Positions 1 to 64,000 of a stretch of 64,000 nt of DNA are shown here, piece after piece; the first letter of the stretch is position 1; every line of letters begins with the position of its first letter. The position numbers and the translations under genes were made by a program. The DNA lies in IMG/VR virus record IMGVR_UViG_3300029267_000581, positions 1 through 64,000 of that record; one strand, 5' to 3'. This DNA comes from a virus. Under the pieces are notes generated by a model. That model did not search any database. It worked only from the letters and a program-made list of their open reading frames with translations, and was not told where the DNA came from.

Positions 1-22
1 CCCAGGGGTGCGTCGACAAGTT

Positions 23-38
23 GATCTGACTCGGATCG
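23..38. repeat. Degenerate copy of the dispersed GATC-bracketed 16-bp element (GATCTGACTCGGATCG)
   Basis: Two mismatches to the exact 16-mer found at 14100 and 57931. Lies in the non-coding left end. Confidence 0.6.
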
Positions 39-158
39 GCGCGGAGTCTACACGCCAGGGCTCACGCCAGGGCTCACGCCAGGGCTCACGCCAGGGCTCA
101 CGCCAGGGCTCACGCCAGGGCTTACGCCAGGGCTCACGCCAGGGTATAGACTCCGCGC
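39..158. repeat. Perfect 12-bp inverted repeat GCGCGGAGTCTA (39-50) / TAGACTCCGCGC (147-158) bracketing the 12-bp tandem array
   Basis: The two arms are exact reverse complements, read directly from the sequence. Confidence 0.9.
51..144. repeat. Tandem array of about 8 copies of a 12-bp unit CTCACGCCAGGG (first copy partial, one copy CTTACGCCAGGG), with no spacers
   Basis: Direct reading of positions 51-144. Confidence 0.95.
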
Positions 159-159
159 T

Positions 160-179
160 TTCCCTGGAATACCAGGGAA
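160..179. repeat. Palindrome TTCCCTGG-aata-CCAGGGAA (8-bp stem)
   Basis: Direct reading. It shares the CCAGGG core with the 12-bp repeat unit. Confidence 0.85.
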
Positions 180-211
180 GTGAAAGGGTGAGTCACTCCC
201 TCTCACACTGG

Positions 212-262
212 GGATTATGTCCTAAAACACGAGACGGGAAACTTTTTTTGAATATCCTACAT
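212..262 (-). promoter_or_regulatory. Copy P1 of a conserved promoter-like element (minus strand: ATGTAGGATATTCAAAAAAAGTTTCCC-N13-GGACATAA), firing leftward toward the repeat array
   Basis: Same architecture (A-rich tract, GTTTCC(G/C), 13-nt spacer, GGACATA) as the elements at 31.3, 41.5 and 51.1 kb. Confidence 0.45.
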
Positions 263-372
263 CGGCCACAACGCCCATACACGAGCCTACACCGCGGCCG
301 TCGTCGCGCGTTACAAAAACTGTACCAACTTGGACAACTTTTTGATGGGGACTGTCGACCCTAGTAGACTAC

Positions 373-472
373 CAGATCCGGTCTAGTGGAGACAAAAGAC
401 CCCACCATAGACCTCATATTTCTAGCAGGAAACACCGGATCTGGGGTGGGTCAGATCCGGTCAGATCCGGTC
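373..472. repeat. Four copies of a 10-11 bp motif CAGATCCGGT(C): 373-383, 452-461 and 462-472 direct, 434-443 inverted
   Basis: Direct reading. Each copy contains a GATC. Confidence 0.85.
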
Positions 473-485
473 TGGAGACGGCAAC

Positions 486-536
486 AAAAAAAGAGGCCCC
501 CCGGCTGCGCTCCACGAGGGAGACAGCCGGGGGGCC
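486..536 (-). terminator. Rho-independent terminator closing the long leftward structural operon
   Basis: Perfect 13-bp GC-rich stem GGCCCCCCGGCTG (495-507) / CAGCCGGGGGGCC (524-536). It is followed on the minus strand by a run of 7 T (plus-strand A run 486-492) and lies immediately after the stop at 542. Confidence 0.85.
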
Positions 537-541
537 AAGCA

Positions 542-901
542 CTAACGCTTCGTGACGCGGGTCAGACGCAAGGTCGTGGTGACGCCAGCTCCAGACGTGA
601 TTGCCTGGAGGAACGCGGGAGACTTGGAATGCACCTTCACGTCATCCATGCCGATGTCCACATGGGTCAGAGAAAGAGATTCCGCAGCCGCGATTGTCGG
701 GAGGAGCTTGTCCCCCGCATACGTGACCTTGATGGCGGTGCCCTTCGTCATGAGAATGGCGCAAGGGTCTGTGCCTGTATTGTGGATCTCCCAACGCCCC
801 TGCGAAGGAAACTCGAAGACCACCCCGAGGTGGTCAACGGCAAGGGTCCGAGATGGGCCGAGGGTGCGTCGGCTGTAGAGAGTGACTTCATCGCTGATCA
901 T
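542..901 (-). CDS. Small hypothetical protein, paralogue A of a tandem pair at the distal end of the tail-fibre module
   Basis: 119-aa ORF. Clearly homologous by eye to the adjacent 118-aa ORF (shared GRWEIHNTG, THVDIGM-DVK and FLQAIT motifs). Confidence 0.7.
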   Translation of the reverse strand: MISDEVTLYSRRTLGPSRTLAVDHLGVVFEFPSQGRWEIHNTGTDPCAILMTKGTAIKVTYAGDKLLPTIAAAESLSLTHVDIGMDDVKVHSKSPAFLQAITSGAGVTTTLRLTRVTKR

Positions 902-910
902 CGCAACCCC

Positions 911-1267
911 CTACCGCTTCGTCACGAGCGTAAGCCGCAGCTCCGTCGTGAGACCGGCCCCGGTGATTGCCTGGAGGAACCCGTTGGCCTTCTTGTGCTT
1001 CTTGACGTCCTCCATGCCGATGTCCACATGGGTCATGGCGAGATGCTCGGCGGTGGTCATGTCGGGGAGAAGCCTATCGTTGGCAAAGACGACAGAGATG
1101 GTGTCGTCCTTCGTCATGAGGAGAGCGCACGGGTTCGCTCCCGTGTTGTGGATCTCCCAGCGACCTTGCTTGATGAACTCGTGAGCGACACCCGCATCGG
1201 TCACAGTGAGTACAGTGGTCGGTCCAATGGTGCGCCGACCGTAGTTGGTAACCTCGTCACCAATCAT
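911..1267 (-). CDS. Small hypothetical protein, paralogue B of the tandem pair
   Basis: 118-aa ORF with AAAGGAGG upstream of the ATG. Paralogous to 542-901. Confidence 0.7.
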   Translation of the reverse strand: MIGDEVTNYGRRTIGPTTVLTVTDAGVAHEFIKQGRWEIHNTGANPCALLMTKDDTISVVFANDRLLPDMTTAEHLAMTHVDIGMEDVKKHKKANGFLQAITGAGLTTELRLTLVTKR

Positions 1268-1293
1268 GCTTACCTCCTTTGATCGGACACCGA

Positions 1294-2955
1294 TCAGTAG
1301 ACGTGGGATGCCTCACGGATTTGGTATCGGAGCCTGGCGTGCAGAAACCGAACCTCGTCGTCAGACGGATTGATTGCTCCAGTCGCCCCTGGGATAACAG
1401 CGGCGTAGTAGCAATAGTTCTCATTGTCGACGATATGCGCCGAAGCCGGAGCTTCGTCTATCGTCTCGTACTGCGCTCCAGGGAAGTTGTACTGCGTAGG
1501 TGTGTTCAACGCCTCGACGATGCCCGTGAGCGGAATCGACTCATCGAACTGCCGCCTGAACAGCCACAACTCGATGTAGGCGTTCGCGTGCATCCCTGTC
1601 TGGTACAGGTACAGGCGAAGCGAGTGGAGCAGACAACCGTGTGGAAGCCCCGTGAGAGGAATGAACAGGGCATTTGTAGCCCTTGAGCCGGAAAGTGCCC
1701 AGTACCAGGGATAGCGCCATCCGAGGTTGTGCTGGAGGTAGTTCGGAGAGGCTCCGGTGATCTGCGTACCACGAGCGGCTGTTTCAATGCCCAGGTAGAA
1801 GTTGTTGTCGGTTGGGGCATCCCATGGATCGGTATTACCCGGACCAGGCAGCATCCCAGAGGCGTCGATTTGCAGGTACTTGTCGATGGCTACGGGGTTG
1901 TTGTAGCACTCGTCGACAACGTCCGAGTAGATGTACCCCTTGCCAGTAGCGACGTCGATGACATCCCCAGGAGCACCACCAGCGAAGAACCCCTTGGCCC
2001 GGAGCATCTTGAGGATCTGCGAGACAGATAGGGTCGTCGGGTCTTCCTTCGTTGCGGTCAACTGGTCGAAGACTGAGGGACCGGACCCAGGGCGAGCACG
2101 AAGGAAGGTGTCGACGACAGCGCCGACGCCAACGTGCCCGTCACCGAACTGAATCCCACCGAAAGGCTCGAAGCGAGCATCACCAGAGGGATCATAGTCC
2201 CAAGCCCTTGCCAACAGACCACCAGCCCCATTCCTCATCTCGGCCACAATTTGCATGAGACCGAGAATAGCCGTACCAATGTTCTGCGCCCCGTAGTCAG
2301 GCCCGAGGAGCGGTGTCGTCCATGCGAACGGGTCGGGAACAACGAAGTCCGAGAAGTAGTCCGCAACGACGGTGAGCTGGTCAGGCCCAGATGCCGTCTG
2401 GAAAAAGCCGATGTCAATCCATCCGGCGGCGGCTGCAACGGGGTCAGTACGAGCGTCGGTCGTACTCTCTTGCAGCTCCCACTCGTCTTCGTTGGTCGTA
2501 TACACGGATGCCATGTAGTGACCAGCGGTGTCGGAGTAGAAGTGCCGAGACTCGTAGTTGTTGTCCTGTCCACCAGGCACACGACGAGCCTGGATATACC
2601 GGATAGTCGAATACGGAGCCGCGGCAACGACGATACTCTTCGTCTTCGTTGCGTTGGGGCCTGTCAGGCGCTTCCCATCTGATCCGTATACGATTGCCTC
2701 GCGGTCGTACAAACCGTCGTTCCACTCCTGCTCGACCTGGATCGTGAGATTTGTAGCTGGACCAAGAATCGTGCATTGGAACGGAGCGACGAAGAACGGT
2801 CTCTTTGCGAGATCGTCCGCTGGGGTCTCGTAGTAGTCCGTGTTGCCCAGGAGAGTCCCCTGGATATAGTCCATCTGTTCGCTGATGCGGCTGATGAGTC
2901 GAGTCATGTCGATCAAATCGAACCGCTGTTGCGAGGTTACTTTGATTTCGTCCAT
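1294..2955 (-). CDS. Tail fibre / distal baseplate structural protein (candidate)
   Basis: 553-aa ORF downstream of the baseplate genes. Assignment is by position only. Confidence 0.55.
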   Translation of the reverse strand: MDEIKVTSQQRFDLIDMTRLISRISEQMDYIQGTLLGNTDYYETPADDLAKRPFFVAPFQCTILGPATNLTIQVEQEWNDGLYDREAIVYGSDGKRLTGPNATKTKSIVVAAAPYSTIRYIQARRVPGGQDNNYESRHFYSDTAGHYMASVYTTNEDEWELQESTTDARTDPVAAAAGWIDIGFFQTASGPDQLTVVADYFSDFVVPDPFAWTTPLLGPDYGAQNIGTAILGLMQIVAEMRNGAGGLLARAWDYDPSGDARFEPFGGIQFGDGHVGVGAVVDTFLRARPGSGPSVFDQLTATKEDPTTLSVSQILKMLRAKGFFAGGAPGDVIDVATGKGYIYSDVVDECYNNPVAIDKYLQIDASGMLPGPGNTDPWDAPTDNNFYLGIETAARGTQITGASPNYLQHNLGWRYPWYWALSGSRATNALFIPLTGLPHGCLLHSLRLYLYQTGMHANAYIELWLFRRQFDESIPLTGIVEALNTPTQYNFPGAQYETIDEAPASAHIVDNENYCYYAAVIPGATGAINPSDDEVRFLHARLRYQIREASHVY

Positions 2956-2962
2956 GCTTTCC

Positions 2963-4699
2963 TCACAGCAAGCCGTAGTCTAGGAGAAGTACCCCACAGC
3001 CTGCCGCGAGGACTTTGTCCAGCGGAGTCGGCCTTTGGAGCATTGATTTGTACGTATCGTCGACAACCCCAGCAGTGACATACGGCGGGGGGATAGAGCC
3101 AAGAAGGGTGCCCAGGAGCCCCACCTCGGGACCGTAGAGCACAACAGGGAACATCGTGAACGCGCCGCCCTCGGATGGATCGGCAATGTAGTAGTCTCCG
3201 TAAGGAGCGGAGTCGACAGCATCGTCTCTGTAGTACGTGGAAGCGTACAGGCTTTGCTCAAAACCGTCTGGATAGGCGGTATGGTCCAGCCACGTCTCCC
3301 AGCACTCGATGGGCGGATCAGGAGAGACCTCGTCGTGCAGTTGGTCCACGCTGTACCAGATGGCGATGCAACCAGGCCAGCGCGGGTCTTCGTCGACAAT
3401 CACATGCGCCCAGAGACGAGGGAACATATACCGGATTGCGAGCTTCACAGTTTGGACTGTTCCACGCATCGTCACCGATGTATGGAATATCATCCGTCGA
3501 AGACCTGCGTCGTCGAGGCTGGGATTGTCCTCCCGAGGAGAACCTGCGTCCATACCGATGTACTCCAGAGACCGGCCCGAGGCACCGAAAGCGAGGAGAG
3601 CGTACTTTACGCGCTCCACAAACCCGGCACACCAGACGTCAGTGATCTCGTCCCCGGAATCGTGCTGTTGGAGAGGAGAGCGGAGCTGTGATCGCCCACA
3701 GATCACCGCAGTACCGGACACCAGATCGGACTCCTGGTACGCAATGATCTCCTTACCGATACGGATGAGAGACTGCCTTGGTGTGTATACCGCGAGAATA
3801 GTAGCCCCTGCCGGGAGAGGATTCAGGAGCCGAATGAGCCTGTCTTTGCCAGCCATGGGGGCGAACCACTCCGCGCTATCCAGCAGCCCTGTCTCCACAC
3901 CGATAGCCTCTCGGGCGGCAATGTAGAGTTGACATGAAAACGCATGGAACGGAATGCTTGTCCTGTATGTCGTGTTGACACCATCGGACGTGCCCCAGAG
4001 CTTGTCGACGTGACAAGGGATTTCGGCATCCTTGAACGTAAGCGTCGAACCGACCCCCGGTATGGGTGCCCCTGGTAGGGAGAACCCACCAGTACCGAAA
4101 ATCGGCAAGTATGTCGGCGTACCAGGACCGTCGATGCTGACTCCCAGCTTTCCCAACTGGGCACCAGAAACGATGTCGTTTATCTTGCCCACGATAGCCG
4201 CCATACCGTAAGCGAATGGCTGCTTAGAGCTGTTACTGAACTCAACCCTACCAAGTTTGCGAAGCTCTTTCAAAGCCTCGCGGAACCGAAGACCGGCACC
4301 TTCCCAGTACGTCGGGGTGTGTACGTCAACAGACGCAAGAGACAGAGCGTCAGATGTACCAACACCGCTGCCCCCAACGAAAAGGTTACCATCCCAGTCG
4401 ATTAGATTGCCCAGGACGTTCACGGTGACCGTGGGATTGCCCGAGGGTTCGTCGTCGAGGAGAAGGTACAGATGCCGAGGGGCTCCACCAGAACCGGGAG
4501 GCGGGGGTGCGGAGACAGGCTGTTCTTGAGACTCTGGCAAAAGAACCTCAAGAACAGTCCTACCAGTTACGGTGTACTCGGCAGTGTTCAACAGATCGGA
4601 GTTGACAGCCATTGCCCTCGTGGCGAATGTGGCGTCTTCCTCAAAGTTGATGCGAACAACGTGAGAGGAGACCTGTTCAACGCTTGCAAGCTGTGTCAT
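2963..4699 (-). CDS. Baseplate- or fibre-associated structural protein (candidate)
   Basis: 578-aa ORF immediately after the baseplate J-like gene. Assignment is by position only. Confidence 0.5.
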   Translation of the reverse strand: MTQLASVEQVSSHVVRINFEEDATFATRAMAVNSDLLNTAEYTVTGRTVLEVLLPESQEQPVSAPPPPGSGGAPRHLYLLLDDEPSGNPTVTVNVLGNLIDWDGNLFVGGSGVGTSDALSLASVDVHTPTYWEGAGLRFREALKELRKLGRVEFSNSSKQPFAYGMAAIVGKINDIVSGAQLGKLGVSIDGPGTPTYLPIFGTGGFSLPGAPIPGVGSTLTFKDAEIPCHVDKLWGTSDGVNTTYRTSIPFHAFSCQLYIAAREAIGVETGLLDSAEWFAPMAGKDRLIRLLNPLPAGATILAVYTPRQSLIRIGKEIIAYQESDLVSGTAVICGRSQLRSPLQQHDSGDEITDVWCAGFVERVKYALLAFGASGRSLEYIGMDAGSPREDNPSLDDAGLRRMIFHTSVTMRGTVQTVKLAIRYMFPRLWAHVIVDEDPRWPGCIAIWYSVDQLHDEVSPDPPIECWETWLDHTAYPDGFEQSLYASTYYRDDAVDSAPYGDYYIADPSEGGAFTMFPVVLYGPEVGLLGTLLGSIPPPYVTAGVVDDTYKSMLQRPTPLDKVLAAGCGVLLLDYGLL

Positions 4700-4707
4700 G
4701 AGACCCC

Positions 4708-6141
4708 CTAGAACGTCAGCGTTCCGTTGCCACGTACAACCCCATAGGGGTGTGTCGGGGCAACGTCGCTAGTGGCTCCGGCGAGAAGCAAGTCATCCAC
4801 CTCGTCGATACCGGGGAGCTGGTGCAGAATCCCGGAGAGACGGTTGTAGCGGGCAGGCTTCCCGATGGGGAGGTCATTCAGGTAAGCTGCCACAGCGTCA
4901 GCCGCGACAGTTCGACCGTAGGCACTATCGAAACCTGACTTGAACGTCAGGGTTGCAGAGACAGTCGGGTTCGTCACAGAGAACGGAGGGCGCACTCGGA
5001 TCGAGTAGCCAACAGGACGCCAACCACGGTTGCTCAGGTCGTCAGGCTCTCCTGTGAGCTTACCGGCTGCGGCCTGTACGAGACCGTCGTAGAAGCTGAA
5101 CTGGCAACGAATCTTCTGAGTGATCGTCAGAGGCGATGCCAAAACGATCTGACCCCGATCACTGTCGACCCAGTAGTCGATGCCCTCTGTCTGAGCCACG
5201 TACCCGGCACCGTTGTCACGTTCAAGTGTCGCATTGACACCGTCGTTCCAAACCTCTAGTGCCTTCTTTGGGAGATCGACATAGAGGACGTTGCCGTTCG
5301 ACTCGTACTCAAACCAGTTTCCTGTGCCGTAGCCGTAGGTTGTGGCGTCGACAGAACCTATGCTCGCAGCCTGTCCTGTACCGTCGTCTATGATTGCGTA
5401 GATTACGCCGACAACAGACGGAGCTGGAGCCGCAAACTCCTCGAAAAGAGCCGCGTGACGAACCCGCTGCCCACCTGTGATTTCCACAGTCGTCAACAGG
5501 TTCTCGATGCCCAGCCAGGTACACTGACCGTGTGCTCGCCTAGCGGCGCGGGCGCGAGTCCGAAGGTTTGCATCAGATTCGCGGTCGTACCCACCAGCAG
5601 ATTCTGATGCGGTGAGGAAGTCAGCGACACCAGCTATGGGCTGCCTGAGTGACAGAGCCGTAGCCGTGGGGATGCCATTGGCTCTGTCACCAGTAGCCAG
5701 AGCAACACCGTACACAAGGTTCGACTCGGCGGCTGTTGCGGGAATCAAGGCCGCCGCCTCCGTTCTGAATGCGATCTCAGACTGGGTAGCCGTCGCTTTG
5801 CGAATGAAGATTGTATCCGGGGGGATACTGATTGCCACCGGCCAGCTCCCGCCGATGGGGCGGAAACGTCCAGACACTCGGGCAGCCGTAGGGGGCTCCC
5901 TGACGGCTTCGTTCTCCATGGCACGCCTGTCGAGTAGGACACCACGGAGACCTTCCAGACTGCCAGCTTTGACAGCGCGGATCATCTCCATGTTGGCACT
6001 CGCGGCGAACATGGACTGCACTACTAGGAACGCTCTCTGAGTTGTACGTGCTGCAAACGGGTATACCACCCCCGTCATGTTGCGGAAGATGGCTTTCCCG
6101 AGAGCAAAGAAGTCTTCGTGAGTCCAAGCTACGAGACGCAT
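4708..6141 (-). CDS. Baseplate J-like wedge protein
   Basis: 477 aa. The segment LDRRAMENEAVREPPTAARVSGRF...ISIPPDTIF resembles the LD..a...G..R..a..A.g.v.f...IP.Gt pattern of the baseplate J family. The position after the gp25-like domain also fits. Confidence 0.6.
   Translation of the reverse strand: MRLVAWTHEDFFALGKAIFRNMTGVVYPFAARTTQRAFLVVQSMFAASANMEMIRAVKAGSLEGLRGVLLDRRAMENEAVREPPTAARVSGRFRPIGGSWPVAISIPPDTIFIRKATATQSEIAFRTEAAALIPATAAESNLVYGVALATGDRANGIPTATALSLRQPIAGVADFLTASESAGGYDRESDANLRTRARAARRAHGQCTWLGIENLLTTVEITGGQRVRHAALFEEFAAPAPSVVGVIYAIIDDGTGQAASIGSVDATTYGYGTGNWFEYESNGNVLYVDLPKKALEVWNDGVNATLERDNGAGYVAQTEGIDYWVDSDRGQIVLASPLTITQKIRCQFSFYDGLVQAAAGKLTGEPDDLSNRGWRPVGYSIRVRPPFSVTNPTVSATLTFKSGFDSAYGRTVAADAVAAYLNDLPIGKPARYNRLSGILHQLPGIDEVDDLLLAGATSDVAPTHPYGVVRGNGTLTF
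5146..5161. repeat. Copy of the dispersed 16-bp element (GATCTGACCCCGATCA, 1 mismatch), inside a coding region
   Basis: Direct reading. Confidence 0.7.
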
Positions 6142-8252
6142 CAGTTTCTCAAAGCTCCTGCGAGAACAACCGTGTCATCGTAGTGCTCGAACTTGACTTT
6201 CGAGGAGTACGTGACGACCGAGCCCTCTTGCTTCACGGACACCCACTCGACAGCGGCGATGCGGGGGTCTTGTTCCAGCCAATTTGAGATGAGACTTTGC
6301 CAGAGTCTCATCGTCGCAGCGCCCCGTGATTTCGTTCCGATTCTCAGCGGGATAACTGCTACCTGATCCGGCGTCACGCCACCGGACCCCTCCAGAACTA
6401 CCGCAAGCTCCTGTTCAAAAGCCTTGACGCCAGAGACCATTGCGAAGTCGTACTCAGCCCAGACGAAGTCGCCTGTGAGAGCATTCACCTCCCAGTCAAT
6501 ACCAAGGAAGAGGTCTTGCAGGGAGACGAGGTCGTGAGTCATCGCGATGTTCAGCAAGTTCTCCACCAGTTCAGCGGGGACCTTGGCATCGGGAGCGGCG
6601 ACGTATATGGTGTCCCCCGGCCCTGCCTGGTAAGGCCCGGACTGAGGGGCAATGTACGGGTAGGTCAACCCGTTGATGAGTGCTATCTCAGGCCAGCGAG
6701 ACCAGAGCCCGAGGAGTTCGGTTGCGATGGAGTAGATGGTGTCTGTGGACTTGACAGTGTACGCACGGAACAGCGGGGCCAGCGTGGTTGGGTCTCGCAT
6801 ACCGAGGACAGCCCTACGGAACGACGACAGCTCTGCTGGTGTACCAGTACCGTCTCCCCGTACCCAACCAGGCAACAGCTTCGCCGCCAGGTAGGACAGA
6901 GGGTGCTGTGACGCCCCTCTCGGTCTCGTGGCCCTCGGAGTCCTGGCACCGTCCACAAACTCAGTGTCACCAGCCAGGAGAGCAGAGGCGAACTCATCTG
7001 ATCGACCGTCGATCAGACTGGCACCACCTGTACGAGAAGTCCTGTGCATGTCAGCCGCCTCTGAAGCGGCGTCGATGCTAGGGGAGAACTCGGGGAGAGG
7101 AGCCAGGTCTGCCGCCATGTGACCGGTGAATACAAGGTCCAATGCGGCTTCAGCCGCCTCGAATACGGAGTCATCCAGAGCAAGCTGGGTAGACTCCCCA
7201 CCGGCTGAACCTGCCTCTGTGAGAGCGTCGTTGACTGAATCAAGGATGCCCTCGGCCCCAGCGTATACACCGAGGATAGCCGTGCGCGTAGGCGGGATGA
7301 TGTACTGCTCCGCAAGGAACGGAACATCAAACTCCTGAGCACTGTTCGGCCTGTTCCTCACAGCCTTCTGGAACTCTTGCCCAAAAGCCATGGAGGCTGG
7401 GTTCTTCAGTGCCTCGTAGGAGGAGGCGGCTGTGTCAGACACAACCTTTGCCCCAAATTCGAGACCTTGGACACCAGCCGACATTGCTGAAATCGACTCC
7501 TGTACCGGATTCATGAATGCGCTGATGAACCCTGTCGACACCTGTGTACCAAGCTGTGATACGAGCAAGATCGACCTGTCGATCAGACGCTTCCAGTTCT
7601 CCGAATTGGCACGAACGGACGCCATGAACTCCCACCAGGGAATCTGCACGGTGTACCGTACAGTCGACAGCACTTGAAGGTCGATGGCAAAGCCGTAACC
7701 CATCGGGCGAGCCGCTGTGCGCGTCTTACGGAAGTTCATAGGAACGACCTGCAAGAACTCGACATCCTTGTGGTTCAGGAACAGCATCGCGACTTCGTGA
7801 GGGCGGTAGCGTACTTCGGCAGCCCACCGAGCGAAGAAGTTATACAGAGCCATCCAGAGTGCATAGCCGTCGTTGTTTCCAAGGACAGCGTCCGCACCAG
7901 GGATGACGTTGGAGACTGCGGAGATCGCGGAGGACACAGAGCTTCCGAAAGCACCGAGGTACTTGTTCAGGTCGCTCCTCTGCGGAAACTGACCGGTAGT
8001 ACCACGGATGGAGATGGTGCCCGTACCAACCTCGTTGACCGAGACGTAGACTCCGTCTGCCTGGTCTGGGTGAACATCGTTCGGAAATGCCAGGTTCGAG
8101 TCTATGTCGGAAGGACCGGGGGCAAACGTGTACTCAAGTATGGGTCTTGAGGCATCTACCACACCGCTCTGGATAGGAACGATGGACAGAGTGTAGATGC
8201 CCGACAGGTAGAACCCTTCCCTGTTTGGCGTGCGATGTTGGATCTGTAGCAT
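6141..8252 (-). CDS. Baseplate protein with a LysM-like segment and a C-terminal gp25/GPW-like domain
   Basis: 703 aa. YTVKSTDTIYSIATELLGLWSRWPEIALINGL...GDTIYV looks LysM-like. The C-terminal WLEQDPRIAAVEWVSVKQEGSVVTYSSKVKF resembles the wEPRi..v.v signature of gp25/GPW. Confidence 0.55.
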   Translation of the reverse strand: MLQIQHRTPNREGFYLSGIYTLSIVPIQSGVVDASRPILEYTFAPGPSDIDSNLAFPNDVHPDQADGVYVSVNEVGTGTISIRGTTGQFPQRSDLNKYLGAFGSSVSSAISAVSNVIPGADAVLGNNDGYALWMALYNFFARWAAEVRYRPHEVAMLFLNHKDVEFLQVVPMNFRKTRTAARPMGYGFAIDLQVLSTVRYTVQIPWWEFMASVRANSENWKRLIDRSILLVSQLGTQVSTGFISAFMNPVQESISAMSAGVQGLEFGAKVVSDTAASSYEALKNPASMAFGQEFQKAVRNRPNSAQEFDVPFLAEQYIIPPTRTAILGVYAGAEGILDSVNDALTEAGSAGGESTQLALDDSVFEAAEAALDLVFTGHMAADLAPLPEFSPSIDAASEAADMHRTSRTGGASLIDGRSDEFASALLAGDTEFVDGARTPRATRPRGASQHPLSYLAAKLLPGWVRGDGTGTPAELSSFRRAVLGMRDPTTLAPLFRAYTVKSTDTIYSIATELLGLWSRWPEIALINGLTYPYIAPQSGPYQAGPGDTIYVAAPDAKVPAELVENLLNIAMTHDLVSLQDLFLGIDWEVNALTGDFVWAEYDFAMVSGVKAFEQELAVVLEGSGGVTPDQVAVIPLRIGTKSRGAATMRLWQSLISNWLEQDPRIAAVEWVSVKQEGSVVTYSSKVKFEHYDDTVVLAGALRN

Positions 8253-8254
8253 CT

Positions 8255-9118
8255 TTACTCCGTCTTGGTCACGTCGGAGAGATTTGTCGCATCCATGTCA
8301 TCCATTGGTACAGGCGACAGCGGTGTGCTGGGTGGAGTCGGCTTGGACGGTCCACCTGTGAAAGCTACCGCAGAAGGCCCGCCGCCAGGGTAGTTCGTAT
8401 ACAGATGCACATGGTTGGCCGGTCCATCAGGGTCGTTGAAATATGCCCTGAAGGTCTCACCGAGAATGACCTTTTCTGCACCGTTACCCATGTCCACACG
8501 AACAGCACCACCATCGTTGAAAACCTTGAGAGCCAGTGTGCCGTCCACGTAGAACTCGACCACCTTATCGTCTGGCACATCAACACGGATGTTGGAATCC
8601 TTGTCGATACGCGCAGTGACTTCGTTGTACTGGACACCCGCACGGGGGCCAGTTGTGGAGTCCTCGGACCACTCGGCAGCATCCTCACCAGCCCGAAGGT
8701 GGTTCAGGCACCCCGAGATGACGGGCCAGTCCCCGTCGACCCAGATGATCGCAACAAGATCACCGTCAGACCCCATGACCTGCTCCCACACCCTGTCAGG
8801 GTCCTCCAAAGAGGGCACATCCTCGGCGGCTGTCAAGCTGACCTCGGATGCGTTGTTGATACCCTGAAACGTGGTCATGAGAGGCACGTTGTGGATGACG
8901 ACGAACTCACGAATGAGCAGGACGTCATACTCAGTGAACATACCGTGAAGGTTGCTTTCAAGCTCCCTACCGGTTTCGTCTTTGTAGTGCTTACCGACTA
9001 CGAGCCCGAGGGTCGGGAGCGCAGGGTAGGCGTTGGCGTCACGAGCACGACGAGCCTGGCTACGTGACAACCATCCCTGCCTACGGAGACCTCCAGGAAG
9101 CCAGTTGCCGTCCATCAT
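8255..9118 (-). CDS. Baseplate central spike (gpV / gp5 OB-fold-like)
   Basis: 287 aa. GDLVAIIWVDGDWPVISGCL resembles the Gd.V.v.f..Gd...p.i.G motif of gpV-type spikes. A beta-rich C-terminus and the position between hub and wedge also fit. Confidence 0.55.
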   Translation of the reverse strand: MMDGNWLPGGLRRQGWLSRSQARRARDANAYPALPTLGLVVGKHYKDETGRELESNLHGMFTEYDVLLIREFVVIHNVPLMTTFQGINNASEVSLTAAEDVPSLEDPDRVWEQVMGSDGDLVAIIWVDGDWPVISGCLNHLRAGEDAAEWSEDSTTGPRAGVQYNEVTARIDKDSNIRVDVPDDKVVEFYVDGTLALKVFNDGGAVRVDMGNGAEKVILGETFRAYFNDPDGPANHVHLYTNYPGGGPSAVAFTGGPSKPTPPSTPLSPVPMDDMDATNLSDVTKTE

Positions 9119-10854
9119 GTACTCCTATCCTCCAGACCGAGTATCCTTGCCCTTTCCGCCGGTACTTCATAGCCACGGGTAAGCGCAATCTCGGTCTGGA
9201 ATGTCCCGCGCTCGGATTCGTACTGCCAGCCGTAGCTGTCGACGTAGTACACCCTGTTAGTACCATCGGCAAAAGTACCGGGGTGTGATCGGTGAGCGAT
9301 CACTATCTTGCCGCCGAGGTACAGACCCCTGATGTACTTCTTGATGCGACCAGATCCAGAGAGGATTTCTGTGGCGTCGAGCCCTGCCTGTTGGAGACGC
9401 TCGTTCCACTCCCTTGCGGCCTCTCTGGAGTAGGAGGCTACGACAGGACCACCTGTGCGCTCCTCGGGAGGGCGCGGGTCAGGCCATGCGTTCGTCCTGT
9501 CGTTGTTGATGCGGAGCCCATGTCTACGTACAGACTCCATGGCTGCGGTCCTGTTGGCGTCGAAACCCGTGAGACCGGTAGACATGCGGAAAGCTGGCCC
9601 GGCCAGAGTAGCGATCTCGATGTATGCCATGTTGTATAGGTCGGCGTCAGAGTAGCCGACCTGCAAACTCGTGAAGTCCTCCGACGACATGACAGGCCCC
9701 TCAAGGTTGAGCAGCTCCTCCGCGAACAGAGGGCGACGCATGAATATCATGGTCGGAGCCAAGTCCTCGAATATCTGCCCATACTCAGGATTAGCTACGC
9801 CCGCAGCCTCGATGAGACCGGACATAGCCTCCTGCGCGTATCCGCCGGTAACGACGTTATCGAACCGACCTGCCCAGGCCAAATGGCCTAGACCGTCGGC
9901 TGAAACTCTGCGAGTGTCGTAGATGACACAGTTGAACAGGGGATTGCTCCACTGGTCGATGAACGACACAAGCGGTTGAGAGAACTGCTGCACCATTTGG
10001 TCTGGTGTAGCCAGGATGTATTCGTCAAGCAGCTCGAATCTCATTCGGATCAACTGCCACAAGGGGATGTTGGTCCGTGGAAGCTCGAACTGCCCGAGGA
10101 GAGCTTGGACGGGGGAATCAGCCGCCGGATCTGGCACGTAGAACGGATCGTCTGGAGCCAGCTCCTCAAGACTGCCAGCCGCCAACCCCATCAACCGCTC
10201 CATACGGGCACGCTCCAGGTCGGCCCTGGAGTCACCCCTGAGAGATGCCGTAGCCTCCCTGTGAGCGTCGGAGTCGTCAGCCCGCAGGAATACCTCGATG
10301 ATGTTGGCGATTGCCCTACCGATACGAGGAGAGAAGGTATCCCGCTCTGCGTCCGTCGAAGTGGAGCCTTCAGTAGCCGCCTCCGCATTCGTCCCCCTGA
10401 GAGCCAACCGGAACATCGTTGCGATGTTGATGAACCGGGAAACCCACGGGTCCGAGATTGCCGAACAGATACGAAAAGCCTTCTCCCAGCCAGAGCATCG
10501 CACGTTGATTGAAGGCATATAGCCTCCAGCCGGAGTTTGCGTCTCCCCGCTGTCGATCTGGTCGATGAAACCAGAGAAGAGTGCTTCAGGCTGTTGCCCA
10601 TCTCCGGGGTCCACGATGACGAAGACCCAATCGTTAGGGCGTAGCACGTCGAGATACCCACGACCTATGCGCCTGATCCGACCCTGTTGGTCTGGTAGGG
10701 CGATAGGGCGTGGATGCAGACCGAATGAACAGGAGGCGTTACCCTGCGTGGAGTTTGACCCCCTGATCTGAATAATATCAGACGTGCAGAAGAACGGTCC
10801 CGCCGCCCACGTCCAGAACATGACATGCACCCTGTGGCGTCCGTAGTAAGCCAT
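9115..10854 (-). CDS. Baseplate hub / tail protein (candidate)
   Basis: 579-aa ORF directly after the tape measure, with a 1-nt start/stop overlap. Assignment is by position only. Confidence 0.45.
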   Translation of the reverse strand: MAYYGRHRVHVMFWTWAAGPFFCTSDIIQIRGSNSTQGNASCSFGLHPRPIALPDQQGRIRRIGRGYLDVLRPNDWVFVIVDPGDGQQPEALFSGFIDQIDSGETQTPAGGYMPSINVRCSGWEKAFRICSAISDPWVSRFINIATMFRLALRGTNAEAATEGSTSTDAERDTFSPRIGRAIANIIEVFLRADDSDAHREATASLRGDSRADLERARMERLMGLAAGSLEELAPDDPFYVPDPAADSPVQALLGQFELPRTNIPLWQLIRMRFELLDEYILATPDQMVQQFSQPLVSFIDQWSNPLFNCVIYDTRRVSADGLGHLAWAGRFDNVVTGGYAQEAMSGLIEAAGVANPEYGQIFEDLAPTMIFMRRPLFAEELLNLEGPVMSSEDFTSLQVGYSDADLYNMAYIEIATLAGPAFRMSTGLTGFDANRTAAMESVRRHGLRINNDRTNAWPDPRPPEERTGGPVVASYSREAAREWNERLQQAGLDATEILSGSGRIKKYIRGLYLGGKIVIAHRSHPGTFADGTNRVYYVDSYGWQYESERGTFQTEIALTRGYEVPAERARILGLEDRST

Positions 10855-13172
10855 CAGCGACCCCTCCTGCCCACACCGGGGATGGCCCCTCGTGCAAGCT
10901 CGTTGACACCGCCGAGTATGTTACTTAGCACGCCGGTAACCTGTCCGCTGATCTCCTGTATGAGTCCTTGCTGTTCGCGGAGATTCTGTATCTGGGCTGG
11001 CCTGTCGGCACCACCAGTTTCGCCGGTTGGCGTGTAGCCCTCCATTGCGGTACGTATAGCGCCACTGATGAGAGCGTCAATCGCTGCCTGCCCGCCACCC
11101 TCACGAAGAGCGGTCAATGCGTCCCCTGTGAGAGACTGGAGAACATCAATCTGCTGACCAACAGCCGAGTCGCGGAGGATACCGGCTGTGATTTGCGCGT
11201 ACTCAAGCTGTTGTCTCCAAGCCTCTTGAGCATGACGCGCCATGGTAGCGGAGATGGCAAGCTGTTGGGCCTCGAATCCAGCGGAAGCCCGCATGAACCC
11301 AAGCTGTTCCCTCATGATCTCTTGCCCCTCCCGGTTGACCGTCTCGATGGTGTCTCGGGTCAGTTCTGCCTCGTCGACCTGAGAAGTGTCGATGCCGAGG
11401 AGAGCTTGGAGCATCTCCTCTTGGGTCATGTCACGTCCCTCGGCATCTGCTTGGGCGAAGACGCCAGAACCCCTCTCGACGATCTGCTCCAACATCTCGA
11501 ACGGGATCTCTTGCCCCTGGCTCTGGAAGAACCGGGTAACACCCTGGGCCATTGCGAACTCGTTACCGCCCGAGGATTGGATGATCTGCTGGAGAGGCCC
11601 CGCGAGAAACTGCATACCCTGTTCACCGAACGGGTCGCGTTGCCACTCAGCCATCCCTTGCATCATTTGCCAGGGGTCATTACCGAACCTCTCACGGTTC
11701 GTCTGCCACAACAGGGCGTTCCCCCAGTCGTCGCCACCCCCGAACATCATGTTGCGGAGAGCGCCGCCACCAGTACCGGCGACAGCATTGACCATTCGAC
11801 CAGCCCCCTCGGTGCCGACACCGTAGCGCCCCATGACCATCCGAGTCATGCGAGACATTTCAGACGCTAGACCTGGAATCTCTGCCTCTGTCACCAGAGA
11901 CGGACCCCCCATGACGACAGACATGGATTGCCCAACAGCGGACGCGAACCGAGGAAGCTGCCGACCGAACCCAGCGGAAACGGCGTCGGTCATGATGCGC
12001 TCAGTGAGAGACTGACGCTGCTCCGCTGAGAACTGACCAGAGCCACCACCTGCCATGAGGAGTCCCCCCATGGCCGCGCCTTGCTCACCGAGGCCGACAC
12101 CGTAGCGCCTGGCGTAAGCCATGCTGGTCCTGAGTGTGTCCGATGTCAGCGGTCCACCGCCGTATCCTTGCAGGAGAGCCGAGAACTCAGGACCTATCTG
12201 CCCAGGACCGTAGCCCATTCCGACAGCTCCAGCCTGCCTGATCTGTCTCAGATTACCGCCGTACTGGGCGACAGACTGCATCGAAGCCATCGTCTGAAGG
12301 TACTGAGGATAGCGTTGCATACCCTCTTGGAGATACCTTTCGGTCATACCTGCGACGACGTTACGCCCAAGCTCAGTACCAACAGCACCGCCTACGGTCT
12401 CCCCGACGCCCAGCTCTCTGCCGAGCCTAGCGCCAACACCGCGGCCCCATACAGCACCCTCGCCGCCACCAGCGACGTTGGCGATCATGCTTACAGGACC
12501 TTGGCCGATGGAGGAGACGAGACCACGAGCAGCGCCGTAGAGCCTCGCCGCGTCGTCGTCCGTCATCCTGCGCTGTCCTTCAGAGTAGCGTGGGTCGATG
12601 CCGATAGCCTCGGCTACACGACCGACGATCCCACCAGCAATACGCCCAGCCGGACCACCAGCACCCTCGAATGGCCCACCCATACCACCCATGAAGTGTT
12701 GCCAGACGCCAGCGGTGTTACCTGCCCCCATACTGAGACCACCAGTGAGGCCGCCGAGGAGCATACCACCACCTAGCGCCATGGGGGCCAAGCCAGCAAC
12801 TAGACCGGCAATAGCGCCCCAAGGCCCGAGGGCTCCCATGATGCCGCCGAGACCACCGCCACCCCCACCGGCACCACCCCCACCGGCACCAGCAGCGGTC
12901 TGACCGCCCATCGTCAACCGTACAGAAGAAGCAGACTCACGAATGTCCTTCATGTAGTCTGCCATGTCCTTGAAGTCCGACTTGATGTCGGATGCCAAAG
13001 ACTTCAGCTCGCGCATGGCGTCCAGCATCTCAGCGGGGGCCTTGGCGAGATCGCCCATATCCAATGCGTCACTGAGCCCGGCTTGAATGTCTGACAGATA
13101 AGATTGGACCGCAGCGTCCAGATCGCCCTGCCCGACGTCAAGTCCAACCTCGACTGTTAGTTCATCAGCCAT
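10854..13172 (-). CDS. Tail tape measure protein
   Basis: 772 aa with a coiled-coil-like N-terminus. It has long Gly/Ala/Met-rich hydrophobic tracts (GGGGAGGGGGGLGGIMGALGPWGAIAGLVAGL...) and follows the chaperone pair. Confidence 0.85.
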   Translation of the reverse strand: MADELTVEVGLDVGQGDLDAAVQSYLSDIQAGLSDALDMGDLAKAPAEMLDAMRELKSLASDIKSDFKDMADYMKDIRESASSVRLTMGGQTAAGAGGGGAGGGGGGLGGIMGALGPWGAIAGLVAGLAPMALGGGMLLGGLTGGLSMGAGNTAGVWQHFMGGMGGPFEGAGGPAGRIAGGIVGRVAEAIGIDPRYSEGQRRMTDDDAARLYGAARGLVSSIGQGPVSMIANVAGGGEGAVWGRGVGARLGRELGVGETVGGAVGTELGRNVVAGMTERYLQEGMQRYPQYLQTMASMQSVAQYGGNLRQIRQAGAVGMGYGPGQIGPEFSALLQGYGGGPLTSDTLRTSMAYARRYGVGLGEQGAAMGGLLMAGGGSGQFSAEQRQSLTERIMTDAVSAGFGRQLPRFASAVGQSMSVVMGGPSLVTEAEIPGLASEMSRMTRMVMGRYGVGTEGAGRMVNAVAGTGGGALRNMMFGGGDDWGNALLWQTNRERFGNDPWQMMQGMAEWQRDPFGEQGMQFLAGPLQQIIQSSGGNEFAMAQGVTRFFQSQGQEIPFEMLEQIVERGSGVFAQADAEGRDMTQEEMLQALLGIDTSQVDEAELTRDTIETVNREGQEIMREQLGFMRASAGFEAQQLAISATMARHAQEAWRQQLEYAQITAGILRDSAVGQQIDVLQSLTGDALTALREGGGQAAIDALISGAIRTAMEGYTPTGETGGADRPAQIQNLREQQGLIQEISGQVTGVLSNILGGVNELARGAIPGVGRRGR

Positions 13173-13993
13173 CTTGCTCCTCTGGCGTCGGCCACTTCTC
13201 AGCGGCAGCGTTTATCTGAGCCAGGATGTCTGCATCCGATTCGATCTGATCCTGATCAGCCTGAATCGCTGCCTCGGCCTGGCGTTCAATCTCCTCGTCC
13301 AGTGCATCGAGATCCTGGTCGGCCCACTCCTGTTCAAACGCATCGAACATGGGGTCACCAGTCCTGTAGATCTCTGTGCCGTTCACTCGGACCTTCCTCA
13401 TTGGAATGCCCGTCGGACCCATCGGGATTCGCTCGTCTTCGATGGCATCCTCAAGGAACTCGATGTAAGCCTGCTCGAACGTGTAGGCGAGGAAACGAGG
13501 GTCGGTAGGAGGCATCTTGTACTTCTGACACAGCCACCTACGCAAGAAGCCCTCGCTACTGTCCAGATTCGCCTGTGCCATCTCCAGGGCTCGCTCCGGT
13601 ATCTCCGCTTGCTCCAGAGCTTCCGGTAGCACCACCAGAGGAGTCAGAGGCTTCCCCTCGACTCTTTGCTTGTCGAAAGGGCGACTCGTTCCGTTCCCGC
13701 AAGTAGTGGGCGTACACCGCCATGACCATCGGGATGTCCTCTTGCTCCATGACGTCGTCCCACCACGAGGGGAAGGATTCGACGAGCACAGACAGGTTGG
13801 CGATGGCGTTGAGAATTGCCCCTGTCTGGTTGTCGGCGATTGGCTGACCCTGTGCGAGACGGGAGATACCAGCCGAGATCGCACCGACATCCCCGAAGTT
13901 CGGCTTCCGCACTGTGAATCCACCCTGGTACTCTCGACCATTGTGTTGCAGATCCACGAAGAACGTGACTTTTCCGTCGTCTGTGATAGGCAT
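13165..13993 (-). CDS. Putative frameshift-extended chaperone (GT-like). It requires a +1 (or -2) shift, with a candidate site CCC UUU CGA C at 13673-13681
   Basis: The only open extension frame (ORF 13165-13941) is +1 relative to the G frame (13993 mod 3 = 1, 13941 mod 3 = 0). Its overlap portion is Arg/Ser junk, but from about 13680 downward it is protein-like. It ends with an 8-nt overlap on the tape measure start. Confidence 0.45.
13556..13993 (-). CDS. Tail assembly chaperone (G-like, short product)
   Basis: 145-aa ORF between tube and tape measure. Its C-terminal 30 aa are low-complexity (SDSSGGATGSSGASGDTGASPGDGTGESGQ). Confidence 0.65.
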   Translation of the reverse strand: MPITDDGKVTFFVDLQHNGREYQGGFTVRKPNFGDVGAISAGISRLAQGQPIADNQTGAILNAIANLSVLVESFPSWWDDVMEQEDIPMVMAVYAHYLRERNESPFRQAKSRGEASDSSGGATGSSGASGDTGASPGDGTGESGQ

Positions 13994-14019
13994 TGCGGCC
14001 CCTTTCCTAGCTGAAACGC

Positions 14020-14081
14020 AAAAAAGGCGGGGCCGACGTGGACGTGGGCTGTGCCCGTTGACGCCCTACGCCGACCCCGCC
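14020..14081 (-). terminator. Rho-independent terminator/attenuator after the tail tube gene
   Basis: On the minus strand, GGCGGGGTCGGCG ... CGTCGGCCCCGCC forms a 13-bp stem with two G-U pairs. It is followed by TTTTTT. Confidence 0.65.
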
Positions 14082-14099
14082 GGGTTGCTACGTCACGCC

Positions 14100-14115
14100 G
14101 ATCTGACTCCGATCA
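14100..14115. repeat. Exact copy 1 of the dispersed 16-bp element GATCTGACTCCGATCA (minus strand TGATCGGAGTCAGATC, whose TGA is the tube stop codon)
   Basis: Identical 16-mer at 57931-57946. Confidence 0.9.
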
Positions 14116-14559
14116 GATGCCGGAGGTTCCTTCGTCGGCGTACTGGATGGCTGTGAACTGGCAGTTGTTGGATACCAGCCCACGCGCCTGAACTGCGATG
14201 TTTCGAGACCTCGGCTTGACCCTGTAGATCTTGCCGACCGGCGTGGACGTGTACGTGTCCCACATCTCCGCAGCCAGCTCCGGGAAGTCGAGCAGCATCC
14301 TCCGAACCTCCTCGGGGGTGCGCCCCGACTTGGGCCAGAGTTCCGCCGCCACGAGATCTTGCTTCGGAACGCGGTAGATGTTGGCCTGCAACGTGACCTG
14401 ATAGCCCGTGATCTCGAACTCGGCAGGCATGAGGTTGTCGAGGACGTTGACCGGCTCTTGCACGATGTCTTCGCCCACGGTGACTCCGAATGCCCAACCC
14501 ATCCTCTTTCCGTCGAGGAGAAGTCGGCATCGTCCACCCGTCAGGATGTTCTGTGGCAT
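14113..14559 (-). CDS. Tail tube protein (contractile tail)
   Basis: 148-aa ORF immediately downstream of the sheath gene. Size and position are typical. Confidence 0.7.
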   Translation of the reverse strand: MPQNILTGGRCRLLLDGKRMGWAFGVTVGEDIVQEPVNVLDNLMPAEFEITGYQVTLQANIYRVPKQDLVAAELWPKSGRTPEEVRRMLLDFPELAAEMWDTYTSTPVGKIYRVKPRSRNIAVQARGLVSNNCQFTAIQYADEGTSGI

Positions 14560-14567
14560 GACTCCTC

Positions 14568-16397
14568 CTAAGCCGCCAGAGCCGTCGGGTATGTCGCCCG
14601 CAGCTCGGTGAAGATGTAGTTGATGCCCATGGTGTATGTGACTTCGGCCCGCACGTAGATCTGGTCACCCGAGATGAACGCGCGGACGTTGCGGAACGGA
14701 GCGACGGTGTTTCCGTCTGCGTCGGTGCCCTCGATGAGGACGAAGTCGGGGCTGTTCTGGTCTGCGAGAGCCCGGAACACCTCGATGGCCTGTCCTTGCA
14801 GGTCTTGAGCTGAGACGTTACCACGCCCCTTGTGCCCGATGTTGGGCCTCTCGAATTTCCGACGGAGCATGATGCACGTCCAGAGGATCGCCTCCACGCC
14901 TTCCAGAAGGATGAGCATGTCGTTGTCCTCGGTCTTGTACGTGGAGATGCCCTTGGAAATCTGGTAGCCCAGGTCACCCTGCTCCACCATGAGGAGCCCG
15001 CCGTAGATTCCCTGCTCGAAGTCGTCGTCATCGTTGACGTCGAAGTCGGTTGCGACGTACCGGACGTCTTGAGCCTTGAGAACCTTCGCAGTCATCGGAG
15101 TCGCGACAGGCGAGCCAGCCATCATGGCAGCGACCGCTGTGGCCGAACCATGACACCCGATCCATGCCTTCACGGCGTCAGGCCCCTCACGGTAGCACTC
15201 ATGGTTCACGACAGACCAATACTGGTTGTTGTAACCAGCAAGCTCCGTGTAGAGCGCCGCCTTCGTCACGGAATTCGTGCAGCCGAACCCCTGACGCTCA
15301 CGCTTGCCTCCAACAGGGTTGACCTGATTGAGATGCGTAGTGAAGTAGCCCTGGACCGTATCAAGTGTGATAGGCCCAGCAATGTCATCGTTGAACGCAC
15401 AGACGAGGAAACGTGAAGGGAACTTCTTGGCAGTCTTGAGAGCGTCCTGAATCGTGGTTGCATCGGAGACCCCGAGGGTTCCACCAGCGAGCCACGTTTG
15501 CGCGAGGGTGTTGGGCTTGAGACCAGCCACCCATGCCGCAGAACAGTACGGGGAGTTGGCGTTGTGCCACTCGACCACATCCCAGGCGACGCCGTGGAAG
15601 GATGCGAGAACCTTGACGTTGACAGCCGAGACCTCGTCGAGATAGTCGGCAAGAGTCGTCGCTCGCTCCTCGCGGAGCAGGGTGGCTGTGTAGACACCCG
15701 TTGCGTTGATCTCCTGGATGACCTCTTCGATGGTCTTGTCTGCTGTGGTGATCGCCAACTGATCATTCGGCGGAGTTGCCGTGACAGTCGTGATCGTTGT
15801 GCCGTCATAGCTCAACGTACAGGTCAGCTCTGCCCCGGTGTAGATGACAGAGATCCACTCGTCAGTGCCGTTGACACCGAAAGCGATGGACTCCTGATCA
15901 CCGATGTTCGGGGCAACAGCGCGACCACACGTCACCTTGATGCCCGTACCGGAGGCTACCACCTTGGCCCAGGTGTGATTGCCCTTCGTCCCCCAAATAC
16001 GGTCCTTGAGAGTCACGCAGTTGGTTGGACCAGCCGCATCTTGCAGCGTGAGGGACGCCTGCGTGCTCTTGTTGGTCTTGATACAGTAGACCTTCTGTGC
16101 GCCGCCAATGGCGACACCACTTTCCTGCTGACCGTCTGCGGCTGGGTCGAAGGCGAAGTTGGCACACTCGGCCAAGTTACCCTCGATGAAAGTGTCGATC
16201 ATGTCCTGCGGATCGGTAAAGGCGTGATAGACCGGAGAAGCTGCCGACTCCTGTGGCTCACCCGCCTCTGCTTCACCAATGATGATGATCGACTGATCAA
16301 CCCCGAGATCGAGGTTTGCCAAACCGCTGAGGTCGTGCCAGGTGTAGGCTCCGGGACGCTGGATATTGCGCCCCTTCCACCTTACTGTCCTCGGCAT
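14568..16397 (-). CDS. Tail sheath protein
   Basis: 609 aa. The N-terminal RPGAYTWHDLSG resembles the PGVY..e.d.s start of sheath proteins. It is followed by the tube gene. Confidence 0.85.
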   Translation of the reverse strand: MPRTVRWKGRNIQRPGAYTWHDLSGLANLDLGVDQSIIIIGEAEAGEPQESAASPVYHAFTDPQDMIDTFIEGNLAECANFAFDPAADGQQESGVAIGGAQKVYCIKTNKSTQASLTLQDAAGPTNCVTLKDRIWGTKGNHTWAKVVASGTGIKVTCGRAVAPNIGDQESIAFGVNGTDEWISVIYTGAELTCTLSYDGTTITTVTATPPNDQLAITTADKTIEEVIQEINATGVYTATLLREERATTLADYLDEVSAVNVKVLASFHGVAWDVVEWHNANSPYCSAAWVAGLKPNTLAQTWLAGGTLGVSDATTIQDALKTAKKFPSRFLVCAFNDDIAGPITLDTVQGYFTTHLNQVNPVGGKRERQGFGCTNSVTKAALYTELAGYNNQYWSVVNHECYREGPDAVKAWIGCHGSATAVAAMMAGSPVATPMTAKVLKAQDVRYVATDFDVNDDDDFEQGIYGGLLMVEQGDLGYQISKGISTYKTEDNDMLILLEGVEAILWTCIMLRRKFERPNIGHKGRGNVSAQDLQGQAIEVFRALADQNSPDFVLIEGTDADGNTVAPFRNVRAFISGDQIYVRAEVTYTMGINYIFTELRATYPTALAA

Positions 16398-17404
16398 TAC
16401 TCCTCCTCTAGTTCGTCGTCAGTTGCCCACCGATAAAGCTCGGCGGAACACTCTAGTACGGTGCCCTGATCGCCCTTACTCGTGTACGCTGTCAACTCTC
16501 CGTTTGCTCCACGGATAGTCGGAGTCCTATCGTATGCAATCCATGTTGTGAGACAATCCACCACAAGCTCGCAGCGATGTCCAACAGCCGGTGCGATGTC
16601 GTTCCAGATACTCTGGTAGCGCACCGAATAGTTGAGATCGGCCAAGCCAGACGACAGAATGCTGCTAGTCTTTAGGGTAAGCTCCCGCCAGACCAACCCT
16701 TTTAGCACGGACGTAACGACTGGGTTCTCTGTGTCAATGAACACGACGAACATGCAGCGAAAGGTGTTACCATACAGGTCACCGCCAGGCAGACCGTAAG
16801 AGGCCCACCTGAAAGCGTAGAGACGATCACCTGCCGCCAACGGAGAGAAAAGCTCGACCTTCTTGGTTGCTGCATCCACGAGGTAATCTTCCCCCTCGAC
16901 AAGCTCCTGCTCAGTACCGGAGGCGGGGTCGAGACGTAGTTCCAGCATACGTGTGACTAGGTCACCTTCTGCCGGAATGTAGACCTCAAACTCGCCACCA
17001 GCGGCGGAAGCCACGATGTCTAGGGGGTCCTCGTAGGTATTTATCTCTTGCTCCACAACGCCGACGTCATCGGCGAGTACAGGAGCCTCAGAGTGCATGG
17101 ACTCGGTTGTGACGAAGATGGCTGGTAGGTGTTGCGGGTCCGATGGGAATTCGAGACCGACCGACGGCGGTTTACGACGCAAGTTCTCGAAGACCTTGTT
17201 GATCATATTCTGATCAAGACCTTGCACAACACGGACCAGAGGCTCTTCCAAACCACCTTTGCCGTATTCACCGTTCCCCAGCTTCTCAGGCAGCTCACTG
17301 AGAGCCGCGTGAATAACGAATTCCGGCAGAACAACGCCAGAGTTTGTACGCTGCGGTTCTGTGAACCTTCGACGCCTTCGACGCCTTTTGCGGGGGTTCG
17401 TCAT
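16397..17404 (-). CDS. Neck / tail-completion protein candidate with a poly-Arg N-terminus (KRRRRRRRF)
   Basis: 335-aa ORF directly upstream of the sheath gene. Assignment is by position only. Confidence 0.4.
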   Translation of the reverse strand: MTNPRKRRRRRRRFTEPQRTNSGVVLPEFVIHAALSELPEKLGNGEYGKGGLEEPLVRVVQGLDQNMINKVFENLRRKPPSVGLEFPSDPQHLPAIFVTTESMHSEAPVLADDVGVVEQEINTYEDPLDIVASAAGGEFEVYIPAEGDLVTRMLELRLDPASGTEQELVEGEDYLVDAATKKVELFSPLAAGDRLYAFRWASYGLPGGDLYGNTFRCMFVVFIDTENPVVTSVLKGLVWRELTLKTSSILSSGLADLNYSVRYQSIWNDIAPAVGHRCELVVDCLTTWIAYDRTPTIRGANGELTAYTSKGDQGTVLECSAELYRWATDDELEEE

Positions 17405-17847
17405 TTCAGAGCCTCCTTGACTATGCGGTCAACCATCGCTTTTACGCCAGGAACGACGTTGGCACCCTTGAATCCAGGGTGTCGCCACGACGAAGGAGGA
17501 CTGTTCTGCGAGACTGTACGAAACTCCGTCTTACCTTGGATCTGCAACGGGATGACCCGAGAGAACTGACCCGCAAGAAGACCAGGCTTCATGTCAAACG
17601 CTTTCCAGCCTTCCTCTAGCAGGATGGCTACCTTGTCCCTAATGGTCGCACCGACCTTCACACCACGGTAAGGCACGATGGCCTTCGTGTAACGCGCTTT
17701 CGCACGCGCTGAAAGAGACGACCTGTTGACAGATTGCTTCCAGGCGTTCGCTATGGCCTGTGACACTCTGCCACGTCGCCGACGTACAGTGGCGCTTATG
17801 GTCTGCATTAGCGACCCTTTGACAGACAGACGCGCTTTGATCGGCAT
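17401..17847 (-). CDS. Head-tail joining / tail-completion protein candidate
   Basis: 148-aa basic ORF in the connector region, with overlapping start and stop codons. Confidence 0.4.
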   Translation of the reverse strand: MPIKARLSVKGSLMQTISATVRRRRGRVSQAIANAWKQSVNRSSLSARAKARYTKAIVPYRGVKVGATIRDKVAILLEEGWKAFDMKPGLLAGQFSRVIPLQIQGKTEFRTVSQNSPPSSWRHPGFKGANVVPGVKAMVDRIVKEALK

Positions 17848-18671
17848 CAGATCTCCTCGATCTCTCTCGGAGGCAAGGAATCAACCTGTGGTTCCTGCGC
17901 GTCTCCCTTCAGAGAGACTTCCTGGTGCAGACGACCAAACAGCCCGTCGGCTCTGCCAGCCATTACCATCTTCGGGAACTCGATGAACTGCTCGGAACCG
18001 TCGTCCGAGAACTGTGTGCTGAACTGACCCCTACCGACAGACGGAATCGACTGCACGAGATAGTAGGGGCGTACTATGAATCTGCCGCTGATCTTCCACC
18101 GATCAGACACTCTGCCAGAGCGAGGGAAGGTCAGTAGGTTCTTTTCAGCATCGAGTACGTAATCCTTGCCACGCTCAAGCTCAATGAGCCTGTCGTGGTT
18201 GTCATAGGATGCGGCATACTCGATGTCTACCGCGTCGAACGGCAGACGAATACCTCCGACAATGGCGCGGTACTCGCGCAAGAGGTCTGTCGTCTGGAAG
18301 TAGCTGGAGAGCCGCACAAGATCACCCTCGACGATCTGCGTGTCGGATGGAAAGGTGATCCGTATGCTCCCTTGAGTGAGAGGAGTAGCGGGGGTCAACT
18401 GCTTTCGCGTCTCAGCCCCCGTAACGACCGCTCGCAGATCCTTGACTGTGGACGACCATAGAAAGGCCAGCCCCGTTCCGTTGCACGACTCACATGCGGG
18501 ATCGGCTGTGCCCGTTCCTCCACTTCTCGATGGGTCAGCGCACGGACAGACTATACGTGGAGTCAAATCCACAGGCTGCCCATGTTGGCGTATCAATAGG
18601 TCAAGGTCCGGTGCAACACTACCGAGGTCGGCCCGCATGAAGTCGATAGGCAACTTTGGAAAATTTACCAT
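17847..18671 (-). CDS. Head-tail connector region protein with a Cys cluster (CPC...CESCNGTG)
   Basis: 274-aa ORF. Assignment is by position only. Confidence 0.4.
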   Translation of the reverse strand: MVNFPKLPIDFMRADLGSVAPDLDLLIRQHGQPVDLTPRIVCPCADPSRSGGTGTADPACESCNGTGLAFLWSSTVKDLRAVVTGAETRKQLTPATPLTQGSIRITFPSDTQIVEGDLVRLSSYFQTTDLLREYRAIVGGIRLPFDAVDIEYAASYDNHDRLIELERGKDYVLDAEKNLLTFPRSGRVSDRWKISGRFIVRPYYLVQSIPSVGRGQFSTQFSDDGSEQFIEFPKMVMAGRADGLFGRLHQEVSLKGDAQEPQVDSLPPREIEEI

Positions 18672-18685
18672 GGTGATGCCCTCAA

Positions 18686-18742
18686 CTCAGAGCGGCCCCA
18701 CCAGTCCGGGCCGCAACAGAAGACCGACAGGACCGCTCTGAG
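18686..18742. repeat. 10-bp inverted repeat CTCAGAGCGG / CCGCTCTGAG in an intergenic gap
   Basis: Direct reading. The loop is about 37 nt and the function is unknown. Confidence 0.5.
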
Positions 18743-18754
18743 GTGAAGGCACCA

Positions 18755-19621
18755 TCAGAGAAGCGCCATCGGAACACGTCTCCACTTGGACTGCAAAGAG
18801 GGGATGAGTCCAGGTGTGTTCTGGTCCCCTCGCAACTCCTTGTGGTGTTGGATGATCCTGGCCGAGAAAGCAGCGTTCTCAGCCGACGCCGTGGTGTTGA
18901 CCGACCTGCTGATACCGTCCACGGAGACCGACATACTGGCGATACCGGCCCCAATTTGCAGATCGCCCAAGATGTTCAACGGGTGGATTGCCGCCTGGAG
19001 CCCGATAGCCCTCACGATACTGGCTGGCAGGTCACGACGCTTCGGGTCAGCCGGTAGCCCGTCGAGCCCCGCATCGTAGACGACCTTGAAGAACGATGGG
19101 GAGTAGTTTGCATTCAGGATACCCTCGAAAAGAAGAGGGTTCACCCCGTTTGCTCCCAGAAAGGAACCCGTCTGTGGGAGAATTTGCAGCGTACCGAAAA
19201 GGGAGGCTTGACCGTGAATCTGCAACATCGACCTCGGGACTTCCCATAGAATCTGTGCCCCCTCGTCCTCCCCGTACTGGAGCGTCAGAGAATGCACCTG
19301 AATCACAGGGTACTTGTCGAGATCGAGGATGTTGTACTCGTGCCAGAGGTCACGGTCGTAATCGTGGTACTCCTCACGTTGCTCATAGGCCCGGATGGAC
19401 ACCTGGAGCACGTCCTCCAAGGCGTCAACAGCGGCTTCTATTGCCTCATTGATGGTGTCAGCCGGGAGGACTTCGTTCTTCTTCTGCGGGTTCGGAAGAA
19501 CCAACGTGCCGTCAGACTCCTCACGATACAGCCCGAAGAAGTGGGTGCGGAGTAGCCACTGATCGTCCAGGTCGCTCAGATGCCTCGGAGCCCGAGGTGG
19601 TCGATCCGTGGCGGCAGCCAT
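18755..19621 (-). CDS. Head-tail adaptor (gp6-like connector) candidate
   Basis: 288 aa. INEAIEAAVDALEDVLQVSI ... LDLDKYPVIQVHSLTLQYG resembles the layout of head-tail connector proteins. The position after the capsid genes also fits. Confidence 0.45.
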   Translation of the reverse strand: MAAATDRPPRAPRHLSDLDDQWLLRTHFFGLYREESDGTLVLPNPQKKNEVLPADTINEAIEAAVDALEDVLQVSIRAYEQREEYHDYDRDLWHEYNILDLDKYPVIQVHSLTLQYGEDEGAQILWEVPRSMLQIHGQASLFGTLQILPQTGSFLGANGVNPLLFEGILNANYSPSFFKVVYDAGLDGLPADPKRRDLPASIVRAIGLQAAIHPLNILGDLQIGAGIASMSVSVDGISRSVNTTASAENAAFSARIIQHHKELRGDQNTPGLIPSLQSKWRRVPMALL

Positions 19622-20094
19622 CAGCCCTCACTCGCTTCCTGTTCGAGTGCCTCCGCGATGGCGGCCTTGAGCTTCTTCTTCGGCATCTTGAGAGCCTTGT
19701 TCTCACTGCGGAGACCGAGGAAGAGGGTGTAGAGCACAGAAGGATCACGCTCGTCGATGTCTGCGAGGACGACGTTGATGATCCTGGCAGCACTTCGATG
19801 ACGCCTGACAGCCTCCAGCGCATCGTCAGAGACGACAGGCGTAGGCTTTGCAGCCGGGGGGAGTACAGGGTCAGCGTCGGGTGCCGCTTCGATGTCAGCG
19901 TCAGAAGGCTCCGACGCCATGCGCTCGACGGTGTACGTCTGTCCGTGGTCGTTCTTGACCTTCTTCGCAAGCTCGTCATCATCGACGACTGCGATACCGT
20001 ACTGGAACTCGACGATCTCTCCGCAGAGACCGACGCTATACTCAGCCGCGCGTGCAGCCGAGGAAGCCAAACGCTTCATTCGGATAGTGTGCAT
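19621..20094 (-). CDS. Hypothetical protein
   Basis: 157-aa ORF sharing a 1-nt overlap with the next gene. Confidence 0.5.
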   Translation of the reverse strand: MHTIRMKRLASSAARAAEYSVGLCGEIVEFQYGIAVVDDDELAKKVKNDHGQTYTVERMASEPSDADIEAAPDADPVLPPAAKPTPVVSDDALEAVRRHRSAARIINVVLADIDERDPSVLYTLFLGLRSENKALKMPKKKLKAAIAEALEQEASEG

Positions 20095-20125
20095 TGTTCA
20101 CCTCTGAAGGGGGCTCGGCAGAGAA

Positions 20126-20186
20126 GGGGGGTGAGGCCCCACCAGGCACAAAAGCGTCTGATGGACCTCACCCCCCAACCCCAACC
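20126..20186 (-). terminator. Hairpin / weak terminator after the capsid gene pair
   Basis: Perfect 11-bp stem GGGGGGTGAGG / CCTCACCCCCC on the minus strand, followed by TTCTCT (a poor U tract). Confidence 0.5.
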
Positions 20187-20218
20187 GAGGCAGGAGACGA
20201 GACGTGATCGGACGACGA

Positions 20219-20755
20219 TCACATATTGATGTCCGGCAGCTCCGTCGGCTTCTCGGCGGTGATGCGGTCAGCGTATCCGTTCGTCACCCATGCGGTGAGA
20301 AACACCGTGACGCCAGGGTTGAAGCTGGCAGGGATCTGAATGGTACAGACCGGGCACTCACCGGCAGGGATGGCCGGAGGAGGAACAGGAGCGGCTGAGA
20401 GAGCATCGGAGACGGTCTGAGTCAACGCGCCTGCGTCGTCGATGGAGACCGTGACAGCCTTGAACTCACCGGCTGCGGTTGCAGCTCCAGCGGCGACGGC
20501 GATGTCTTGCGTGATGGCCTTGGAGTACAAGGCCCCACCGATCTCATAGTCGAACGCAGCCGAGATCTCCATCTGGGTGTTGCCACCACCGCCCGTGTTC
20601 TGGACGACGGTCGGGTTGCCGAGAAGGCGAGCCGAGTCGATCTCGAAAAGCTCGCGGAGCAACTTGACCCAGTTGTAGAACCGACTCCCCAGCTTGAACC
20701 TGCCGAATGGATACGGAGCCGTATCCATCTGCTTGACGCTTCCGGGAGTGGTCAT
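20219..20755 (-). CDS. Hypothetical protein following the major capsid protein (decoration/auxiliary capsid candidate)
   Basis: 178-aa ORF. Assignment is by position only. Confidence 0.45.
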   Translation of the reverse strand: MTTPGSVKQMDTAPYPFGRFKLGSRFYNWVKLLRELFEIDSARLLGNPTVVQNTGGGGNTQMEISAAFDYEIGGALYSKAITQDIAVAAGAATAAGEFKAVTVSIDDAGALTQTVSDALSAAPVPPPAIPAGECPVCTIQIPASFNPGVTVFLTAWVTNGYADRITAEKPTELPDINM

Positions 20756-20766
20756 GCGCTACCCCC

Positions 20767-22224
20767 TTATGGCGTCCGGTAGCCGACGTTGCGGAACTCG
20801 ACCCACCTGTTCGGAATCCTGCACACGAAGGAGATGAACATGACGAGTGCGAACCGCTCCGAGAGGGAGATGTTCGCGAGACCGATGCGAGTGAAGGGGA
20901 GAAGCTGGCTGAGATGCAGCACGTTCTCCGACAGCTCGCCGAGCCAGCACCGCTCGGTGCCAGGCATGTTCTCACCGTTGTCGTCCCAGGTGGTCGTGCC
21001 GCCGGGGGTGACGTTGGCGAGGGAAACACGAGCCACGCAGCCCCAGTCGCTCTCGTTCCCGTCAGCGTCGGTGTCCTTGCGGTAGATCGCCGCGTAGGTC
21101 GGCTGATTGGTGAAGGCAGCGGGGTTGGTGATCGTGACGCGGACGTTCTGCGTCTCGCGCTGGGCGTAGGTGATGGCCTGCGACGCCGGGGTCGACGTGA
21201 CGGGGACACCCTCGCCGTAGCGGTTGCCGTAACTGACCTGATACTCGACGCTGGCCGAGGAGCCGGTGCCCTTGGCGGTGAGCCCGAGGGACTTCCCCCA
21301 CTCGGCAGTGGCGGCTGTCAGCGCGATGGTGACCGTGGGAGCAGGGGACGGCGCGTTGTCGGGGGCCGACGTGACGGGCTGCTCCTTGGTGAGACCGGAG
21401 TAGAGGTACAGGGTGCGCGGGATATACGTCCCGCCAGCGGTCTCGATGCGGTCGATTCGGGAACCGACGACCATGCCCGCGTTGTTCCCCTCGTACTTCT
21501 GCTGGAGGCGGTACGAGGATGCGAAGTCCTCGATGACCTTGTTCGACCCGTACATGCGGTTCGCCACGCCTCGTGCGTCGATGACCACCTGACCGGCCTG
21601 TTTGAGGTGCCCCTCTTCCAGAGGCTCGCCCCAGAGGTTGATCACGGAGTCTGCCCAGGCATCGCGCTCGACGAACGTCTCCAGCCCGTCGATCTCCTCG
21701 AACTCGGCACCGTTGACGCCGAGCTTGGCGTTGCCCTTGAACAGAGCCCGTTCGAGCTGCCCGACGAGCCACATGGTTCCGGTGTCGGTGACCTCTGCAC
21801 GCTTCTCGACGAGAGTGTCCGTGTAGAGGAACGGCATCTCGATCTCGCGGACGTCACCGAGGAACTTGACCAGGGCGACGTTGCGGTCGTAGGCCGCGTC
21901 ATGGCTGAGAGGCAGCTCACCAGCTCGGTAGAAGCCCCCATGCCGCGAACCGACGTCCGTGCGCCGCGCATACTCGATGGCGGTGGAGCGGGCGTTCGGC
22001 TTGGGCAGATCGCGGAAGAACGTGACCTGGCGCATGGTCTCGGTGAGCACGGCCAGAGTGCTTTCGAGGAACTCCAGACGCCAGGCACCGCCACCCGTCT
22101 GGGTCGTGCCGCCGACGTCGTATCCGGCCCCGATGGCCTTCTGGAGTGCGTCGAACTCCTGAGCGGGGACTGCCCCGAAACCGAATCCGGGGGAGCCAGC
22201 CGCGAATGAAGCAAGCTGATTCAT
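20767..22224 (-). CDS. Major capsid protein
   Basis: 485-aa ORF following protease and scaffold. It is preceded by a strong hairpin and GGAGGA. The assignment rests on module order and size. Confidence 0.8.
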   Translation of the reverse strand: MNQLASFAAGSPGFGFGAVPAQEFDALQKAIGAGYDVGGTTQTGGGAWRLEFLESTLAVLTETMRQVTFFRDLPKPNARSTAIEYARRTDVGSRHGGFYRAGELPLSHDAAYDRNVALVKFLGDVREIEMPFLYTDTLVEKRAEVTDTGTMWLVGQLERALFKGNAKLGVNGAEFEEIDGLETFVERDAWADSVINLWGEPLEEGHLKQAGQVVIDARGVANRMYGSNKVIEDFASSYRLQQKYEGNNAGMVVGSRIDRIETAGGTYIPRTLYLYSGLTKEQPVTSAPDNAPSPAPTVTIALTAATAEWGKSLGLTAKGTGSSASVEYQVSYGNRYGEGVPVTSTPASQAITYAQRETQNVRVTITNPAAFTNQPTYAAIYRKDTDADGNESDWGCVARVSLANVTPGGTTTWDDNGENMPGTERCWLGELSENVLHLSQLLPFTRIGLANISLSERFALVMFISFVCRIPNRWVEFRNVGYRTP

Positions 22225-22255
22225 TTCAGAAAATCCTCCTGTAGGACAGCAAAGC

Positions 22256-22288
22256 GGGGGCGGTGATCTGACTTAGATCACCGCCCCC
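22256..22288 (-). promoter_or_regulatory. Perfect 14-bp stem-loop GGGGGCGGTGATCT-5 nt-AGATCACCGCCCCC, 32 nt upstream of the capsid start
   Basis: Direct reading. The loop and inner stem contain a variant of the GATC-bracketed element. No good U tract follows. Confidence 0.75.
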
Positions 22289-22328
22289 ACCTATGCCGAA
22301 GTTTGAACGTGGAACGAGAACTCAGAAC

Positions 22329-22517
22329 CTAGACCCTGCCGCCGGGGCCGAAGGGTCGACCGCCGACCGCGATGCCGGGACCGGCGACCGGGACACGACG
22401 ACGCTCCATGTAGCGACGGGCAGCCGCCTCGGTGCGGGGGACGTTCTCGATCATGACGCCACCGCCTCGGGTGCGGCCGGTGATGCGCTGGACGTGAAGA
22501 AAGATGCTGCGGTACAT
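22329..22517 (-). CDS. Small basic hypothetical protein (62 aa from the internal ATG with AAGGAGAG upstream)
   Basis: Part of the 78-aa ORF. The start was chosen by Shine-Dalgarno position. Confidence 0.45.
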   Translation of the reverse strand: MYRSIFLHVQRITGRTRGGGVMIENVPRTEAAARRYMERRRVPVAGPGIAVGGRPFGPGGRV

Positions 22518-22584
22518 GGTACTCTCCTTGATTGACTCAGGTTTTGTGCGGCCCTGAACAATCAACCGTTCTGCACTAACGCGA

Positions 22585-23274
22585 CTACTCGGCGTCGGGG
22601 GCTCGCAGGGCGGAGGTCAGGAGTTCCCGACCCTTCTGCGACATCCGGGGAACGATCTCATGCACAGGCATGAGACTCGCGGACGACTCCAGGAGGACAA
22701 GATCGTTCCGCAAGTCCAGCTTGGCGGGATCTTCCTCGGAGGCGGCATCGAAAGCCTTGCGAAGCTCGGCGTTCGCCGTCGCCGCGAGTGCGGCGTTGTT
22801 CAGCGGCGCTGCCGGTGCTGGAGGCGGATCGCCATGAGGCTGCGGCTCGGTGATCGACTTCTGCATCGCTGCCGCCTCGGCCTCGCTCATCGCGGGCCGA
22901 GCACCTGAAGCGGGCTGGGAGCCGATGGCGTCGAGCTTCTCATGAAGCAGCTCCACCTGTTCGGACAGACCCACGAGACCCTTGACGAGCAGCGCGGTGG
23001 CTTGGAGGTTGCCGTTGAGGGCGTTCTCCATCACCATCGAGTTGCCATCGAGAAGCTCGATCTGGGCCTTGAGGAACTCGTCTGCGTCGATGTACTGGAC
23101 CAGCTCGTCGGTGTCGGTGCCCTTCTTGAGCGCGACGGACGGAGCCTGATCAGGCTGCTCCTCGGAAGGCTCCTCGATGGGGTCCTCCTCGGGGGCACCG
23201 TCGAGAGGCTCGGACGAAGCGCCTTTCTGGAGCGCATCGAAAGCCTCGTTGAAGTTGTTTGCGAAATCTCCCAT
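22585..23274 (-). CDS. Scaffolding protein
   Basis: 229 aa from MGDFANNF, with GAGGAGG upstream. It is acidic, helical and low-complexity, and lies between the protease and the capsid gene. Confidence 0.65.
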   Translation of the reverse strand: MGDFANNFNEAFDALQKGASSEPLDGAPEEDPIEEPSEEQPDQAPSVALKKGTDTDELVQYIDADEFLKAQIELLDGNSMVMENALNGNLQATALLVKGLVGLSEQVELLHEKLDAIGSQPASGARPAMSEAEAAAMQKSITEPQPHGDPPPAPAAPLNNAALAATANAELRKAFDAASEEDPAKLDLRNDLVLLESSASLMPVHEIVPRMSQKGRELLTSALRAPDAE

Positions 23275-23285
23275 TGGTTTCCTCC

Positions 23286-24116
23286 TCAGAGACCGAATAT
23301 GCTCATACACGCCTCGACCGGCTGACCGGTTGTGAGGTGCATATACAGAGCGCCTTCGGCCTTCGTCAGGTTGCCGCCTCGAAGCTGGGAGATGCTCCCA
23401 AACTGACGACAGACAGCCTCGTGTTGCTCGCCATTCCGTGCAAGCTCATCTCTCAGGTTGAACGGAATCAGATCACCTGCCGAGACGGGAGTAGTCCCGG
23501 AAGCCTTCTGAATCGCACCAACCAGAGACCGAGCAAGCCGGTCCATCACGTCGCCGTCGAATGGCGGCGGGTTGAACTGCTCCGCCGGGACCTCTTCGTC
23601 CAGAGCGATCCCCTTGAGCAGCGCCCGAACAGGGGCGTTGTCGTTCTTGGGATTGCCCGTCACGGCGATGTTGAAAACGGTTGCCTTCTTGACCGTACCC
23701 TTCGGAGACCGCGCACCGACCTTACCTTCCAGGGAAAGCCCGAGGGTGCGTTCGACCTTGTCCTCCTCCAGAGACTTTGCGAGCTTCCAGACCGAGGGGG
23801 CCATTGGCCGCGACGGCAAAAGCTCCAGCTCCGTGTAGAGGCACTTCCCGAAGCCTGGACGGTCACGCAACTCCGCGACCAGGGGGACGCCGATGATCCC
23901 ATCGGGGTCTTGCCGGTGGTTCCAGTTGACCCACCCCTTCTTGAGCAAGGGCTTGACATCAAGCCCTTCCTGCAAGACCCGTTCACCATCGTCGTCAAGT
24001 GTTGGGGCAGAAGCCCACCCGTACAAAAGCATTCGCTCCTTGTCCGTGCCTGCGCCAGCCTTCACCAGACCAACGTCGTCGAAGGCGCAGACAATGTCTG
24101 TTCCGTGCTCGTACAA
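23286..24116 (-). CDS. Prohead maturation protease (HK97/S78-like)
   Basis: 276 aa with a TTG start 7 nt after GAGGAGG. The VNWNH and LGLSLEGK motifs resemble the His and Ser regions of HK97-type prohead proteases. Confidence 0.75.
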   Translation of the reverse strand: MYEHGTDIVCAFDDVGLVKAGAGTDKERMLLYGWASAPTLDDDGERVLQEGLDVKPLLKKGWVNWNHRQDPDGIIGVPLVAELRDRPGFGKCLYTELELLPSRPMAPSVWKLAKSLEEDKVERTLGLSLEGKVGARSPKGTVKKATVFNIAVTGNPKNDNAPVRALLKGIALDEEVPAEQFNPPPFDGDVMDRLARSLVGAIQKASGTTPVSAGDLIPFNLRDELARNGEQHEAVCRQFGSISQLRGGNLTKAEGALYMHLTTGQPVEACMSIFGL

Positions 24117-24118
24117 AC

Positions 24119-27100
24119 TTAGTCCTCCTCATCATCCGTGCGTGGCTTACCTACCGGGGGAAGGGTCAGATTTACCTGCACCGGAGGTGATAGTACCGCC
24201 TTCGTAACAACTGCCCTTCTGGCTTCTGAACTGACTGTACCAGGCTTGGTCTCTGCGGACCTGGACGGGGGTGGAGCTTCCACCTTGGGCAACATACGCT
24301 CGACCTGTATAACGCGCCTCGTCCTGTCTCTGCCACGAGTTTCGACAATGACTGGACGGGTAGACGTAGCAGTCTCCCTCGGCTTCTTCTGGTCCTTGCG
24401 TGGGTGCATAGTACCGCCACGCTCGACGGGCCTATCACCAGTAGCAAGAGACTGAGGGCGTACCACGTCACCTTGCTTGTAGCTCAAAGGCGGCGAAACA
24501 AAGATGGTTCTGTGCTCCATCCTGTCACCTGATCGCTGTTGGATCGCCTCCTGCCCACCAGGGGACTTCATGGCGGCATCCCACAGCTCCAGGAGGTTTG
24601 TAGCCACCCGTGTACGCAGTAGCGGATCGTGTTGTACTGTCTCGTGCGGAGGGGGGCGCTCACCGGGAGGTGTTTGTATGCCCGAAATCTCCTGTGACCG
24701 AGCCTTGGCCTTCTTGCCAGCGGCGCGAACGATCTCACCACCACGCTCGGCTGCCTCGGCTAGCTCCAGAACCTTCGCTGTCGCCTCTCGACGAAGACGT
24801 CTGCTTGTCTGATGACGGGGGTTATACACACCTCTTTGCTGAGACGGCTCGATCTCGCCCTCTTCGTTTACACCAGCCATCGGGAAATCCTGCCCACCCT
24901 CGGTCAGTCGGCGGAAGGCGACCTTGCGTTCGTTACTCCGTGACCAGGCTTCCCTCTCCGGTGTACCAGCGGCAGGAATCTGGGGGGTCTCCCCAGTGTG
25001 CCCCTCGAATCCAGGCGGAATATACCAGTTGGCGGGGTTTGCAGCCTCACCTAGAGCGAACTGCTTTCCGGTAGGAACCCAGCCTTTGCGTAGATTCACG
25101 ATCTCTGTGACAGAAGGAAGAGCGTTGGGGTGCCCAGGTGTGAGAAACCCGTTCATCTTCACGAGCTTGCGAAGCTGGGAAGCGCGTTCGTGCCACTTCT
25201 CGAAATCTTCCTTCTCCACAATGGAGTACAAAGGCTGCCAGGGGTACTGGCGCTCCTCAGAAGAGCCCGAGTGCAACATCTTGTGGTTGTAGACCTCGGG
25301 CTCATTCCAGCTTGCGTGGGCTCCTGGAAGCCTGTACCGCCTACGCATAGTAGGACCAGACTCGACCTTCGGCGGCACAAATGTTGGGTCGGCTGAAGCC
25401 AAACGAGCAAACCGCCTACGCCTCTCGACGTCGGCAGGAAGCTCCTGTCCAGGCTTGGGTCGACTGCGAGCGGCGAACCTTGAACCCTGACCACGGCTTT
25501 CTGCGATCTCTCGCATGACGCGCTTACGAGCGGCTATTGCCGATCTTTGTCGGATCAGCGCGTCACGCTCGGCGTCGGCTAGATGCAAAGGCCCCAAAGG
25601 ACCCATATCCATCGTTTTGCCGTGTTCCTTCAGCTCCTCCGTTGTGACGCCACCGTGCTTCCTCTGGTTGTACTCAGGGGAACGGAGCTTCTCGCGCATC
25701 GCCATGTGATAGGCGACAGGAGCGATAGCACCACGGAAGTCAGCCACGTTACGAGGTTGCTCTTCTGTACTCAGCTTCTCCAGGACATCCCTGCGTATGT
25801 TACCGCGAGAGTCCATCGGAACGCCGGGGTAGTTCTGCATCCCGATTGTGGCTTGCCACAAAGGGGCTACAGTTGGAGGCTTGAGCTTCGGCTTTGCCTT
25901 GTCAGTCCGCATCATCTTGCGAATCTGTTTGTTGGCTCTGTCGATCTGCTCCCGCTCGTACTGTATCTGTTGCCAACGATCCTCGACGTCGCTTTTGTCG
26001 AATCCCTTTCCTTGCTTGTTCCAGGACCGACGAAGCTCGTTCTTGGACTTCGGGTGCGCCGCCAGAGTAGCCTCGTTCCGCGAAAGCTGCTTCACGAGAC
26101 CGTCAATGACAGTGCTATCCACCTCGTAGTTCTGATGCTCCAGTGGAAGACCTGGAAACAGCATGAGGTCTAGCATGGCTAGATCGTCAGCATCGAGCTT
26201 GTGGTGGTCTTCCTTCTCCACACCCCAAGCACGACGACGCTCCAGCGCGTTGATGAGTTCCTGCCGCACCTTCGCTGACATCTCCAACGTGGCTATGTGC
26301 GAAGGGTGTACGACGTGGTCAACTGGTATACGAGCAACGATCTCGTCGTTCGGGTCACCCGTCCAGACAGGGTCGCTGCGCCGCCCACGCTCATCGTATG
26401 TATACCGCCAGCCGCGCATTACGCGCTCCTGGTCCATAGGACCCCTGGCACCGACAGTCTGACCGATGGGAGAACCTTGAGATAGCAGGTTGGTCGTGAG
26501 AGCCGCGTCGGCGTACATATCTGCCGGGAGCCCCATTTCGGCCTTACTGCCCCCATCCTCATCCATACCCTCCGGCTTTGATGCCCCAGTCTGGACTGGA
26601 ATGGACCTCTCAACCATGCCCTCAAGGAACTTTTCCCAAGGCTCCTTGTTACCTTTCTTCGCAGCCTCCAGAGCCTTCTGGCCTTTCGGTTGCTCGGCGA
26701 GGTATTTATCAATATCGTACTTCTTGCCCTGCGCCGCTGTCTTGATGGAATCCCATGAAGGCTTTGCCCTGAAAATTCCAGCCATCCTCTCAGCCTGTTT
26801 CGCAGACTCGACGATGTCTGTCCAGATGCGCCACCGCTTCCAGGAACCCCCACGACGCTCGCGCAACGAGATGTTGGCTTGTCGCCACTCCCCGAGGCGT
26901 TCGCCTGCAAGCTGTAGGGCTTCGATCTCTATCCGATCATGCACCTCTCTGGCTATGTGACCAAAGATCGCCATTGCCGAATGTGGATCTAACCCCTTAC
27001 GGACGTGTTGCTCGTTTTCAGGGTCATACGTGATGAGTGCCTCGATGGCGGCTTCAAGACCAGCCGATATGGCACGCTCGGCGTCCTTCTTGGGCACCGT

Positions 27101-28342
27101 AGTCTGACCCCTACGCTGAAAGGCATTGGCGTAGATGTGATCCATCACACCACGTTGCCAGTAGCTCTTGGCCCACTCACCCTCGGGCACCTCGCCCTCT
27201 ATCGGGACAGAGCGGAGAATGCGATTGCCGTCAGCGTCGATGACAGCGTGACGTGCCCCCATGATCTCAGCCATGAGAGTGTCCCACTGGTCTGCTGTGA
27301 TGTTGTTGTCCCTACCGAAAGCAGCCTTGTTGATACTCGGTCGGCCAGAACTGTACGTGACAGGCAGCTTGAGTTCACCCTTGGCTACAGCCTCCAATGT
27401 GCCGAAATACTGATTCGACACAGAGTTTGGCTCTTGCTGCGGGATCTCCTCGACGAACGGATGTGCCTTATCTGGTATGATCGCTTTCAGATCAGCCGAC
27501 ACCCTTGCCCGCATGTGGTTGTTTACGTGCCACTCCAACATCTTCTGCAACTCTCTCTTCTCAGAGAGGGACAGATCGCGAGCAGCGTTGTAAAGCTCGG
27601 GGCGCGGTGTAGCTCCGACCTTGCGGAACTCCATCTCGCCCTTCTCATTCTTGCCGACAGGGATGGTAGCCAACGGCTCTCTCGACTCATGCGGCTTCTT
27701 GAAGATGTTGTCGTGCAACATCCTACGAACAAGACGCTGTAGGTGCTTCGCCCTCTCATCGTCGGGCATCTGCCCCCAGCCGTCCTTGTACTTTATGATC
27801 TCGGCAGCGTCGTTGGCTACCTCCTCGGCTAGCTGGCTTGCCCTCTCAGACACACCAGTACCAAGGTGCGAGATCTCGTCCTCTTTCTTGAGACGCGCCT
27901 CGACGTACTTCTTGCGCTCCCTGTCCTTTATACGCTTCAGCCTGGCTGCGTCCTCTTTCTCGATACCGTACTCGGCACGTAGAACAGAGTCCAGGTTCTT
28001 AGCGTCAAAGGCCGCAGCCGCCATGTCGGCGACCCCGAGGTTGGCAAGGAGGAGAGCCGCGTTGATGCGTTCGAGTGTGGCATGGCCTTCCTTGTGCCAT
28101 GCGTCCCAATCGTCCTCGTCGATGTAGACGATTGCCGGATACGGTCTATCGTGTTCCTGGAGGCGTGGTGCGTCCTTCACCTCCTCGTGTTCCTCGCGTT
28201 GCTTGACCGTCTTCATGTAGCCCTGGTGGTAGATGCCGGTTGGACCGACACCTGGACGCACCCAGACGCGCTTCGCGACCAGCCCTTTTTGGAGAGCAAG
28301 GCTGGTCAACGCCTGGCTATTTCGCGCACCGAGCTTTAGCAC
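24119..28342 (-). CDS. Very large (about 1400 aa) Lys/Arg/Glu-rich protein of unknown function in the head module (internal/ejected virion protein candidate)
   Basis: 1465-aa ORF. The first 58 codons overlap the S66 gene, so a GTG at 28342 (or the ATG at 28216) is the likelier start. I recognise no catalytic motif. Confidence 0.65.
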   Translation of the reverse strand: MLKLGARNSQALTSLALQKGLVAKRVWVRPGVGPTGIYHQGYMKTVKQREEHEEVKDAPRLQEHDRPYPAIVYIDEDDWDAWHKEGHATLERINAALLLANLGVADMAAAAFDAKNLDSVLRAEYGIEKEDAARLKRIKDRERKKYVEARLKKEDEISHLGTGVSERASQLAEEVANDAAEIIKYKDGWGQMPDDERAKHLQRLVRRMLHDNIFKKPHESREPLATIPVGKNEKGEMEFRKVGATPRPELYNAARDLSLSEKRELQKMLEWHVNNHMRARVSADLKAIIPDKAHPFVEEIPQQEPNSVSNQYFGTLEAVAKGELKLPVTYSSGRPSINKAAFGRDNNITADQWDTLMAEIMGARHAVIDADGNRILRSVPIEGEVPEGEWAKSYWQRGVMDHIYANAFQRRGQTTVPKKDAERAISAGLEAAIEALITYDPENEQHVRKGLDPHSAMAIFGHIAREVHDRIEIEALQLAGERLGEWRQANISLRERRGGSWKRWRIWTDIVESAKQAERMAGIFRAKPSWDSIKTAAQGKKYDIDKYLAEQPKGQKALEAAKKGNKEPWEKFLEGMVERSIPVQTGASKPEGMDEDGGSKAEMGLPADMYADAALTTNLLSQGSPIGQTVGARGPMDQERVMRGWRYTYDERGRRSDPVWTGDPNDEIVARIPVDHVVHPSHIATLEMSAKVRQELINALERRRAWGVEKEDHHKLDADDLAMLDLMLFPGLPLEHQNYEVDSTVIDGLVKQLSRNEATLAAHPKSKNELRRSWNKQGKGFDKSDVEDRWQQIQYEREQIDRANKQIRKMMRTDKAKPKLKPPTVAPLWQATIGMQNYPGVPMDSRGNIRRDVLEKLSTEEQPRNVADFRGAIAPVAYHMAMREKLRSPEYNQRKHGGVTTEELKEHGKTMDMGPLGPLHLADAERDALIRQRSAIAARKRVMREIAESRGQGSRFAARSRPKPGQELPADVERRRRFARLASADPTFVPPKVESGPTMRRRYRLPGAHASWNEPEVYNHKMLHSGSSEERQYPWQPLYSIVEKEDFEKWHERASQLRKLVKMNGFLTPGHPNALPSVTEIVNLRKGWVPTGKQFALGEAANPANWYIPPGFEGHTGETPQIPAAGTPEREAWSRSNERKVAFRRLTEGGQDFPMAGVNEEGEIEPSQQRGVYNPRHQTSRRLRREATAKVLELAEAAERGGEIVRAAGKKAKARSQEISGIQTPPGERPPPHETVQHDPLLRTRVATNLLELWDAAMKSPGGQEAIQQRSGDRMEHRTIFVSPPLSYKQGDVVRPQSLATGDRPVERGGTMHPRKDQKKPRETATSTRPVIVETRGRDRTRRVIQVERMLPKVEAPPPSRSAETKPGTVSSEARRAVVTKAVLSPPVQVNLTLPPVGKPRTDDEED

Positions 28343-28352
28343 ACGAATCGGT

Positions 28353-29369
28353 CTAACCGGTGTGCCCAAATGCGTTACCCTCCCGCTCGTCCAAAACCAA
28401 GCAATCTTCCTTGAAAGTGATCTTGGCGCGAGCCCCTGATGCCAACACCAACCCTGAGTAGTCCGGGGCATGGTGACCGAAAGCGACGTTGCAGAACGCC
28501 GGAATTTGTACTCCAAGCCAGCGCAGGGCGTCTCGAACGAGACCCGCTGTGCTCGGGGGGTCGAAGTCGTATCCTATGCGAGTCATGGTGAGCCTGTCGG
28601 CTATGCCCGGAACAGGGCCAAAGCCGATAGCACCACCACCCTCTGCCACAGCTTCTATGAAAGGAGCCATGTGCGTCAAATCCTCATAGAAGCCGATCCA
28701 ATTCAGATCACCTGCTGGATAGGCGTCCTCGACGAGTAGGAAGCAACGCTGGCTCTTCAGATACCGTAGCGTCAGTTGCCGCACAGGACCGGTTATCTGA
28801 TTGAGTGTCCGTAGGCACATCGGAATGACGGTGTAGGGTTCGCTAGATGGGCGCACGGAGGACACGTTCTGAACGTCCACGAACGCATCCATGCGCTTCT
28901 CGGGGTGTTCAACCCACTCCCGCACACGCTGTAGTCCTTCGATGAGAGCTTCTTGCGATCCCATGAAGTTGACGCCGTAGAAACCCATTGCGAGGGATGA
29001 GATCGTTGCCCACAGGACATACACCGAGGAATCGCTTGCCCCGATGACTATGTTCTCCGTCACACGCTCCTGCGTGATGAGTCCGTTGCACATATGGTGT
29101 GCGATACGCGCCGCGCCTGAACCACCATCAGCGCAGATGATCATTCTCCGATCATCCGAGTCCAGCAACTCCAGGAATTCGTCGGCCAGGTCAGCCGCGT
29201 TCTCTGCATTATCACCACCGTCGGTGACGATAGGAGATGAGTGCGGCTTGATACCGTAGCGTCGGACCTTGCTGCCGAGAGCTGATTTGAACCACGACAC
29301 CCGTTGCTGAAGAGCTATGGGCGACGTTAGACCAGAACCGTGCCAGAGTATGACACCATATTCAGCCAT
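28353..29369 (-). CDS. Peptidase S66 family (LD-carboxypeptidase / MccF-like Ser-His-Glu hydrolase)
   Basis: Compared with E. coli LdcA, the following motifs align. ADGGSGAARI matches RGGYGASRLL. IGASDSSV matches GHSDFTAI (nucleophile Ser). LLVEDAYP matches LVLEDINE (Glu). VAFGHHAP matches LDFGHEQ (His). The start ATG 29369 overlaps the upstream stop by 8 nt. Confidence 0.8.
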   Translation of the reverse strand: MAEYGVILWHGSGLTSPIALQQRVSWFKSALGSKVRRYGIKPHSSPIVTDGGDNAENAADLADEFLELLDSDDRRMIICADGGSGAARIAHHMCNGLITQERVTENIVIGASDSSVYVLWATISSLAMGFYGVNFMGSQEALIEGLQRVREWVEHPEKRMDAFVDVQNVSSVRPSSEPYTVIPMCLRTLNQITGPVRQLTLRYLKSQRCFLLVEDAYPAGDLNWIGFYEDLTHMAPFIEAVAEGGGAIGFGPVPGIADRLTMTRIGYDFDPPSTAGLVRDALRWLGVQIPAFCNVAFGHHAPDYSGLVLASGARAKITFKEDCLVLDEREGNAFGHTG

Positions 29370-30048
29370 CGAGTGCCGCCTCTCTGGCGCGACACTCGTA
29401 ACACACACCGCAAGCTGGGTATATGTCACAGCTATGGGTCATGCTCATATCGACATCGTGGTGACGCCCGAGGGCAACCACGTCTTCCTTGGTAAGCTCG
29501 TTCAGAGGTGCAAGAAACATAGGAGCGCCACGCCCCCATATGGCCTGCCTCTCCGCGTTGAGGTAGTCGGTGAAGTACGCGCAGCAGTCGAGAAGCGTGT
29601 CTGATCTGCTTACGATCACTTCACCGTCTGGATTGTGCTGTTGGAACCCGGTAAGGACTCTTGAGCACCCACGCCGTACCGCCAAAGCCCCAAGCACGAT
29701 CCAGATGATCGTGTAGAGCCCTGGTGCGTAGTCGTCCCAGAGGGTGTCCTGTTTCTGCGCCAAGCCTTCGTCCCCAAGGGAGTCGACAGCACGCTTCTTC
29801 CGGTCACCCTTTTTGTCGAAGATCCGGCACCCCTCGGTAACTACAGAAGGTAGCTGCATCGGGATGACAGTCCAACGAACACCGAGACGCTCCGCATGAA
29901 ACTTCATGGCCTCGATTGCTACTTTCGAGGTCTTTGTCCCCAGGTCGACATGGGCAAGCTCTACTGAGTCAGCCCCCTCGGAATCCACCGTATCGTATGC
30001 AAGGACGGTCGAGTCCAGACCGCCACTGTACGCAATGATAGATTTCAT
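29362..30048 (-). CDS. Divergent QueC-family PP-loop ATPase (QueC-like 1)
   Basis: N-terminal MKSIIAYSGGLDSTVLAY PP-loop and a C-terminal Cys cluster SCDIYPACGVCYECR as in QueC. The P-x-RN and PDC motifs seen in the other two copies are replaced by APGLY and LDCC. Confidence 0.7.
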   Translation of the reverse strand: MKSIIAYSGGLDSTVLAYDTVDSEGADSVELAHVDLGTKTSKVAIEAMKFHAERLGVRWTVIPMQLPSVVTEGCRIFDKKGDRKKRAVDSLGDEGLAQKQDTLWDDYAPGLYTIIWIVLGALAVRRGCSRVLTGFQQHNPDGEVIVSRSDTLLDCCAYFTDYLNAERQAIWGRGAPMFLAPLNELTKEDVVALGRHHDVDMSMTHSCDIYPACGVCYECRAREAALDG

Positions 30049-31310
30049 CAGTCCCCTGCCTTCTTCGCACGTTTCGTCGCAGCCTTGGCTCTCGCGGCCT
30101 CGGCCTCGGCTGCCCTTCGGAGCTGTTCACGCCGCGCTTTCGCTTGCTCCATACGAGCCTCAACTTTATGAACGCCGCGTTCTGCTGCGGCTTGGACCGG
30201 CTGGACGGTTCGTTGCATGGCCCCCTGTTGGGCCACGCCAGCGTTCATCACGCCACTTGCCATCATAGCGCCGGATTGAGATGCTTGTTCAAGACCGTGT
30301 AACATCAGAGCCGCCCCACGCATGGAGGTTGTGGCGATACCGCCTATCCTGACGATTGCGCCCTTACCGCGAACGATGGGGATACTCTTGCCTCCGATCT
30401 TGATCGAACTCCGATCACCCGGTTGCTTCAAGCCTGTGACGGCTTCCTTGAGATCGCTGCCTATCTGGTTGAGCTTCTCTTTCACACCGGGTTCTGCCTT
30501 GGCGATGTACTCGTCAATGACCTTCTGATCGGCTGCGGCCTCTTCCTCCGCCAGCTCCTTCTTCTTTTGCTCAGACTGTTCCGGTAGATCCGGGGCGTCG
30601 AGCATAGAAGGCTTCTTGTCCTTGCCCCCAGCTTTATGTTCCATCTTGAACGTGCCAGGGGCTCCGGGCTTCGCGGCGGCGGCCAACTGCTTCGCTGTCT
30701 TCTTGTACTTCTCTTGCTCCTCGGGTGACATACCCTTTGGCATCTTCACCCCAGGATCGTCCTGCCGGTCTTTCTTCTTCTGGTGACGCTGAAAGACCTT
30801 GCCTCCACGATGAACCTCAACAAGCTCCTCGTGCAAAGCCGATGGGCCAGACGGAGCTTTCGCCGCAGCCGCCTGTTCGGCCTTCTTCTTTGCGATGTAC
30901 TCGGAGACATCGCGGCGAGCCTTGTTGAGCGTAAAGATGCGTACTGTTTCCATCTCACCTTGCCCTTTCGGCCAATCCGGCCAGTCTTTCGGGTAGAGCT
31001 GCGAAACCTTACCCGTCCTGCTCAAGCCGGATGGTGTCCAGGTACACAGGCAGTTGGGATGAGGTAGAACGTGTTTCCACCGCAAGATGGTCTTGATGAG
31101 GTGCTTCCTGTTGTTCAATCGTTCACAGATCGGACAGCAGGCGGGGTTGGCGTCGAAATAAGCATGCTTATACCCCTTGTCGTACCCGGCTTGGAGACGC
31201 GCCCGCACCTCTGGATCACGGTCCCGGACCACAGAAGGATGGTCCGTGCCCCGATTCCCGACGCCTGGACGCCACCCTACAGGCAGCTTCCTTTGTCTTT
31301 TCTTCGGCAT
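30048..31310 (-). CDS. MuF/SPP1 gp7-like minor head protein remnant fused to a long Lys/Ala/Glu-rich tail
   Basis: PACCPICERLNNRK...HVLPHPNCLCTW matches the CxxC...HPNC.C knuckle at the end of the MuF domain. It sits at residues 55-95, so most of a canonical MuF domain is absent. Confidence 0.6.
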   Translation of the reverse strand: MPKKRQRKLPVGWRPGVGNRGTDHPSVVRDRDPEVRARLQAGYDKGYKHAYFDANPACCPICERLNNRKHLIKTILRWKHVLPHPNCLCTWTPSGLSRTGKVSQLYPKDWPDWPKGQGEMETVRIFTLNKARRDVSEYIAKKKAEQAAAAKAPSGPSALHEELVEVHRGGKVFQRHQKKKDRQDDPGVKMPKGMSPEEQEKYKKTAKQLAAAAKPGAPGTFKMEHKAGGKDKKPSMLDAPDLPEQSEQKKKELAEEEAAADQKVIDEYIAKAEPGVKEKLNQIGSDLKEAVTGLKQPGDRSSIKIGGKSIPIVRGKGAIVRIGGIATTSMRGAALMLHGLEQASQSGAMMASGVMNAGVAQQGAMQRTVQPVQAAAERGVHKVEARMEQAKARREQLRRAAEAEAARAKAATKRAKKAGD

Positions 31311-31320
31311 TGCACCTCCA

Positions 31321-31370
31321 AGGTATACTAATATGTATCCATAACTGCTACCTCGGAAACTTTTTTAGCC
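31321..31370 (-). promoter_or_regulatory. Copy P2 of the conserved promoter-like element (AAAAAAGTTTCCG-N13-GGATACATA ... GGAGGTGCAATG)
   Basis: Lies in the 100-nt AT-rich gap upstream of the MuF-like gene. It has the same GTTTCCG-N13-GGA(TA)CATA architecture as P1, P3 and P4. Confidence 0.5.
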
Positions 31371-31410
31371 AAAAAAATTCCCCTGTAAGATCAAGCAGTT
31401 ACCGATAATA

Positions 31411-32046
31411 TCAGTCGTCCTTGTGACACCCTTCGCACTCTCCACACGGGGAACCGTCGGAAAGAGGGGTGTAGCACCGTGAGAGGGCGTCGACAGGAAC
31501 CCCGAGGTCTTGTGCGAGAGTCCTGATCTGTGACCGATCAAGGTCGATCAGAGGTGTGAGCAACTCAGGCCCATCGGAGTCATCAGCGAATGCCTTGTTG
31601 TTGGCGGTGTAGATCCGACGCATCTCCCTGGCCCACTCAGGGCGACAGTCAGGGAAGGCAGGAGCGTCGGAGGCGGTGACGCCGATACAGACATCAGCAT
31701 CGACCTGTACGGCGTACTGGTAGGCGAACGAGCAGAGGATGGTGTTTCGCCCAGGAATGTAGCCCTTTGCGAGGTCTGAGTCGAGAGGAGCCACAGGACC
31801 GTCGCACGGAGGGAAGGGCGGGATGGTGACACGCCGGAGACGTTCGTGCCAGTTGGTCATGTTGATCTTCTTGAGCAGATACACGGCGACCGACAGCTCC
31901 TCGCTGGCTGCCTTGTTGTCGCCGAACTGGACGTACATGGGATAGATCTCGATGCCGTCCTTCGCCAGTTGGTAGAGCAGGACAGCGGAGTCGAGTCCCC
32001 CAGAAAGGAGCAGTACGACCTTGGGATGTTCTTTCGGATCGAGCAT
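31411..32046 (-). CDS. queC: 7-cyano-7-deazaguanine synthase family (QueC, copy 2)
   Basis: Carries LLLSGGLDSAVL, YIPGRN, AFPDCRPEW and CY...CGECEGC, the canonical QueC landmarks. Confidence 0.85.
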   Translation of the reverse strand: MLDPKEHPKVVLLLSGGLDSAVLLYQLAKDGIEIYPMYVQFGDNKAASEELSVAVYLLKKINMTNWHERLRRVTIPPFPPCDGPVAPLDSDLAKGYIPGRNTILCSFAYQYAVQVDADVCIGVTASDAPAFPDCRPEWAREMRRIYTANNKAFADDSDGPELLTPLIDLDRSQIRTLAQDLGVPVDALSRCYTPLSDGSPCGECEGCHKDD

Positions 32047-32750
32047 CAGAAACCTCCTCCGAGGGTGAGCCCCGCCGCCTTGCGGATCTTACAGGGTTCA
32101 CACTCTCCACAGGGCTGCTGCTTCCCGTGTACTTCCTTGGGGAAGTAGCAAGCCCAGGTGTTGTACGACGGAACATCAAGCCGCTCTGCCTCCTCCGCGA
32201 TCTGTGGTTTGATCAGGCTCACTAGAGGTGCGTACAGCTTGACAGGAAACTCATCATTGCCCCGAGCCGAGTCCTCCAGGTCGAAGACCTTTTGCATGGC
32301 GTCCACCCACGCCTGCGTGCAGTCAGGAAAGCTGGTCCTGTCCTGCATACGCGCCGACGAGTTGATGCCGATCCCTATCAGATCAGCCTTGATGAGCCTG
32401 GCATGGTAGTACCCAATCGTGGCGAAGACCGAGTTACGCATAGGAACGAGAGCCGGTGAAAAACCGTCGCCGTATTTGGCTGCGGCCCCACCGGTCAGGA
32501 AGTGATCGGGCAGAGAGACACTGGCCTGTTTGAATCCGAGGAACCTATGTTGGCAATCGGACTCGACCCTCCGAATGTGTCGCGCCACCTCGCGAACGCA
32601 GGACAGCTCGCCTTGGAACCCGAGCTGCCCATAGTCGAAGAACAGTGCTCCGACCTCGTAGTCACAAAACTCCTGCTCTTTCAGGAGCTTGTATAGAGTG
32701 GTCGTCGAGTCTATGCCGCCACTCCACAGAACCAAGGCTCTACGCATCAT
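32046..32750 (-). CDS. queC: 7-cyano-7-deazaguanine synthase family (QueC, copy 3)
   Basis: Carries LVLWSGGIDSTT, LVPMRN, SFPDCTQAW and WACY...CGECEPCKIR. It has a 1-nt stop/start overlap with copy 2. Confidence 0.85.
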   Translation of the reverse strand: MMRRALVLWSGGIDSTTTLYKLLKEQEFCDYEVGALFFDYGQLGFQGELSCVREVARHIRRVESDCQHRFLGFKQASVSLPDHFLTGGAAAKYGDGFSPALVPMRNSVFATIGYYHARLIKADLIGIGINSSARMQDRTSFPDCTQAWVDAMQKVFDLEDSARGNDEFPVKLYAPLVSLIKPQIAEEAERLDVPSYNTWACYFPKEVHGKQQPCGECEPCKIRKAAGLTLGGGF

Positions 32751-33007
32751 CTACCCTTCCACGGCGTGTGGGCAACCTGGATCATACCACGCCCACGGGG
32801 GCGCTTCAGCACCAGCTTGAAGTTTGTCAGTTGAAGCGTTGCCAACGGGATACCCGTCACGATTGACACCGCCTCCTCCAGCGGCATGATGGGCTCTGTC
32901 AGCTTCATCTTGCCGTCTACACGACGCGGCTTGCCACCGTGTAGATCGTTGATTTTCGCCTGTTGCTCAGGCGTGACCTCTATCTCGGTCACCATGTTGT
33001 ACGGCAT
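32747..33007 (-). CDS. Hypothetical protein
   Basis: 86-aa ORF with an ATGA overlap onto QueC copy 3. Confidence 0.55.
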   Translation of the reverse strand: MPYNMVTEIEVTPEQQAKINDLHGGKPRRVDGKMKLTEPIMPLEEAVSIVTGIPLATLQLTNFKLVLKRPRGRGMIQVAHTPWKGR

Positions 33008-33158
33008 TTGTCCAATCTCCTGCTCGGTTGGGGTACAAAAAATATGTGTACGGGCAGGGGAATTCTTTTTCGAGAATCCGGCCCTAGCCAGGGTACTCTG
33101 GAGGGTATGCCGAGGAAGAAATAGCGACCTATAGCCATCAATTTCTTGACAGCAATCG

Positions 33159-33404
33159 CTACTTCTCGCCGTCGGCCTTACCCTTCTTCTGAGCCTTCCG
33201 CTGCGTAGGAGTCATCCCATACGCGGCGAGATGCACAGCCCCACAGAAAGCCTTGGGGTCGCCTGCGAACTTGGACGCCTTCTTGACGCACCATGTGAAC
33301 GGGTGGTCCCCACCTTCGGAGCGCATCTTCTTGGCCCAGCCCTGAATTGCGGGGTCGGATGTGTTCGCTTTGAAGAGACGAACCTGCCCCTCGGTAGCGT
33401 CGAG
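33159..33404 (-). other. 81 in-frame sense codons directly after the TGA of the 309-aa gene. This is a candidate read-through extension, or else a 55-aa gene from the ATG at 33326
   Basis: My own translation of this frame is LDATEGQVRLFKANTSDPAIQGWAKKMRSEGGDHPFTWCVKKASKFAGDPKAFCGAVHLAAYGMTPTQRKAQKKGKADGEK*. The 26 codons before the only ATG are GC3-rich and protein-like, and none of them is ATG, GTG or TTG. Confidence 0.4.
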
Positions 33405-34334
33405 TCAGGAGTGCCCTTTACGGGCGGCCCGTCTATCCCTGTTGTGCTGTCTGACCATCGAAACGAGGGCTTCCTGAGCCTCGGAAGCAGTCTTGACCGT
33501 CTTGCGCCAGGGCTTTGAGGAGTGCGAGATTGTGTACCCACGGTCGTCACGGGTTACCGTCACACCTTGCAGCTTGACGGTAGAACCGGATTTCATCGTG
33601 GCAATGCTCTTCAGCTTGGCCTGGTTGCGTGATGAACTTTCGTTGAGCTTGTCTGCTCCGCTCTTCAGGCTTGACGTTCTGAGAGAGGGCAGATCCAAAG
33701 GAGCGTCCTCTCTTGGCTTGCGGGCCTCTTCGATCATGCGCTTACGTGCGGCCATACCGGAGCCGGGTTCTGGGTCAGCACGGACGAGAACCGTCTGGCG
33801 CTTCCCTGCCTTGTTGGTGATGACCTTTTTGATGAGAGGTCCTTTCATCAGCAAGGCGTCTGCCTGATCGGAGAGAGATCGGAGGTCGTGCCCTTTCCTC
33901 GCCACACCACCTGGAGAATCCTTTGCACGCACGACAGAAGCAGTAGGCTTCGACCGGGCCTTTTCGGCGGCAAGTCGCTTCTTCACAGAGTCCATCATGT
34001 GACGGTGCGACTCGTGAAGGTGGTACGTGGACGCCATTGAAGCCTGCTGCATGGCGTCAAGATCACCAGACTTCGCCGCCGCAGCGTAGGCGTCGTTGTG
34101 TTTGAGATGCTCTTTGTGGTGGTAGTCAGCCGTAGCCGCGTGCTCCTCGGGAGAGGTTCCCGGACGGATCTTGCCGCTCACGCGACGCGGACCACCGTAG
34201 CGACTGTGCGTCATGGTGAGTTCCGCGCCACTGACCTGATGGGGGGCATCCTGTGTACCGGCCCTCACGTAGACAGTTTGCCGTTTTCCGGCCTTGTTTG
34301 TGATGACCTTTTTCTGAAGGTGCGAACGGTCCAT
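33405..34334 (-). CDS. Basic head-module protein with an internal duplicated motif KKVITNKAGKRQTV(Y/L)VRA
   Basis: 309-aa ORF. The motif occurs at aa 8-25 and aa 169-186. Confidence 0.65.
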   Translation of the reverse strand: MDRSHLQKKVITNKAGKRQTVYVRAGTQDAPHQVSGAELTMTHSRYGGPRRVSGKIRPGTSPEEHAATADYHHKEHLKHNDAYAAAAKSGDLDAMQQASMASTYHLHESHRHMMDSVKKRLAAEKARSKPTASVVRAKDSPGGVARKGHDLRSLSDQADALLMKGPLIKKVITNKAGKRQTVLVRADPEPGSGMAARKRMIEEARKPREDAPLDLPSLRTSSLKSGADKLNESSSRNQAKLKSIATMKSGSTVKLQGVTVTRDDRGYTISHSSKPWRKTVKTASEAQEALVSMVRQHNRDRRAARKGHS

Positions 34335-36247
34335 CAGAGTTCCTCCTCATACCCGAGGGCTTTGAGCATGGCGAACTCACCATCGTCGATGACGTTGCTC
34401 TTGAGGCGGATACCGTACTCGAAGTGGAACTGCGCGGCCTGGTTCATGGCCGCGCGTGCATCCTTGACGATCTTGGTGTGACCGCCGTCGTGCGGACAGT
34501 ACACCCTGAACTGGCCTGCGGGAGTCTTGGTGACCGTGGACCCGAGGATGTCGATGCCAGCGGTCTTGGACGGTGACAGAGCGTTGAGCTTGTCTTCCTG
34601 CTCAGTCATGAGAGGCCGACGGGTATCCGGCGGCTCCGCACCCTTCCCTCTCATGGCTTTCTTCGCAGCCTCCAGCTCCATCGGAGTGAAGCCGTCTGCG
34701 GAGGGTCCTGAGATCTTACCAGGCGCTCGCGGTGCGTCAGGAGCGGAGGGACCAGGCCCCTTCGACGGAGCAGCCTTGACCTTCCGCGCCTTCGGACCCT
34801 TGCTGTTCGGCGGTGTCGCCATGGACGGGGCGGAAGGTCCACCCATGCTCATCGGCGGGTTGTCCATCTGCCACGCATACGGACCTCCCATGTCCTTCGG
34901 AGCAGGAGCGACGTCCTTCTCGGTGGGGCCGCCCGAGGCGAAGCCGGGCAGACCGTAGCTCTTGAAGAGCGCGTCGGCCTGGTCCGCAAGCTCCTCGTAG
35001 CCCTTGCGCGTGAGAGAACAGTTGTCGATGACGTTGCCGCCCTTCTTCAGCTCACGGGCGCAGTCCTCACAGTACAGACCTTCGGTGTTGCCCTTGAAGG
35101 TCAGCTTCTTCGTTGCACGGGACTTACAGCCCTCGGTCTGACAGGCACCTTCCAGGTTCTCCTTGACCGTCGGAGCCATCGCGGCACCAGCCGCCTTCTC
35201 CATCTTGGGCAGGTCGTCGAAGTGGATCGCCGCCATGACCGCAGACGGATCACCACTGAATCCGGCGATGATGTCGTGCGCCTTCCTGAGATCGGTCTCG
35301 GCGTAGCACTCGGCGATGGCTTGGAGAGCCAACATGGGAGCCTGCCTGACGGTCGACTCACCGCCGAGACGGTCGAGCATCGAGACGTCCTGGGGGTTGT
35401 GACCCTTCTGCAAGGCGACATCGTTGATGGGGGCGAAGGTGCGGAGGAACTCGATCCAGTTGTCCGTATTGCACGCCATGTCGGCGGCCACACGCTGCGC
35501 GACGTCCCGCTTGAAGTACGCCTCTTGCAGCATGGGGATACCGGACTTCTGCATCTCCAGCGCGTAGGCTGGGGACATCTTGCTGATCTGAACCAGATCG
35601 ACGTAGCCGTTGGGGACAGTGCCGAATCGTCGGTACATATCCAGTGCGCTCGGATCGCGCGGAACGAAGTGCTCGATGTTGGGCCTGTCCTCGGGAGCGA
35701 GGGACTTGTGCAGGTCCATGGTGACCGCCCTCTCCAGGTACGGGAGAACGGCAGCCGCCGAAACACCCTCGGGAGAGCTGATGTTGATGCCACCGGACAC
35801 CTTGTTGGTCGGTGCCTCTGAGGGTTCCGGTGTAGGCTTGGGGACGTTGCCCGCCTCGTACAAGGAAAGCTCCTCGTCCATGGCATCACGGACAGCCTGA
35901 CGCGCGGCCTCCTCAGAGATGGCGTCGATGCCCTTGAGGACGTTGGGGTTGGCCCCTGCGAGACCGTGGAGCTGATCGAAGATCGCCTGGCTGGCACAGC
36001 GAACGACCTCGTTCTTGAATGCCTGGCTGGCCTTGGCCCAGAAGTGCCGCTTGTCGCCGTCGTTGAAGTACCGCTGACCTTCCTGGGTGCGGTACTTGGA
36101 CCACATATACTGGTCCTTGATCGCGTGTCGTGCAGCCCCCTTGAGAAGCGACGCCACGAACCGACGTGCCTGATCGGGGGTGAGGCTCGGCGCGTCGATC
36201 TGCGCCTTGAGGCGCGGCGCGAGCCCGCTGTTGTAGATCGAAAACAT
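34334..36247 (-). CDS. Large head-module protein following the portal (internal/minor head protein candidate)
   Basis: 637-aa ORF. It has a Pro/Gly/Ala-rich linker and shares an (A/S)DQADAL segment with the 309-aa protein. Confidence 0.6.
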   Translation of the reverse strand: MFSIYNSGLAPRLKAQIDAPSLTPDQARRFVASLLKGAARHAIKDQYMWSKYRTQEGQRYFNDGDKRHFWAKASQAFKNEVVRCASQAIFDQLHGLAGANPNVLKGIDAISEEAARQAVRDAMDEELSLYEAGNVPKPTPEPSEAPTNKVSGGINISSPEGVSAAAVLPYLERAVTMDLHKSLAPEDRPNIEHFVPRDPSALDMYRRFGTVPNGYVDLVQISKMSPAYALEMQKSGIPMLQEAYFKRDVAQRVAADMACNTDNWIEFLRTFAPINDVALQKGHNPQDVSMLDRLGGESTVRQAPMLALQAIAECYAETDLRKAHDIIAGFSGDPSAVMAAIHFDDLPKMEKAAGAAMAPTVKENLEGACQTEGCKSRATKKLTFKGNTEGLYCEDCARELKKGGNVIDNCSLTRKGYEELADQADALFKSYGLPGFASGGPTEKDVAPAPKDMGGPYAWQMDNPPMSMGGPSAPSMATPPNSKGPKARKVKAAPSKGPGPSAPDAPRAPGKISGPSADGFTPMELEAAKKAMRGKGAEPPDTRRPLMTEQEDKLNALSPSKTAGIDILGSTVTKTPAGQFRVYCPHDGGHTKIVKDARAAMNQAAQFHFEYGIRLKSNVIDDGEFAMLKALGYEEEL

Positions 36248-36288
36248 TTGCTTCCTCCAGAGATTGCGGCCCCTCGATGAAGTTGCTG

Positions 36289-37791
36289 TTAGAACAAGTC
36301 ACCCTCACCAGAGGGCCATTGCGAATCCCAGTCGCCACCGGCTTCGGCAGCGTCAGTGTCGTCTTCCCCGTCCGCACCCTGTTCGCCCATCGCCCCCTGT
36401 TTCTCTTGCATGAAACTGGGGTCACGAATGATGTCCCCATGCTCGATGGGTTCCATACCGTGTGCTTCGCGGACTTCGTTGATCGTCATGTAGACGCTGC
36501 TCTTCTCGCGGTCGAGCGTCATCCGATCTGATTCCGATTGCCGGTCAAAGCCGGTGAACTGAAACTCGAACTCCCCTTGCGGGTCGAGGACGGGCATGAG
36601 TTCTTGGTTCATGCAGTCCTCTATGAAGTCGACCAGAGTGCGTAGTCCCTTGTCACGCGAGGCTGTCAGCCTTGTTGCCTCCGGGGCCGAGTTGATCATG
36701 TTGCCACCACCTCCGATACCACCACTGCGGTTGGGGAAGTTGATCTCAACAGGATCAATACGGTAGAGGGCAGAACAGAGATTGACGATGTAGTCAAGGA
36801 ACGCACCGAACTCGATGTCTGTTGCCTGGGGGAAGTGGATGAAGTCGATCCTGCCACCCCGAGAGATCGGAAGTAGCGGGAGCTTGTGCTTCCCACGGAA
36901 GGTCGCTACCTGCGCCTTGTACCGAGCTTCGAGAGAGCGAAGCTGTTGCTCGTTGATGTCCGCGCCCGTAAGGGTGAGCATCCCTTTCGGCATCGAACCC
37001 GGCTGAAACTGCCTTGAGTTAGTTTCGTCGATGCCGAGGTGGGCTTGGACCATCCTCATTGCGATCTCGGCCTCTGATTCACCGTAGCCATTCTGCTTCA
37101 TGGCGGTAGTGATGTTCTCAGGGCAGAACATGAACTCCTCGTCACGGAACCTCGTGACGACCTTGCCCTGGTAGACCTGTACGTAGTCGTACTCCTGCGA
37201 CTTGGCCGGATCGACCACTCTGACAGTCGCACCGTCGATGGCGTAGAACTGCCTGGGGCTACCGATACGGTCCAACTCAATGAACCCGCACGGCTGATCC
37301 AATTCCAATCGGTCGCGCACGAACTTCTTGAGAAACGAAGCGAAGCCCCTCTCGTGCTTCTCCCTATGGGGTACGTCTTCACGAGAGCAGTTCTGAATGA
37401 ACTTCGTCATCGCCTCTTCACGCTGCTTCGTCGCGTCTTGGCGCTCTCCAGCGCCCTTCTTGAGTCGCACACGAAAGCCGTTGGCTCGACCCGTTGCCAT
37501 CTCAGAGTCTTCGTCCAGGTTCGGCCTGGAGAAAGGCATGAGCTGACCAATCCGCGTGAAGAAGATTGCTGAAAGGATCGAATCCCTGTGACAGAGGTAA
37601 CGCAGCGTCTCATACCCAACCCGACTAGGCTTCTCCCTGTATGCAGCAGAGGAGAGAGCCCAAACGAACGGGTCTGCGACCATTGGCCCACCGGGACCGC
37701 GTACCTCGTCAATCCCCGGCACCTCGACCTCGGCTTTGAAAAGGTCCAAGCCGTGACCGACTGCCGAGGCCAAATCACCAAGTAGTCCCAT
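36289..37791 (-). CDS. Portal protein
   Basis: 500 aa directly after the large terminase, with an acidic C-terminus. Size and order are typical, and the overall sequence looks portal-like to me. Confidence 0.8.
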   Translation of the reverse strand: MGLLGDLASAVGHGLDLFKAEVEVPGIDEVRGPGGPMVADPFVWALSSAAYREKPSRVGYETLRYLCHRDSILSAIFFTRIGQLMPFSRPNLDEDSEMATGRANGFRVRLKKGAGERQDATKQREEAMTKFIQNCSREDVPHREKHERGFASFLKKFVRDRLELDQPCGFIELDRIGSPRQFYAIDGATVRVVDPAKSQEYDYVQVYQGKVVTRFRDEEFMFCPENITTAMKQNGYGESEAEIAMRMVQAHLGIDETNSRQFQPGSMPKGMLTLTGADINEQQLRSLEARYKAQVATFRGKHKLPLLPISRGGRIDFIHFPQATDIEFGAFLDYIVNLCSALYRIDPVEINFPNRSGGIGGGGNMINSAPEATRLTASRDKGLRTLVDFIEDCMNQELMPVLDPQGEFEFQFTGFDRQSESDRMTLDREKSSVYMTINEVREAHGMEPIEHGDIIRDPSFMQEKQGAMGEQGADGEDDTDAAEAGGDWDSQWPSGEGDLF

Positions 37792-37821
37792 GCTGGACCT
37801 CCATTGGTTGTTACCTCCTTG

Positions 37822-39669
37822 CTACCAGCCCCCGAACCCCCCGGAGGGGTCGAATCCCGCGCCTATGCCGTCGAGTAGTTCCACAACATCCTCGGGAGAG
37901 GGCATCACGTCTATCTGTCCGTCCTTTGGCGCGATGGAGCCTGGTGCATCCAACTCGATTATCCTCTGGTTCCGCATCGCGATGTACTCTAGGCCGATGT
38001 CCGCATAGCCGACGGTGTGGAGCCAGTGGTCAGGCCCGAGGGTTACTGCCTCGTCGATGAGGTCACCCGTCTTCGTAGGCTCTGCCGTGATGGCGACACC
38101 GCGAAAGTGCAGATCAAGAAGGTCCAGGTACTTCATAGGGCGCGGTGCCGCGATTATCCTGTAACCTGACGGCTGCGAAGTGAGCCGTAGGATTGTCTGC
38201 TTCAGTCTGGGAGCCCTGCCCACCGCCACGATAGGCGAGGGGTCTGTCGTCGGGTTCTGCCCGAAGATCGGAGTGGACGTTGCCTGGCGTGTACCGGCGG
38301 CTGGGTACTGACAAGCATAGAAACGCTCGCCAAGCTCCTTGTAGAGCTTCGGATTGCGGTCCTGTCCGTAGCCCGCGTCAGCGATAGCGGCTTCAGCACG
38401 CCACAGACGAATGAACTCAAGAGCGGCTCGCACGGTATCATCGGGGTCGTTTGTGTCTACGAACATCTGCACGTCAAGGATCAGCGGTACGGCGAACTCC
38501 GGTGTCTGCCCTAGAGCCAGGAACCAGTTGGACTTGCCCCAGTCGATACCGATAGCGACCTTTGCGTTCTTGAACCTGTGGTCGAACCTGTTGCGGTCGG
38601 TGATCGTTGACAGATCAGGCTCGACCAGACTGTATGCCAACCCCTCAGCGACACGCCCAGCGTCACCAGCATAGGCTTCTCCGAGGGAGTAGTTGTACCA
38701 TTGCCGCAGTCCTGGTGTTTCCTGGTCTCGGCAGTCAGCCATGATGGTGTCAGCCGAGATCCACGCACAGTCGAGCTGTGACGTGGAGTAACCGGAGGCT
38801 TCCGCACCAGGACGTTCAGGAACCCACTCCGCATGGTCGTTCATACGGTTGAACTCTTTACGGCATTTGATACAGCCGATGATGAACGTACCCGGATCAA
38901 AGTGAGCAGTCTTGTCGTGTGTCTCAAGCCTGCTGATCAGGGAGTCGGGTCCTTTGGTCTGGAGGAGGTTTGCGCGGGTCAATGGCTGGCGGTGACCACA
39001 ACCTGAGCAGGTCCAGACCCATTTCTTATTGTCGGTGGTCTTGATCTGCTCATCCACGCCCATGTTCGGGAAGGAGGGTGTGCTGAACAGACGTAGAGCC
39101 CCAATCTTCGATGACCGCAACGACATCTTGAACGCTGTCACGACGCCAGGTTTCATGCGGTCGTACTCGTCCAACTCGGCGACGTCACACGCAGTGGACT
39201 CACCGATGTCCTCGTTCCAACTGCCTGTCACAATCAGGTTGCTCTCACCGCCGCCAATCTTCGGAGCGAACTGTTTGTGCATCAGGCTACGCCAGTTGAT
39301 GAAGGTGCTCTGTACCGACTCGTCGAAGCGGTCTGGGTGCATCTCCTTACCGACGATGTCGATACGTGTACGCGCAATCTCCTCGGCCTTACGATCCTTG
39401 GGCAGCGTGTAGACCGTCATGGACCGGATGAGAGTTGCGAGGTGAATCATCTTGCTGATGAAAACCTCAGTGAAGCCCATCTGTCTCGCCTTGCGTACAA
39501 CGATGGTCTGAGACCAGTCGTCCATGGGCATGACGTGAAATGGGCGATGCTTGAACGGGTCCTTCTTCGAGTAGAACTGCAACGGAGCCCCGCCCAGGAA
39601 CCTATGTTTCATTGCCCAAATCGAGGGCAAAGCGTGGTCTCCGAGGAGTGTCCTAATGTCGTATTCCAT
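37822..39669 (-). CDS. Terminase large subunit (GpA-like)
   Basis: 615 aa. It has a Walker-A-like KARQMGFTE, a Walker-B-like DVAELDEYD and a zinc-ribbon CSGCGH...CIKCRKEF. It is followed by the portal. Confidence 0.8.
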   Translation of the reverse strand: MEYDIRTLLGDHALPSIWAMKHRFLGGAPLQFYSKKDPFKHRPFHVMPMDDWSQTIVVRKARQMGFTEVFISKMIHLATLIRSMTVYTLPKDRKAEEIARTRIDIVGKEMHPDRFDESVQSTFINWRSLMHKQFAPKIGGGESNLIVTGSWNEDIGESTACDVAELDEYDRMKPGVVTAFKMSLRSSKIGALRLFSTPSFPNMGVDEQIKTTDNKKWVWTCSGCGHRQPLTRANLLQTKGPDSLISRLETHDKTAHFDPGTFIIGCIKCRKEFNRMNDHAEWVPERPGAEASGYSTSQLDCAWISADTIMADCRDQETPGLRQWYNYSLGEAYAGDAGRVAEGLAYSLVEPDLSTITDRNRFDHRFKNAKVAIGIDWGKSNWFLALGQTPEFAVPLILDVQMFVDTNDPDDTVRAALEFIRLWRAEAAIADAGYGQDRNPKLYKELGERFYACQYPAAGTRQATSTPIFGQNPTTDPSPIVAVGRAPRLKQTILRLTSQPSGYRIIAAPRPMKYLDLLDLHFRGVAITAEPTKTGDLIDEAVTLGPDHWLHTVGYADIGLEYIAMRNQRIIELDAPGSIAPKDGQIDVMPSPEDVVELLDGIGAGFDPSGGFGGW

Positions 39670-39719
39670 GCCTGACCTTGGTTGGGGTGTTTGTGTACGG
39701 AACGTACTTGCGGTGGGTA

Positions 39720-40046
39720 CTAAATTGTACGGACGTTGGCGACGTCTGCTTCTGACCAGTCGGACGACTCGTTGAAGTAGGTGCCATTGGCGAGGTAGTC
39801 AAGAACGGTGACCAGTGAGGTAGACAGCACGACCTCACCGTCCTGGAGAAGTGAAACCTCGATTGCATGAAGCGGACACCGCCCGAAGGATGTGCCGCGC
39901 TCCAGCCAGTCGAGCCCCTTTGCGATCTCAGCCAGGAGCTTGTCTCTGTGCTTGATCGGACCCCGATCACGCTCACGCTGCTCCTCGACACACCGCTCAC
40001 AGAGGTACTTCTTGCCGTCTATGACGGTACAGTAACACTCACTCAT
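39720..40046 (-). CDS. Hypothetical Cys-containing protein upstream of the terminase (small terminase candidate at best)
   Basis: 108-aa ORF. Assignment is by position only. Confidence 0.45.
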   Translation of the reverse strand: MSECYCTVIDGKKYLCERCVEEQRERDRGPIKHRDKLLAEIAKGLDWLERGTSFGRCPLHAIEVSLLQDGEVVLSTSLVTVLDYLANGTYFNESSDWSEADVANVRTI

Positions 40047-40503
40047 CCTGCTGTCTCCTTATGTACTCTTGGGCCTTGCCAGGGTCGCCGTCCAACAACT
40101 CAGCGGAGGAAGGCAATCCTTTGGTCACGGAATTCAAGAGCCGAGTCCATGCGTCGGTAGGCTCTTTCTTGGGAGCTTGCTTCTCAGCCAGCTTGGCCCT
40201 CATGCGCTCGACAGGTTCCCATGGCTCAGGGAACTTGGCACTGTCGTTGTCCAGGTAGTCGTCGAGAGGTGACTTGTGCTTGTATCCTCGCCGCTCCATC
40301 TCCTCGACGACCCGGTTATGCCTGGCGATGAGAGGGCCTATGTGCCTCCTCCACCGCTTGACCTCGGGGTGGTTGCTGTATCCGCGCCTGATACCAGCCC
40401 TCTCTTTCATGAGAATGCGGGCGATGGCGTGGATCTCACGGTGTTCCCCGAGCAACCGTTGTCTGTCGAGACAGAACGGCGGGATAGGATGCCACACTCT
40501 CAT
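40039..40503 (-). CDS. Pyrimidine dimer DNA glycosylase-like protein (T4 endoV-related family)
   Basis: From the internal ATG, MRVWHPIPPFCLDRQRLLGEHREIHAI matches the MRLWH...LLGEHRE.H signature. That ATG makes an ATGA overlap with the upstream gene. Confidence 0.6.
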   Translation of the reverse strand: MRVWHPIPPFCLDRQRLLGEHREIHAIARILMKERAGIRRGYSNHPEVKRWRRHIGPLIARHNRVVEEMERRGYKHKSPLDDYLDNDSAKFPEPWEPVERMRAKLAEKQAPKKEPTDAWTRLLNSVTKGLPSSAELLDGDPGKAQEYIRRQQDE

Positions 40504-40877
40504 CGCTTCAGACCGAGGCGAACAGTTGACACCTTGCCGATACCTGGGATGTACTCGGAGGACTCGGTGACGACGATCTGCCTCTTGGATTCCTCGATAG
40601 TCTGCCCAGGATCGAAGTCCAACGCCACACGCTCGCGTGCGTCTCTGGCGTCTTCCTTGTCTGCATACTTGTCGAGGAACTCCAACACCTCCCACTGCGA
40701 GGGGGCGTCGTCCGACACCATACCCTGCCAGATCGGCGGATCGGCGTCAGGGTCCTTGTATGCCATGAAGAAGTAATGGGGATGATCGAACATGCCCCCT
40801 TTGTCGAGCCCCACGACGATCTCCGTGAAGCCTTCACCTGCCGCCCACTCAGACGGCTTCAAACTCACCCTACTCAT
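40500..40877 (-). CDS. Hypothetical protein
   Basis: Start MSRVSLKP with GGAGGG upstream, within the 134-aa ORF. Confidence 0.5.
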   Translation of the reverse strand: MSRVSLKPSEWAAGEGFTEIVVGLDKGGMFDHPHYFFMAYKDPDADPPIWQGMVSDDAPSQWEVLEFLDKYADKEDARDARERVALDFDPGQTIEESKRQIVVTESSEYIPGIGKVSTVRLGLKR

Positions 40878-40878
40878 G

Positions 40879-41055
40879 CTATCCCTCCATTGTGTACTCG
40901 ACATCTGTGAAGATGCCGCCGGACAGGACGATCCGAATCAGATCGCCCAATGCTCTGATAGCCACCAGCGGATTCATCACAATCCGCATGATGGTCTTGA
41001 ACAGGTAGGCTAGAATGCCTAGCCAGTTGAGATCCCACTGTGTCACACCTGGCAC
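40879..41055 (-). CDS. Small hydrophobic protein (58 aa, GTG start), absent from the ORF track
   Basis: My translation is VPGVTQWDLNWLGILAYLFKTIMRIVMNPLVAIRALGDLIRIVLSGGIFTDVEYTMEG*. GAGGAGG lies 4 nt upstream of the GTG. The ORF exactly fills the gap between neighbouring genes. Confidence 0.45.
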   Translation of the reverse strand: MPGVTQWDLNWLGILAYLFKTIMRIVMNPLVAIRALGDLIRIVLSGGIFTDVEYTMEG

Positions 41056-41076
41056 TTGTCCTCCTCGATAGCGCCG

Positions 41077-41523
41077 TCACAGAGCCCCTTGCTCGCAAAG
41101 GATCTCGACGGTACGAGCCTCGCTGTGCTCATTCCTCCAACCAGCCTTCCAGAACTTCGGCTGTGCGTAGAAGTCCTCCGGGGCTCGTAGTGCGTCCTCC
41201 CAGGTGATCGCCGCCAGATCAGCCAACATCTTGCACCACATCTCGACAGCGTCACCTGTGTACCAGAACGGGTTGTGCTGGTCCATAGGTTCAACCTCGT
41301 GAGGTCCCACGACTGTTGCGGTTCTGGTGGTGTCAAACCTAACGGTCGGCACACCGTCGTCGATACCCATAACCGTACCTGGAGAACCCTTGCGGGCGTG
41401 TACGTAAGACCTTGTAGGGAACTTTGCGGAGTACACTGGTATTGTGTCACCGCCACCCTCAGTAATGACGCAGCGCGCCCTAACGCGCGTACCGACTTCG
41501 TATGGGTATTTGTTGCGGCCCAT
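41077..41523 (-). CDS. Hypothetical protein, first gene after promoter P3
   Basis: 148-aa ORF with GGGAGG upstream. Confidence 0.6.
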   Translation of the reverse strand: MGRNKYPYEVGTRVRARCVITEGGGDTIPVYSAKFPTRSYVHARKGSPGTVMGIDDGVPTVRFDTTRTATVVGPHEVEPMDQHNPFWYTGDAVEMWCKMLADLAAITWEDALRAPEDFYAQPKFWKAGWRNEHSEARTVEILCEQGAL

Positions 41524-41542
41524 ATCTACCTCCCTGTACTAG

Positions 41543-41580
41543 AGTATATGTCCACAACAGGCTGCTCGGAAACATTCTTG
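41543..41580 (-). promoter_or_regulatory. Copy P3 of the conserved promoter-like element (GTTTCCG-N13-GGACATATACTCTAGTACAGGGAGG)
   Basis: Nearly identical to P4 over about 25 nt (CCTGTACTAGAGTATATGTCCACA on the plus strand). Confidence 0.6.
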
Positions 41581-41601
41581 AAAAGTAGGTGTTACACCTA
41601 C
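41581..41601 (-). terminator. Palindrome GTAGGTGTaACACCTAC followed by TTTT (terminator or operator) immediately upstream of P3
   Basis: Direct reading. The same palindrome occurs at 51099-51115. Confidence 0.55.
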
Positions 41602-41662
41602 ATATAGGTCAGCACAACAAGGAACGTAATGACTATGGCGGCCCAAGCGAGCAGCCCGAGGG

Positions 41663-41806
41663 CTACTCTAAGGGCGCACTGGTACAGGCCCCAAACCCCA
41701 CGACGCAGCCGCTACAGGTTAGCGCCCCGCATGTGGCTAGCGGTAGTACGACGAACACCAGCAGTAGGCTCAGTGTCACGCCCAGCACTATCTTCCACAA
41801 CTCCAT
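41663..41806 (-). CDS. Small signal-peptide/lipobox-like protein (MELWKIVLGVTLSLLLVFVVLPLATCGA...)
   Basis: 47 aa from the internal ATG, which abuts the stop of the upstream gene. It has a hydrophobic N-terminus and LATC resembles a lipobox. Confidence 0.45.
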   Translation of the reverse strand: MELWKIVLGVTLSLLLVFVVLPLATCGALTCSGCVVGFGACTSAPLE

Positions 41807-41807
41807 G

Positions 41808-42482
41808 TTACCCTCCGTTGCCCCTCTTACGCGCCCTATCGAGAATCTCTCGCACAAGGCGCTCCTCACGAGGTGTCAAGGGTTGAGCATCCAAGGCGTC
41901 CTCGATGGTCGGCTGTGGTACAGCAGCACGTACCTTCGTCGGTACGGCGTTGATGCCCTCGACGATCTTTTCCAGATCACGTTGACGTTGCTTCTCCAGG
42001 GCTTCGATGGATGCGTCGTGGCGCTTCAGAGCCTCAGAGTGACTTGTTGCAGTTGTACGTACAGCGGTAAGCTCGTTGCTTGAGCGAGTCGCCCATCCAC
42101 CTGCGATCACGATAGCCGTGACGATGATGCCCATCAGCCACCATCTCCACTTGGACAAACCCGCAAGCTCACGCTCTTGGGCCGAGATCGCCTTACCATG
42201 CTCTATGACCATCTCACAAGGATCGTGGTCAGACGGGTTCGCACTCTCCAACGCTCCCAGGCGCTTCTGGTTGACCTTCTGCTTCTCCTCCAGACGGATG
42301 ACGCCTTCCTTTGCAACCTTGGCGGCTTCGGCCACAGGCGGCAAAAGGTCGTCCTTGATCGTCTCAACCGCACTCTCGATCTTCACCACTGTATTGCTCA
42401 TGGTGGAGATGTTACGAGTTATGGCTGCCCAGTCCTCAGTAGGGATAGGCGTTACAGATCCATCTCTGTGCTTCGCAGTCAT
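41808..42482 (-). CDS. Membrane-anchored coiled-coil protein (single central TM segment WRWWLMGIIVTAIVIAGGWA)
   Basis: 224 aa from the ATG that forms an ATGA overlap with the upstream stop. Confidence 0.55.
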   Translation of the reverse strand: MTAKHRDGSVTPIPTEDWAAITRNISTMSNTVVKIESAVETIKDDLLPPVAEAAKVAKEGVIRLEEKQKVNQKRLGALESANPSDHDPCEMVIEHGKAISAQERELAGLSKWRWWLMGIIVTAIVIAGGWATRSSNELTAVRTTATSHSEALKRHDASIEALEKQRQRDLEKIVEGINAVPTKVRAAVPQPTIEDALDAQPLTPREERLVREILDRARKRGNGG

Positions 42483-43537
42483 TCTGGCCCACTCCCAACC
42501 CCCGTTGAAGTGACCAGCATCTCCTCGAATTCCTCGACACGGAACCACCTGAGCATCTGACCCATGAGGGCCATACACCGACGCACCTCACGCTGTCTCG
42601 CGCTGTCTGACCTTGCCCCGAGTAGCCACTTTGAGGACCAGACACGGATGCGCCTGATACCGAGGAGAATCGTCTCCAGGAATGCTTCTCGGATGGCTTC
42701 CTCGATACTGTGCCCCTGGAACTTCTGATTCCACCCTGCGAGGCCAGCCGCGAGGAGAACCTTCCCTGAAGGCACGCCAGGGATGAGGTGAGCCCTGTCG
42801 ATGGACCACTTCTGCATGTTCCCAGGACCGTAGGTATGGCCCCAAGGCACAGGATAGCTCACGCGCTTACCCTCGGCGTTGGTGCGCTTCCGCGTGGCTA
42901 CGGAGTACATCTGCATGAACATGATGTCCATGTGAGGGGCGACGTCCGCATTTGGACCAGCCTCAAGGTGACCGGCGAACGTGGTCTGCTCCTTGTGAGG
43001 TTCCTGGTAACACAGCGGGGGTGGGCACTTGAACTCGGTTCTCTCGCGCCCTACGCTGGCCGCACACTCACGCTTGAGATCCACGAGGTAGTCCCCAGCA
43101 AGGTCGAAGGCTGACACCCTACCACGACCTGCGATGGTACGGCCACGGAAGCCCTTGACCTTCGATGCCTTCCAGTTGAACTCCGTGTCTGACTCCTCTC
43201 CTTGCACCACGAAGGGAGCCATACCGACGTAGTGCTCGATGTCGGCGTACATGGTGTCCAGTGTGCGCTTGTCCGGGTACGGCCAGGTCGTGACGGCAAG
43301 ACTGACTGAGAACTCGTCAGCCAACCTGCACAGCCGCTCCCACTGACCCAGTGACCACGTAGGCTTCCACCTGCGAGGAGCGTCGTCGATCATCACTGCG
43401 AACTCTGTGAACCCGAGGTCCCGAGCGGCACGGAAGTAGCCCTCGTTCAACACGGTGCGGGGAGGACAGTCCACCCACAGGCCGAACGTGGCAGTCTCGT
43501 ACTCCTCGTGTAGCTCCTCGTGTGCATCAGCCGTCAT
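42479..43537 (-). CDS. Hypothetical enzyme-like protein (possible glycoside-hydrolase-type endolysin, weak)
   Basis: About 352 aa with alternating beta/alpha-like motifs (FTEFAVMIDD, VSLAVTTWPYP). It lies next to membrane proteins. No firm motif. Confidence 0.35.
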   Translation of the reverse strand: MTADAHEELHEEYETATFGLWVDCPPRTVLNEGYFRAARDLGFTEFAVMIDDAPRRWKPTWSLGQWERLCRLADEFSVSLAVTTWPYPDKRTLDTMYADIEHYVGMAPFVVQGEESDTEFNWKASKVKGFRGRTIAGRGRVSAFDLAGDYLVDLKRECAASVGRERTEFKCPPPLCYQEPHKEQTTFAGHLEAGPNADVAPHMDIMFMQMYSVATRKRTNAEGKRVSYPVPWGHTYGPGNMQKWSIDRAHLIPGVPSGKVLLAAGLAGWNQKFQGHSIEEAIREAFLETILLGIRRIRVWSSKWLLGARSDSARQREVRRCMALMGQMLRWFRVEEFEEMLVTSTGVGSGPE

Positions 43538-43772
43538 CGGACTCACCATCCGACTCACCCTGCTTTTCCAGCCAGCGTGTGACTTGGTCTTGCGCGGTGA
43601 ACAGGTTGGACATATCCATGAGGTAGCGCCTTGAGCGCAACACGTCGTTGACCTTCGTACCACCCTCCTCCTTGCGGCCAGGCCCCCTCAGAGACTCGAT
43701 GCGGTCGAGGAGGTAGTTCAGAGCCGACTCATGCGTGAAGTCGGGAGCGGGGTCGTTCTTCTCTTGTGGCAT
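43527..43772 (-). CDS. Hypothetical acidic protein
   Basis: 81-aa ORF. Confidence 0.5.
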   Translation of the reverse strand: MPQEKNDPAPDFTHESALNYLLDRIESLRGPGRKEEGGTKVNDVLRSRRYLMDMSNLFTAQDQVTRWLEKQGESDGESDDG

Positions 43773-43773
43773 C

Positions 43774-44076
43774 TTATCTCCTAACAGCCCTCTCAGGGGC
43801 AGCTACCACCGGAAGGGTGATCGGTTTCGGATCAGGCACGGATGGACTACGGACCAGGCGCTCCCCCAGCTTGCTCTCAAGCTGTACCAGAGCCTCCTCC
43901 AACGTAGGCGCAGACACACCACTGTCGGGGTGGGTTCGGCCCATGTAGTGCCCCATGATCTTCGTCGGGTACATGACAGCTACCTGCCACGCTATGACCT
44001 TTGGTTCTTCATCCCCTGCGATCACGGGGCTGATCGTCAGGGGGTGCTCTTTTATTGTCTTGATGTCAAGGAGCAT
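43774..44076 (-). CDS. Hypothetical protein
   Basis: 100-aa ORF. Confidence 0.5.
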   Translation of the reverse strand: MLLDIKTIKEHPLTISPVIAGDEEPKVIAWQVAVMYPTKIMGHYMGRTHPDSGVSAPTLEEALVQLESKLGERLVRSPSVPDPKPITLPVVAAPERAVRR

Positions 44077-44100
44077 TACACCCCCTTTCCGGCCTATGGC

Positions 44101-44289
44101 CTATTCGTCCTGCTCACACCCGAGACACTTCGCGCACGAACCAAACGTGTGGTAGTCGAAGCAGTCTCCATCTGGAGCGTCACAAGTAGCACACGCCTCA
44201 ACGAATTGGATCTCACCTCCGCAAGCTGAACAGGTGTCTTTATCCGCCGCGTAGTGTGCCATAGCGGCTTCGTACTCCTCCCAGCTCAT
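44101..44289 (-). CDS. Small Cys-rich (zinc-ribbon-like) protein
   Basis: 62 aa with CSACGG, CATC and CAKCLGC. Confidence 0.5.
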   Translation of the reverse strand: MSWEEYEAAMAHYAADKDTCSACGGEIQFVEACATCDAPDGDCFDYHTFGSCAKCLGCEQDE

Positions 44290-44747
44290 CGTCGGTACTG
44301 CTCGTCCAGGATCGGCCTGAGTGCGGGCGGCTTCCAGCCCTCGGGCTTCAGCCTCTTGCCATCCTCGCGTACAGGACCACCGACCTTCGCCATGTTGCTC
44401 CGGTGTACCTCATCGAAGAACGGAGCGAGGTCTATGCCCATCGCGTTCGTTGTGTTGTGGAGCACAACAATGGTATCACAGATGGCGTCGATGACCTCCA
44501 CCTGTGCCTCTTTGATAGCCTCCATCGAGCCCCCATCCTGCACAGCGGACTCCAGAGCCATCATAGCTTCGTTGAACTCCGCAGCCTCCTCACGGACAAG
44601 CTCACGGAGCAGGTTGTAGTTCATCGCCCAGTTCACAGTCCGTGAGGTATGCAGCCCAACAGCCTCCATGAACTCCCGAACACGCCTCTGGCACCTGTCA
44701 CCAATCTTCATCACAGAATCACCTCGCAACCACGGCTCCCAGCCCAT
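44286..44747 (-). CDS. MazG-like nucleoside triphosphate pyrophosphohydrolase
   Basis: LVREEAAEFNEA ... EVIDAICDTIVV shows the E..EE..E / D..D helix pattern of all-alpha NTP-PPases. Confidence 0.6.
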   Translation of the reverse strand: MGWEPWLRGDSVMKIGDRCQRRVREFMEAVGLHTSRTVNWAMNYNLLRELVREEAAEFNEAMMALESAVQDGGSMEAIKEAQVEVIDAICDTIVVLHNTTNAMGIDLAPFFDEVHRSNMAKVGGPVREDGKRLKPEGWKPPALRPILDEQYRR

Positions 44748-45088
44748 CACCAACCCTGCCTCACGGGGAACACAGGAATGCCATGTTCCCGCTCTTCCCG
44801 TACAAGACTGCACACATCCACGACTGAGATCTGGATGTGTGCGATCTGAGTCTGATCAGGTTGACTCGCCATTCCCTCGACTGCGGCCCTGAGTAGATCG
44901 AGGGCGGCAAGGAAGCCCTCCCACGTCTTCGCCTCCAGCGGTACACGCAATACCTCCGGGGGCGGTGGAGCGGGAGGGCGACCCCTGCCACTGTACTCAG
45001 GCCGAGGAGGGAAGAACCGAGCATCCAGGAAACTTTCTACTTCAGTGTTCCCAGCAACTCGGTCTGGTAATTTCCCTCTACCGGCCAT
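44747..45088 (-). CDS. Hypothetical protein
   Basis: 113 aa from MAGRGKL, within the 137-aa ORF. Confidence 0.4.
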   Translation of the reverse strand: MAGRGKLPDRVAGNTEVESFLDARFFPPRPEYSGRGRPPAPPPPEVLRVPLEAKTWEGFLAALDLLRAAVEGMASQPDQTQIAHIQISVVDVCSLVREEREHGIPVFPVRQGW

Positions 45089-45092
45089 GTGC

Positions 45093-45767
45093 CTAGTCCT
45101 CCAGACGAACCCGAAGCCAGGCCACTGCGACCCGAGCGATGTTATCGATGGAGCCACCATGCTTGATGGTCTTGAAGCTCATCTTGAGGTACTGCTTGGC
45201 GACTTCGATGTCGGCGGCCTCGCAGGCGTAGTCGACCAGAATCTCCGGGCGACGCAACACCTGGGCCTCTGTCAGCTTGCCGTCCGACAGGAACCACTCC
45301 ACCTCCAGAGCTGCACGGAACGCCTCGGCTTCGTAGATCGCTCGCTGGGCACGGTCGGCCAAGTAGCGGATCGCGAAGGACATGCCGTGTAGCTCCGCTT
45401 CGCGGAACTGCTTGACGTGGCGGTGTTCATGGACACAGGTGAGAAGCTGCGACTTCAGGCTGTGTTCCGGGGTTGCCTCACCAGGGTTGTACGGAACGTA
45501 GATGCGGTCGCCGAGCGTGGTCGTGTACCGCTCCATGAACCGTGCCACGTCGATGTGGCCGAGCTTGGCGAGGAACAGTGCAACCAGGCCGATCTCGTCA
45601 CCCTGGTTGAGATTGGTGAGATTGCGGAACATCTCGGACCAATCCTTGTTCCCGGCTGCACGGATGATCTTGATCAGATCATCGTCCTTGTGCAGTACGG
45701 TCGTGTCGTACCGCTCCTCCATGAATGCCCAGAAGTCAGCGACCAGCGATGGTGTCAGCTCCTTCAT
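45093..45767 (-). CDS. Hypothetical protein with an HExxH motif (VHEHRHV), a possible metallopeptidase
   Basis: 224-aa ORF. The motif was read directly. Confidence 0.5.
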   Translation of the reverse strand: MKELTPSLVADFWAFMEERYDTTVLHKDDDLIKIIRAAGNKDWSEMFRNLTNLNQGDEIGLVALFLAKLGHIDVARFMERYTTTLGDRIYVPYNPGEATPEHSLKSQLLTCVHEHRHVKQFREAELHGMSFAIRYLADRAQRAIYEAEAFRAALEVEWFLSDGKLTEAQVLRRPEILVDYACEAADIEVAKQYLKMSFKTIKHGGSIDNIARVAVAWLRVRLED

Positions 45768-46000
45768 TCTGCGCCCCCTTCCATGGTGTCGGGAAGGCAG
45801 GTGTGGTCACCGTCCTCCTCGCCGCAGGTGAAAGGCGAATCGCCCTGGACATCATCGCAGTCCATGACGGTCCTCCAGTGTCCACGGCTGTCGCAGACCT
45901 GAGCCTCCTGACCGTGGCATCGCGTGGCCTCGGAGATACAGGCTCCACAACCCGAGGTTGCAAGAGCGAGCGCCACGACCAGTGTGCAGACGTACTTCAT
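45764..46000 (-). CDS. Cys-rich lipoprotein (MKYVCTLVVALALATSGC...)
   Basis: Signal peptide plus lipobox LATSGC. The ATGA overlap with the exonuclease stop supports this start. Confidence 0.6.
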   Translation of the reverse strand: MKYVCTLVVALALATSGCGACISEATRCHGQEAQVCDSRGHWRTVMDCDDVQGDSPFTCGEEDGDHTCLPDTMEGGAE

Positions 46001-46572
46001 AGCTTCCCCTTCATTGACTTGAGCAGCTCGTAACACCGCTTGGCGTCAGCGAGTGCGTTGTGTTCGTCCTCCAGGGAGATCCCGAAATGGGAGCACACCG
46101 TGGAGAGGCGAGCGTTCTCGATCACGTTTGCTTTTCTCATCGGCCTCACCAGCGTCAGAGCATCCACGTTCAGCCGGGGTCTTTCCCTCGGCTTGATGCC
46201 AGTACGCTTCGAGGCGTTGTCGATGAACCGCAGCTCAAACGGTAGCTGGTACGCCGCCAGGATGCAGCCCTCCCAGAGCTTGAACAAGTGCTTCAACACC
46301 TCAGCTACCGAGTAGCCCCTGTCGCGCCAAAGCTGCGGGTCGTAGCCCGTCAACTCCAAGGCGACCGGGTCTGCCTCCTCCGGGGCGTCCACGTTTCCAG
46401 GCAGAACGTAGTAGAAGTGTTCCACCGCCTTGCCGTCAAGTCCGCCCGGAAGATGGATCATGCCCAACTGGGTGATCTCGTGTCTGTTGCGGAACCCTGT
46501 CGTCTCGACGTCGATCACGAGCCACGGGGCTGCGGTGTCGGCCTTGACCATGGGCCAGGGCTTCGGTTGCAT
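45997..46572 (-). CDS. DnaQ-like 3'-5' exonuclease (DEDDh)
   Basis: LVIDVETTG (Exo I) and EHNALADA (Exo III, H-type). Confidence 0.8.
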   Translation of the reverse strand: MQPKPWPMVKADTAAPWLVIDVETTGFRNRHEITQLGMIHLPGGLDGKAVEHFYYVLPGNVDAPEEADPVALELTGYDPQLWRDRGYSVAEVLKHLFKLWEGCILAAYQLPFELRFIDNASKRTGIKPRERPRLNVDALTLVRPMRKANVIENARLSTVCSHFGISLEDEHNALADAKRCYELLKSMKGKL

Positions 46573-46710
46573 GTGAACCTCCTCGGGGGGCCTCGCGCGA
46601 CGGCGAGCGAAATGAGCCGAAAAAGGGCAAAAAAGCGCCAACAAAATCGGCTCTCATTTGGACTGTTTGCTGAGTTGATCTGAATGGGATCGAATGCCTA
46701 GAAATTAGGC

Positions 46711-46872
46711 TTACTGGTTGGTACGCTGCTCTTCGTCAAGAGCGGTGAGTGATGGGCTGTACTGCCACCCAGAGCGGTGACCACAGCGAACGCAGATGAA
46801 CCTGACATAGACCTTACGCTTCTTTGTGCGCTTCTCGATCTCTGTCTTCTCGTGCTTACAGGTAGGACTCAT
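46711..46872 (-). CDS. Small zinc-ribbon protein (53 aa), absent from the ORF track
   Basis: My translation is MSPTCKHEKTEIEKRTKKRKVYVRFICVRCGHRSGWQYSPSLTALDEEQRTNQ*. It has an ATGA overlap with the upstream stop. Confidence 0.45.
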   Translation of the reverse strand: MSPTCKHEKTEIEKRTKKRKVYVRFICVRCGHRSGWQYSPSLTALDEEQRTNQ

Positions 46873-47249
46873 TTGTCTTTCTTCCGTGCCTTTGGTTTGT
46901 CCGGTCGCCGTGGTAGGCGCTCCAGCATGATGATGTGGAAAGGCTTGGACTTCCCATCCACCGAGAGGAGCACACGCCTACCTGTCTCCGGGATGATGGC
47001 AACGGTGTAGACCTTACCCCCGTGGGTCTTGAGCTGCTCAGACACACGGACTCTATCCCCACACTTGAACAGGTCAATGGCATCCTTGATCGGGATGAGA
47101 TCAGTCAGTGCCACACGCTGTACGTCAAGTGTGCCGCCTGGGCGTACCCAGACATTCCCTTCTCCTGCGGTGTCCCCGGCTGTGGCGTCAGGGACTATGG
47201 TGCCGTACAGCTCCCCGTCTGGAGTCTGTACGAAGTTAGGTTTGCTCAT
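46869..47249 (-). CDS. Hypothetical protein
   Basis: 126-aa ORF. Confidence 0.55.
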   Translation of the reverse strand: MSKPNFVQTPDGELYGTIVPDATAGDTAGEGNVWVRPGGTLDVQRVALTDLIPIKDAIDLFKCGDRVRVSEQLKTHGGKVYTVAIIPETGRRVLLSVDGKSKPFHIIMLERLPRRPDKPKARKKDK

Positions 47250-47473
47250 TCGTCTCCTTCTTTCCAGCCCTGACAGATAGCACAGTCACAGCCCTGTTCT
47301 GGTGTACGAGACATCGGATCTCCAGGCATTACCGACGGATTCTCCACATGGAATTTGTGGAGTACCCTGCGGACATAATCCTGGGCGTACCCGAGGCGGC
47401 GAGCTATCTGCCTGACACTCTGGCGGTCAGTGTAATACCGCAGGACGATTTCCCCCTCTTTCTGTGTCAGCAT
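47246..47473 (-). CDS. Small HTH protein resembling sigma-70 region 4 / LuxR-type HTH
   Basis: LTQKEGEIVLRYYTDRQSVRQIARRLGYAQDYVRRVLHK follows the L..re..v..l.y..g.s..eIA..lg.s...V pattern. Confidence 0.55.
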   Translation of the reverse strand: MLTQKEGEIVLRYYTDRQSVRQIARRLGYAQDYVRRVLHKFHVENPSVMPGDPMSRTPEQGCDCAICQGWKEGDE

Positions 47474-47855
47474 ACTTCTCCCTGTAGTACACGCTCGGTG
47501 TGCCGTACTGTATCTGGTGAGCTTTGTCGAAAACGCTTGCGGCGAACAGCCTTACTCGTTCGGGGATTACCCGTATCTGCACGGGACCGCCGATTGAGTA
47601 GATGGTGTGCCGGTTGCCTGGGTTCTCGTCGTACCTGTCGACCACCTCTCGGATGATGCAGTAGTTACAGGTAAGTCGCCGTAATTCTTGCGCTATTACA
47701 GCCTGACCCACTTCGTCTAGGCCATAGAACAGCGGCAAGCCTTTACGTCTGTCTACGCGCAGGTCTGTGACCACCCTCTGTGCGACCAGCCCACATAGCC
47801 AGCGCGGGTGAACCGTCATAGCCTGCGCCAGAGCGCGGGTGTTGACTGTATCCAT
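47427..47855 (-). CDS. Hypothetical protein
   Basis: 142 aa from MDTVNTRAL, with a 1-nt overlap on the upstream stop. Confidence 0.45.
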   Translation of the reverse strand: MDTVNTRALAQAMTVHPRWLCGLVAQRVVTDLRVDRRKGLPLFYGLDEVGQAVIAQELRRLTCNYCIIREVVDRYDENPGNRHTIYSIGGPVQIRVIPERVRLFAASVFDKAHQIQYGTPSVYYREKYADTERGGNRPAVLH

Positions 47856-48313
47856 CACCTCACCATGTCCATCGGGCACACCAGGACGTCGCCTACGATG
47901 TTCTGCCCTGAGATGAGGCTGGCCCCCGTATTCACGGGCTTACCCTTCAGCAGCCCTTCCTCGTCGACCAACATGATGTTGCGGGAGTCGAGACGGACTA
48001 TCTCGAAGTACCCGCCGACGATTGCGTGGATCTCGTCTCCGGTGAAGTCAGTGCCGTTCTTCGGGGTAATGGACTCGTACTCCCCAAGGCTCTTGTGCGT
48101 GGTCCGAATGACCTTCGCTCCGCTGATTGCCGGACGCTCCGGTAGCGGCTGTGGGGGTGCGTGATCAGCGTCCATGTCGATGACAAGAGGTTTGCCCTCG
48201 GACGCCTCTCGCGCGTGGGTGAGGCACACCTTGTACTCACCCATAGCCGTCTCAACCGCTGCGGCGACAGTCTTCTCACAGTTCACCACAGAGCACTTAT
48301 CTCGTCCCTTCAT
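47855..48313 (-). CDS. Hypothetical protein (the C-terminal half resembles DUF3846-type phage proteins, from memory)
   Basis: 152-aa ORF with the segment GGYFEIVRLDSRNIMLVDEEGLLKGKPVN. Confidence 0.5.
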   Translation of the reverse strand: MKGRDKCSVVNCEKTVAAAVETAMGEYKVCLTHAREASEGKPLVIDMDADHAPPQPLPERPAISGAKVIRTTHKSLGEYESITPKNGTDFTGDEIHAIVGGYFEIVRLDSRNIMLVDEEGLLKGKPVNTGASLISGQNIVGDVLVCPMDMVR

Positions 48314-48328
48314 TGCACCAGTCTCCCT

Positions 48329-48709
48329 TCACCCCTCAAAGCCTTCGACTCGGGGCATGTCCTGATCGCCGTCAGATCGACCGCGATTCTCAACGCACTC
48401 ATCACAGATCTCCGGGGAGCTTTCGTCGCACTCACGACAGAACTCACCGATGCCTGTGAACACAGGCTCACACGGGCACTCGTCGTCCGTAACGCCCACC
48501 GAGCCACACCTACTGCACCTTGGTCGTGAAGCCTGTTTCAGCCTCGCCAAGTCTGCCGCCATGTCAAGAACGCCCGGTATGGCGGCATACATATTGACCG
48601 GAATCCCATCGGGCCAGACCAGCCGAAGCAAGGTCTCTGTGATGGAATCCGCCACCCTGTTTATCGGCACTCGCTCCTCCCGTACAGGTGATCTGACGTA
48701 AATCAGCAC
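48329..48709 (-). CDS. Hypothetical Cys-rich protein
   Basis: 126-aa ORF. Confidence 0.45.
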   Translation of the reverse strand: MLIYVRSPVREERVPINRVADSITETLLRLVWPDGIPVNMYAAIPGVLDMAADLARLKQASRPRCSRCGSVGVTDDECPCEPVFTGIGEFCRECDESSPEICDECVENRGRSDGDQDMPRVEGFEG

Positions 48710-48954
48710 CTATTTTTGGGCGATCTGAATCCGATCACCCTGCCCCTGTTGTCCATTGAACACTGCGGGCACCAACAACTGTGACCCCTGAGCATCGCGA
48801 AGAATCCGATGGTGTATCCCCACCCATCTTCCTCCGCAATCTCACAGGCTGACAGCTCTGGAGCCGCAGGCGATGTGTACCTGTAGGGGGCGCTACGCTT
48901 CCCACAAGCGTCGCAAATGAGCGTAGCGAACTTCCCCTTGACCTCCACAGGCAT
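48703..48954 (-). CDS. Hypothetical zinc-ribbon-like protein
   Basis: 83 aa from MPVEVKGKF, with CDACGK...CWCPQC. Confidence 0.45.
   Translation of the reverse strand: MPVEVKGKFATLICDACGKRSAPYRYTSPAAPELSACEIAEEDGWGYTIGFFAMLRGHSCWCPQCSMDNRGRVIGFRSPKNRC
48722..48737. repeat. Copy of the dispersed 16-bp element (GATCTGAATCCGATCA, 1 mismatch)
   Basis: Direct reading, at a gene junction. Confidence 0.7.
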
Positions 48955-49397
48955 CAGGTGTGGACGCTCCAGTGTGGCCCCTTCGGTGCTCCGATTTCCA
49001 CAGTGAACGTACCGTCGTCCATGCCGCTCCCGTTGTGGAAGATGAGCCCACCGTTGAACCACGGTGCCCACTCGCTGTATACCGAGGTGACCTTCTTGCT
49101 TCCGTCATCCTCGTACCTGATGTGCTGTGAAATCTTCTTACGAGACTCCCACAGCAAGGAGAACGACAGTCGGGCGAAGTCGTATCCGAGCAGAACACGA
49201 ACTCTGTCCTTATCCCTGTAGTTGTGCAGGTACTTGAGCTGTTCCTCGAATAGCTCCAGCAGGTCAATCTGTCGAAGGAAGTTCCTGCGCTGGTCGGTCA
49301 ACTCGGGGTTTTCCGACTGCGTGTCGATCTCCTCCTGTAGCTCCTCGATGTCCTGAAGCACCTTGTGGAAGTATTCCACGTTCTCCACGTACAGCAT
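48954..49397 (-). CDS. Hypothetical protein
   Basis: 147 aa from MLYVENVEYF, with GGGAGG upstream. Confidence 0.5.
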   Translation of the reverse strand: MLYVENVEYFHKVLQDIEELQEEIDTQSENPELTDQRRNFLRQIDLLELFEEQLKYLHNYRDKDRVRVLLGYDFARLSFSLLWESRKKISQHIRYEDDGSKKVTSVYSEWAPWFNGGLIFHNGSGMDDGTFTVEIGAPKGPHWSVHT

Positions 49398-49480
49398 CCT
49401 GTCCTCCCTTTCCTTCGCCGAGACGTTCACGCAGTTCTTCGTTTTCGCGTCTCAGCTTGAACAGTTCCTTGCGGAGAGCT

Positions 49481-49972
49481 TCATTCTCCGCCCTTAGCCA
49501 CTCGTCCATGCGACCATCTCCAAGGTGTCGTAAGACACCGCAACAGCGGCTCCAAGACACTGAGTGCGTCGTCGTGTTCAACAGACTCCAAAGAATCGGT
49601 TATGCGCCAGAGAGCCTGGACGAACAACTCGTCCAGCATCCCTATGACAGCCTCCCGAGACTCGTCGTCCTCGTTGTCTGCAACGGAGAGGTCGTACTCC
49701 TTGTCGAGAAGGAGTGCCAACCACCTATCCCATCCTTGTCTCCTTGCGGTAGTACCGATGGGCTCCAGCTTGACCTTCAGTGTTGCCTCAGTGTCCTCGT
49801 ACTTCACGTTGATGAGCATCACTCGACGACGCTTCCATACTTGGACGTTGCACTCAAGGTCTCCGTCGATACCGGACCACTCACGATGCCCCTTCGCCGC
49901 TAGATGGATCGCCCGAGCCAGAGCTTTCGCCGGGATGCCTATCCACAGGTGAAACTCCTTCTTCTCGTGCAT
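49481..49972 (-). CDS. Hypothetical protein
   Basis: 163-aa ORF with GGAGGG upstream. Confidence 0.5.
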   Translation of the reverse strand: MHEKKEFHLWIGIPAKALARAIHLAAKGHREWSGIDGDLECNVQVWKRRRVMLINVKYEDTEATLKVKLEPIGTTARRQGWDRWLALLLDKEYDLSVADNEDDESREAVIGMLDELFVQALWRITDSLESVEHDDALSVLEPLLRCLTTPWRWSHGRVAKGGE

Positions 49973-50435
49973 CTGTACCCTCCATCAGCCCAATGGTCTT
50001 CTGCGCCTCGTCGTTGTACTCCACGGGTAGGAACCTGTGCAGGTAACCGTGGAGCCTTACGTTCGGATTGCTGGAAGGGCGAGGCCACTTCATGTATGCC
50101 TCACACTTACGTTTTATCCTTGGGGCGCAATCTTCACACCGGACATCGAACTGACACGGCTCTTGCAGCCAGGCTACGAAGAGCGCGTTGACCAGAACCT
50201 CTGCGAGAGCGTGACACGCCGGGTGCATGTGCCCGGTGAGCCAGAACTCGTCTATTCTCTCACGAACATGCAGGAGCCAGTAATGACCCCCACGGGGGTT
50301 TTCAGCTTGCGCTTCCTTGAGTCGATCTAATACAGATCGGAACCATGCGGGCCACTCTGTCAGCGCCCACTCTTCCCCTGCATCTGGAGAAACCAGTACC
50401 AACTCAGGGAGCCTAGCTGCACCTCTTTCAGCCAT
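49881..50435 (-). CDS. Hypothetical protein
   Basis: 184-aa ORF. Its 3' end overlaps the next gene by 92 nt. Confidence 0.45.
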   Translation of the reverse strand: MAERGAARLPELVLVSPDAGEEWALTEWPAWFRSVLDRLKEAQAENPRGGHYWLLHVRERIDEFWLTGHMHPACHALAEVLVNALFVAWLQEPCQFDVRCEDCAPRIKRKCEAYMKWPRPSSNPNVRLHGYLHRFLPVEYNDEAQKTIGLMEGTDAREEGVSPVDRHPGESSGSGDPSSGEGAS

Positions 50436-50761
50436 GATTTCTCCCCATACGCAACTCCTCTACGATGGGTCAGCTTGTTGAAGACCTGCGGAGGGCGAAC
50501 CATGAGTTTCTGCCACGGGTCGTCTACCTCTTCCCAGGACAGCCAGTGCATAGCGTTCATGTAGTGGAGGTGATCGCAGTATTTCTGGCGAGACAGCCCG
50601 CCATGATACCAAATGCTGTCTTTGTAGACAGGCTTCTGCAAACAGAATGGGGACCTACCCTCAGTGTGCCAAACCTTGACGCCGCCGATTTCCTTGGCGT
50701 ACCGCATGGCGCGAACATTGAGAGCGTCCATCTTCTGCAAGTGTACGATCTCCACCCCTAC
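50360..50761 (-). CDS. Hypothetical protein (start uncertain)
   Basis: Only the distal part of the 223-aa ORF is protein-like (VEIVHLQKMDALNVRAMRYAKEIGG...). The proximal part overlaps the better-supported 79-aa ORF. Confidence 0.35.
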   Translation of the reverse strand, partial: VGVEIVHLQKMDALNVRAMRYAKEIGGVKVWHTEGRSPFCLQKPVYKDSIWYHGGLSRQKYCDHLHYMNAMHWLSWEEVDDPWQKLMVRPPQVFNKLTHRRGVAYGEKSWLKEVQLGSLSWYWFLQMQGKSGR

Positions 50762-50798
50762 AGAAAGCACCGGCCTCCAACCGACGCCCAGAATCAAC

Positions 50799-51038
50799 CT
50801 AACTGCCAGCTCGGGGAATGAGGCCCCTTTTAGCAAGCCGTCTGGACAATTCCGAGCTACTGACACTGATGCCTGCACAGTCGGCGCAGGCACAACCAAT
50901 TTGGGGACCGAGATAGATGCACTTCTTTTTGAGCTTCCTACAGACCGGGCACTTTCCGAAGCCCATGGTCGCTCGGGCGTGCTCCCATCTCTCGTGGTCC
51001 ACAGACCTTTTCCGAGACTCCTTCTTGCCACCCGACAT
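50799..51038 (-). CDS. Small basic Cys-containing protein, first gene after promoter P4
   Basis: 79-aa ORF with GGAGGGAGG upstream and CPVCRK...CACADC. Confidence 0.45.
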   Translation of the reverse strand: MSGGKKESRKRSVDHERWEHARATMGFGKCPVCRKLKKKCIYLGPQIGCACADCAGISVSSSELSRRLAKRGLIPRAGS

Positions 51039-51046
51039 ACCTCCCT

Positions 51047-51090
51047 CCTGTACTAGAGTATATGTCCACAGGCGGCTGCGCGGAAAGTTT
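51047..51090 (-). promoter_or_regulatory. Copy P4 of the conserved promoter-like element (CTTTCCG-N13-GGACATATACTCTAGTACAGGAGGGAGG)
   Basis: Near-identical to P3. Confidence 0.6.
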
Positions 51091-51094
51091 TTCT

Positions 51095-51115
51095 AAAAGT
51101 AGGTGTGACACCTAC
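51095..51115 (-). terminator. Palindrome GTAGGTGTcACACCTAC followed by TTTT, immediately after the stop at 51117
   Basis: Same palindrome as 41585-41601. Confidence 0.55.
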
Positions 51116-51116
51116 A

Positions 51117-51899
51117 TCACTCTTGATCTGGGGCAGGAGGCTCTGGTGATCCGTCTGCGATCACCTCGGACTCCCCATCGCTGCCCTCAAGAGCCAAGCT
51201 GGCCTCACGCACCATCCTTGTGACAGCCTGATGACCAGCGGCATTCCGCTCTGTACGCGCCATGTAAGAATAGACCTGCTCCATGGCCTCGGGGTCAGAC
51301 TCGGTGACCTGCGCGACAGTCCTCTGTTGCTGGGCCTGAGCCTGATTCACATTTACCTGCACACCGGGGGCGTCTGACGTCATACCAGACATCCTTGCCG
51401 CCATGTCGAGAAGCTGTGTGTTCATGTGCATGACTGACTCGACATCTCGCACCTCGGGCTCCAGGGCTTTACGCTCCAGAATCATGCGCGAGATCTCATT
51501 ACCCTCAGCATACACGATGGGGCTGTCCAGTTGTCTTGAGGCATCTATGCGGTCAAGAAGACGACCACCGGACTCGGCCAGAAGTTTGCTGGAAAAAGCC
51601 TGAAGGTTCCCAAGGCGGCGGATTAGCTGCCCGTCCTGAATGGACATAGCCGCCTGTATTATCCGTGCCCTTCTGACCTTCAGAGGCTCGATCTCCCTTG
51701 TAGGGTCACCAGCATTGATGTACTTCGATACCGTCGAATGCGAGACGCCAAGCTCTTCAGCTATCTGCTCAGACGAATACTCCTTACAGTACAGGTCGAA
51801 CATTGCCTCGACGGTATCAACACGGATAGCGCGAGTCTTGCGGTCCTTCTTTTTCTTGCGCTTACTCTTTGGTATTTTGAACTTGAACTTTTTGGGCAT
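51117..51899 (-). CDS. HTH DNA-binding protein with a Lys-rich N-terminus (regulator or small-terminase-like, undecided)
   Basis: 260 aa. EQIAEELGVSHSTVSKYI is a clear HTH. Confidence 0.55.
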   Translation of the reverse strand: MPKKFKFKIPKSKRKKKKDRKTRAIRVDTVEAMFDLYCKEYSSEQIAEELGVSHSTVSKYINAGDPTREIEPLKVRRARIIQAAMSIQDGQLIRRLGNLQAFSSKLLAESGGRLLDRIDASRQLDSPIVYAEGNEISRMILERKALEPEVRDVESVMHMNTQLLDMAARMSGMTSDAPGVQVNVNQAQAQQQRTVAQVTESDPEAMEQVYSYMARTERNAAGHQAVTRMVREASLALEGSDGESEVIADGSPEPPAPDQE

Positions 51900-51907
51900 A
51901 GCGCCAC

Positions 51908-52690
51908 CTACGCGATGATGGCAGAGGCTACCACGTTGAACGGGTGGATGCTCTCCTGGCTATCGACATGGACAGTCCCCGAGATGATGCCGTCGATGTC
52001 CTTCAGAGCCGTCACGGCGTCCCGCACAACATCTTCGGCGAACTTCGGGTTGGCGAAGGCATCGGCGACGATCTGTTTCTCATCCGGGCGTTTCACGATG
52101 CCGTACACGGGGCTAGAGCCCGAGGTTCGTAGAGCAGCGATGACGTCCTCGATCCATACGTGGTTTCCTTGCGCGATCTGGACCTCGGCTGTGACCTCAC
52201 ACCTCTGCACATGAGCGGCTCTGTTGTCGTTGAGAGCCAGACTGCACGGACAGACGGACATGACCGGTACTGTGACGTGCATGTACTGGAAGACCATCGT
52301 GCCCGTGAGAGCCGCCTGAAGGACGGACCTATAGTACGCAGGGAACAGGTTGTCTGTGATCGGAGAACGATCATCAGGCACCCTGTAGTCGAACGAGTAC
52401 GCCGCCACGACGTGCTGACTCCCAAGGGCTTTCGCCACGTCGAGAACGAGCTGCTTCAGGATACCCTCCCCGGCCTTGTGCGGGCGTGTTTCCACAGCCC
52501 TAGCGATGCGGCTCAGATGTGTACCTTTCGAGTCCTCGTCAAGACGCACAGTGACGGTGAGGCTGGCGTCGTAAGGGACGTGCTCACCGTCCCTGTTCTT
52601 GAGAAGAAGCGGTGCCTTGACCCCGCTGAAACCGACCATGACAGGTATGCCCCTGTCGTCTCCTTGTGAGTGAATATCTGGCAAGCTCAT
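51908..52690 (-). CDS. folE2: GTP cyclohydrolase I type 2 (FolE2/MptA family)
   Basis: GTHLSRI matches THMSRF. VCPCS is the CPCS motif. AAHVQR matches AHNQR. QESIHPFNVVA matches ESIHNH.A. The start was chosen at MSLPDIH. Confidence 0.8.
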   Translation of the reverse strand: MSLPDIHSQGDDRGIPVMVGFSGVKAPLLLKNRDGEHVPYDASLTVTVRLDEDSKGTHLSRIARAVETRPHKAGEGILKQLVLDVAKALGSQHVVAAYSFDYRVPDDRSPITDNLFPAYYRSVLQAALTGTMVFQYMHVTVPVMSVCPCSLALNDNRAAHVQRCEVTAEVQIAQGNHVWIEDVIAALRTSGSSPVYGIVKRPDEKQIVADAFANPKFAEDVVRDAVTALKDIDGIISGTVHVDSQESIHPFNVVASAIIA

Positions 52691-52698
52691 CAGCCCTC

Positions 52699-53088
52699 CT
52701 ACACACCGCGCCAACCGAGGGCACCGGCGACCCACTGATCGACCTTGATCTCTCCGTGCATCGGTACGTTCACAGCGTTACCGCCTGTCTCGTCGATGCG
52801 AACCATGTACGTGTCATCCCTTGTCGGGTTCGTTATGGCACCTGTATCGAAGTCGTGGTAATACTCGCCAGGTGCGAGCGACGCCGATACCTCGGACATC
52901 TGCTGTTGTCGAGTTGTCCACCCAGCAGCCTTGAACGTGTCGTCGTTGAAGTCGTACCACTGCCCATCGCTTACGCGCTGTATCGAAAGCAAAACAGTGG
53001 TTAGCCCTGTCTGTGCGACCAGAGAACCATCCTTCAGAGCGGAGGTCTGAATGCGCTCCGTATCCCCTCCGAGTATACGAACCTGCAT
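52699..53088 (-). CDS. Hypothetical protein
   Basis: 129-aa ORF. Confidence 0.5.
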   Translation of the reverse strand: MQVRILGGDTERIQTSALKDGSLVAQTGLTTVLLSIQRVSDGQWYDFNDDTFKAAGWTTRQQQMSEVSASLAPGEYYHDFDTGAITNPTRDDTYMVRIDETGGNAVNVPMHGEIKVDQWVAGALGWRGV

Positions 53089-53091
53089 GAC

Positions 53092-53547
53092 TTACTCCGA
53101 CACCGGAAGCAAGACTTCCGCCTCTCCGTAGGTCCCATCAGGATTGATGACGGGCACACTCTCAGTAGTGAGGAAGGCATACAGCTCCGACTTGATACAC
53201 TCGTACATGGTCATGCCGGACGGAGGCGACATAGCGATACGCATGAAACCGTCGTAGGGGACAGTCTCCGTGCCGTCGTCGGGGCACACCGTCTCCAGAC
53301 CGTACCACTTCCCACACTCAGGGCACTTTCTGAGGGACCGTCCATTGTCGAGTGGGTGGTTGCCATCCTCGATCTTGAACTCCAGAGGAGGGCACATGGG
53401 ATTCGGAACAAACTCGTCTCCGTCCATTGTGCCCTCACAGACCCAGATGATGATCCACTGCTCGACGTTATCCTCAACCTTGAATGCCGCCACTTTCGCT
53501 GTGTCAGCGGGCGGCGGCACGATTGGATTCTTCAGCGGGACAGGCAT
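53092..53547 (-). CDS. Hypothetical protein with a CPECGKW...CPDDG zinc-ribbon-like segment
   Basis: 151-aa ORF. Confidence 0.5.
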   Translation of the reverse strand: MPVPLKNPIVPPPADTAKVAAFKVEDNVEQWIIIWVCEGTMDGDEFVPNPMCPPLEFKIEDGNHPLDNGRSLRKCPECGKWYGLETVCPDDGTETVPYDGFMRIAMSPPSGMTMYECIKSELYAFLTTESVPVINPDGTYGEAEVLLPVSE

Positions 53548-54799
53548 CTCTCCTCCTTCTCACCGCACGCTCATAGACCTCAAGCGTCTTGTCAGCGGCA
53601 ACATCCCATGTGAAATCCCGAACACGGCGCAGACCCAGTGCCCTGAGTTCCGCTCGAACCGTGCTCCTTCTAAGAACCTTCAGAGCCGCAAGGATGGCCT
53701 CGGGGCTCTCTGCTGGTATGATCATGGCGTACTCGTCCTCGCCGTCGCAGACGATCTCACCAAGACCATCTACCTCTGTTGCGATGAGAGGACAGCCCAT
53801 CGCCATAGCCTCCAAGGCAACGATACCGAAGGGCTCGTGAGTCGAGGGCATCAGTACACAGTCAGCCGCCGCGTACAGATCGCGCAAAGCCTGTCCGTGT
53901 TGGAACCCGACCCAGCGCAACCTCTCCGGGTGGGCGCTCTCCAACGCCTTTATGCGTTTAGTGACCTCCCACCTATCCTTGTCCTCCTCGGTATTTGCGT
54001 TGACCTCTCCAGCCAGGACTACTTGCCAACCTGGATCAGCGTACTCCAGAGCATCCAGAAGGTACGTGATCCCCTTCATCTCAGCAATTCGCCCAACGAA
54101 CAAAGCGATCAGCCTGCCGGGAACAGGGAAACCCTGAGAGAAGTGCAGAGAATGATCGTACACAGATCGCTCCCCATCCCCTGCGTCGGGATTCCACAGC
54201 TCCGTGTCGATGCCGTTGTAGATCATGTTGATCGGACGCTCCACAAGGAAGTGCTTACGAACTATGTCGACGTAAGCGTTACTGCACAGGATGAACTCGT
54301 CTGGGTCGCAGACGAGGTTACCTTCCTGTTGCATCATGTAGAGGTCGGCCTCACCCCAGCTAGCCGGGTTTGATGCCGGGTCCGAGATCATCGACAGGTA
54401 ACTTATACAGAGGTGCATCGTACCGACCAGAGGGAGCCCGAGGGCGTTCTGGCACAGGCGACCGAGCTGAACAGAGGTCCACTCGTGCATGTGGATCACG
54501 TCCCAGTCGCCACCGGCTCGTAGCCTGTCGGCAATAAGCCGTGTCAGAGCCTTCGCAACCTGGATGTCGTTGATGTACCTGCAACTGATGTCCGGTCGTC
54601 TCGGCTTCCAGCAAATCAGCTTGTCGTCGTGGTGTTTGCGGAAGCCGAGATAGTCCTTTGAACCGTCGAGTGTGCTGGAGGTTACGAGGTCCACGTCCAC
54701 ACCCTTCTTCGCAAGGGCTCTGTAGATCTCGCGGACGTGCATCCCCATACCGCCAAGAATCTCCTCGGGGTCCTCGTAGCAAATGGCAAGAACTCTCAT
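53504..54799 (-). CDS. GT-B fold glycosyltransferase, family 4-like
   Basis: MRVLAICYE...GGMGMHV N-terminus and the EPFGIVALEAMAMGCPLIAT E-x7-E motif. Confidence 0.8.
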   Translation of the reverse strand: MRVLAICYEDPEEILGGMGMHVREIYRALAKKGVDVDLVTSSTLDGSKDYLGFRKHHDDKLICWKPRRPDISCRYINDIQVAKALTRLIADRLRAGGDWDVIHMHEWTSVQLGRLCQNALGLPLVGTMHLCISYLSMISDPASNPASWGEADLYMMQQEGNLVCDPDEFILCSNAYVDIVRKHFLVERPINMIYNGIDTELWNPDAGDGERSVYDHSLHFSQGFPVPGRLIALFVGRIAEMKGITYLLDALEYADPGWQVVLAGEVNANTEEDKDRWEVTKRIKALESAHPERLRWVGFQHGQALRDLYAAADCVLMPSTHEPFGIVALEAMAMGCPLIATEVDGLGEIVCDGEDEYAMIIPAESPEAILAALKVLRRSTVRAELRALGLRRVRDFTWDVAADKTLEVYERAVRRRRDACPAEESNRAAAR

Positions 54800-55317
54800 G
54801 ACCATAGCTCCACTTCTCCTCGTGCGTCCAGCGTTCTGTTCCCAGCCGAGTAGTTCGTCCAGGTAAGACGCAAGACACGCGAAGATGGTCCTGTTGCGGG
54901 TAGATACGCCTCTGTCAGAGATATATCCGCCCCACCACTGCTGAACACTTTGTGGCTGAGATTCAGCGCAGCCGCCGCCTTGGTGTAGATGGCATTGTAC
55001 GAGGTAGAGATCAGGTTACCATGCCCACCAAGAGACATGGAAGAAGCCTCAAGAGAACTGCGCCCAACGACAACAAGAGCGCCAGCCATACCGCCAGCAA
55101 GTTCTGTCACACGGGCTGATCGAAGATGGATCACCGCAGCCACGATGTCGTAGGGCACCGAGATGTCCCAGTCGGAAGGCCCACCGGGCAGCGGTGGAAC
55201 TACCAGTGACGTATTGCTGATCGTCATGTTGTACGGACGTCGGTGGTGTTGTTCGGCAAGTACGTTCGACAAAGCCGAGTGGAGTGTAGGGTGCTCCAGA
55301 TATGACTGTAGCCTCAT
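54796..55317 (-). CDS. Small beta-rich protein, tandem paralogue 3 of 3 (fibre-tip/accessory candidate)
   Basis: 173 aa. It starts MRL, carries an N-terminal (E/D)(Q/D)HH motif and overlaps its neighbours by ATGA. Confidence 0.6.
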   Translation of the reverse strand: MRLQSYLEHPTLHSALSNVLAEQHHRRPYNMTISNTSLVVPPLPGGPSDWDISVPYDIVAAVIHLRSARVTELAGGMAGALVVVGRSSLEASSMSLGGHGNLISTSYNAIYTKAAAALNLSHKVFSSGGADISLTEAYLPATGPSSRVLRLTWTNYSAGNRTLDARGEVELWS

Positions 55318-55793
55318 TTCACCACCACGCTTCCGTAGCAGACCAAGTTCTGATTGAATGGACGGATGTTGTAGAACGCAAAGACGAGGTTCGTTCCTGA
55401 TATGTAGACATCGTTGAGACGGATGCTACCACCGAAATCGGTGTGACTCAGGTACGTGTCCCCGTGCAGACGTGAGTACCCACCCACGTAACTCTGCGTA
55501 CCGGACGGATATGGGCGAATCCCGACAGACGAACTCTTGGCAGCCGTGTTGAACGCCTGGAAGAACAGACCGGTATGCCCCTGAATGTCTACACTGACGC
55601 TCCCACGAAGAATGCCCCTGACACTACGACAGCCACTTTTGCCAAGAGCTACGTTGTAGATGTATGTGCCAGGAGGAATCGACAGACTGTTCACAATGAT
55701 GCGGAAGACCTCGGTGGTTGGATGATGGTCTTCCGCACCGACCCCCATGATGAGGTCGTGATCTGTAGCAACGAAATCTCCTTCTAACCTCAT
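55314..55793 (-). CDS. Small beta-rich protein, tandem paralogue 2 of 3
   Basis: 159 aa with MRLEGDF...AEDHHPTT...PPGT. Confidence 0.6.
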   Translation of the reverse strand: MRLEGDFVATDHDLIMGVGAEDHHPTTEVFRIIVNSLSIPPGTYIYNVALGKSGCRSVRGILRGSVSVDIQGHTGLFFQAFNTAAKSSSVGIRPYPSGTQSYVGGYSRLHGDTYLSHTDFGGSIRLNDVYISGTNLVFAFYNIRPFNQNLVCYGSVVVK

Positions 55794-56305
55794 GTCACCT
55801 CCGCATGACCCTTCACCGATAGTGTAGCACTACCGCCGAAATAATTTTGGAAGGTAAGCCGCAATGTCGAACCGATTATCTGGGCGTCCTTCAGCGCAAT
55901 GTACCTACTACCGGGGTTCGTCACAGTATCGAAGATCTTATGCGTCAGGTTCGTAACCCCCACAGCCTTCGCATAGGTCACGACATAAGACTTGTAGATG
56001 CTTCCGGTGTTTCGGACGCTGTGGCCTATTGCGTCTGAAAGCGTAGTTGTTACGTACACAATGGCGCACTCACGCCACTTCGTAGCTGACCCACCACCCG
56101 AGATTGCTGGCCCCTCCAGGTACACCCTAGCCAACCTGAAATCGGAGTGGGGCAGAGTGACGTCCAGATTGAATGACGTACCTGGAGGCAGCGATGTCGT
56201 AGTGTCCGAAAAGCTGACGTAATTCGGAGCAGGATGGTGGTCGTCGACAGTGATCGCTGACAGATCAGCATGATCCCGTAGGTTGAAACCACCAGGCAGC
56301 CTCAT
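55790..56305 (-). CDS. Small beta-rich protein, tandem paralogue 1 of 3
   Basis: 171 aa with MRLPGGF...VDDHHPAP...PPGT. Confidence 0.6.
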   Translation of the reverse strand: MRLPGGFNLRDHADLSAITVDDHHPAPNYVSFSDTTTSLPPGTSFNLDVTLPHSDFRLARVYLEGPAISGGGSATKWRECAIVYVTTTLSDAIGHSVRNTGSIYKSYVVTYAKAVGVTNLTHKIFDTVTNPGSRYIALKDAQIIGSTLRLTFQNYFGGSATLSVKGHAEVT

Positions 56306-57930
56306 GTCAGCCTCACTCCCCAGACCTCGATGTCGTGCGTATTCGACCCGAGGTGGTCGGTGAAGTTGTAGTGGAACTCTTGCGTACCGTCCTCATCCTC
56401 GTAGGTGAGGTCAAGCCATGCCTCGTAATCACCCTCACGTCGGACGAGGATTGCCTTCGGGTCCGTGGTGTAGTCATCTCTTGCATACACCGTCAGCGTC
56501 CACGACAGAGCAGAGGTCTCGACCCGTACTCGCTTGAGCAGAACCTTGTCCTCAAACCCTGTGATGGAGTTGTTGCCCTCGGCCACTCCGGTATCAGTCA
56601 CATTGACCAGTTCTGCGCCTGGTACACTCATGGTCAGTCCTCCCGCCCCGTCAGAGACGGGCACAGTACCAGCGGGTCCGGCTGTCGTCAGGGCCTCGAT
56701 GTGAGCACCCGCCACGGAGACATGCTCCGTTCCGTTGACAGTCTTGGTGCCAGACAGCTCACCGATGAACGCATTGAGGGTTGATCCGACAGCGATCACG
56801 TAGGCTGTCGTCGCCGCAAGTCGAGCGATGACAAGCTCCATGGAGCCCCCACCAGCACCGACGTTGAGACCCGTACCGTTGCCAACACCGCCACCAGTCT
56901 CGAGGATATGCGCGACATAACCCTCGGTCGTACCCGTCGAGAACCTGGCGATTGCAGTACCAGTACCCTGGATGTAGATGTCCTCGCACTTGACATGGAC
57001 ATGGCCTTGTGCCGATGAGGCGTCACCGATACCAAAGCCGTTTTCAAGGTAGGTCTGCTTGACCTCGTACATGAGCACAGAGCCAACACCGACGTTGAGA
57101 GCAGCGATGGCTGTACCAGTGACCTCGACCCGATCTGCCTCAAACCGGGATGTCCCCGAGCCCGAGAGCTTGGAGACTGCGAACCCAGAGGTGACCTTGT
57201 AGACCTCGCGAACCTTGCAGTCTACGTTGTCGTTCAAGGTGATTGTCCCCTCGATGCGGGCGGCTGGAGCCCACAGGGACACCCACGACGGCAGCGTTAT
57301 GTTCTCGGCGTAGATACCCGCGTCGATGACGCAGACCTTGAACCGATTGGTCGAGCTTGGCCCCTGCGCGACAGCCGCCGAGATGGCGCTCGCTATCGTC
57401 TCCTTCGCATAGGAGAATGACCTACCGCTGGCGGCGTCGTCTCCGTGCTTCCCGACGAAGTAGACCTGATCCGCAGACCAGGCTCCAGCGGGGGTCAGCA
57501 TTGAGAGCCCACCGGCCCCATCGGCAGTGGGAACCTGTCCAGCTACCGCGCTGGCTGTTGCGAGGTTCTCCACGCTGATCTCGTCAGTCCCCCCATCGCT
57601 GTGCGAAGCGGCGTGAGCCAGCGGAGTCTGGGGGTCCGCTAGGAGCCCAGCAAGGTCTGTGACGTCGATCTCGTCGACACCCCCATCCTCGTGCGTTATG
57701 GCGTGGAGTCCCACAGGAGCAGCCCCCATGTTGAGATTTCCAGCACCATCAGAGACCGGGACAGTACCAGCAGCACCCGAGGTGTTCAGCTCTTCGATGT
57801 CTCGGGCGAAGAGGTCCGTTGCCCTCATGAGGAACTCAAGGAACATGCGCTTGTCTATGTACGGAACCTTAGTCACAGCGGAGGATAGCCGCTGCAACAT
57901 ATCTTCAAGGATTGAATCGCGAATGCCCAT
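56302..57930 (-). CDS. Tail fibre/tailspike with repeated H..DGG.DEI motifs and a beta-helix-like body
   Basis: About 542 aa from MGIRDSIL. LHAITHEDGGVDEIDV and AHAASHSDGGTDEISV are followed by Gly/Thr/Val-rich repeats typical of beta-helix spikes. Confidence 0.6.
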   Translation of the reverse strand: MGIRDSILEDMLQRLSSAVTKVPYIDKRMFLEFLMRATDLFARDIEELNTSGAAGTVPVSDGAGNLNMGAAPVGLHAITHEDGGVDEIDVTDLAGLLADPQTPLAHAASHSDGGTDEISVENLATASAVAGQVPTADGAGGLSMLTPAGAWSADQVYFVGKHGDDAASGRSFSYAKETIASAISAAVAQGPSSTNRFKVCVIDAGIYAENITLPSWVSLWAPAARIEGTITLNDNVDCKVREVYKVTSGFAVSKLSGSGTSRFEADRVEVTGTAIAALNVGVGSVLMYEVKQTYLENGFGIGDASSAQGHVHVKCEDIYIQGTGTAIARFSTGTTEGYVAHILETGGGVGNGTGLNVGAGGGSMELVIARLAATTAYVIAVGSTLNAFIGELSGTKTVNGTEHVSVAGAHIEALTTAGPAGTVPVSDGAGGLTMSVPGAELVNVTDTGVAEGNNSITGFEDKVLLKRVRVETSALSWTLTVYARDDYTTDPKAILVRREGDYEAWLDLTYEDEDGTQEFHYNFTDHLGSNTHDIEVWGVRLT

Positions 57931-57946
57931 GATCTGACTCCGATCA
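57931..57946. repeat. Exact copy 2 of the dispersed 16-bp element GATCTGACTCCGATCA. On the minus strand it reads TGA-TCGGAGTCAGATC-ATG and links the two fibre genes
   Basis: Identical to 14100-14115. Confidence 0.9.
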
Positions 57947-59674
57947 CAGGTTGTTCGCCAGCACGTTACCCGTACCGGTGTCTGTGTAGGTTCCGGCAGA
58001 ACCATTCACGATGTCACGGAAGTTGTTTCCGGTGCAGATACAGTAGTTACCGGATACTCCGATCAACACCGCAGGATTCACACCGACGCCACCACCGACA
58101 TTGTCGCTCTGCCCGACGTTACCCTCGACAATGCTGGCTTCTGTGAGGTTCACGTCAAAGCCGGCTATGCCGCTTCCGCTACAAGTAACAGTGTTTTCGC
58201 AGAACTTGATCCTGTCACCTGTGCGAATCTGGGCGATGTTACCAAACGACCCAGACTTCAGGATGGCAGCCCCGATGCACGATGAGTAGGAGGCTGTGAG
58301 GGCAGCCGCATTGAAACCACTGAGATCAGTGAAGCTGCCACCATTCACGTACATTGGGTTTCCGAATGCCGTCTCAAACGCGAGAGTGCCTTCTGTGGAT
58401 AGACACTCGACGACATGAAATGCTCCAGTCTCGTGTGAACCGCTGAACGAGTCTTGCTTGTAGTGGACGAAGTTCTGCCCACCGACGAATGAAGGATCTG
58501 GCGCACCAAGGCTCTCACAGTTGAGGCACCAGGAGTGTCCATCATACTGCGTCCTGAAAGCCGACGTGACAGCAATGGCGTATGGGTCGAAGCCTGCCCA
58601 GGAGTTCTCGTACTCAACACGGACACGGATGCAGCGAGAGTCGATACCCAGATCCACCATCGAACCCGGCATCTGAAAAACAACCCCTGTTGGGTCGTCT
58701 GCGCCGAGGAATGTCAGATCGCGAAGACACGCTCCAGTGCCGAGCGTGGCTGCACGGGGATCGTCGTAGACAGTCTTGATCGTGACGCACTCCATCCCAG
58801 CCCCGACGACGTTGACGCCCGCAGGAATCAACAATGGACCGAAAGGCCCACCACCAGCCGCAAGGTCGTAAGAACCTGGACGGATGTAGATGTCCGTGCC
58901 AACAGCCACGCCCTCAATTGCTGCGCGGAGAAGGGCTCCGTTCGTCCCATCATACAGGAAGTCGCAATCCGAGGCCGAGTCTCCCATCGCAGAGTTGCCG
59001 ATGATCAGAGTTGGGGCCTGTGCCCCACCACCACCGCCACCAGGAATCGTGACATCGACAGCACCCGCACCGGCTGACGTGACAGTGACACCCGCACCGA
59101 TGAAGTCTATGACAGTTGTGGCGGGGTCGATCTGTATGCCCTCGTCCTGTACCTCAAGCGGACTGCCCCCTCCTCCAGGAGCGATGTCCTCGCGGATCTG
59201 CTTGAGTATCCGGTACAGCTCTCGCTGTGCTCCGTAGGGGTTGTCAGGCCCGAAGTGATCGAGCCAGTTTGCGAAGTCCCTCTCGTTGTAGGCTGGCAGA
59301 TCCCAGTCCCCGAGATTCCCGCCGCCGGATGCAGCTCCGAGAGACGGGTACGACACACCGGCCACGGTGACTGCATACCCCTCGGAGTCATCGCTGAGAC
59401 CGTTCACTCGCAGAGAGACGACGTACCGCCCATACACGTCGGCGTTGAGCGTGCAGGAGTTACCTGTCGCTCCAACGAGCGAAGCTGCCGAACCTGGGGG
59501 GCGTTCGATGAGTGTCCACTGCCACTTGTACGCTCCGATGTCACCATCGGCTGAATTTGCAAACTCGATCTCATCCCCGGCACCTGCGTAGATGGTCAGA
59601 CCACGAAGCGCCTTGCCGGGGGTGGACGACAGCCCTGAATTCGACTGCGAGATCGAGATCTCGGCCTTTGCCAT
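57944..59674 (-). CDS. Tail fibre/tailspike with an N-terminal Ig/PKD-like segment and a beta-helix-like body
   Basis: 576 aa. PLEVQDEGIQIDPATTVIDFIGAGVTVTS is a fibre-like motif, and the protein has poly-Gly linkers. Confidence 0.6.
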   Translation of the reverse strand: MAKAEISISQSNSGLSSTPGKALRGLTIYAGAGDEIEFANSADGDIGAYKWQWTLIERPPGSAASLVGATGNSCTLNADVYGRYVVSLRVNGLSDDSEGYAVTVAGVSYPSLGAASGGGNLGDWDLPAYNERDFANWLDHFGPDNPYGAQRELYRILKQIREDIAPGGGGSPLEVQDEGIQIDPATTVIDFIGAGVTVTSAGAGAVDVTIPGGGGGGAQAPTLIIGNSAMGDSASDCDFLYDGTNGALLRAAIEGVAVGTDIYIRPGSYDLAAGGGPFGPLLIPAGVNVVGAGMECVTIKTVYDDPRAATLGTGACLRDLTFLGADDPTGVVFQMPGSMVDLGIDSRCIRVRVEYENSWAGFDPYAIAVTSAFRTQYDGHSWCLNCESLGAPDPSFVGGQNFVHYKQDSFSGSHETGAFHVVECLSTEGTLAFETAFGNPMYVNGGSFTDLSGFNAAALTASYSSCIGAAILKSGSFGNIAQIRTGDRIKFCENTVTCSGSGIAGFDVNLTEASIVEGNVGQSDNVGGGVGVNPAVLIGVSGNYCICTGNNFRDIVNGSAGTYTDTGTGNVLANNL

Positions 59675-59693
59675 CTATCCTCCTATCTCGGCT

Positions 59694-59710
59694 TGATCGG
59701 CGTCAGATCA
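59694..59710. repeat. Inverted-orientation copy of the dispersed element (TGATCGGCGTCAGATCA). The QueE stop codon lies in its arm
   Basis: Direct reading. It has 1 mismatch to the exact 16-mer when reverse-complemented. Confidence 0.7.
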
Positions 59711-60379
59711 TGGCATGTTCACGAACTTGTGCCACTGAATAGACAACCGGGGCATGAAGCCGAGAGCCATCTGAATGTGTTGTGAGCATCTGAGAGCCAT
59801 CGGGAGGCTCGACTTGATGCCGTCATCCCGCCACTCTGGCTGGATGCAGATTGTCTTCGTCATGACTCTTTTCAGCACCGCGCTCTTCGCGTCAGCGTTG
59901 GGCAGTATACTGAGAATGGAGTCCACAACAGCATCGTTACCAGGCCAACAGCCCGGCACGACGTATTTCAACTCGTCGATGTCGCCGCATCCAAGAACGA
60001 CGTCGGAGTCATGTTTCGGTGAGCACACAACGTGAGCGATACCTTTGAAGTGCCCAAGTACACCCCTGACAGCCCCGTTGGTCTCCAGCATGAACATACC
60101 AAACGTCTCGTTGCGCCACGCGGCTAGAACCTTCGCAAGTTCGATGTCCATGTGTAACAGAGGCTCCCCGCCAGTCAGCATGACAGCGGGGTACTTTCGC
60201 GGGAGGCGTTCTGCGAACTCGTCAGCGTCGAGAATGTACCTCGGGCGTGCAAGGTGTTCGTCACAGAATGGGCACGCGAGGTTACACCCAGCGAAGCGCA
60301 ACAGGCGTACAGGCCAACCTGACATGGCCCCCTCTGCCTGGTACGTGTCCACGATTTCCGATAGCTTGTATTTGCCCAC
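59708..60379 (-). CDS. queE: 7-carboxy-7-deazaguanine synthase (radical SAM QueE)
   Basis: EIVDTYQAEG, FAGCNLACPFCD and LTGGEPLL. The GTG start at 60379 lies 5 nt after GGAGG. Confidence 0.85.
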   Translation of the reverse strand: MGKYKLSEIVDTYQAEGAMSGWPVRLLRFAGCNLACPFCDEHLARPRYILDADEFAERLPRKYPAVMLTGGEPLLHMDIELAKVLAAWRNETFGMFMLETNGAVRGVLGHFKGIAHVVCSPKHDSDVVLGCGDIDELKYVVPGCWPGNDAVVDSILSILPNADAKSAVLKRVMTKTICIQPEWRDDGIKSSLPMALRCSQHIQMALGFMPRLSIQWHKFVNMP

Positions 60380-60461
60380 ATTACCTCCAATGGAACACGT
60401 AGGGGGCGCAGCCAAAGCCGCGCCCCCTACACGTAGTTTGCACAAAGCGATCCGACACAGA

Positions 60462-60842
60462 TCAGATGATGACCAGTGCGTCGATGTCGTCGGCGAGGGT
60501 GTTCAGATCCGCATCGACGCCGATGGTGAACTTCTCGTCGCCGAGAGTGATGCAGTCGGCGGCGGTCCAGGCGGCGGCAGCCACAACCTTCATGGCCGAA
60601 GCGGCGGGCATCCCCTTGATGTGGAAAGCCATCGCGTTCTGGGTGCGGTTGAACAGAATGACTCCGCGAGGGTCACCCTGCGTCTCCACGTCGAGCAGCG
60701 CCCCTGTCCCCGCGATGCCGGTGATGAACTCGACCTGACCGACGTTGGTCAGTGCCTTCATGAGAGGGCGAACGTCGGCATACGGCTTGACGGTGTCGGC
60801 GTCCATCGAGTTGAGAACGTCGCGCATGATGTCGTCGGACAT
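60462..60842 (-). CDS. Hypothetical protein between QueE and the ParB-fold gene
   Basis: 126-aa ORF. Confidence 0.5.
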   Translation of the reverse strand: MSDDIMRDVLNSMDADTVKPYADVRPLMKALTNVGQVEFITGIAGTGALLDVETQGDPRGVILFNRTQNAMAFHIKGMPAASAMKVVAAAAWTAADCITLGDEKFTIGVDADLNTLADDIDALVII

Positions 60843-60882
60843 TGTATCTTCCTTTTCTGAAGGGTTTGCGACCCTGTTGTAC

Positions 60883-61734
60883 TTACTTGTCTTTGCCGAA
60901 GTATTGCTTTATCAGCTTTACGACAGCGCCCGCACGGGTTTCCTCGGCCATGGCTTCACACAGGTCTTCGAGCATGTCTTCGATTTCGTCTGTCCCCGGA
61001 AGGGACAACATGATGGGCATACCCCGAGATGACTCTTTGAGCTGCGTAGAACCACCACCTTCGGCCTCAGCACCAAATCCTCCGATGGAGCTGAAGTCGA
61101 TGTTGCTGAACATATCTTCGTCCGTACCTTCGTCGGAACCTGACCCTGCACCTCCTCCCAACGAGCCCATAGGGGCGAGCGGCTTCAAAGTGCCAGCCTC
61201 GTCAGCACCCACGACGCCGAGTAGCTCTTCCAAAGCATCCTTGTCGCGTGCAGTAGCCGTCGCGATCTCGTTGATCGGAATCTGATCGTCTCGCATCTCG
61301 CGAAGGACCTCGAAAAAGCCCTTCTCGTCCAATTCAGCACTTACGTTGAAACTGAACATAGCAAGGTCGGCGTCAGCCGGAGACACAGATTGACCTTGCT
61401 TGTCAGTGAGAACAACGACCGGAACGGTATCGTATCCACGAGTGCTCAGTTCGTCGATACGGTGGTGCCCGTCGATAAGCTCCCACTCACCAGACGTCTT
61501 GCCTGGAATGACAATGACTGGATCACGAGGTCCGAGCCTGCCGATGGAGTCTTTGAGAGCCTGGAGCTGCAAGTCATCCATCTTACGAAAGCGTGTCTTC
61601 CGCTGCTTGATTGACTTGATGTAGACCTCACCGATCTGCAAGCCGGTCTCAAGCTCGACAAACTCATTCACAGCGAGTTTGCGAGCAGCCTTACTCGTGG
61701 TCTTCTTTTTCTTCTTTTTGCCCGCCTTCTTCAT
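60883..61734 (-). CDS. ParB/Srx-fold N-terminal domain protein (DGHHR motif) with an acidic Gly-rich C-terminal half
   Basis: PVIVIPGKTSGEWELIDGHHRIDEL follows the ParB-like nuclease-domain pattern. It has an ATGA overlap with the DpdA-like gene. Confidence 0.7.
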   Translation of the reverse strand: MKKAGKKKKKKTTSKAARKLAVNEFVELETGLQIGEVYIKSIKQRKTRFRKMDDLQLQALKDSIGRLGPRDPVIVIPGKTSGEWELIDGHHRIDELSTRGYDTVPVVVLTDKQGQSVSPADADLAMFSFNVSAELDEKGFFEVLREMRDDQIPINEIATATARDKDALEELLGVVGADEAGTLKPLAPMGSLGGGAGSGSDEGTDEDMFSNIDFSSIGGFGAEAEGGGSTQLKESSRGMPIMLSLPGTDEIEDMLEDLCEAMAEETRAGAVVKLIKQYFGKDK

Positions 61735-62774
61735 CTGACCCTTCTCCGTGGGGGTGCCACAACAGCGTGCCGAGGATTCCAGTTGTCCTCACCCTCGCCC
61801 AACTGCTCCGCCCAGTTGATACCTTTGTTCCGCCAGTACGCAGTAAACCAAGACTCCATGTCGGCAAAGACCTTGGCCTGGTCGAGGAAGATTGCCACGT
61901 TGTTTATCTTCCTCTTACCATCTGCATCCTTACGGCCAGTAATATCCAGAAGACTCAGGCGGCACCCATGACGCTGTAGCTTGCTGAGATTCTTAGCGGC
62001 GGCTGTCCAACCTTTGCGCTGGACGAACCCCCTACCTAGATCAACCCGCACAAGCTCTCCTCTGGTACGGTCAAAAGCTAATGCACCCCCGAAGTGGAGC
62101 GCCTGTTGCCAGGAGACAGAGTCAACACTGTAGAAGGGCACAGCCTTCAAGGCCGATGTCCGAGTAACTGCGTACCCGTGAATCCTGACGTCATTGTGGT
62201 AGCACTCTAACGCCAAGTCCTTCATCTCTGTGTAGTATGCCTCCTGGGTTCCCCACTGTTCCTTTATCAGCTTCTTGCTGTAAGCCATGGAGACACCGAG
62301 ATAGTGGCACCACTCCTCCGAAAGAAGGCTCCACACACTCTCCGTGCCGTGCCAAGCGAAGACGACAGGAATACCAGTCTGGTCCTGAAAGGGCAGAGCG
62401 TAGTTGTCCCGCCAGTCGTCGATGACCTCCTGCCCGTAGATGTCAGGAAGGTCCAACTCAGCAACAGCCTTCAGGGGAAAGCCCTGCTCGTGTAGCCAAA
62501 GACAGCTCCCGAAGTGGGAGCGCACTACTTCCGTGGCCTCGGCGACGGTGGGGAGCTTGTCGTGCTTGTAGTAAGCGGAGCGAATGATGAATGCGCCCGA
62601 GTCAACGAAAAGTGATCTGGGGTAGATCGCATGGCACGCTTTGGCGATGATCCTGGCCCGAGCACCTGGCTTGCCGTTGGCAGTGAGTAGGAGCCTCACA
62701 GAAAAGTCCGTTTTGCCGACATTCTTGTAACGAGACACCACGGGCGATGCCTCGTCCGCGATGTAGACTTTCAA
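61731..62774 (-). CDS. dpdA: DpdA-like DNA guanine transglycosylase (TGT superfamily)
   Basis: FVDSGAFII matches the DSGGFQ/DSGAF catalytic region of TGT/DpdA. RIHGYAVT...FYSVDSVSW resembles the second TGT Asp region. The portion of the ORF upstream of 62774 overlaps QueD and is Arg-rich junk. A TTG at 62774 is the only candidate start. Confidence 0.7.
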   Translation of the reverse strand: MKVYIADEASPVVSRYKNVGKTDFSVRLLLTANGKPGARARIIAKACHAIYPRSLFVDSGAFIIRSAYYKHDKLPTVAEATEVVRSHFGSCLWLHEQGFPLKAVAELDLPDIYGQEVIDDWRDNYALPFQDQTGIPVVFAWHGTESVWSLLSEEWCHYLGVSMAYSKKLIKEQWGTQEAYYTEMKDLALECYHNDVRIHGYAVTRTSALKAVPFYSVDSVSWQQALHFGGALAFDRTRGELVRVDLGRGFVQRKGWTAAAKNLSKLQRHGCRLSLLDITGRKDADGKRKINNVAIFLDQAKVFADMESWFTAYWRNKGINWAEQLGEGEDNWNPRHAVVAPPRRRVR

Positions 62775-63124
62775 AGGCTCCTGCCGATCTCGGTCTCGGC
62801 GTAAGAGTTGCCCCCTTCGTACAGCCGAACCCTGACGCGATGGATGTGCTCTCCGAGCGACAGAGCGTTCATCGCAAGGAACCTCGACAGATTCTCGGCT
62901 GTCGGAATACTCGCAGTGAGAATCTCGTTGAGATCCTTGTGGTCGAGCTGCTTGACCAGGGCTTTCACATCGTGGAAGTCCACGATCATGCCGTTCTCTT
63001 GGACCTCCCCCTCCACCCTGATGCTGACACTGTACGTATGTCCGTGAACTACCCCGCACTTGTCGTGACCGGGGAGATGATGGGCGGCGTCAAACTTGCC
63101 CTCCCATGTGACTGATGTTCTCAT
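62771..63124 (-). CDS. queD: 6-carboxy-5,6,7,8-tetrahydropterin synthase (QueD/PTPS)
   Basis: FDAAHHLPGHDKCGVVHGHTY is the QueD signature. AGGAGG lies upstream of the ATG at 63124. Confidence 0.85.
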   Translation of the reverse strand: MRTSVTWEGKFDAAHHLPGHDKCGVVHGHTYSVSIRVEGEVQENGMIVDFHDVKALVKQLDHKDLNEILTASIPTAENLSRFLAMNALSLGEHIHRVRVRLYEGGNSYAETEIGRSL

Positions 63125-63132
63125 GCGGCCTC

Positions 63133-63513
63133 CTAGAACAGTGTGGTCAGCGTTGCGACCACAAGCTCTGATCGTTGTAAGATCGAAACGGCACAATAGG
63201 CCAGGACAGCCACCTCGGCTAGAAGCACAAGCCGTATGATGATCGCCCTTTCGAGTGGGATGGCACCAGAACCACCAGCCACCTTGACGCCATCAGATGC
63301 CGCCAAAGACGCTGTGATCATCAGGCCCCATCCGAGCCACCCGCACACAAACGAAGTGATACCACCGAACACAGCCAGCGCAGGAAAAGAAATGAGCCCC
63401 TTCCACTCTGCGATGTCGGTGATACCGATCTTGCGCTTCCACCGTAGTATGAGGTCCACGGTAAAGCATATTGTGGCCGTTATGGCGACAGTCAGCTTTA
63501 CTGCCTCAACCAT
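63133..63513 (-). CDS. Integral membrane protein (about 4 TM segments)
   Basis: 126-aa hydrophobic ORF. Confidence 0.55.
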   Translation of the reverse strand: MVEAVKLTVAITATICFTVDLILRWKRKIGITDIAEWKGLISFPALAVFGGITSFVCGWLGWGLMITASLAASDGVKVAGGSGAIPLERAIIIRLVLLAEVAVLAYCAVSILQRSELVVATLTTLF

Positions 63514-63928
63514 CCCCGACCCCCAGCAGTTCGTCGATACGACGTGTTATCTCCGGGCGAGCCTGCTCACGGATAGCCTCCTGGATACCCTCGGAGATGC
63601 TGCCGATGGCGAGATGGAGCTTACGCTTCCAGTATTGCCGGGCTTGGGCCAGGTTCTTCTGGTGGATGCGACAAGCCACCCTCTCGGGAAGATCGCGATG
63701 CACAAAGATCTCACCAGGGGGCTCTTCACCGTGCTCCATACGGTAGCGTGTACGCTTCATCGCCTCCGCACCCACCTCGATAGCGTGTGCGGAAACAGCC
63801 GCGTCGATCAAGCTCTTCCACCTATGAGGCTTCTGCTTGGACTTCGACGTGTACGACTTGGCCTCTTCTTGCCGCCTCTTCCGAGCGTTGGCCCGAATAC
63901 GTTTTCTATCATTGCGGCGTCTCGACAT
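63506..63928 (-). CDS. Hypothetical basic protein
   Basis: 140 aa from MSRRRNDRK, within the 153-aa ORF. Confidence 0.45.
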   Translation of the reverse strand: MSRRRNDRKRIRANARKRRQEEAKSYTSKSKQKPHRWKSLIDAAVSAHAIEVGAEAMKRTRYRMEHGEEPPGEIFVHRDLPERVACRIHQKNLAQARQYWKRKLHLAIGSISEGIQEAIREQARPEITRRIDELLGVGDG

Positions 63929-64000
63929 GGTAGTAAACCTTTCGCTCGATACGATGCACCAGGACACCCGCCTTCTTCCTTGTTCGGAATACGGCAGGGA

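What the first reader, a model, noticed from the sequence alone, without database searches (positions are those of the whole stretch)
23..59710. A dispersed GATC-bracketed 16-bp element GATCTGA-NN-CCGATCA often coincides with stop codons at gene junctions
Seen:
- The exact 16-mer GATCTGACTCCGATCA occurs at 14100-14115 and 57931-57946.
- One-mismatch copies lie at 5146-5161 (GATCTGACCCCGATCA), 48722-48737 (GATCTGAATCCGATCA) and, in inverted orientation, 59694-59710.
- Looser copies lie at 23-38, 13243-13258, 44843-44858, 22265-22280 (inside the hairpin before the capsid gene), 46677-46692 and 26924-26939.
- Related TGATCGG-N-CCGATCA palindromes lie at 1281-1296 and 20204-20222.
Back-of-envelope, a given 16-mer with at most 1 mismatch is expected about 0.0015 times in 128 kb (128000 x 49 / 4^16), whereas five are seen. 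Copies inside genes fall in different reading frames (DRGQI, VIGFRS, DQTQI), so this is a nucleic-acid signal rather than a peptide motif. On the coding strand it reads TGATC-GGAGTCA-GATC, a 5-bp stem with GGAG in the loop. At 14113, 57944, 59708, 1294 and 20219 its TGA is the actual stop codon. At 57930 an ATG follows directly.
Inference: the element could be an RNA hairpin controlling termination-reinitiation coupling or processing, a parS-like or operator site for the ParB-fold or HTH proteins, or a Dam-regulated site.
Basis: partly seen in the sequence, partly recalled or inferred. Interest (0 to 1): 0.65.

Follow-up and report, generated by a model that had tools for sequence, protein, structure and literature searches.

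The report
Evenly spaced GATC-N7-GATC palindromes tiling phage
An 87-kb uncultured phage and all its known relatives carry about one copy per kilobase of the palindrome TGATC-N7-GATCA, kept at the DNA level even inside genes and spaced far more evenly than chance, which looks like an array of docking sites for a phage DNA-binding protein, most likely its partner-less ParB clamp.

Summary
The 16-mer belongs to a palindromic motif, Y-GATC-KGANTCM-GATC-R. It has 53 copies in the window (1.9 expected) and 76 in the whole 87-kb phage genome.

- Both GATCs are strictly required. The only favoured spacing is 11 bp. No other inverted 4-mer pair is enriched.
- 59 copies lie inside genes, in every frame that avoids an in-frame TGA. 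Codon shuffles give about 1.5 copies and synonymous shuffles about 6.5.
- Eight copies supply the stop codon of the upstream gene. This explains the "gene junction" impression.
- Spacing is strikingly regular: CV 0.52 against 0.98 for random placement, no pair closer than 251 bp, and one gap over 3 kb.
- At least seven lineages of this phage family (46-58% GC, about 45% amino-acid identity) keep the motif. Six do so at 0.5-0.9 copies per kb. Individual positions turn over.

I read this as a duplex-DNA array of docking or loading sites for a symmetric dimer. The best candidate reader is the phage's ParA-less ParB-CTPase. Its gene has the 2nd-4th highest GC3 in all three complete genomes.

Rival readers are the DpdA-like/ParB-fold 7-deazaguanine module and an HTH protein. 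An RNA hairpin is unlikely. No binding or modification data could be obtained.

The parts
23..37 (.). GATC-N7-GATC site, non-coding terminal region next to the 12-bp tandem array
1281..1295 (.). site; its TGA is the stop codon of gene 1294-2955 (-)
3690..3704 (.). site inside CDS 2963-4699 (-), frame 2
5146..5160 (.). site inside CDS 4708-6141 (-), frame 0
7000..7014 (.). site inside CDS 6141-8252 (-), frame 2
8747..8761 (.). site inside CDS 8255-9118 (-), frame 0
9287..9301 (.). site inside CDS 9115-10854 (-), frame 2; followed by the longest site-free gap (3956 bp, tape-measure region)
13243..13257 (.). site inside CDS 13165-13581 (-), frame 0
14100..14114 (.). site (exact 16-mer of the finding); its TGA is the stop codon of the tail-tube-like gene 14113-14559 (-)
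15750..15764 (.). site inside CDS 14568-16397 (-), frame 0
17201..17215 (.). site inside CDS 16397-17404 (-), frame 0
17839..17853 (.). site at the junction of CDS 17401-17847 and 17847-18671 (-)
18090..18104 (.). site inside CDS 17847-18671 (-), frame 0
20206..20220 (.). site; its TGA is the stop codon of gene 20219-20755 (-)
22265..22279 (.). intergenic site forming the top of a 9-bp G+C stem just upstream of the capsid gene 20767-22224 (-)
24531..24545 (.). site inside the 1416-aa CDS 24119-28369 (-), frame 2
25542..25556 (.). site inside CDS 24119-28369 (-), frame 2
26924..26938 (.). site inside CDS 24119-28369 (-), frame 0
27479..27493 (.). site inside CDS 24119-28369 (-), frame 0
28695..28709 (.). 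site inside CDS 28353-29369 (-, S66 peptidase), frame 0
29139..29153 (.). site inside CDS 28353-29369 (-), frame 0
29603..29617 (.). site inside CDS 29362-30048 (-, QueC-like), frame 2
30402..30416 (.). site inside CDS 30048-31310 (-), frame 0
31525..31539 (.). site inside CDS 31411-32046 (-, QueC), frame 0
32370..32384 (.). site inside CDS 32046-32750 (-, QueC), frame 0
33866..33880 (.). site inside CDS 33405-34334 (-), frame 1 (5' flank is C, so no TGA)
35585..35599 (.). site inside CDS 34334-36247 (-), frame 0
36742..36756 (.). site inside the portal gene 36289-37791 (-), frame 0
38602..38616 (.). site inside the large terminase gene 37822-39669 (-), frame 0
39954..39968 (.). site inside CDS 39720-40046 (-), frame 0
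40930..40944 (.). site inside small CDS 40879-41046 (-), frame 0
41206..41220 (.). site inside CDS 41077-41523 (-), frame 0
41964..41978 (.). site inside CDS 41808-42482 (-), frame 0
43819..43833 (.). site inside CDS 43774-44076 (-), frame 0
44843..44857 (.). site inside CDS 44747-45088 (-), frame 0
45666..45680 (.). site inside CDS 45093-45767 (-), frame 0; the only position conserved in all three complete genomes
46677..46691 (.). intergenic site, 20 bp after the stop of gene 46711-46872 (-)
47088..47102 (.). site inside CDS 46869-47249 (-), frame 0
48364..48378 (.). site inside CDS 48329-48670 (-), frame 1 (flank C)
48722..48736 (.). site inside CDS 48703-48954 (-), frame 2
50324..50338 (.). 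intergenic site, 22 bp after the stop of gene 50360-50770 (-)
51148..51162 (.). site inside the HTH-protein gene 51117-51899 (-), frame 2
52358..52372 (.). site inside FolE2 gene 51908-52690 (-), frame 0; same amino-acid position in relative L005
54154..54168 (.). site inside GT4 glycosyltransferase gene 53504-54805 (-), frame 1 (flank C)
55118..55132 (.). site inside CDS 54796-55227 (-), frame 2
56252..56266 (.). site inside CDS 55790-56305 (-), frame 0
56783..56797 (.). site inside fibre-like CDS 56302-57930 (-), frame 2
57931..57945 (.). site (exact 16-mer); its TGA is the stop of 57944-59674 (-). Its GGAG lies 9 nt before, and GATC directly abuts, the ATG of 56302-57930
59695..59709 (.). 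site; its TGA is the stop codon of the QueE-like gene 59708-60379 (-)
60449..60463 (.). site; its TGA is the stop codon of gene 60462-60842 (-); followed by a G+C hairpin
61273..61287 (.). site inside the ParB-fold gene 60883-61734 (-), frame 0
62614..62628 (.). site inside the DpdA-like gene 61731-62741 (-), frame 2
63170..63184 (.). site inside CDS 63133-63513 (-), frame 2
60883..61734 (-). candidate reader or partner: ParB/Srx-fold protein (DGHHR motif, no HTH), overlapping the stop of the DpdA-like gene
   Evidence: Pfam ParB_N E=1.4e-5, 25.5 bits, just under the 26.3 cutoff; PHROG ParB-like hits; alignment A4
61731..62741 (-). DpdA-like (TGT-family) candidate DNA transglycosylase
   Evidence: PHROG 887 queuine tRNA-ribosyltransferase E=5.5e-12; TIM-barrel model; no Pfam, NCBIfam, PDB or PADLOC hit
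51117..51899 (-). candidate reader: Lys-rich tail + HTH + long-helix protein next to FolE2, conserved in the clade
   Evidence: weak HTH_38, HTH_23, Terminase_5 and HTH_7 hits; alignment A6; model

Best explanation
The element is a duplex-DNA signal: a two-fold symmetric 17-bp site, T-GATC-(K-G-A-N-T-C-M)-GATC-A. Its two invariant GATC blocks lie 11 bp apart, on the same face of the helix. Selection keeps about one copy per 1.1-1.6 kb tiled evenly over the whole genome of this phage family.

I propose, as inference, that the sites are docking or loading sites for a phage-encoded symmetric dimer. The most likely reader is the phage's ParA-less ParB-family CTPase, at genome 69594-70730 (- strand), just outside the window. 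On this model ParB loads at each site as a clamp and slides or spreads over a territory of about 1 kb. Replicating phage DNA would then be coated, organised, shielded or globally regulated, as with KorB on plasmid RK2 or Noc on the Bacillus chromosome, but at 50-100 times higher site density.

Shown here: the motif, its strictness, its DNA-level selection, its even spacing, its conservation across the clade with positional turnover, the presence of a canonical ParB-CTPase without ParA, and that gene's top-ranked third-position G+C content (GC3).

For: 1. Palindromic position matrix. Flanks are T (53/76) and A (59/76). The centre K-G-A-N-T-C-M is self-complementary, including positions 7 and 9. 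The same matrix appears in G001 and G002.
2. Strictness. There are 76 exact sites against 2.9 expected, but only 63 one-mismatch variants against 49 expected. Solitary GATCs show no T/A flank bias.
3. DNA-level selection. About 59 in-gene sites are observed, against about 1.5 after codon shuffling and about 6.5 after synonymous shuffling. All usable reading frames are used.
4. Even tiling. Spacing CV is 0.52, 0.59 and 0.69 in the three genomes against 0.98 for random placement (p<=0.003). In the window's genome no spacing is under 250 bp (15 expected) and one exceeds 3 kb (5.4 expected).
5. Conservation. All clade lineages examined carry the motif: L005, L072, L073, L076/77, L078, L236, G001 and G002. 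L073 is a 5.7-kb fragment with a single copy, so it shows presence but not density.
6. Turnover. Few positions are orthologous. G0-G1 share 3 and G0-G2 share 1. G1-G2 share 11 of 30-36, against 0.26 expected.
7. The ParB has ParB_N plus HTH_ParB domains, scores 96 bits on TIGR00180 (cutoff 58), and carries GFRRFEA (GxxRxxA) and ENLxRE motifs and a conserved HTH. No ParA was found in the genome-wide precomputed Pfam tables.
8. Expression proxy. The ParB gene ranks 2nd, 3rd and 4th of about 105 genes for GC3 in the three genomes, level with or above the capsid gene. The HTH and ParB-fold genes rank 92-93.
9. Specificity. The clade-specific ParB occurs in every lineage that has the motif. The motif was enriched in no IMG/VR record outside the clade and in none of 120 bacterial loci.
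Against: There is no binding data of any kind.

All three candidate readers (ParB, the HTH protein, and the DpdA-like/ParB-fold pair) co-occur in every sufficiently long clade member. Presence or absence therefore cannot separate them.

Classical parS, OB and NBS sites are conserved across the whole half-site and tolerate near-cognate variants. Here the two GATC blocks are all-or-none and the centre is loose. That pattern looks more like an enzyme or a methylation-dependent reader.

No ParB is known to use 76 sites on 87 kb.

GC3 is only a proxy for expression.
Confidence: 0.42

Rival explanations
1. The motif is the recognition site of the DpdA-like transglycosylase working with the adjacent ParB-fold protein, a phage analogue of bacterial DpdA-DpdB. 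One or more G of the paired GATCs is exchanged for a 7-deazaguanine derivative. The evenly spaced modified sites mark or protect the genome.
For: The phage has a full preQ0 gene set: FolE2, QueD, QueE and three QueC-like genes. It also has a TGT-like gene (PHROG 887, E=5.5e-12) overlapped by a ParB-fold gene. The same gene pair recurs in a very distant contig, L235. Bacterial DpdA needs the ParB-like DpdB and acts at a palindrome-like site (PMC10164549). All-or-none dependence on GATC suits an enzyme.
Against: Modification sites give no obvious reason for positive selection on number and even spacing. Phages normally modify whatever sites they have. The distant DpdA-like/ParB-fold contig L235 has no GATC at all and no enriched palindrome. 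Characterised phage DpdAs use short motifs such as GA and GGC (PMC7544227 and PMC10484667). Neither gene hits the PADLOC models, and neither passes Pfam or PDB tests.
Confidence: 0.2
2. The reader is the 260-aa Lys-rich HTH protein (51117-51899). It would act either as a small-terminase-like DNA-recognition subunit, by analogy with the methylation-sensitive TGATCA/G hexamers of the phage P1 pac site, or as a global regulator.
For: It has an HTH followed by a roughly 50-residue helix, an architecture like small terminases. There is a weak Terminase_5 hit. It is conserved in G000, G001, G002 and L005. The P1 pac hexamer TGATC(A/G) resembles the motif arm; this comparison is from memory and was not tested.
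Against: There is no significant structural match. Its GC3 is low, rank 93 of 107. A pac function does not predict 76 evenly spaced sites. The gene lies 12 kb from the large terminase gene.
Confidence: 0.1
3. The paired GATCs are read through adenine methylation, by a host or phage Dam-type methylase plus a SeqA-like or other methyl-sensitive host factor. This would sequester or time-stamp replicating phage DNA.
For: The spacing puts two GATCs one helical turn apart, which suits SeqA-type binding (from memory). Clade members G001, G002 and L236 encode an MT-A70 adenine methyltransferase with a DPPW motif.
Against: The window's genome has no methyltransferase homologue yet has the densest array. 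SeqA-type binding tolerates several spacings and has no flank or centre preferences, whereas here only 11 bp occurs and the flanks and centre are palindromic. The host is unknown. The 383 solitary GATCs are unremarkable.
Confidence: 0.1
4. The signal acts as a hairpin in single-stranded nucleic acid. As an RNA stem-loop it would serve processing or translational coupling. As an ssDNA hairpin it would serve as a lagging-strand priming signal or a nick site.
For: The isolated 21-nt RNA folds at a mean of -5.7 kcal/mol, with the arms paired in 93% of sites. Spacing of 1.1-1.6 kb resembles Okazaki-fragment length (from memory). Nick-associated motifs enriched across phage clades are known (PMC11780129).
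Against: There is no covariation: only GATC arms occur, and no other 4-mer stem is enriched. The symmetry includes positions 7 and 9, which cannot pair. The arms pair in only 36 of 76 sites within 101-nt context. Most sites are inside ORFs. There is no Rfam match. Known nick motifs are asymmetric and confined to one strand.
Confidence: 0.07

Closest known systems
KorB and its 12 OB operators on IncP plasmid RK2 (PMC11790492)
   Same: A ParB-family CTPase reads short palindromes dispersed over a mobile genome, many of them far from promoters or inside genes. It acts at a distance as a sliding clamp.
   Different: RK2 has 12 sites on 60 kb, against 76 on 87 kb here. The OB sequence (TTTAGCSGCTAAA) is unrelated. 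KorB has a ParA partner (IncC) and clamp-locking partners (KorA, TrbA), and none was recognised here. RK2 is a plasmid, not a lytic-type myovirus. Even spacing is not reported for OB.
Noc and its roughly 70 NBS sites on the Bacillus subtilis chromosome (from memory)
   Same: A ParA-less ParB paralogue has many dispersed palindromic sites from which it spreads.
   Different: Density is about 1 per 60 kb, against 1 per 1.1 kb here. Noc is a host chromosomal protein with a membrane-targeting helix. The ParB here scores 93 bits on the Noc model, far below its cutoff of 315.
17-bp dyad repeats of Cluster O mycobacteriophages (TGTTCGG-N3-CCGAACA, 34 copies in Corndog; PMC4351075)
   Same: An invariant 17-bp palindrome is scattered through a non-temperate phage genome, partly inside genes. 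Its function is unknown, and the authors predicted that a dimeric protein binds it. The genome also encodes a ParB-like domain protein.
   Different: About 34 copies on roughly 70 kb, concentrated at one end rather than evenly spaced. Two-thirds are intergenic or near gene ends. The arms are 7 bp with a 3-bp spacer. There is no GATC.
Cyanobacterial highly iterated palindrome HIP1 (GCGATCGC)
   Same: A GATC-centred palindrome occurs at about one per kilobase, inside genes, and is maintained by selection. Its function is unresolved.
   Different: HIP1 is a single 8-bp palindrome in a cellular genome. Here there are two GATCs at a fixed 11-bp distance in a phage.
Bacterial DpdA-DpdB 7-deazaguanine insertion (PMC10164549)
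   Same: A TGT-like enzyme is encoded next to a ParB-fold protein, with preQ0 biosynthesis genes and a palindromic target.
   Different: The ParB-fold protein here is shorter (283 aa), has DGHHR rather than DGQQR, and hits no DpdB model. No restriction genes (dpdD-K) were seen. Modification at the motif is unproven.

Membership tests
ParB-CTPase with cognate palindromic sites (parS / OB / NBS type) | Reader protein with an N-terminal ParB CTPase domain (GxxRxxA and ENLxRE boxes) followed by an HTH | tested here: met
   Genome 69594-70730 (-). Pfam ParB_N plus HTH_ParB. TIGR00180 96 bits against a cutoff of 58.45. GFRRFEA, ENLxRE and the HTH are conserved in three genomes.
ParB-CTPase with cognate palindromic sites (parS / OB / NBS type) | Site is a 13-17-bp palindrome present in cis on the same replicon | tested here: met
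   The position matrix is fully self-complementary over 17 bp.
ParB-CTPase with cognate palindromic sites (parS / OB / NBS type) | This ParB binds this site, with CTP-dependent loading | not testable with these tools
   Needs gel shift, bio-layer interferometry or ChIP. Co-occurrence in all clade members does not discriminate.
ParABS partition system | ParA ATPase partner and a few sites clustered near parB | tested here: not met
   No ParA, CbiA or AAA_31 hit appears in the precomputed Pfam tables covering the genome. The 76 sites are evenly dispersed.
Dpd-type 7-deazaguanine DNA modification (DpdA/DpdB) | DpdA: TGT-family TIM-barrel transglycosylase | tested here: inconclusive
   PHROG 887 E=5.5e-12. 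The model is a generic TIM barrel. No Pfam, NCBIfam, PDB-profile or PADLOC hit.
Dpd-type 7-deazaguanine DNA modification (DpdA/DpdB) | DpdB: ParB-fold ATPase with a DGQQR motif and a helical C-terminal domain | tested here: inconclusive
   ParB_N 25.5 bits against a cutoff of 26.3. The motif is DGHHR, and the protein has an acidic linker and a short C-terminal region. No PADLOC Dpd hit. The gene pair is conserved in distant contig L235.
Dpd-type 7-deazaguanine DNA modification (DpdA/DpdB) | preQ0 pathway genes present | tested here: met
   FolE2 6.9e-57, QueD/PTPS 1.3e-24 and a radical-SAM QueE-like gene. QueC paralogues.
Dpd-type 7-deazaguanine DNA modification (DpdA/DpdB) | The modified base sits in the motif | not testable with these tools
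Dam/SeqA-type paired hemimethylated GATC | GATC methyltransferase available, with several helical-phase spacings tolerated | tested here: not met
   This genome has no methyltransferase homologue. Only the 11-bp spacing is enriched.
Structured RNA element | Covarying stem or a match to a known family | tested here: not met
   No Rfam hit. Only GATC arms are enriched. The arms pair in 36 of 76 sites within 101-nt context.

The most novel reading that the evidence does not exclude
The array, the abundant orphan ParB clamp and the adjacent ParB-fold/DpdA-like module form one system. ParB loads at each TGATC-N7-GATCA site and spreads about 1 kb, so the 76 evenly spaced sites give wall-to-wall coverage of replicating phage DNA. 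This coat either shields the genome from host nucleases and defence systems, or recruits and licenses the 7-deazaguanine insertion machinery along it. It would be a cis-encoded 'self' tiling code for a lytic phage genome, a role not described for any ParB protein.
Probability: 0.15. Interest if true: 0.9.

Novelty: new variant of a known kind. Interest (0 to 1): 0.74.

Why it matters
If the reading is right, a family of lytic-type phages has written roughly one protein-loading site per kilobase into its own genes. It pays an amino-acid and codon cost at about 60 positions and keeps the spacing even while individual sites come and go.

That would show selection acting on genome-wide coverage rather than on local regulation. 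It would also give a clean, testable protein-and-site pair for the large and functionally unexplained class of ParA-less phage ParB proteins.

The motif sits in a genome with an elaborate 7-deazaguanine pathway. It may therefore help answer how DpdA-type enzymes are targeted, which is still open even for the bacterial system (PMC10164549).

Practically, the motif is a specific marker for this phage clade in metagenomes. A single 17-mer scan recovered two further complete genomes.

Tried and rejected
1. The true spacer is 7.
2. Megablast of 10 kb against GenBank phages found no match.
3. Single-protein scans of IMG/VR with the capsid and ParB-fold proteins found nothing. The large-terminase alignment found only the clade.
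4. The genome search with 'relatives' is not available for virus records.
5. I looked for natural knock-outs to separate the candidate readers. Every long clade contig carries ParB and, where the contig reaches that far, the DpdA-like/ParB-fold pair. No discrimination was possible.
6. Host-genome mimicry. Those 120 loci were scattered single hits with no enriched genome, which is only a weak negative.
7. Population data. Contigs from other samples are at least 99.7% identical, too few differences to test purifying selection on the sites.
8. Structure of the DpdA-like protein: a generic TIM barrel with no TGT or DpdA match. Structure of the HTH protein: low confidence, with no significant match.
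9. A site inside parB itself occurs in 4 of 5 lineages, but this is what the site density predicts by chance.
10. Literature searches for the motif string and for GATC with 7-deazaguanine found nothing relevant. One search was wasted by a poor term choice.

Full report
**What is there**

They are the best-matching members of a much larger family.
- The pattern GATC-N7-GATC occurs 53 times in the window, against 1.87 expected. None of 100 dinucleotide shuffles reached 53.
- The window is bases 1-64000 of an 87,079-bp virus record with a 144-bp terminal repeat. The unique genome has 76 sites.
- In the histogram of distances between GATCs, 11 bp is the only peak.
- Among all 256 tetramers paired with their reverse complement at spacers of 0-20 bp, GATC-N7-GATC is the top outlier at z=40. 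Only its shifted form TGAT-N9-ATCA comes close.

**Anatomy**

Aligning the 76 sites gives a fully self-complementary 17-bp matrix.
- The 5' flank is T (53) or C (21), followed by an invariant GATC.
- The centre reads K, G (44), A (37), N, T (42), C (53), M.
- A second invariant GATC follows, then a 3' flank of A (59) or G (14).

The two GATC blocks are all-or-none. One-mismatch variants number 63 against 49 expected, whereas exact sites number 76 against 2.9. The 383 solitary GATCs show no T/A flank preference. Their count matches what codon usage predicts: 535 GATCs in total against about 500 in shuffles.

**It is a DNA-level signal under selection**

Essentially all of about 106 genes lie on the minus strand.
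- 59 sites lie inside genes, in frames 0, 1 and 2 at 37, 5 and 17.
- Frame 1 occurs only when the flank is not T, because TGATC would otherwise create an in-frame stop.
- Codon shuffling within genes leaves about 1.5 in-gene sites. Synonymous shuffling, which keeps every protein intact, leaves about 6.5 (the 17 intergenic copies are untouched by these shuffles).
- Intergenic sites are enriched 3-4 fold relative to non-coding space in all three complete genomes.
- In each genome, 7-8 sites donate their TGA as the stop codon of the upstream gene.

It affects about 10% of sites, and it is the one way the forbidden frame can be used.

**Even tiling**

- Spacings have a mean of 1144 bp and a CV of 0.52, against 0.98 for random placement. 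None of 10,000 simulations reached that value.
- No two sites are closer than 251 bp, where 15 spacings under 250 bp are expected.
- Only one gap exceeds 3 kb, where 5.4 are expected.
- The largest gap is the tape-measure region in all three genomes. This is unexplained.

**Relatives**

The ParB-fold protein has only three homologues in 5.8 billion proteins. A contig encoding the 58%-identical one carries 19 sites in 18.6 kb.

A scan of IMG/VR with the 17-mer consensus returned 47 loci. Only two records were enriched:
- G001: 95.8 kb, 52% GC, 64 sites.
- G002: 87.4 kb, 54% GC, 53 sites.

Both are syntenic with this genome. They share 55 of 107 proteins at about 45% identity. They have the same position matrix and regular spacing, with CV 0.59 and 0.69.

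Further lineages found through ParB or DpdA-like homologues behave the same way at 48-54% GC: L076/77, L078, L236 and L072. A 46%-GC lineage, L073, is a 5.7-kb fragment with one copy. In the 48% GC lineage the centre preference fades and the flanks become TT...AA. The conserved core is therefore TGATC-N7-GATCA.

Positions turn over.
- G1 and G2 share 11 of 30-36 sites at the same residue, against 0.26 expected.
- G0 shares only 3 with G1 and 1 with G2.
- G0 shares about 2 of 13 with L005.
- A single site, window 45666, is common to all three genomes.

Individual sites are thus preserved well beyond neutral expectation but are replaceable. What is conserved is density and spacing. This argues against gene-specific regulation and for a function that needs coverage of the whole molecule.

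**Who reads it**

The symmetry covers positions 7 and 9, which flank a single central base and cannot pair in a hairpin. It therefore points to duplex DNA read by a two-fold symmetric protein, with two recognition elements in successive major grooves.

Three candidates are conserved throughout the clade.

(a) A canonical ParB-family CTPase just outside the window.
- It has ParB_N plus HTH_ParB domains and scores 96 bits on TIGR00180.
- It carries the GFRRFEA and ENLxRE boxes and Lys-rich tails.
- It has no ParA partner anywhere in the genome.
- It sits among the SSB, RecA and Mre11/Rad50-like genes.
- Its gene ranks 2nd, 3rd and 4th of about 105 for third-position G+C in the three genomes, level with the capsid gene. 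This suggests high abundance.

(b) A ParB/Srx-fold protein (DGHHR motif, no HTH) that overlaps a TGT-like "DpdA-like" gene, within a complete preQ0 pathway.

(c) A Lys-rich HTH protein followed by a long helix, next to FolE2.

A ParB clamp that must load in cis and covers a limited distance gives a natural reason for selection on both number and even spacing. This is why I rank (a) first. KorB on RK2 shows that a ParB clamp can use dispersed palindromes and act at kilobase range (PMC11790492).

Against (a), the all-or-none GATC blocks with a loose centre look more like an enzyme site or a methylation-dependent site.

For (b), bacterial DpdA needs the ParB-like DpdB and acts at a palindrome-like site (PMC10164549). 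The DpdA-like/ParB-fold pairing also recurs in a very distant contig. However, that contig has no GATC and no enriched palindrome. A modification target also gives no obvious reason to be enriched and evenly spaced.

Presence or absence could not separate the candidates.

**Methylation**

This genome encodes no methyltransferase. G001, G002 and L236 encode an MT-A70 (DPPW-motif) enzyme, and in G002 it lies between RecA and ParB. Methylation may therefore modulate the sites, but a phage-encoded enzyme is not required to keep the array.

**RNA and single-strand readings**

- The 21-nt RNA folds at a mean of -5.7 kcal/mol, but the arms pair in only 36 of 76 sites within 101-nt context.
- There is no covariation and no Rfam match.
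- Most sites are inside ORFs.
- Nick-associated motifs of other phages are asymmetric and confined to one strand (PMC11780129).

**Comparison with what is known**

The closest published case is the set of 34 invariant 17-bp dyad repeats of Cluster O mycobacteriophages. Their function is unknown, the authors predicted that a dimeric protein binds them, and the genomes also carry a ParB-like gene (PMC4351075). Those repeats are mostly intergenic and concentrated at one end of the genome.

KorB/OB and Noc/NBS are the closest mechanistic models. HIP1 of cyanobacteria is a formal parallel, being a GATC-centred palindrome at about one per kilobase.

Searches of the held literature for the motif found nothing. 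Earlier AI notes in this scan report similar evenly spaced palindromes alongside orphan ParB genes in other phages. I treat these as leads only.

**Limits**

- There is no binding, modification or transcript data.
- The host is unknown.
- My gene calls are home-made, based on a codon-usage log-odds score. They agree with the called genes returned with the contigs.

**Verdict**

The stop-codon and RNA interpretations are not supported as the main function. The parS-like or operator option is the best available reading, with ParB as the probable reader at about 0.4. I class it as a new variant of a known kind, and its interest is high.

Noticed in passing
G001 33857-34363; G002 72329-72835; L236:13039-13560: Three clade members encode an MT-A70-family adenine methyltransferase with a DPPW motif. 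In G002 it lies between RecA and ParB. The window's genome has no homologue, yet it has the densest motif array.
   Followed up: partly
L235 (7.4 kb, 30% GC) and L234 (13.7 kb, 28% GC): These contigs carry very distant homologues of the DpdA-like protein and contain no GATC at all (about 20 and 35 expected). In L235 the DpdA-like gene is again directly followed by a ParB_N gene, so this pairing is an old module.
   Followed up: partly
window 9302-13242 (and the orthologous regions of G001 and G002): The largest motif-free gap in all three complete genomes falls on the tape-measure region. I have no explanation for this.
   Followed up: no
genome 83647-83661, 83951-83965 and 84745-84759 (outside the window): Three intergenic motif copies (GATCCGATTCCGATC) sit in a repeated unit between small early genes. 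The unit reads: stop codon, motif, G+C hairpin, conserved CATTCTGGGGCCGATCCCAGCA, Shine-Dalgarno sequence.
   Followed up: partly
window 22254-22290: The motif forms the apex of a 9-bp G+C stem (GGGGGCGGT ... ACCGCCCCC) directly upstream of the major capsid gene. It is the only copy embedded in a long hairpin.
   Followed up: no
window 39-179: A 12-bp tandem array (CTCACGCCAGGG repeats) lies immediately beside the first motif copy in the roughly 540-bp non-coding terminal region. This could be an origin or packaging region.
   Followed up: no
L223, L224 and L231 (metagenome contigs with 32%-identical ParB relatives): They carry 4-5 copies of another palindrome, CGGAC-N6-GTCCG, clustered within a few kb of parB. 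This looks like an ordinary parS-type arrangement in a different ParB lineage.
   Followed up: partly
genome 69594-70730 (-), and the orthologues in G001 and G002: The ParB gene has the 2nd-4th highest third-position G+C of about 105 genes in each genome, at or above the capsid gene. This suggests very high expression.
   Followed up: yes
L005:2319-4412 and L234:2835-5483: Relatives carry inteins: a Hint domain in the Rad50/SMC-like gene of L005, and an intein-splicing domain in the DNA polymerase of L234. Both are absent from the window's genome.
   Followed up: no

Follow-up and report, generated by a model that had tools for sequence, protein, structure and literature searches.

Three QueC-family paralogues and an S66-family hydrolase form a conserved gene set in the head operon of uncultured phages, with a possible role in DNA modification

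The QueC family comprises ATP-pyrophosphatases whose adenylation target is the carboxyl or amide group of 7-carboxy-7-deazaguanine (CDG). The canonical enzymes (PF06508 cluster 1, TIGR00364; structures 3BL5 and 2PG3) combine an SGGxDS ATP loop and a Cys4 zinc site with a YxQxHxxE lid and with Arg-Asn, YPDC and Cys-Tyr motifs. Other members of the family ligate CDG to the N-terminus of an adjacently encoded protein (10.1101/2025.04.06.647259; PMC13279940). Among these ligases, Cap9 of type IV CBASS (9NTO), a protein of ~185 aa, is encoded with a CD-NTase and the TGT-like Cap10, and an Arg and an aromatic residue stack on the deazaguanine in its active site (10.1101/2025.04.06.647259). Described phage systems include the Gat-QueC or split QueC plus Ntn amidohydrolase of phage 9g and Vibrio schizoT4-like phages, in which the hydrolase is a possible nitrogen supply, the QueC* of Campylobacter phages, for which ADG synthesis has so far only been proposed (PMC10516641), and the QueC of HVTV-1, a virus reported to carry dPreQ1 (PMC10516641). 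An earlier note on the DNA described here stated that known phage 7-deazaguanine clusters carry one QueC or one Gat-QueC; phages with several QueC-family genes do exist. Three IMG/VR contigs have a canonical QueC and a paralogue like our QueC-C (below), and QueC-family ORFs number three in one IMG/VR contig and two in Vibrio phage 1.081.O. Our literature search found no report of a three-QueC set, in line with the note's view that the set is unusual.

We analyzed positions 1–64,000 of IMG/VR record IMGVR_UViG_3300029267_000581, from an uncultured phage (hereafter, the window). Three ORFs, QueC-A (234 aa, 32046..32750), QueC-B (211 aa, 31411..32046) and QueC-C (228 aa, 29362..30048), were present where they had been reported, all on the minus strand and with all of the quoted motifs. 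Their placement between portal and prohead protease genes was borne out by matches of 36289..37791 (minus) to Pfam Phage_portal (58.2 bits) and of 23286..24116 (minus) to phrog_1028 (E 3.5e-31), which bound the context on either side; the major capsid protein lies at 20767-22224 (phrog_752). Profile searches, proposed earlier as a way to separate QueC from other PP-loop families, placed all three ORFs in the QueC family. Pfam QueC (PF06508) scores were 125.5, 119.4 and 61.9 bits for A, B and C, respectively, with a gathering score of 22 (E-values 2.7e-36, 2e-34 and 8.1e-17, far beyond chance), E-values to PHROG 1550 “QueC-like” were 1e-39, 2e-36 and 7e-21, and the matches in Pfam and PHROG, like those to PDB entries by sequence and by fold, favored QueC or Cap9 over TtuA, LarE and GMP synthase. 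Scores for the NCBIfam QueC equivalog (TIGR00364) were 103.5, 96.7 and 44.5, all below the cut-off of 150.3, although this is a weak test because the phage's own QueD, QueE and FolE2 also score below their cut-offs.

When A, B and C sequences were aligned with references (18 sequences in all), SGGxDS, the Asp of PDC and all four zinc Cys were invariant. The three paralogues also share the fold of canonical QueC. The loss of substrate residues was graded across the paralogues, with essentially none lost from A, the lid lost from B and nearly all lost from C. The description of the ORFs as two canonical and one divergent therefore holds for A, which is near-canonical, and for C, but not for B, and “two canonical” is too strong in any case as no paralogue reaches the equivalog cut-off. 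A and B are 27% identical, C matches them solely at the P-loop, and the NJ support for A and B as sisters was only 57%; judged from their sequences, the three are ancient paralogues.

QueC-A has SGGIDS, a YGQLGFQGE lid, VPMRN, FPDC and CGECEPC, the last within a CY...C-x12-CxxCxxC zinc motif. It retains Tyr-Gly-Gln, Arg-Asn, Phe-Pro-Asp-Cys and Cys-Tyr, and all residues shown to be essential in E. coli QueC are present. It differs from canonical QueC in a lid that lacks His and is one residue longer, and in its C-x12-C spacing. The long, His-less lid is shared with its closest phage relative, HVTV-1 QueC (31%). FPDC in place of YPDC and the longer lid are also found in QueC*, which, unlike A, has Ser for the lid Gln, keeps the His and occurs as one gene per genome. 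PDB matches to A were 2pg3 and 3bl5 (QueC) and 9nto (Cap9), and the PADLOC Cap9-type “QueC” model matched it at 74 bits.

QueC-B (33–36% identical to bacterial QueC) has SGGLDS, IPGRN, FPDC and CGECEGC, with a CY...C-x9-CxxCxxC zinc motif, but in its lid, FGD, both Tyr and Gln of YxQxHxxE are missing; the mutation Y35A inactivates E. coli QueC (PMC13329287). That the B lid is not conserved among orthologues (MRQ, MGH or YGQ) and that most substrate residues are gone from C would fit A alone being catalytic, as an ordinary preQ0 synthase, with B and C non-catalytic or regulatory (for example, by serving as scaffolds within a QueC dimer or by channelling to DpdA) and the DNA bearing only dPreQ0. 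QueC and Cap9 are dimers (10.1101/2025.04.06.647259) and a tandem QueC-QueC fusion exists, both of which suit such an arrangement. We nevertheless consider it rather unlikely, as no B or C orthologue departs from the SGGxDS P-loop or from the four zinc Cys, which is unexpected for a mere scaffold, and C has strictly conserved motifs of its own (DYAPGxYT, RxxIWG and THSC). In addition, purifying selection is of similar strength on A, B and C (pN 0.16–0.26 against a saturated pS of ~0.7 for genes of the block), and all three are maintained by selection.

QueC-C (SGGLDS, APGLY, LDCC, C-x5-CGVCYEC) keeps the ATP loop, one Asp of PDC and a short C-x5-CxxCxxC zinc motif, and has lost the YxQ lid, RN (PGLY instead), the aromatic-Pro of YPDC and Cys-Tyr; it also carries two insertions. 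The best PDB sequence match of its profile was Cap9 (9nto, 38.7 bits), with which it shares the short zinc-knuckle spacing, and the top folds for its AF2 model (pLDDT 77) were 3bl5 QueC and 9nto Cap9, about equally good. The Arg and aromatic residue (Tyr) that hold the base in Cap9 are missing from QueC-C, which may therefore not bind any deazaguanine.

With only a generic ATP loop, one Asp and a zinc knuckle kept, C (with or without the S66 hydrolase described below) might act on a non-deazaguanine substrate, e.g., a peptide or cell-wall carboxylate, and have no part in DNA modification. The usual substrates of S66 enzymes are peptidoglycan peptides or peptidyl-nucleotides, which would suit this reading. 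So would an earlier suspicion (PMC6884629) that certain singletons among the phage “QueC-like” proteins are members of other subfamilies of N-type ATP-pyrophosphatases. However, C still has its best matches, in sequence as in fold, in QueC and Cap9 rather than in LarE, TtuA or NAD synthase, and members of its subfamily are found together with QueC proper, and fused to it, in deazaguanine contexts, making such a role improbable. C groups with a “TYSCEFYPxC” phage QueC-like subfamily (87% NJ bootstrap; L025-L027, representatives P0136-P0150), whose C-x5-CxxCxxC spacing and overall length it shares. The gene order in the IMG/VR contigs L025-L027, near packaging genes, is canonical QueC, SAM methyltransferase, DUF5591 (ArcS core) and QueC-like, and these neighbors tie QueC-C by association to deazaguanine tailoring. 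The subfamily differs from C in its invariant Y-G-Q and R-N and in its DUF5591 and methyltransferase partners, neither of which was found in the window, where C has the S66 gene and other neighbors instead. In the protein P0174, an A-like and a C-like QueC domain occur naturally fused in tandem, which supports physical cooperation of the two types. Among isolated phages, the best matches of C were Vibrio phage QueCs that adjoin an Ntn hydrolase.

The order of genes in the block, namely 86-aa protein, A, B, unknown protein, C, S66 hydrolase and 1416-aa protein, is conserved, being complete in three lineages (the window, L001 and L003) and partial in the short contigs L110 and L111, with identities of 36–77% across these five metagenomic phage lineages. 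The block genes are translationally coupled and have Shine-Dalgarno sites. The range given in the earlier note began at 28353 but left out the ORF at 28353..29369 (minus), which encodes a 338-aa S66-family serine hydrolase (LD-carboxypeptidase/MccF-like). It matched the Pfam Peptidase_S66 N-domain (36.4 bits, gathering score 25) and the MccF-like structure 4e94 (E 2e-6, spanning the Ser and His regions), and its G-A-S-D-S nucleophile, VEDAYP..GDLNWIGFYEDLT and FGH motifs are invariant in three lineages. The gene was found in L001, L003 and L111. As a predicted Ser-His-Glu hydrolase it is the sole candidate enzyme to deliver or trim an amine, in a pairing of QueC and hydrolase like that of the Gat-QueC and Ntn systems, although class-II GATase and Ntn are lacking here. 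We know of no S66 enzyme linked to deazaguanine chemistry. The S66 gene adjoins the 1416-aa gene in every case and in L003 is parted from C by a 271-aa gene, so its link to QueC may be only positional.

The 420-aa protein (30048..31310, minus), which has a Cys/His motif at its N-terminus, is rich in Lys and Glu in its middle and is conserved in its C-terminal part, had been called a MuF remnant. It had no match in Pfam or PHROG, even at E<=10, or in NCBIfam or PADLOC, and its CCPIC...HPNCLC motif is presumably the sole likeness to MuF; homologues of its C-terminal ~270 aa are a 271-aa protein in L003 and a 231-aa protein in L111. The 1416-aa protein (24119..28369, minus), defined by gene calls and conservation and lying directly after S66 and before the protease, gave no match in family searches and probably resides inside the head or is ejected.

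The location of the QueC genes among probable internal head proteins, and not replication genes, is one reason to consider that one or more paralogues, with C and B the best candidates, act in the manner of Cap9 or QatC and join CDG to an amine on one of the phage's proteins, for which N-terminal ligation by QueC-family enzymes is a precedent (10.1101/2025.04.06.647259; PMC13279940). Candidate targets would be the adjacent 1416-aa, 420-aa and 86-aa proteins or N-termini made by the prohead protease, with the S66 hydrolase processing or reversing the tag, and a virion or ejected protein would end up carrying a nucleobase. Like cap9, the phage genes adjoin uncharacterised proteins that are possible substrates, A has the Cap9-type lid (Y-x-Q-x5-E; Y/F-x-Q-x5-E in Cap9), and the sequence and fold of C fit Cap9 as noted above. 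The predicted N-terminus of the 1416-aa protein, M-G-T-P-V-R-P (TTG start, GGGAGGG Shine-Dalgarno), also resembles the essential MGTS N-terminus of QatB (PMC13279940), but its L003 orthologue starts M-V-A, without the N-terminal Gly. C lacks the base-holding residues of Cap9, the phage paralogues are longer (211–234 aa), and CD-NTase, Cap10-type and QatA/B/D partners were not found. The PADLOC QatC match was negligible (14.9 bits), the NCBIfam QatC score was 20.9 versus 280, and the ArcS-core and methyltransferase genes beside C-like relatives elsewhere represent a nucleic-acid tailoring context. Overall, we regard protein modification as unlikely.

Other deazaguanine genes in the window, which had been described as one group at 52-63 kb, are scattered and do not form a single cluster. 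All are on the minus strand: FolE2, the GTP cyclohydrolase of the first step towards CDG (51908..52690; Pfam GCHY-1 193 bits, NF010200 170.9), a QueE-like radical-SAM CDG synthase (59708..60379; phrog_2076, TIGR04508 57.7 bits, CxxxCxxC), a candidate DpdA-like (TGT-family) DNA transglycosylase (61731..62741; phrog_887 “queuine tRNA-ribosyltransferase”, E 1e-11, and a weak tblastn match to phage R5C TGT) and the CPH4 synthase QueD (62771..63124; TIGR03367 84.9 bits, with a PTPS match on the identical L009 gene). The QueD is not a DpdL decarboxylase variant, as its CxxxHGH motif rules this out. Beside the DpdA-like gene, a ParB_N-domain protein (60883..61734, minus; Pfam ParB_N 25.5 bits, phrog_3264) is DpdB-like by position only. 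The reported absence of QueF and glutamine amidotransferase from the window was supported, as no match to queries for phage QueF, class-II Gat, Ntn or ArcS/DUF5591 was obtained by tblastn in the window or genomic flanks, and there was no fourth QueC among the ORFs examined. The QueC set lies 20–30 kb away from these genes, inside the head block, a position that fits a protein-directed role equally well.

The reading we prefer, tentatively and at somewhat less than an even chance, is that A supplies preQ0 or ADG for DpdA, and that B, C and the S66 hydrolase add a further step beyond preQ0. FolE2, QueD and QueE would give the phage its own CDG, which A would most likely convert to preQ0 (or the amide ADG) and hand to DpdA. 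We infer a division of labor in which B and C would cooperate with A, perhaps within hetero-oligomers, and carry out at least one additional ATP-dependent condensation on the 7-substituent, using a non-ammonia nucleophile or acting on a bulkier substrate, while the attached group would be provided or trimmed by the S66 hydrolase. On this reading, virion DNA should contain a 7-deazaguanine beyond preQ0. A small group of uncultured phages keeps the fixed QueC set together with an S66 hydrolase in the late operon. Because only A resembles a normal QueC, the phage may make an unfamiliar variant of this DNA (or protein) modification; the host may also supply QueC, in which case the preQ0 synthase need not be A, B or C. 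The mechanism offered in the earlier note, in which the paralogues differ in where the reaction stops or in the amine used, is compatible with the data, and sequence motifs do not separate preQ0, ADG, G+ and NDG outcomes.

Host QatABCD and type IV CBASS rely on CDG and QueC-like ligases (PMC13279940, PMC13329287), and the QueC-like enzymes and S66 hydrolase might instead counter such defences, whether by depleting CDG, as decoys for host substrate proteins or through hydrolysis of the deazaguanine-protein amide. The match of A to the PADLOC Cap9-type model would be in keeping with this, as would the chemistry of S66 enzymes such as MccF and LdcA, which cut amide bonds adjacent to a carboxyl. 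However, CDG made by the phage (FolE2, QueD, QueE) would feed, not starve, these defences, and similarity to known anti-CBASS proteins was absent. Placement in a late operon is also a poor fit because anti-defence factors are usually needed early in infection, and we hold this possibility to be very improbable.

The 86-aa protein (32747..33007, minus) is encoded immediately upstream of QueC-A in every case, its stop codon overlapping the QueC-A start (ATGA). Pfam, PHROG and PDB searches with this protein gave no match, and it is 87% identical in L001, 42–44% in L003 and ~53% over the core in L110. Judged by eye only, its central segment, EEAVSIVTGIPLATLQ, is helix-turn-helix-like.

The three ORFs at 32046-32750 (A), 31411-32046 (B) and 29362-30048 (C) are QueC-family genes, as the earlier note had proposed, and the motifs it quoted for them are present. 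Each protein scored well above the gathering threshold of 22 bits for Pfam PF06508 (A 125.5, B 119.4 and C 61.9 bits), with matches spanning profile positions 1-205 of 210, i.e., the whole domain, and each also matched the PHROG "QueC-like" family. The SGGxDS PP-loop and the C-terminal Cys4 zinc motif are invariant in all orthologues of A, B and C. A and B were compared to known structures by sequence, and matched the QueC crystal structures 2PG3 and 3BL5, plus Cap9 (9NTO). C alone had no match in the PDB with phmmer; a profile of five C-type sequences matched Cap9 best (38.7 bits), followed by LarE, via the P-loop, and then QueC. C was also compared by model, and the top Foldseek matches of its AF2 model (pLDDT 77) were 3bl5 (TM-target 0.73) and 9nto (0.77), with TtuA and LarE behind. 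The ORFs are thus not members of unrelated PP-loop families. All three fell short of the cut-off of 150.3 bits for the NCBIfam QueC equivalog TIGR00364 (A 103.5, B 96.7 and C 44.5 bits). This says little for phage proteins, because QueD (84.9 versus 89.25), QueE (57.7 versus 240) and FolE2 (170.9 versus 215) of the same phage are also below their NCBIfam cut-offs.

The reported location of A, B and C between the portal and prohead protease genes was also confirmed; genes throughout this part of the window run on the minus strand. In order of transcription, the genes for the terminase large subunit (GpA_ATPase, 37822-39669) and portal (Phage_portal, 36289-37791) are followed by those for 637-aa and 309-aa proteins without a family match, a 55-aa ORF, an 86-aa ORF (32747-33007), A, B, a 420-aa protein (30048-31310), C, an S66-type hydrolase (hereafter S66, 28353-29369), a 1416-aa protein (24119-28369), the prohead protease (phrog_1028, 23286-24116), a probable scaffold protein and the major capsid protein (phrog_752, 20767-22224). 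Starts and stops abut or overlap along the run from the 86-aa ORF to B and along that from the 420-aa gene to the protease, and there is a Shine-Dalgarno-like sequence at each start in these two runs. The block is one tightly packed late operon, in a phage with a bacterial-type translation signal. The 420-aa protein had been described as a MuF remnant, a label that the searches did not confirm: neither the whole protein nor its N-terminal 150 aa had a Phage_Mu_F (MuF/SPP1 gp7) match in Pfam or PHROG at E<=10. Pfam at E<=10 gave nothing useful for this protein, nor did it for the 86-aa, 309-aa and 637-aa proteins. The 86-aa protein, searched as a profile against the PDB, likewise had no match.

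Several proteins of the head block share a short basic motif. Two copies (K-K-V-I-T-N-K-A-G-K-R-Q-T-V-x-V-R) are found in the 309-aa protein (33405-34334), a version reading V-E-V-H-R-G-G-K-V-F-Q-R-H-Q is present in the 420-aa protein and its homologue in contig L003 (3183-3998), and the 1416-aa protein has a related stretch close to its N-terminus. The residues (D/E)-Q-A-D-A-L often stand just before the motif, which might serve internal head proteins as a signal for capsid targeting or for processing by the protease. The region of the 309-aa and 55-aa ORFs (33159-34334) is variable among otherwise identical phages, as a single 590-aa gene replaces both in a near-identical contig from another sample (L006, 5114-6886). 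Just upstream of the terminase gene is a Pyr_excise gene (40039-40503, minus strand) for a T4 endonuclease V-like pyrimidine-dimer glycosylase, an assignment taken from a precomputed Pfam call on an identical contig (L005, L001).

The window is part of ~87 kb phage contigs from several samples, and orthologous loci were found by exact-sequence look-ups. In one lineage (L001/L002) the proteins have 62-77% identity and gene order is identical. A second (L003/L004) has 40-46% identity and the order 104-aa protein, A, B, C, 271-aa protein, S66, 1385-aa protein and protease. Two short contigs carry an 87-aa ORF followed by A and B (L110), and the end of A followed by B, a 231-aa ORF, C and S66 (L111). 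The contigs derive from JGI samples 3300017991 and 3300018080 and from ENA ERZ27256770-96. S66 is beside the 1416-aa gene in every lineage; its adjacency to C is seen in the window, L001 and L111 and is broken in L003. Comparison of the window with L001 gave a non-synonymous divergence of 0.16-0.26 per site and a synonymous divergence saturated at about 0.7, which indicates that A, B, C and S66 are under purifying selection; dN/dS is not given as precise numbers owing to that saturation. The module is otherwise rare. The region had no blastn match among GenBank phages, no close relatives of C and S66 were found in IMG/VR, and the JGI metagenomes held one, on a contig identical to L002. The C and S66 queries gave P-loop matches alone in GTDB genomes, so that there is neither a prophage nor a clue to the host.

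To judge how canonical the three proteins are, we used the signature of a 2026 study of PF06508, namely SGGxDS, YxQxHxxE, VPxRN, YPDC and C-x8-CxxCxxC (PMC13329287). In E. coli QueC, Y35 of the lid, R99 of VPxRN and the Tyr after the first zinc Cys (Y189) are essential, and Y131 of YPDC must be aromatic, with Phe partly active (PMC13329287). The canonical YxQxHxxE lid is complete in none of A, B and C. The lid of A (YGQLGFQGE) keeps the Tyr, Gln and Glu, is without the His and is one residue longer, and A has VPMRN, FPDC and the C-Y pair. B has IPGRN, FPDC and C-Y, and its lid reads FGDNKAASE; the orthologues have M-R-Q, M-G-H or Y-G-Q where the window has F-G-D, and this lid appears, from its sequence, to be no longer constrained. 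C has lost the lid (LGTKTSKVA) and has APGLY, LLDC with the Asp alone kept, and CD in place of C-Y, together with a shortened zinc knuckle (C-x5-C) and two insertions. The spacing of the first two zinc Cys is x12 in A, x9 in B and x5 in C, versus x8 in E. coli. The description of the set as two canonical copies and one divergent copy is therefore only partly right: VPxRN, the aromatic PDC motif and the Tyr after the first Cys are present in A and B and absent from C, but the YxQ lid of B is lost and the lid of A lacks the His.

The contacts that hold the deazaguanine in the structure of Cap9 come from the RN Arg and from two residues of YxDC, the Tyr and the Asp (10.1101/2025.04.06.647259). 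Judged by these contacts, A and B are predicted to be still able to bind the base, and deazaguanine binding by C is doubtful; that C acts on a substrate other than a deazaguanine is rather improbable in our estimate. The alignment shows no change in the ATP loop, the PDC Asp or any of the four zinc Cys across the A, B and C sequences, and we think it unlikely that the set comprises one active enzyme with non-catalytic partners. The lid was rejected as a predictor of whether A or B yields a nitrile, an amide or an amidine. A long or altered lid is shared by enzymes of differing known or proposed products, namely the QueC of halovirus HVTV-1 (nitrile), whose long lid lacks the His as in A, QueC* of Campylobacter phage CP21 (proposed amide), the Gat-QueC of phage 9g (amidine) and Cap9 (protein amide), and hence the motif cannot predict the product. 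The DNA of HVTV-1 carries dPreQ1 (PMC10516641).

A and B are only 27% identical, and C matches them at the P-loop alone in BLASTP. In a neighbour-joining tree with 100 bootstraps, the A orthologues and the B orthologues each formed a clade at 98%, with A and B grouped as sisters at 57% and the two grouped with Cap9 at 28%. C joined at 87% a wider subfamily of ~230-245 aa proteins with the same C-x5-C spacing in the knuckle (T-Y-S-C-E-F-Y-P-x-C), in which Y-G-Q and R-N are retained. Both this subfamily and the true C-type proteins came from a profile search run exhaustively over 1.84 billion representatives, the latter amounting to only seven clusters at E<1e-30.

Genes for the deazaguanine pathway are found elsewhere in the same genome: FolE2 (51908-52690), a QueE-like protein (59708-60379), a DpdA-like TGT-family protein (61731-62741) and QueD with the catalytic CxxxHGH motif (62771-63124). 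The queD and queE genes are 27-31 kb from A, B and C, a distance beyond the linkage expected for a canonical QueC. Tail-fibre-like genes and a gene for a GT4 glycosyltransferase lie among the pathway genes; since the glycosyltransferase gene and the tail-fibre-like ORFs separate FolE2 from QueE, the pathway is scattered among structural genes. The glycosyltransferase (53504-54805) has "GT4-conflict" among its Pfam matches; the tail-fibre-like or beta-helix-like ORFs number five and occupy 54796-59674. A ParB_N-domain protein (60883-61734) overlaps the end of the DpdA-like gene, recalling the DpdA/DpdB pair of bacterial dpd systems; to our knowledge, such a neighbour is unusual for phage DpdA loci. 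A tblastn search of the window and adjoining genome, which covered all but about 7 kb of the 87-kb contig, detected no QueF, class-II glutamine amidotransferase (9g Gat domain query), Vibrio Ntn hydrolase or ArcS/DUF5591, in agreement with the earlier claim that the window has no QueF or glutamine amidotransferase. No further QueC-family gene was found among the ORFs scanned. Based on this gene content, the phage can make 7-carboxy-7-deazaguanine (CDG), and the next step must come from A, B, C or the host. We tentatively favor, at somewhat below an even chance, that A is the CDG-activating synthase for DpdA and that B, C and S66 provide added tailoring. A would activate CDG and yield either the nitrile preQ0 or the amide ADG to feed DpdA. 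B and C would both be active ATP-pyrophosphatases whose specificity for acceptor or substrate has changed and which, together with S66, perform an extra step leading to a deazaguanine derivative other than plain dPreQ0.

The S66 product has a Peptidase_S66 N-terminal domain (Pfam 36.4 bits versus 25), and a three-sequence S66 profile aligned to the MccF-like structure 4e94 across the regions of the nucleophile Ser and the His. Three elements, G-A-S-D-S, an acidic block and F-G-H, do not vary among three lineages, so that the Ser-His-Glu triad looks intact. The assignment is sequence-based, the single-sequence AF2 model (pLDDT 41) being too poor to confirm the fold. S66 enzymes hydrolyse amide bonds adjoining a free carboxylate, and their N-domain has a class-I glutamine-amidotransferase-like fold; S66 is thus the module's one candidate, in a putative role, for nitrogen supply or for trimming of an attached amino acid. 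A bolder proposal, which we consider fairly unlikely, is that three QueC-type ligases and the S66 amidase build an N-substituted 7-amido-7-deazaguanine ("NDG-type"), in DNA or on phage proteins. In DNA, this would be a new base bearing an amino acid or peptide; on proteins, it would be a deazaguanine tag on the phage's own internal head or ejected proteins, and the DpdA-like transglycosylase could even put the tagged base into DNA. QueC-family enzymes have recently been shown to attach deazaguanine to proteins in bacterial immunity, and we know of such nucleobase-protein conjugation from bacterial Qat and type IV CBASS defense alone, so that the NDG-type proposal, if true, would be its first viral use.

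Comparison with those systems revealed several differences. Cap9 of type IV CBASS has a ~185 aa minimal fold and is encoded with a CD-NTase and the TGT-like Cap10; A, B and C are 211-234 aa, and neither partner was detected among their neighbors. QatC of QatABCD is ~400 aa with N- and C-terminal extensions and C-x19-CGxCxxRR, whereas A, B and C are without extensions. The NCBIfam QatC model NF041925 gave 20.9 versus 280, with the match confined to the zinc knuckle of A, and the PADLOC QatC model gave 14.9 bits. Gat-QueC of the archaeosine synthase type has a fused N-terminal class-II glutamine amidotransferase, unlike the single-domain A, B and C. We regard an anti-Qat or anti-CBASS role as very improbable. 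That one or more of A, B and C deazaguanylate neighboring head proteins in the manner of Cap9 or QatC would fit where the genes lie, the likeness of C to Cap9 and the fact that the 1416-aa protein begins M-G-T; however, the Gly is not conserved, C-like relatives occur in a nucleic-acid context, and we rate this role as distinctly unlikely. The 1416-aa protein has a TTG start at 28369 with a strong Shine-Dalgarno sequence and begins M-G-T-P-V-R-P, which is similar to the N-terminal M-G-T-S that is essential in QatB, a protein on which QueC-like QatC acts as its substrate. Its orthologues begin M-G-A-T in L001 and M-V-A-V in L003. The N-terminal Gly was considered as a QatB-like acceptor and, as it is not conserved in L003, is kept as no more than a weak hint.

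Our literature search found no description of a three-QueC set or of a QueC-S66 association, and the most recent QueC-family survey does not cover these phage subgroups. The phage 7-deazaguanine pathways known to us have one QueC or Gat-QueC. Eight 7-deazaguanine DNA derivatives are known. The set is not categorically new, being a QueC-family expansion within a recognizable deazaguanine system, with similar multi-copy cases elsewhere. Even so, it is conserved and clearly delimited, and can be tested for possible new chemistry. As three diverged QueC-type genes and S66 are conserved in a phage with its own CDG synthesis and DpdA, the set is a tangible candidate, open to cloning, for a new derivative, for a QueC reaction that is split or channelled, or for protein deazaguanylation by a virus.

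The best hint at function comes from relatives in other genomes. Three IMG/VR contigs (L025-L027) carry, in order, a canonical QueC, a SAM methyltransferase, DUF5591 (the ArcS core) and a C-like QueC, directly upstream of terminase and portal; we know of no published description of this four-gene block. The block is conserved in all three (in L026 at 3925-6903), with Methyltransf_11 and a QueC-like protein containing TYSCEFFPACG. A 434-aa database protein (P0174) is a tandem fusion of A-like and C-like QueC domains, which argues that the two types may work together physically. These cases draw attention to an uncharacterized phage QueC-like subfamily whose genes accompany those for canonical QueC, the ArcS core and a methyltransferase, and which is also known from a tandem fusion with a QueC domain. 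Two QueC-family genes are also found in Vibrio phage 1.081.O (MG592456.1; L019 4013-4588 and L020 6001-7316). With L035, an unrelated uncultured phage (IMG/VR UViG_3300013099_000024), these examples indicate that QueC-family pairs or sets are a recurrent, as yet uncharacterized trait of phage deazaguanine loci. L035 has one canonical-like and two divergent QueC-family ORFs (3011-3541, 6480-7178 and 7965-8609), which lie in a replication module alongside genes for thymidylate synthase, AAA_24 and a family-B DNA polymerase. In 1.081.O, an isolated Schizotequatrovirus, one QueC is followed by an Ntn "nucleophile aminohydrolase", i.e., a split Gat-QueC arrangement, and the second QueC-like gene (191 aa) is at a distant locus beside proteins of unknown function. 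In a further database protein, P0165 (631 aa), the QueC domain is interrupted by an intein.

Follow-up and report, generated by a model that had tools for sequence, protein, structure and literature searches.

A divergent S66-type hydrolase is encoded in a QueC-containing head-operon cassette of a rare phage clade

Organization of the S66 locus

The window examined here is a 64,000-nucleotide stretch of phage DNA that corresponds to positions 1 to 64,000 of IMG/VR record IMGVR_UViG_3300029267_000581. It carries, all on the minus strand, a gene for an S66-like hydrolase, three genes for QueC-like paralogues (Q1, Q2, and Q3), and genes for two further proteins that we call X and giant. This region is bounded upstream by a portal protein gene, and the cassette ends downstream at a prohead maturation protease gene. 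The features discussed below are as follows.

23286..24116, minus strand: prohead maturation protease, downstream cassette end (phrog_1028, E 3.5e-31)
24119..28369, minus strand: giant protein, about 1416 aa from a putative TTG start at 28369
28353..29369, minus strand: S66-like Ser/His/Glu hydrolase, 338 aa (PF02016; AF2 and Foldseek; triad alignment)
29362..30048, minus strand: QueC-like paralogue Q3, 228 aa, remodelled active site (Pfam QueC, 61.9 bits)
30048..31310, minus strand: protein X, 420 aa; MuF-like zinc-ribbon motif (CCPIC...LPHPNCLCTW) at the N-terminus, followed by a conserved middle region and a K/E/A-rich tail
31411..32046, minus strand: QueC-like paralogue Q2, 211 aa (Pfam QueC, 119 bits)
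32046..32750, minus strand: QueC-like paralogue Q1, 234 aa (Pfam QueC, 125.5 bits, the best score of the three)
36289..37791, minus strand: portal protein, upstream boundary (Pfam Phage_portal and GpA_ATPase)
37822-39669: terminase
51908..52735, minus strand: FolE2, GTP cyclohydrolase IB (Pfam GCHY-1, 193 bits)
59708..60445, minus strand: QueE-like radical SAM enzyme (Pfam Radical_SAM; best NCBIfam model queE_Cx14CxxC, 57 bits)
60883..61734, minus strand: ParB_N protein, DpdB-like, adjoining the DpdA-like gene (Pfam ParB_N)
61731..62741, minus strand: DpdA-like protein of the TGT family, called as 336 aa on the parent contig (phrog_887, queuine tRNA-ribosyltransferase, E 1.2e-11)
62771..63124, minus strand: QueD (PTPS; Pfam PF01242 match on the parent contig L036, where the identical gene lies at 8611-8964)

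The S66-like ORF begins at ATG 29369 and ends with the stop codon at 28353-28355. A longer version of the ORF, starting at GTG 29429, was dropped because every homologue begins at the methionine equivalent to this ATG. The start codon lies within an 8-nt overlap with the end of Q3, wherein the reverse complement of nucleotides 29362-29369 (ATGGCTGA) holds both the S66 ATG and the Q3 TGA. The reverse complement of nucleotides 30046-30050 reads TGATG, such that the X stop codon and the Q3 ATG overlap by 1 nt. Both overlaps had been noted in a preliminary description of this DNA, and both are present as described. Start/stop overlaps are generic in this phage genome, and the one between Q3 and S66 is not special: with genes called as longest ORFs, a choice that exaggerates the larger overlaps, the window has 79 adjacent gene pairs, of which 41 overlap and 23 do so by 1, 4, or 8 nt. 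At the other end of the S66 gene, its stop codon is overlapped by the giant start by 17 nt, both in the window and at the related loci L001 and L005. The giant start was assigned to TTG 28369 because conservation extends upstream of ATG 28216 and the geometry is identical in L001 and L005.

Neither X nor giant matched a characterized family in searches that took in four to six diverged orthologues of each. Protein X, which is present in all cassette lineages, gave no Pfam, PHROG, or NCBIfam match, including when six orthologues were searched against Pfam at E ≤ 1. It had been called MuF-like, a name that depends on the CCPIC...LPHPNCLCTW element and finds no HMM support. The weak relatives of this motif are true Pfam Phage_Mu_F (PF04233) proteins, although the similarity is motif-level and transitive. 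Like the MuF minor head proteins (such as SPP1 gp7 and Mu gpF), which are head proteins that carry cargo, X has a C...C / HPNC.C zinc-ribbon signature and is encoded in the region downstream of the portal gene. Unlike in those proteins, what can be recognized of the MuF domain is its C-terminal half alone, located at the X N-terminus, and the L003 version of X lacks the signature. The giant protein is charged, contains no cysteine, and gave no Pfam, PHROG, NCBIfam, or PDB match, diverged orthologues at E ≤ 1 included; a profile of five giant proteins likewise matched no PDB sequence.

Fold and predicted active site of the S66-like protein

The assignment to family S66 with a Ser-His-Glu triad, originally made by comparison with LdcA, is borne out by profile and structural comparisons. 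All four LdcA-type motifs are located in the translation (GGSGAARI at residues 82-89, GASDSS at 110-115, VED at 213-215, and FGH at 297-299). The Pfam Peptidase_S66 N-domain model (PF02016) scores 36.5 bits, which is above its curated threshold of 25, whereas no match was reported for the separate S66 C-terminal-domain Pfam model and none of the NCBIfam models match. An AF2 model of the protein (pLDDT 84.5, pTM 0.88) has the two-domain S66 fold, and the best 21 matches from a Foldseek search of the PDB are all S66 enzymes (TM 0.57-0.65 over about 350 aligned columns). These include LdcA (6uuk, E 3e-13) and MccF (3tlg and 3tlb), and the first match after the top 21 has E>0.01.

The predicted triad comprises Ser112, Glu214, and His299, with Asp215 adjoining Glu214. 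In the family profile, Ser112 occupies the nucleophile position and FGH corresponds to the FGH of solved S66 proteins. Of 13 subfamily members, 12 retain both Ser and His; the acid position holds Glu or Asp, and the neighboring Asp215 is invariant. The protein is apparently a highly divergent S66-fold serine amidase whose triad is intact and which is predicted to be active.

With LdcA (MEROPS S66; PDB 6uuk, 5z01, and 3g23), the phage protein shares the two-domain fold and the positions of the nucleophile (Ser of G-x-S-D), the acid (within (L/V)ED), and the His (of FGH). In contrast to LdcA, the phage protein escapes the Pfam C-domain model, is only 12-17% identical, belongs to a subfamily with invariant motifs of its own (EDxYP, YEDLT, and FGPVPG), and is encoded in a head operon. 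MccF, the microcin C7 self-immunity amidase (PDB 3tlb, 3tlg, and 4iix), also shares the fold (TM 0.64). MccF is an S66 enzyme that cleaves an aminoacyl-nucleotide amide, and such cutting of an amino acid-nucleotide-like amide is the chemistry needed by the role proposed below. The sequence kinship between MccF and the phage protein, however, does not go beyond family level, and the genomic contexts are unrelated.

Distribution and synteny of the cassette

The S66 subfamily is rare. It accounts for 17 matches among 1.84 billion representative proteins and four clusters among 5.8 billion, and it was found neither in GenBank phages (tblastn), BFVD, or GTDB genomes nor among PHROGs. A scan of IMG/VR with the close S66 alignment returned nothing, and two loci that it missed were later recovered with a remote-group alignment. 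A scan of GTDB genomes for X found no clade members. The subfamily is thus confined to one rare environmental phage clade, where it always lies within the head operon.

In about nine related metagenomic phage lineages, the common gene order is one or more QueC-like genes, X, S66, giant (1400-1900 aa), and prohead protease. A QueC-like gene lies within about 2.5 kb upstream at every intact-S66 locus that has enough upstream sequence (the loci counted being the window, L001, L003, L005, L042, L013, L046, L008, and L010), and wherever a lineage has sufficient sequence on that side, X is directly preceded by one. Giant homologues of 1385-1884 aa are found 3′ of S66 in L001, L003, L005, L008, L010, L013, and L046, where sequence is covered. 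S66 and QueC-like genes are genuinely linked, and the linkage recurs, in the form of a cassette, within a single rare phage group; to say that S66 happens to be adjacent, as the preliminary description had allowed, is too weak because the cassette is so stable across lineages. All cassette loci nevertheless come from one phage clade, with capsid proteins that are 58-75% identical, and the linkage may therefore represent inherited synteny rather than independent evidence.

Linkage at the level of the cassette is thus kept in relatives, but immediate adjacency of Q3 and S66 is not. Q3 directly precedes S66 only in the sub-clade of the window (the window, L001, L005, and L042), wherein the start/stop overlap is retained in L001, L042, and L005 despite S66 identity as low as 35-37%. 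Outside this sub-clade, X separates the QueC genes from S66. Within the sequence covered, S66 occurs without Q3 in L008 and L046, which have another QueC type, and in L010, which has only a C-terminal QueC fragment. Conversely, L040 has Q3, X, and giant, with giant directly after X and S66 absent. As a unit, Q3 and S66 are not conserved. In the one lineage (L043/L044) from which QueC, X, and giant have been lost, the S66 Ser is changed to Gly, His is changed to Ser, and the family motifs are altered.

QueC-like paralogues and possible roles of the cassette

Two of the three paralogues look canonical. Q1 retains YGQ, VPMRN, FPDC, and the Zn motif and has orthologues in L001, L003, L008, and L013; Q2 retains the Zn motif together with IPGRN and FPDC; and the only QueC of L046 is likewise canonical-looking. 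Q3, which is of a type confined to seven protein clusters, was correctly described as divergent: it matches Pfam QueC, but its score of 44.5 bits against the QueC equivalog TIGR00364 is below the cut-off of 150.3, leaving membership in the Pfam superfamily PF06508 only. SGGLDS and the four Zn cysteines are retained in Q3, whereas YxQ, the R-N of VPxRN, and the aromatic (Y/F)-Pro of YPDC are missing. Mutagenesis has revealed that these missing residues are essential for preQ0 synthesis by QueC and that such mutants are inactive (PMC13329287). Because Q3 lacks them, an archaeosine- or preQ0-type reaction by this protein appears unlikely. The best PDB match to an AF2 model of Q3 (pLDDT 85.6) is Cap9 (9nto_B, E 4e-8, TM 0.64/0.79, 19% identity), which is itself close to canonical QueC, and so this match does not separate the two functions.

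The resemblance of Q3 to the protein deazaguanylases Cap9 (type IV CBASS) and QatC (QatABCD) lies in its retention of the ATP loop and zinc site and in substrate motifs that are changed as in QatC. In most lineages, moreover, a QueC-like gene adjoins the gene for a non-enzymatic protein, X. Unlike those bacterial defence systems, the phage cassette lacks QatA, QatD, and an acceptor with a Gly-rich N-terminus, and a TGT-like Cap10 does not adjoin it. The N-termini of X are M[A/P/G]KK or MPRN, those of giant from its putative starts are MG in the window and L001, MV in L003, and MA in L005, and the M(G/S)G(G/S)GG start of known deazaguanylation targets was found in neither protein. A conserved N-terminal Gly was considered as a giant signature and rejected, given MV in L003 and MA in L005. 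Regular-expression hunts for a short motif shared by internal proteins gave output too noisy for use.

Elsewhere in the genome, FolE2, QueD, and QueE-like genes are present, and the DpdA-like gene lies 30 kb from the cassette among DNA-modification genes. This last gene was found via PHROGs, as single-sequence PDB searches with candidate DpdA proteins gave no match. A single-protein scan for FolE2 in the L013-type phage was negative.

With somewhat less than an even chance of being right, the explanation that we tentatively favour is that S66 is an amidase that works with the QueC-type amide ligases of the cassette on a small-molecule or protein-borne 7-carboxamido-deazaguanine. The phage FolE2, QueD, and QueE would provide 7-carboxy-7-deazaguanine (CDG), whose 7-carboxylate the QueC-family enzymes would adenylate and couple to an amine. 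For the canonical-looking Q1 and Q2 this amine would be ammonia, whereas the remodelled Q3 would probably use something bigger, for instance an amino acid, peptide, or protein amino group. S66 would then be the hydrolytic partner that trims or removes the group held by the amide, a role matching that of LdcA and MccF, which cut amides whose leaving group carries an anionic group. The substrate common to these enzymes, the identity of the acceptor, and the direction that the S66 reaction serves are parts of this scheme that we infer.

Counted in its favour are, to begin with, features that are directly established: the S66 fold and triad; a phyletic pattern in which the subfamily occurs in this clade only; cassette synteny, with QueC upstream of every intact S66 that has enough upstream sequence; and pathway genes for CDG supply together with a DNA transglycosylase, with no further QueC beyond the cassette in the ~82/87 kb examined. 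The persistence of the Q3/S66 overlap in divergent members of the sub-clade, the loss of Ser and His in L043 and L044 where the partner genes are gone, and the remodelling of Q3 as in QatC, with the protein-modifying Cap9 as its nearest solved structure, point the same way. Amide formation, with either ammonia or protein N-termini, is also established for QueC-family enzymes (PMC13329287; bioRxiv 10.1101/2025.04.06.647259). Counted against it are the one-clade origin of the linkage, the generic nature of overlaps in this genome, the fact that the constant immediate neighbors of S66 are X and giant rather than QueC, the absence of S66 from L040 and of Q3 from L008, L046, and L010, and candidate acceptors that lack the Gly-rich N-terminus of known targets.

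The main rival to a partnership with the QueC-type ligases, which we regard as rather doubtful, is that S66 is a QueC-independent, head-associated peptidase that is co-produced and perhaps co-packaged with X and giant, where it would process them or, once ejected, cut cell-wall peptide stems. Such a peptidase, akin to the virion-associated one that the preliminary description offered as its alternative, would fit a gene that is located between those for portal and prohead protease and that, outside the sub-clade of the window, sits directly between X and giant. It would also fit the MuF-type motif of X and the tight coupling to both neighbors, seen in the 17-nt overlap described above and in a 4-nt overlap of S66 with X in L003, as well as promoter and terminator scans that gave no signal above chance inside the cassette. 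However, X and giant are only putative virion proteins and can do without S66 (L040), known S66 enzymes are cytoplasmic and act on free or nucleotide-linked peptides, trimming of terminal D-Ala would leave the cell wall unopened, and the constant company of one to three QueC-like genes is left unexplained. A relationship to those genes is central to another possibility, which we consider improbable, in which cassette QueC-like enzymes put CDG on an amino group of X or giant, and S66 exposes the acceptor or removes the adduct. The placement of a QueC-like gene beside X echoes the Cap9/CdnD and QatC/QatB layouts, wherein the enzyme gene adjoins that of its target (PMC13329287), and the remodelled Q3 pocket, its top structural match to Cap9, and a TGT-family enzyme in the genome are compatible with protein modification. 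Weighing against it, X and giant lack the conserved Gly-rich start, the DpdA-like gene is remote from the cassette and grouped with DNA-modification genes, and a canonical appearance is shared by Q1, Q2, and the lone QueC of L046.

The preliminary description had raised a split, non-homologous counterpart of Gat-QueC, and this model, in which S66 would be a glutaminase or amidase subunit that supplies ammonia to the neighboring QueC-like enzyme for an archaeosine-type base, now seems very improbable. Gat-QueC, the archaeosine synthase of phage 9g and Crenarchaeota, does pair a QueC-family enzyme with an amide hydrolase, in the phage case alongside FolE, QueD, QueE, and DpdA, and the present phage likewise encodes the CDG pathway together with a DpdA-like enzyme. 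The 8-nt overlap with Q3, kept in L001, L042, and L005, would suit coupled subunits, and structural classifications group the S66 N-domain with the class I amidotransferase-like folds. But in Gat-QueC the Gat part, a class II amidotransferase, is fused to a QueC that is catalytically complete, whereas here the hydrolase is separate and S66-fold, and QueC itself uses free ammonia. No amidotransferase family, class I included, was found for the S66 protein among its Pfam, NCBIfam, or Foldseek matches, nor any sign of a glutaminase. The immediate QueC neighbor, moreover, lacks residues essential to QueC chemistry (PMC13329287), each gene of the pair occurs without the other, and X intervenes between the QueC genes and S66 in most lineages. 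At a similarly remote level of probability, the cassette might build a cleavable covalent protein-DNA link, in which CDG, loaded by a QueC-like ligase onto an amino group of X or giant, would be swapped into DNA via its free N9 by the DpdA-like/ParB-like transglycosylase and S66 would later free the protein by cutting the amide. We know of no such protein-DNA tether in any virus. In the work on type IV CBASS, its authors considered that protein-linked NDG might be transferred via N9.

To our knowledge, S66 amidases have not previously been described in phages. The cassette holds up to three QueC paralogues, one of which is remodelled in the manner of protein-deazaguanylating enzymes, themselves a recent discovery. 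Should amidase and ligases act on a common substrate, they would constitute the first ligate-and-trim route at the deazaguanine 7-carboxyl, yielding a new DNA base or else the first viral nucleobase-protein conjugation. If they do not, S66 would still represent a new class of head-associated phage peptidase.

Identity and distribution of the S66 protein

The focal 338-aa protein, hereafter S66, belongs to the S66 enzymes. Its N-terminal domain scores 36.5 bits against the Pfam S66 N-terminal model (cut-off 25), and its single sequence matches solved structures marginally (E 0.025). An AF2 model built from a 13-member family alignment (pLDDT 84.5, pTM 0.88) was compared with the PDB by Foldseek, wherein the top 21 matches are all LdcA or MccF, with both domains aligned (TM 0.57–0.65, identity 12–17%), and the match that follows exceeds E 0.01. 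No class I amidotransferase is present among these structural matches. In the family profile, Ser112 aligns with the nucleophile position and the FGH motif with the catalytic His in S66 proteins of solved structure. Ser112 and His299 are conserved in 12 of the 13 aligned members, the acid position is occupied by Glu or Asp, and the adjacent Asp215 is invariant. All four motifs that the preliminary description had read in this protein (GGSGAARI, GASDSS, VED, and FGH) are found in the sequence.

Members of the subfamily are very scarce: a word-indexed search across 5.8 billion protein clusters returned four, and a profile search run exhaustively over 1.84 billion representatives gave 17 matches at E<=1e-3, of which 12 lie below 1e-10 and the weakest five resemble ordinary S66 proteins. 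There is no S66 match in 50,697 GenBank phage records, no PHROG family for S66, no S66-fold protein in BFVD, and no member of the subfamily in GTDB species genomes; a full-text literature search found no paper on phage S66 peptidases. Judged by its sequence, the protein represents a new and highly divergent S66 subfamily, in a context from which no S66 enzyme has been reported.

Head operon and deazaguanine genes

The window is a portion of a ~87 kb phage contig. Its capsid protein shares about 30% identity with the SPO1-like capsid proteins, so the phage lacks a close cultured relative. All window genes lie on the minus strand, and a signal scan revealed no promoter or terminator signal above chance within the head region. 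The operon includes three QueC-like paralogues (Q1, Q2, and Q3), a 420-aa MuF-like protein (X), and a ~1416-aa "giant" protein.

Head region of the window, in transcription order
37822-39669, minus strand, terminase
36289-37791, minus strand, portal
between portal and Q1, minus strand, 637-aa, 309-aa, and 86-aa proteins
32046-32750, minus strand, Q1
31411-32046, minus strand, Q2
30048-31310, minus strand, X
29362-30048, minus strand, Q3
28353-29369, minus strand, S66 (ATG 29369 to stop 28353-28355, 338 aa)
24119-28369, minus strand, giant protein
23286-24116, minus strand, prohead protease
20767-22224, minus strand, capsid protein

The S66 start was placed at ATG 29369 because the equivalent Met opens all homologues and GAGAGG lies ~9 nt upstream. 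Likewise, conservation and the gene calls of two related loci (L001 and L005) place the giant start at TTG 28369, upstream of the first ATG, such that it overlaps the S66 stop by 17 nt. Both overlaps proposed earlier for Q3 are borne out: ATGGCTGA contains the S66 start plus the TGA of Q3, and TGATG joins Q3 to the stop of X. The Q3-S66 overlap is less telling than it looks, since 41 of the 79 adjacent gene pairs in the window overlap, 23 of them by 1, 4, or 8 nt; longest-ORF gene calls inflate the larger overlaps in this count.

A pyrimidine-dimer DNA glycosylase gene (Pfam Pyr_excise, 40039-40695) precedes the large terminase gene by about 370 nt, a stretch that also holds a small ORF. Genes for FolE2, a GT4 glycosyltransferase, and QueE-like, ParB_N, DpdA-like, and QueD proteins are located 30 kb from the cassette, and the phage DNA very probably carries a 7-deazaguanine put in by the phage. 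Across about 82 of the 87 kb, no QueC candidate other than the three head-operon paralogues was found. The DpdA-like gene and the ParB_N gene directly after it (60883-62741) mirror the paired DpdA and DpdB of the bacterial Dpd system; QueD (62771-63124) lies just upstream. The GT4 glycosyltransferase (53504-54805), which also matches the Pfam family "GT4 in conflict systems", is encoded between the QueE-like gene and FolE2. This protein and two nearby ~550–575-aa proteins of no assigned function (56302-59674) may be further DNA-hypermodification enzymes.

The cassette in related phages

Related metagenomic loci were gathered by exact-protein look-ups and pattern scans and annotated through BLAST and HMM comparisons with the window proteins.

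Gene order in the window and related loci (L numbers)
Window, L001/L002, L005, L042 (L005 and L042 are short contigs, each covering part of the order): Q1-Q2-X-Q3-S66-giant
L003/L004 (X' is a variant of X): Q1-Q2-Q3-X'-S66-giant
L013/L015: radical SAM-Q1-Q3-X-S66-giant
L046: one canonical-looking QueC-X-S66-giant
L008/L009: Q1-X-S66-giant
L010: QueC (C-terminal fragment, contig edge)-X-S66-giant
L007: X-S66
L040/L019: Q3-X-giant, S66 not found even at maximum HMM sensitivity
L043/L044: IS605 element-S66-protease, with QueC, X, and giant absent

Linkage of S66 to QueC-like genes holds at the level of the cassette in every informative lineage, whereas the particular Q3-S66 pair is not general. 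From these gene orders, the Q3-S66 adjacency is a derived trait of one sub-clade, in which it is kept down to 35–37% S66 identity; Q3 needs no S66, and S66 no Q3. The constant neighbours of S66 are X and the giant protein. The computational survey covers about nine lineages of one clade, wherein capsid proteins are 58–75% identical and terminases about 49% where measured. Because all cassette phages are related, the S66-QueC linkage is not independent evidence of shared function. This head-operon cassette, with its multiple QueC paralogues, has not been described before, but subfamily and cassette together do not amount to a system that is demonstrably new.

In L043/L044, the S66 protein (P0013) has Ser replaced by Gly, His by Ser, and altered family motifs. 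Directly upstream of this catalytically dead S66-like gene, an IS605-type TnpA/TnpB pair (L043 8343-9905) occupies the position where QueC, X, and giant are missing. In L013 (7696-8532), Q1 is directly preceded by the gene of a 278-aa radical SAM protein that is unrelated to the window QueE-like gene and whose lysine-2,3-aminomutase C-terminal match is borderline.

The paralogues form three orthologous groups, all scoring below the NCBIfam QueC equivalog cut-off. In alignments with database QueC sequences, Q1 and Q2 retain the zinc cysteines as well as VPxRN and (F/Y)PDC; conservation in Q3 is limited to SGGLDS, a single Asp, and the zinc site. The Arg and aromatic residue missing from Q3 are essential for preQ0 formation by mutagenesis (PMC13329287). 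Q3-type proteins comprise only seven clusters, beyond which scores drop from >190 to 91 bits. The best structural match of the Q3 model (pLDDT 85.6) is Cap9, a protein-deazaguanylating QueC homologue (E 4e-8). This match is a lead and not a functional assignment, because Cap9 is itself near canonical QueC.

X has no HMM match in Pfam, PHROG, or NCBIfam. No other part of the cassette is as conserved as the N-terminal ~95 residues of X (47–66% identity across lineages), which contain CCPIC...LPHPNCLCTW. The "MuF-like" label thus fails the family HMM test but is plausible, since weak relatives sharing the motif are Pfam Phage_Mu_F proteins, with the alignment confined to the final part of the MuF domain in those proteins; in L031, the single instance examined, the gene directly follows a portal gene. 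In L019 (1145-3631) and L040 (5503-7977), X carries a ~370-aa intein-like insertion that begins with Cys, has a homing-endonuclease-like middle, and ends ...SGN then Cys. It is placed exactly within the conserved motif, split at LPHPN|CMCSW, a site that suggests the motif is functionally critical. The L003 orthologue (3183-3998), from a lineage with Q3 before X rather than after, lacks the entire N-terminal MuF-like zinc-ribbon region.

The giant protein spans 1385–1884 aa in relatives, and HMM searches and a PDB profile search detected no domain or solved relative. Short strands of the type (I/V)(R/H)V(F/W/L) recur in X and at both ends of the giant proteins; the 309-aa protein (33405-34334) holds two copies of KKVITNKAGKRQTV[YL]VR, and the L040 X protein holds KKTITNKAGKKQVVWVR near 6952. 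These strands may be a targeting or docking motif shared by head-internal proteins.

Possible role of S66

S66 enzymes hydrolyze amides with an anionic leaving group, the substrate of MccF being an aminoacyl-nucleotide. QueC-family enzymes adenylate the 7-carboxylate of 7-carboxy-7-deazaguanine (CDG) and couple it to ammonia or, in the case of Cap9 and of QatC, to a protein N-terminus (PMC13329287; bioRxiv 10.1101/2025.04.06.647259). The preliminary description had proposed that Q3 and S66 could form a split Gat-QueC analogue. This is now very improbable, given that Q3 lacks essential QueC residues, namely the Arg and aromatic residue, and that the two proteins each occur without the other in relatives. 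Protein deazaguanylation by the cassette is also improbable, as the Gly-rich N-terminus that marks known targets is missing from the candidate acceptors. The main rival, which gene order favours and which we regard as possible though rather unlikely, is that S66 is a head-associated peptidase acting independently of QueC on X, the giant protein, or the cell wall.

The most economical reading, held tentatively, is that S66 trims or removes what a QueC-type ligase of the cassette attaches, because a clade-specific amidase with an intact triad is locked into a cassette with one to three such ligases. The decay of its catalytic residues upon cassette loss fits this trimming role. The ligase would attach a group by an amide at the CDG 7-carboxylate, with a small amine or a cassette protein as the acceptor, and the S66 amidase would then trim or remove that group.
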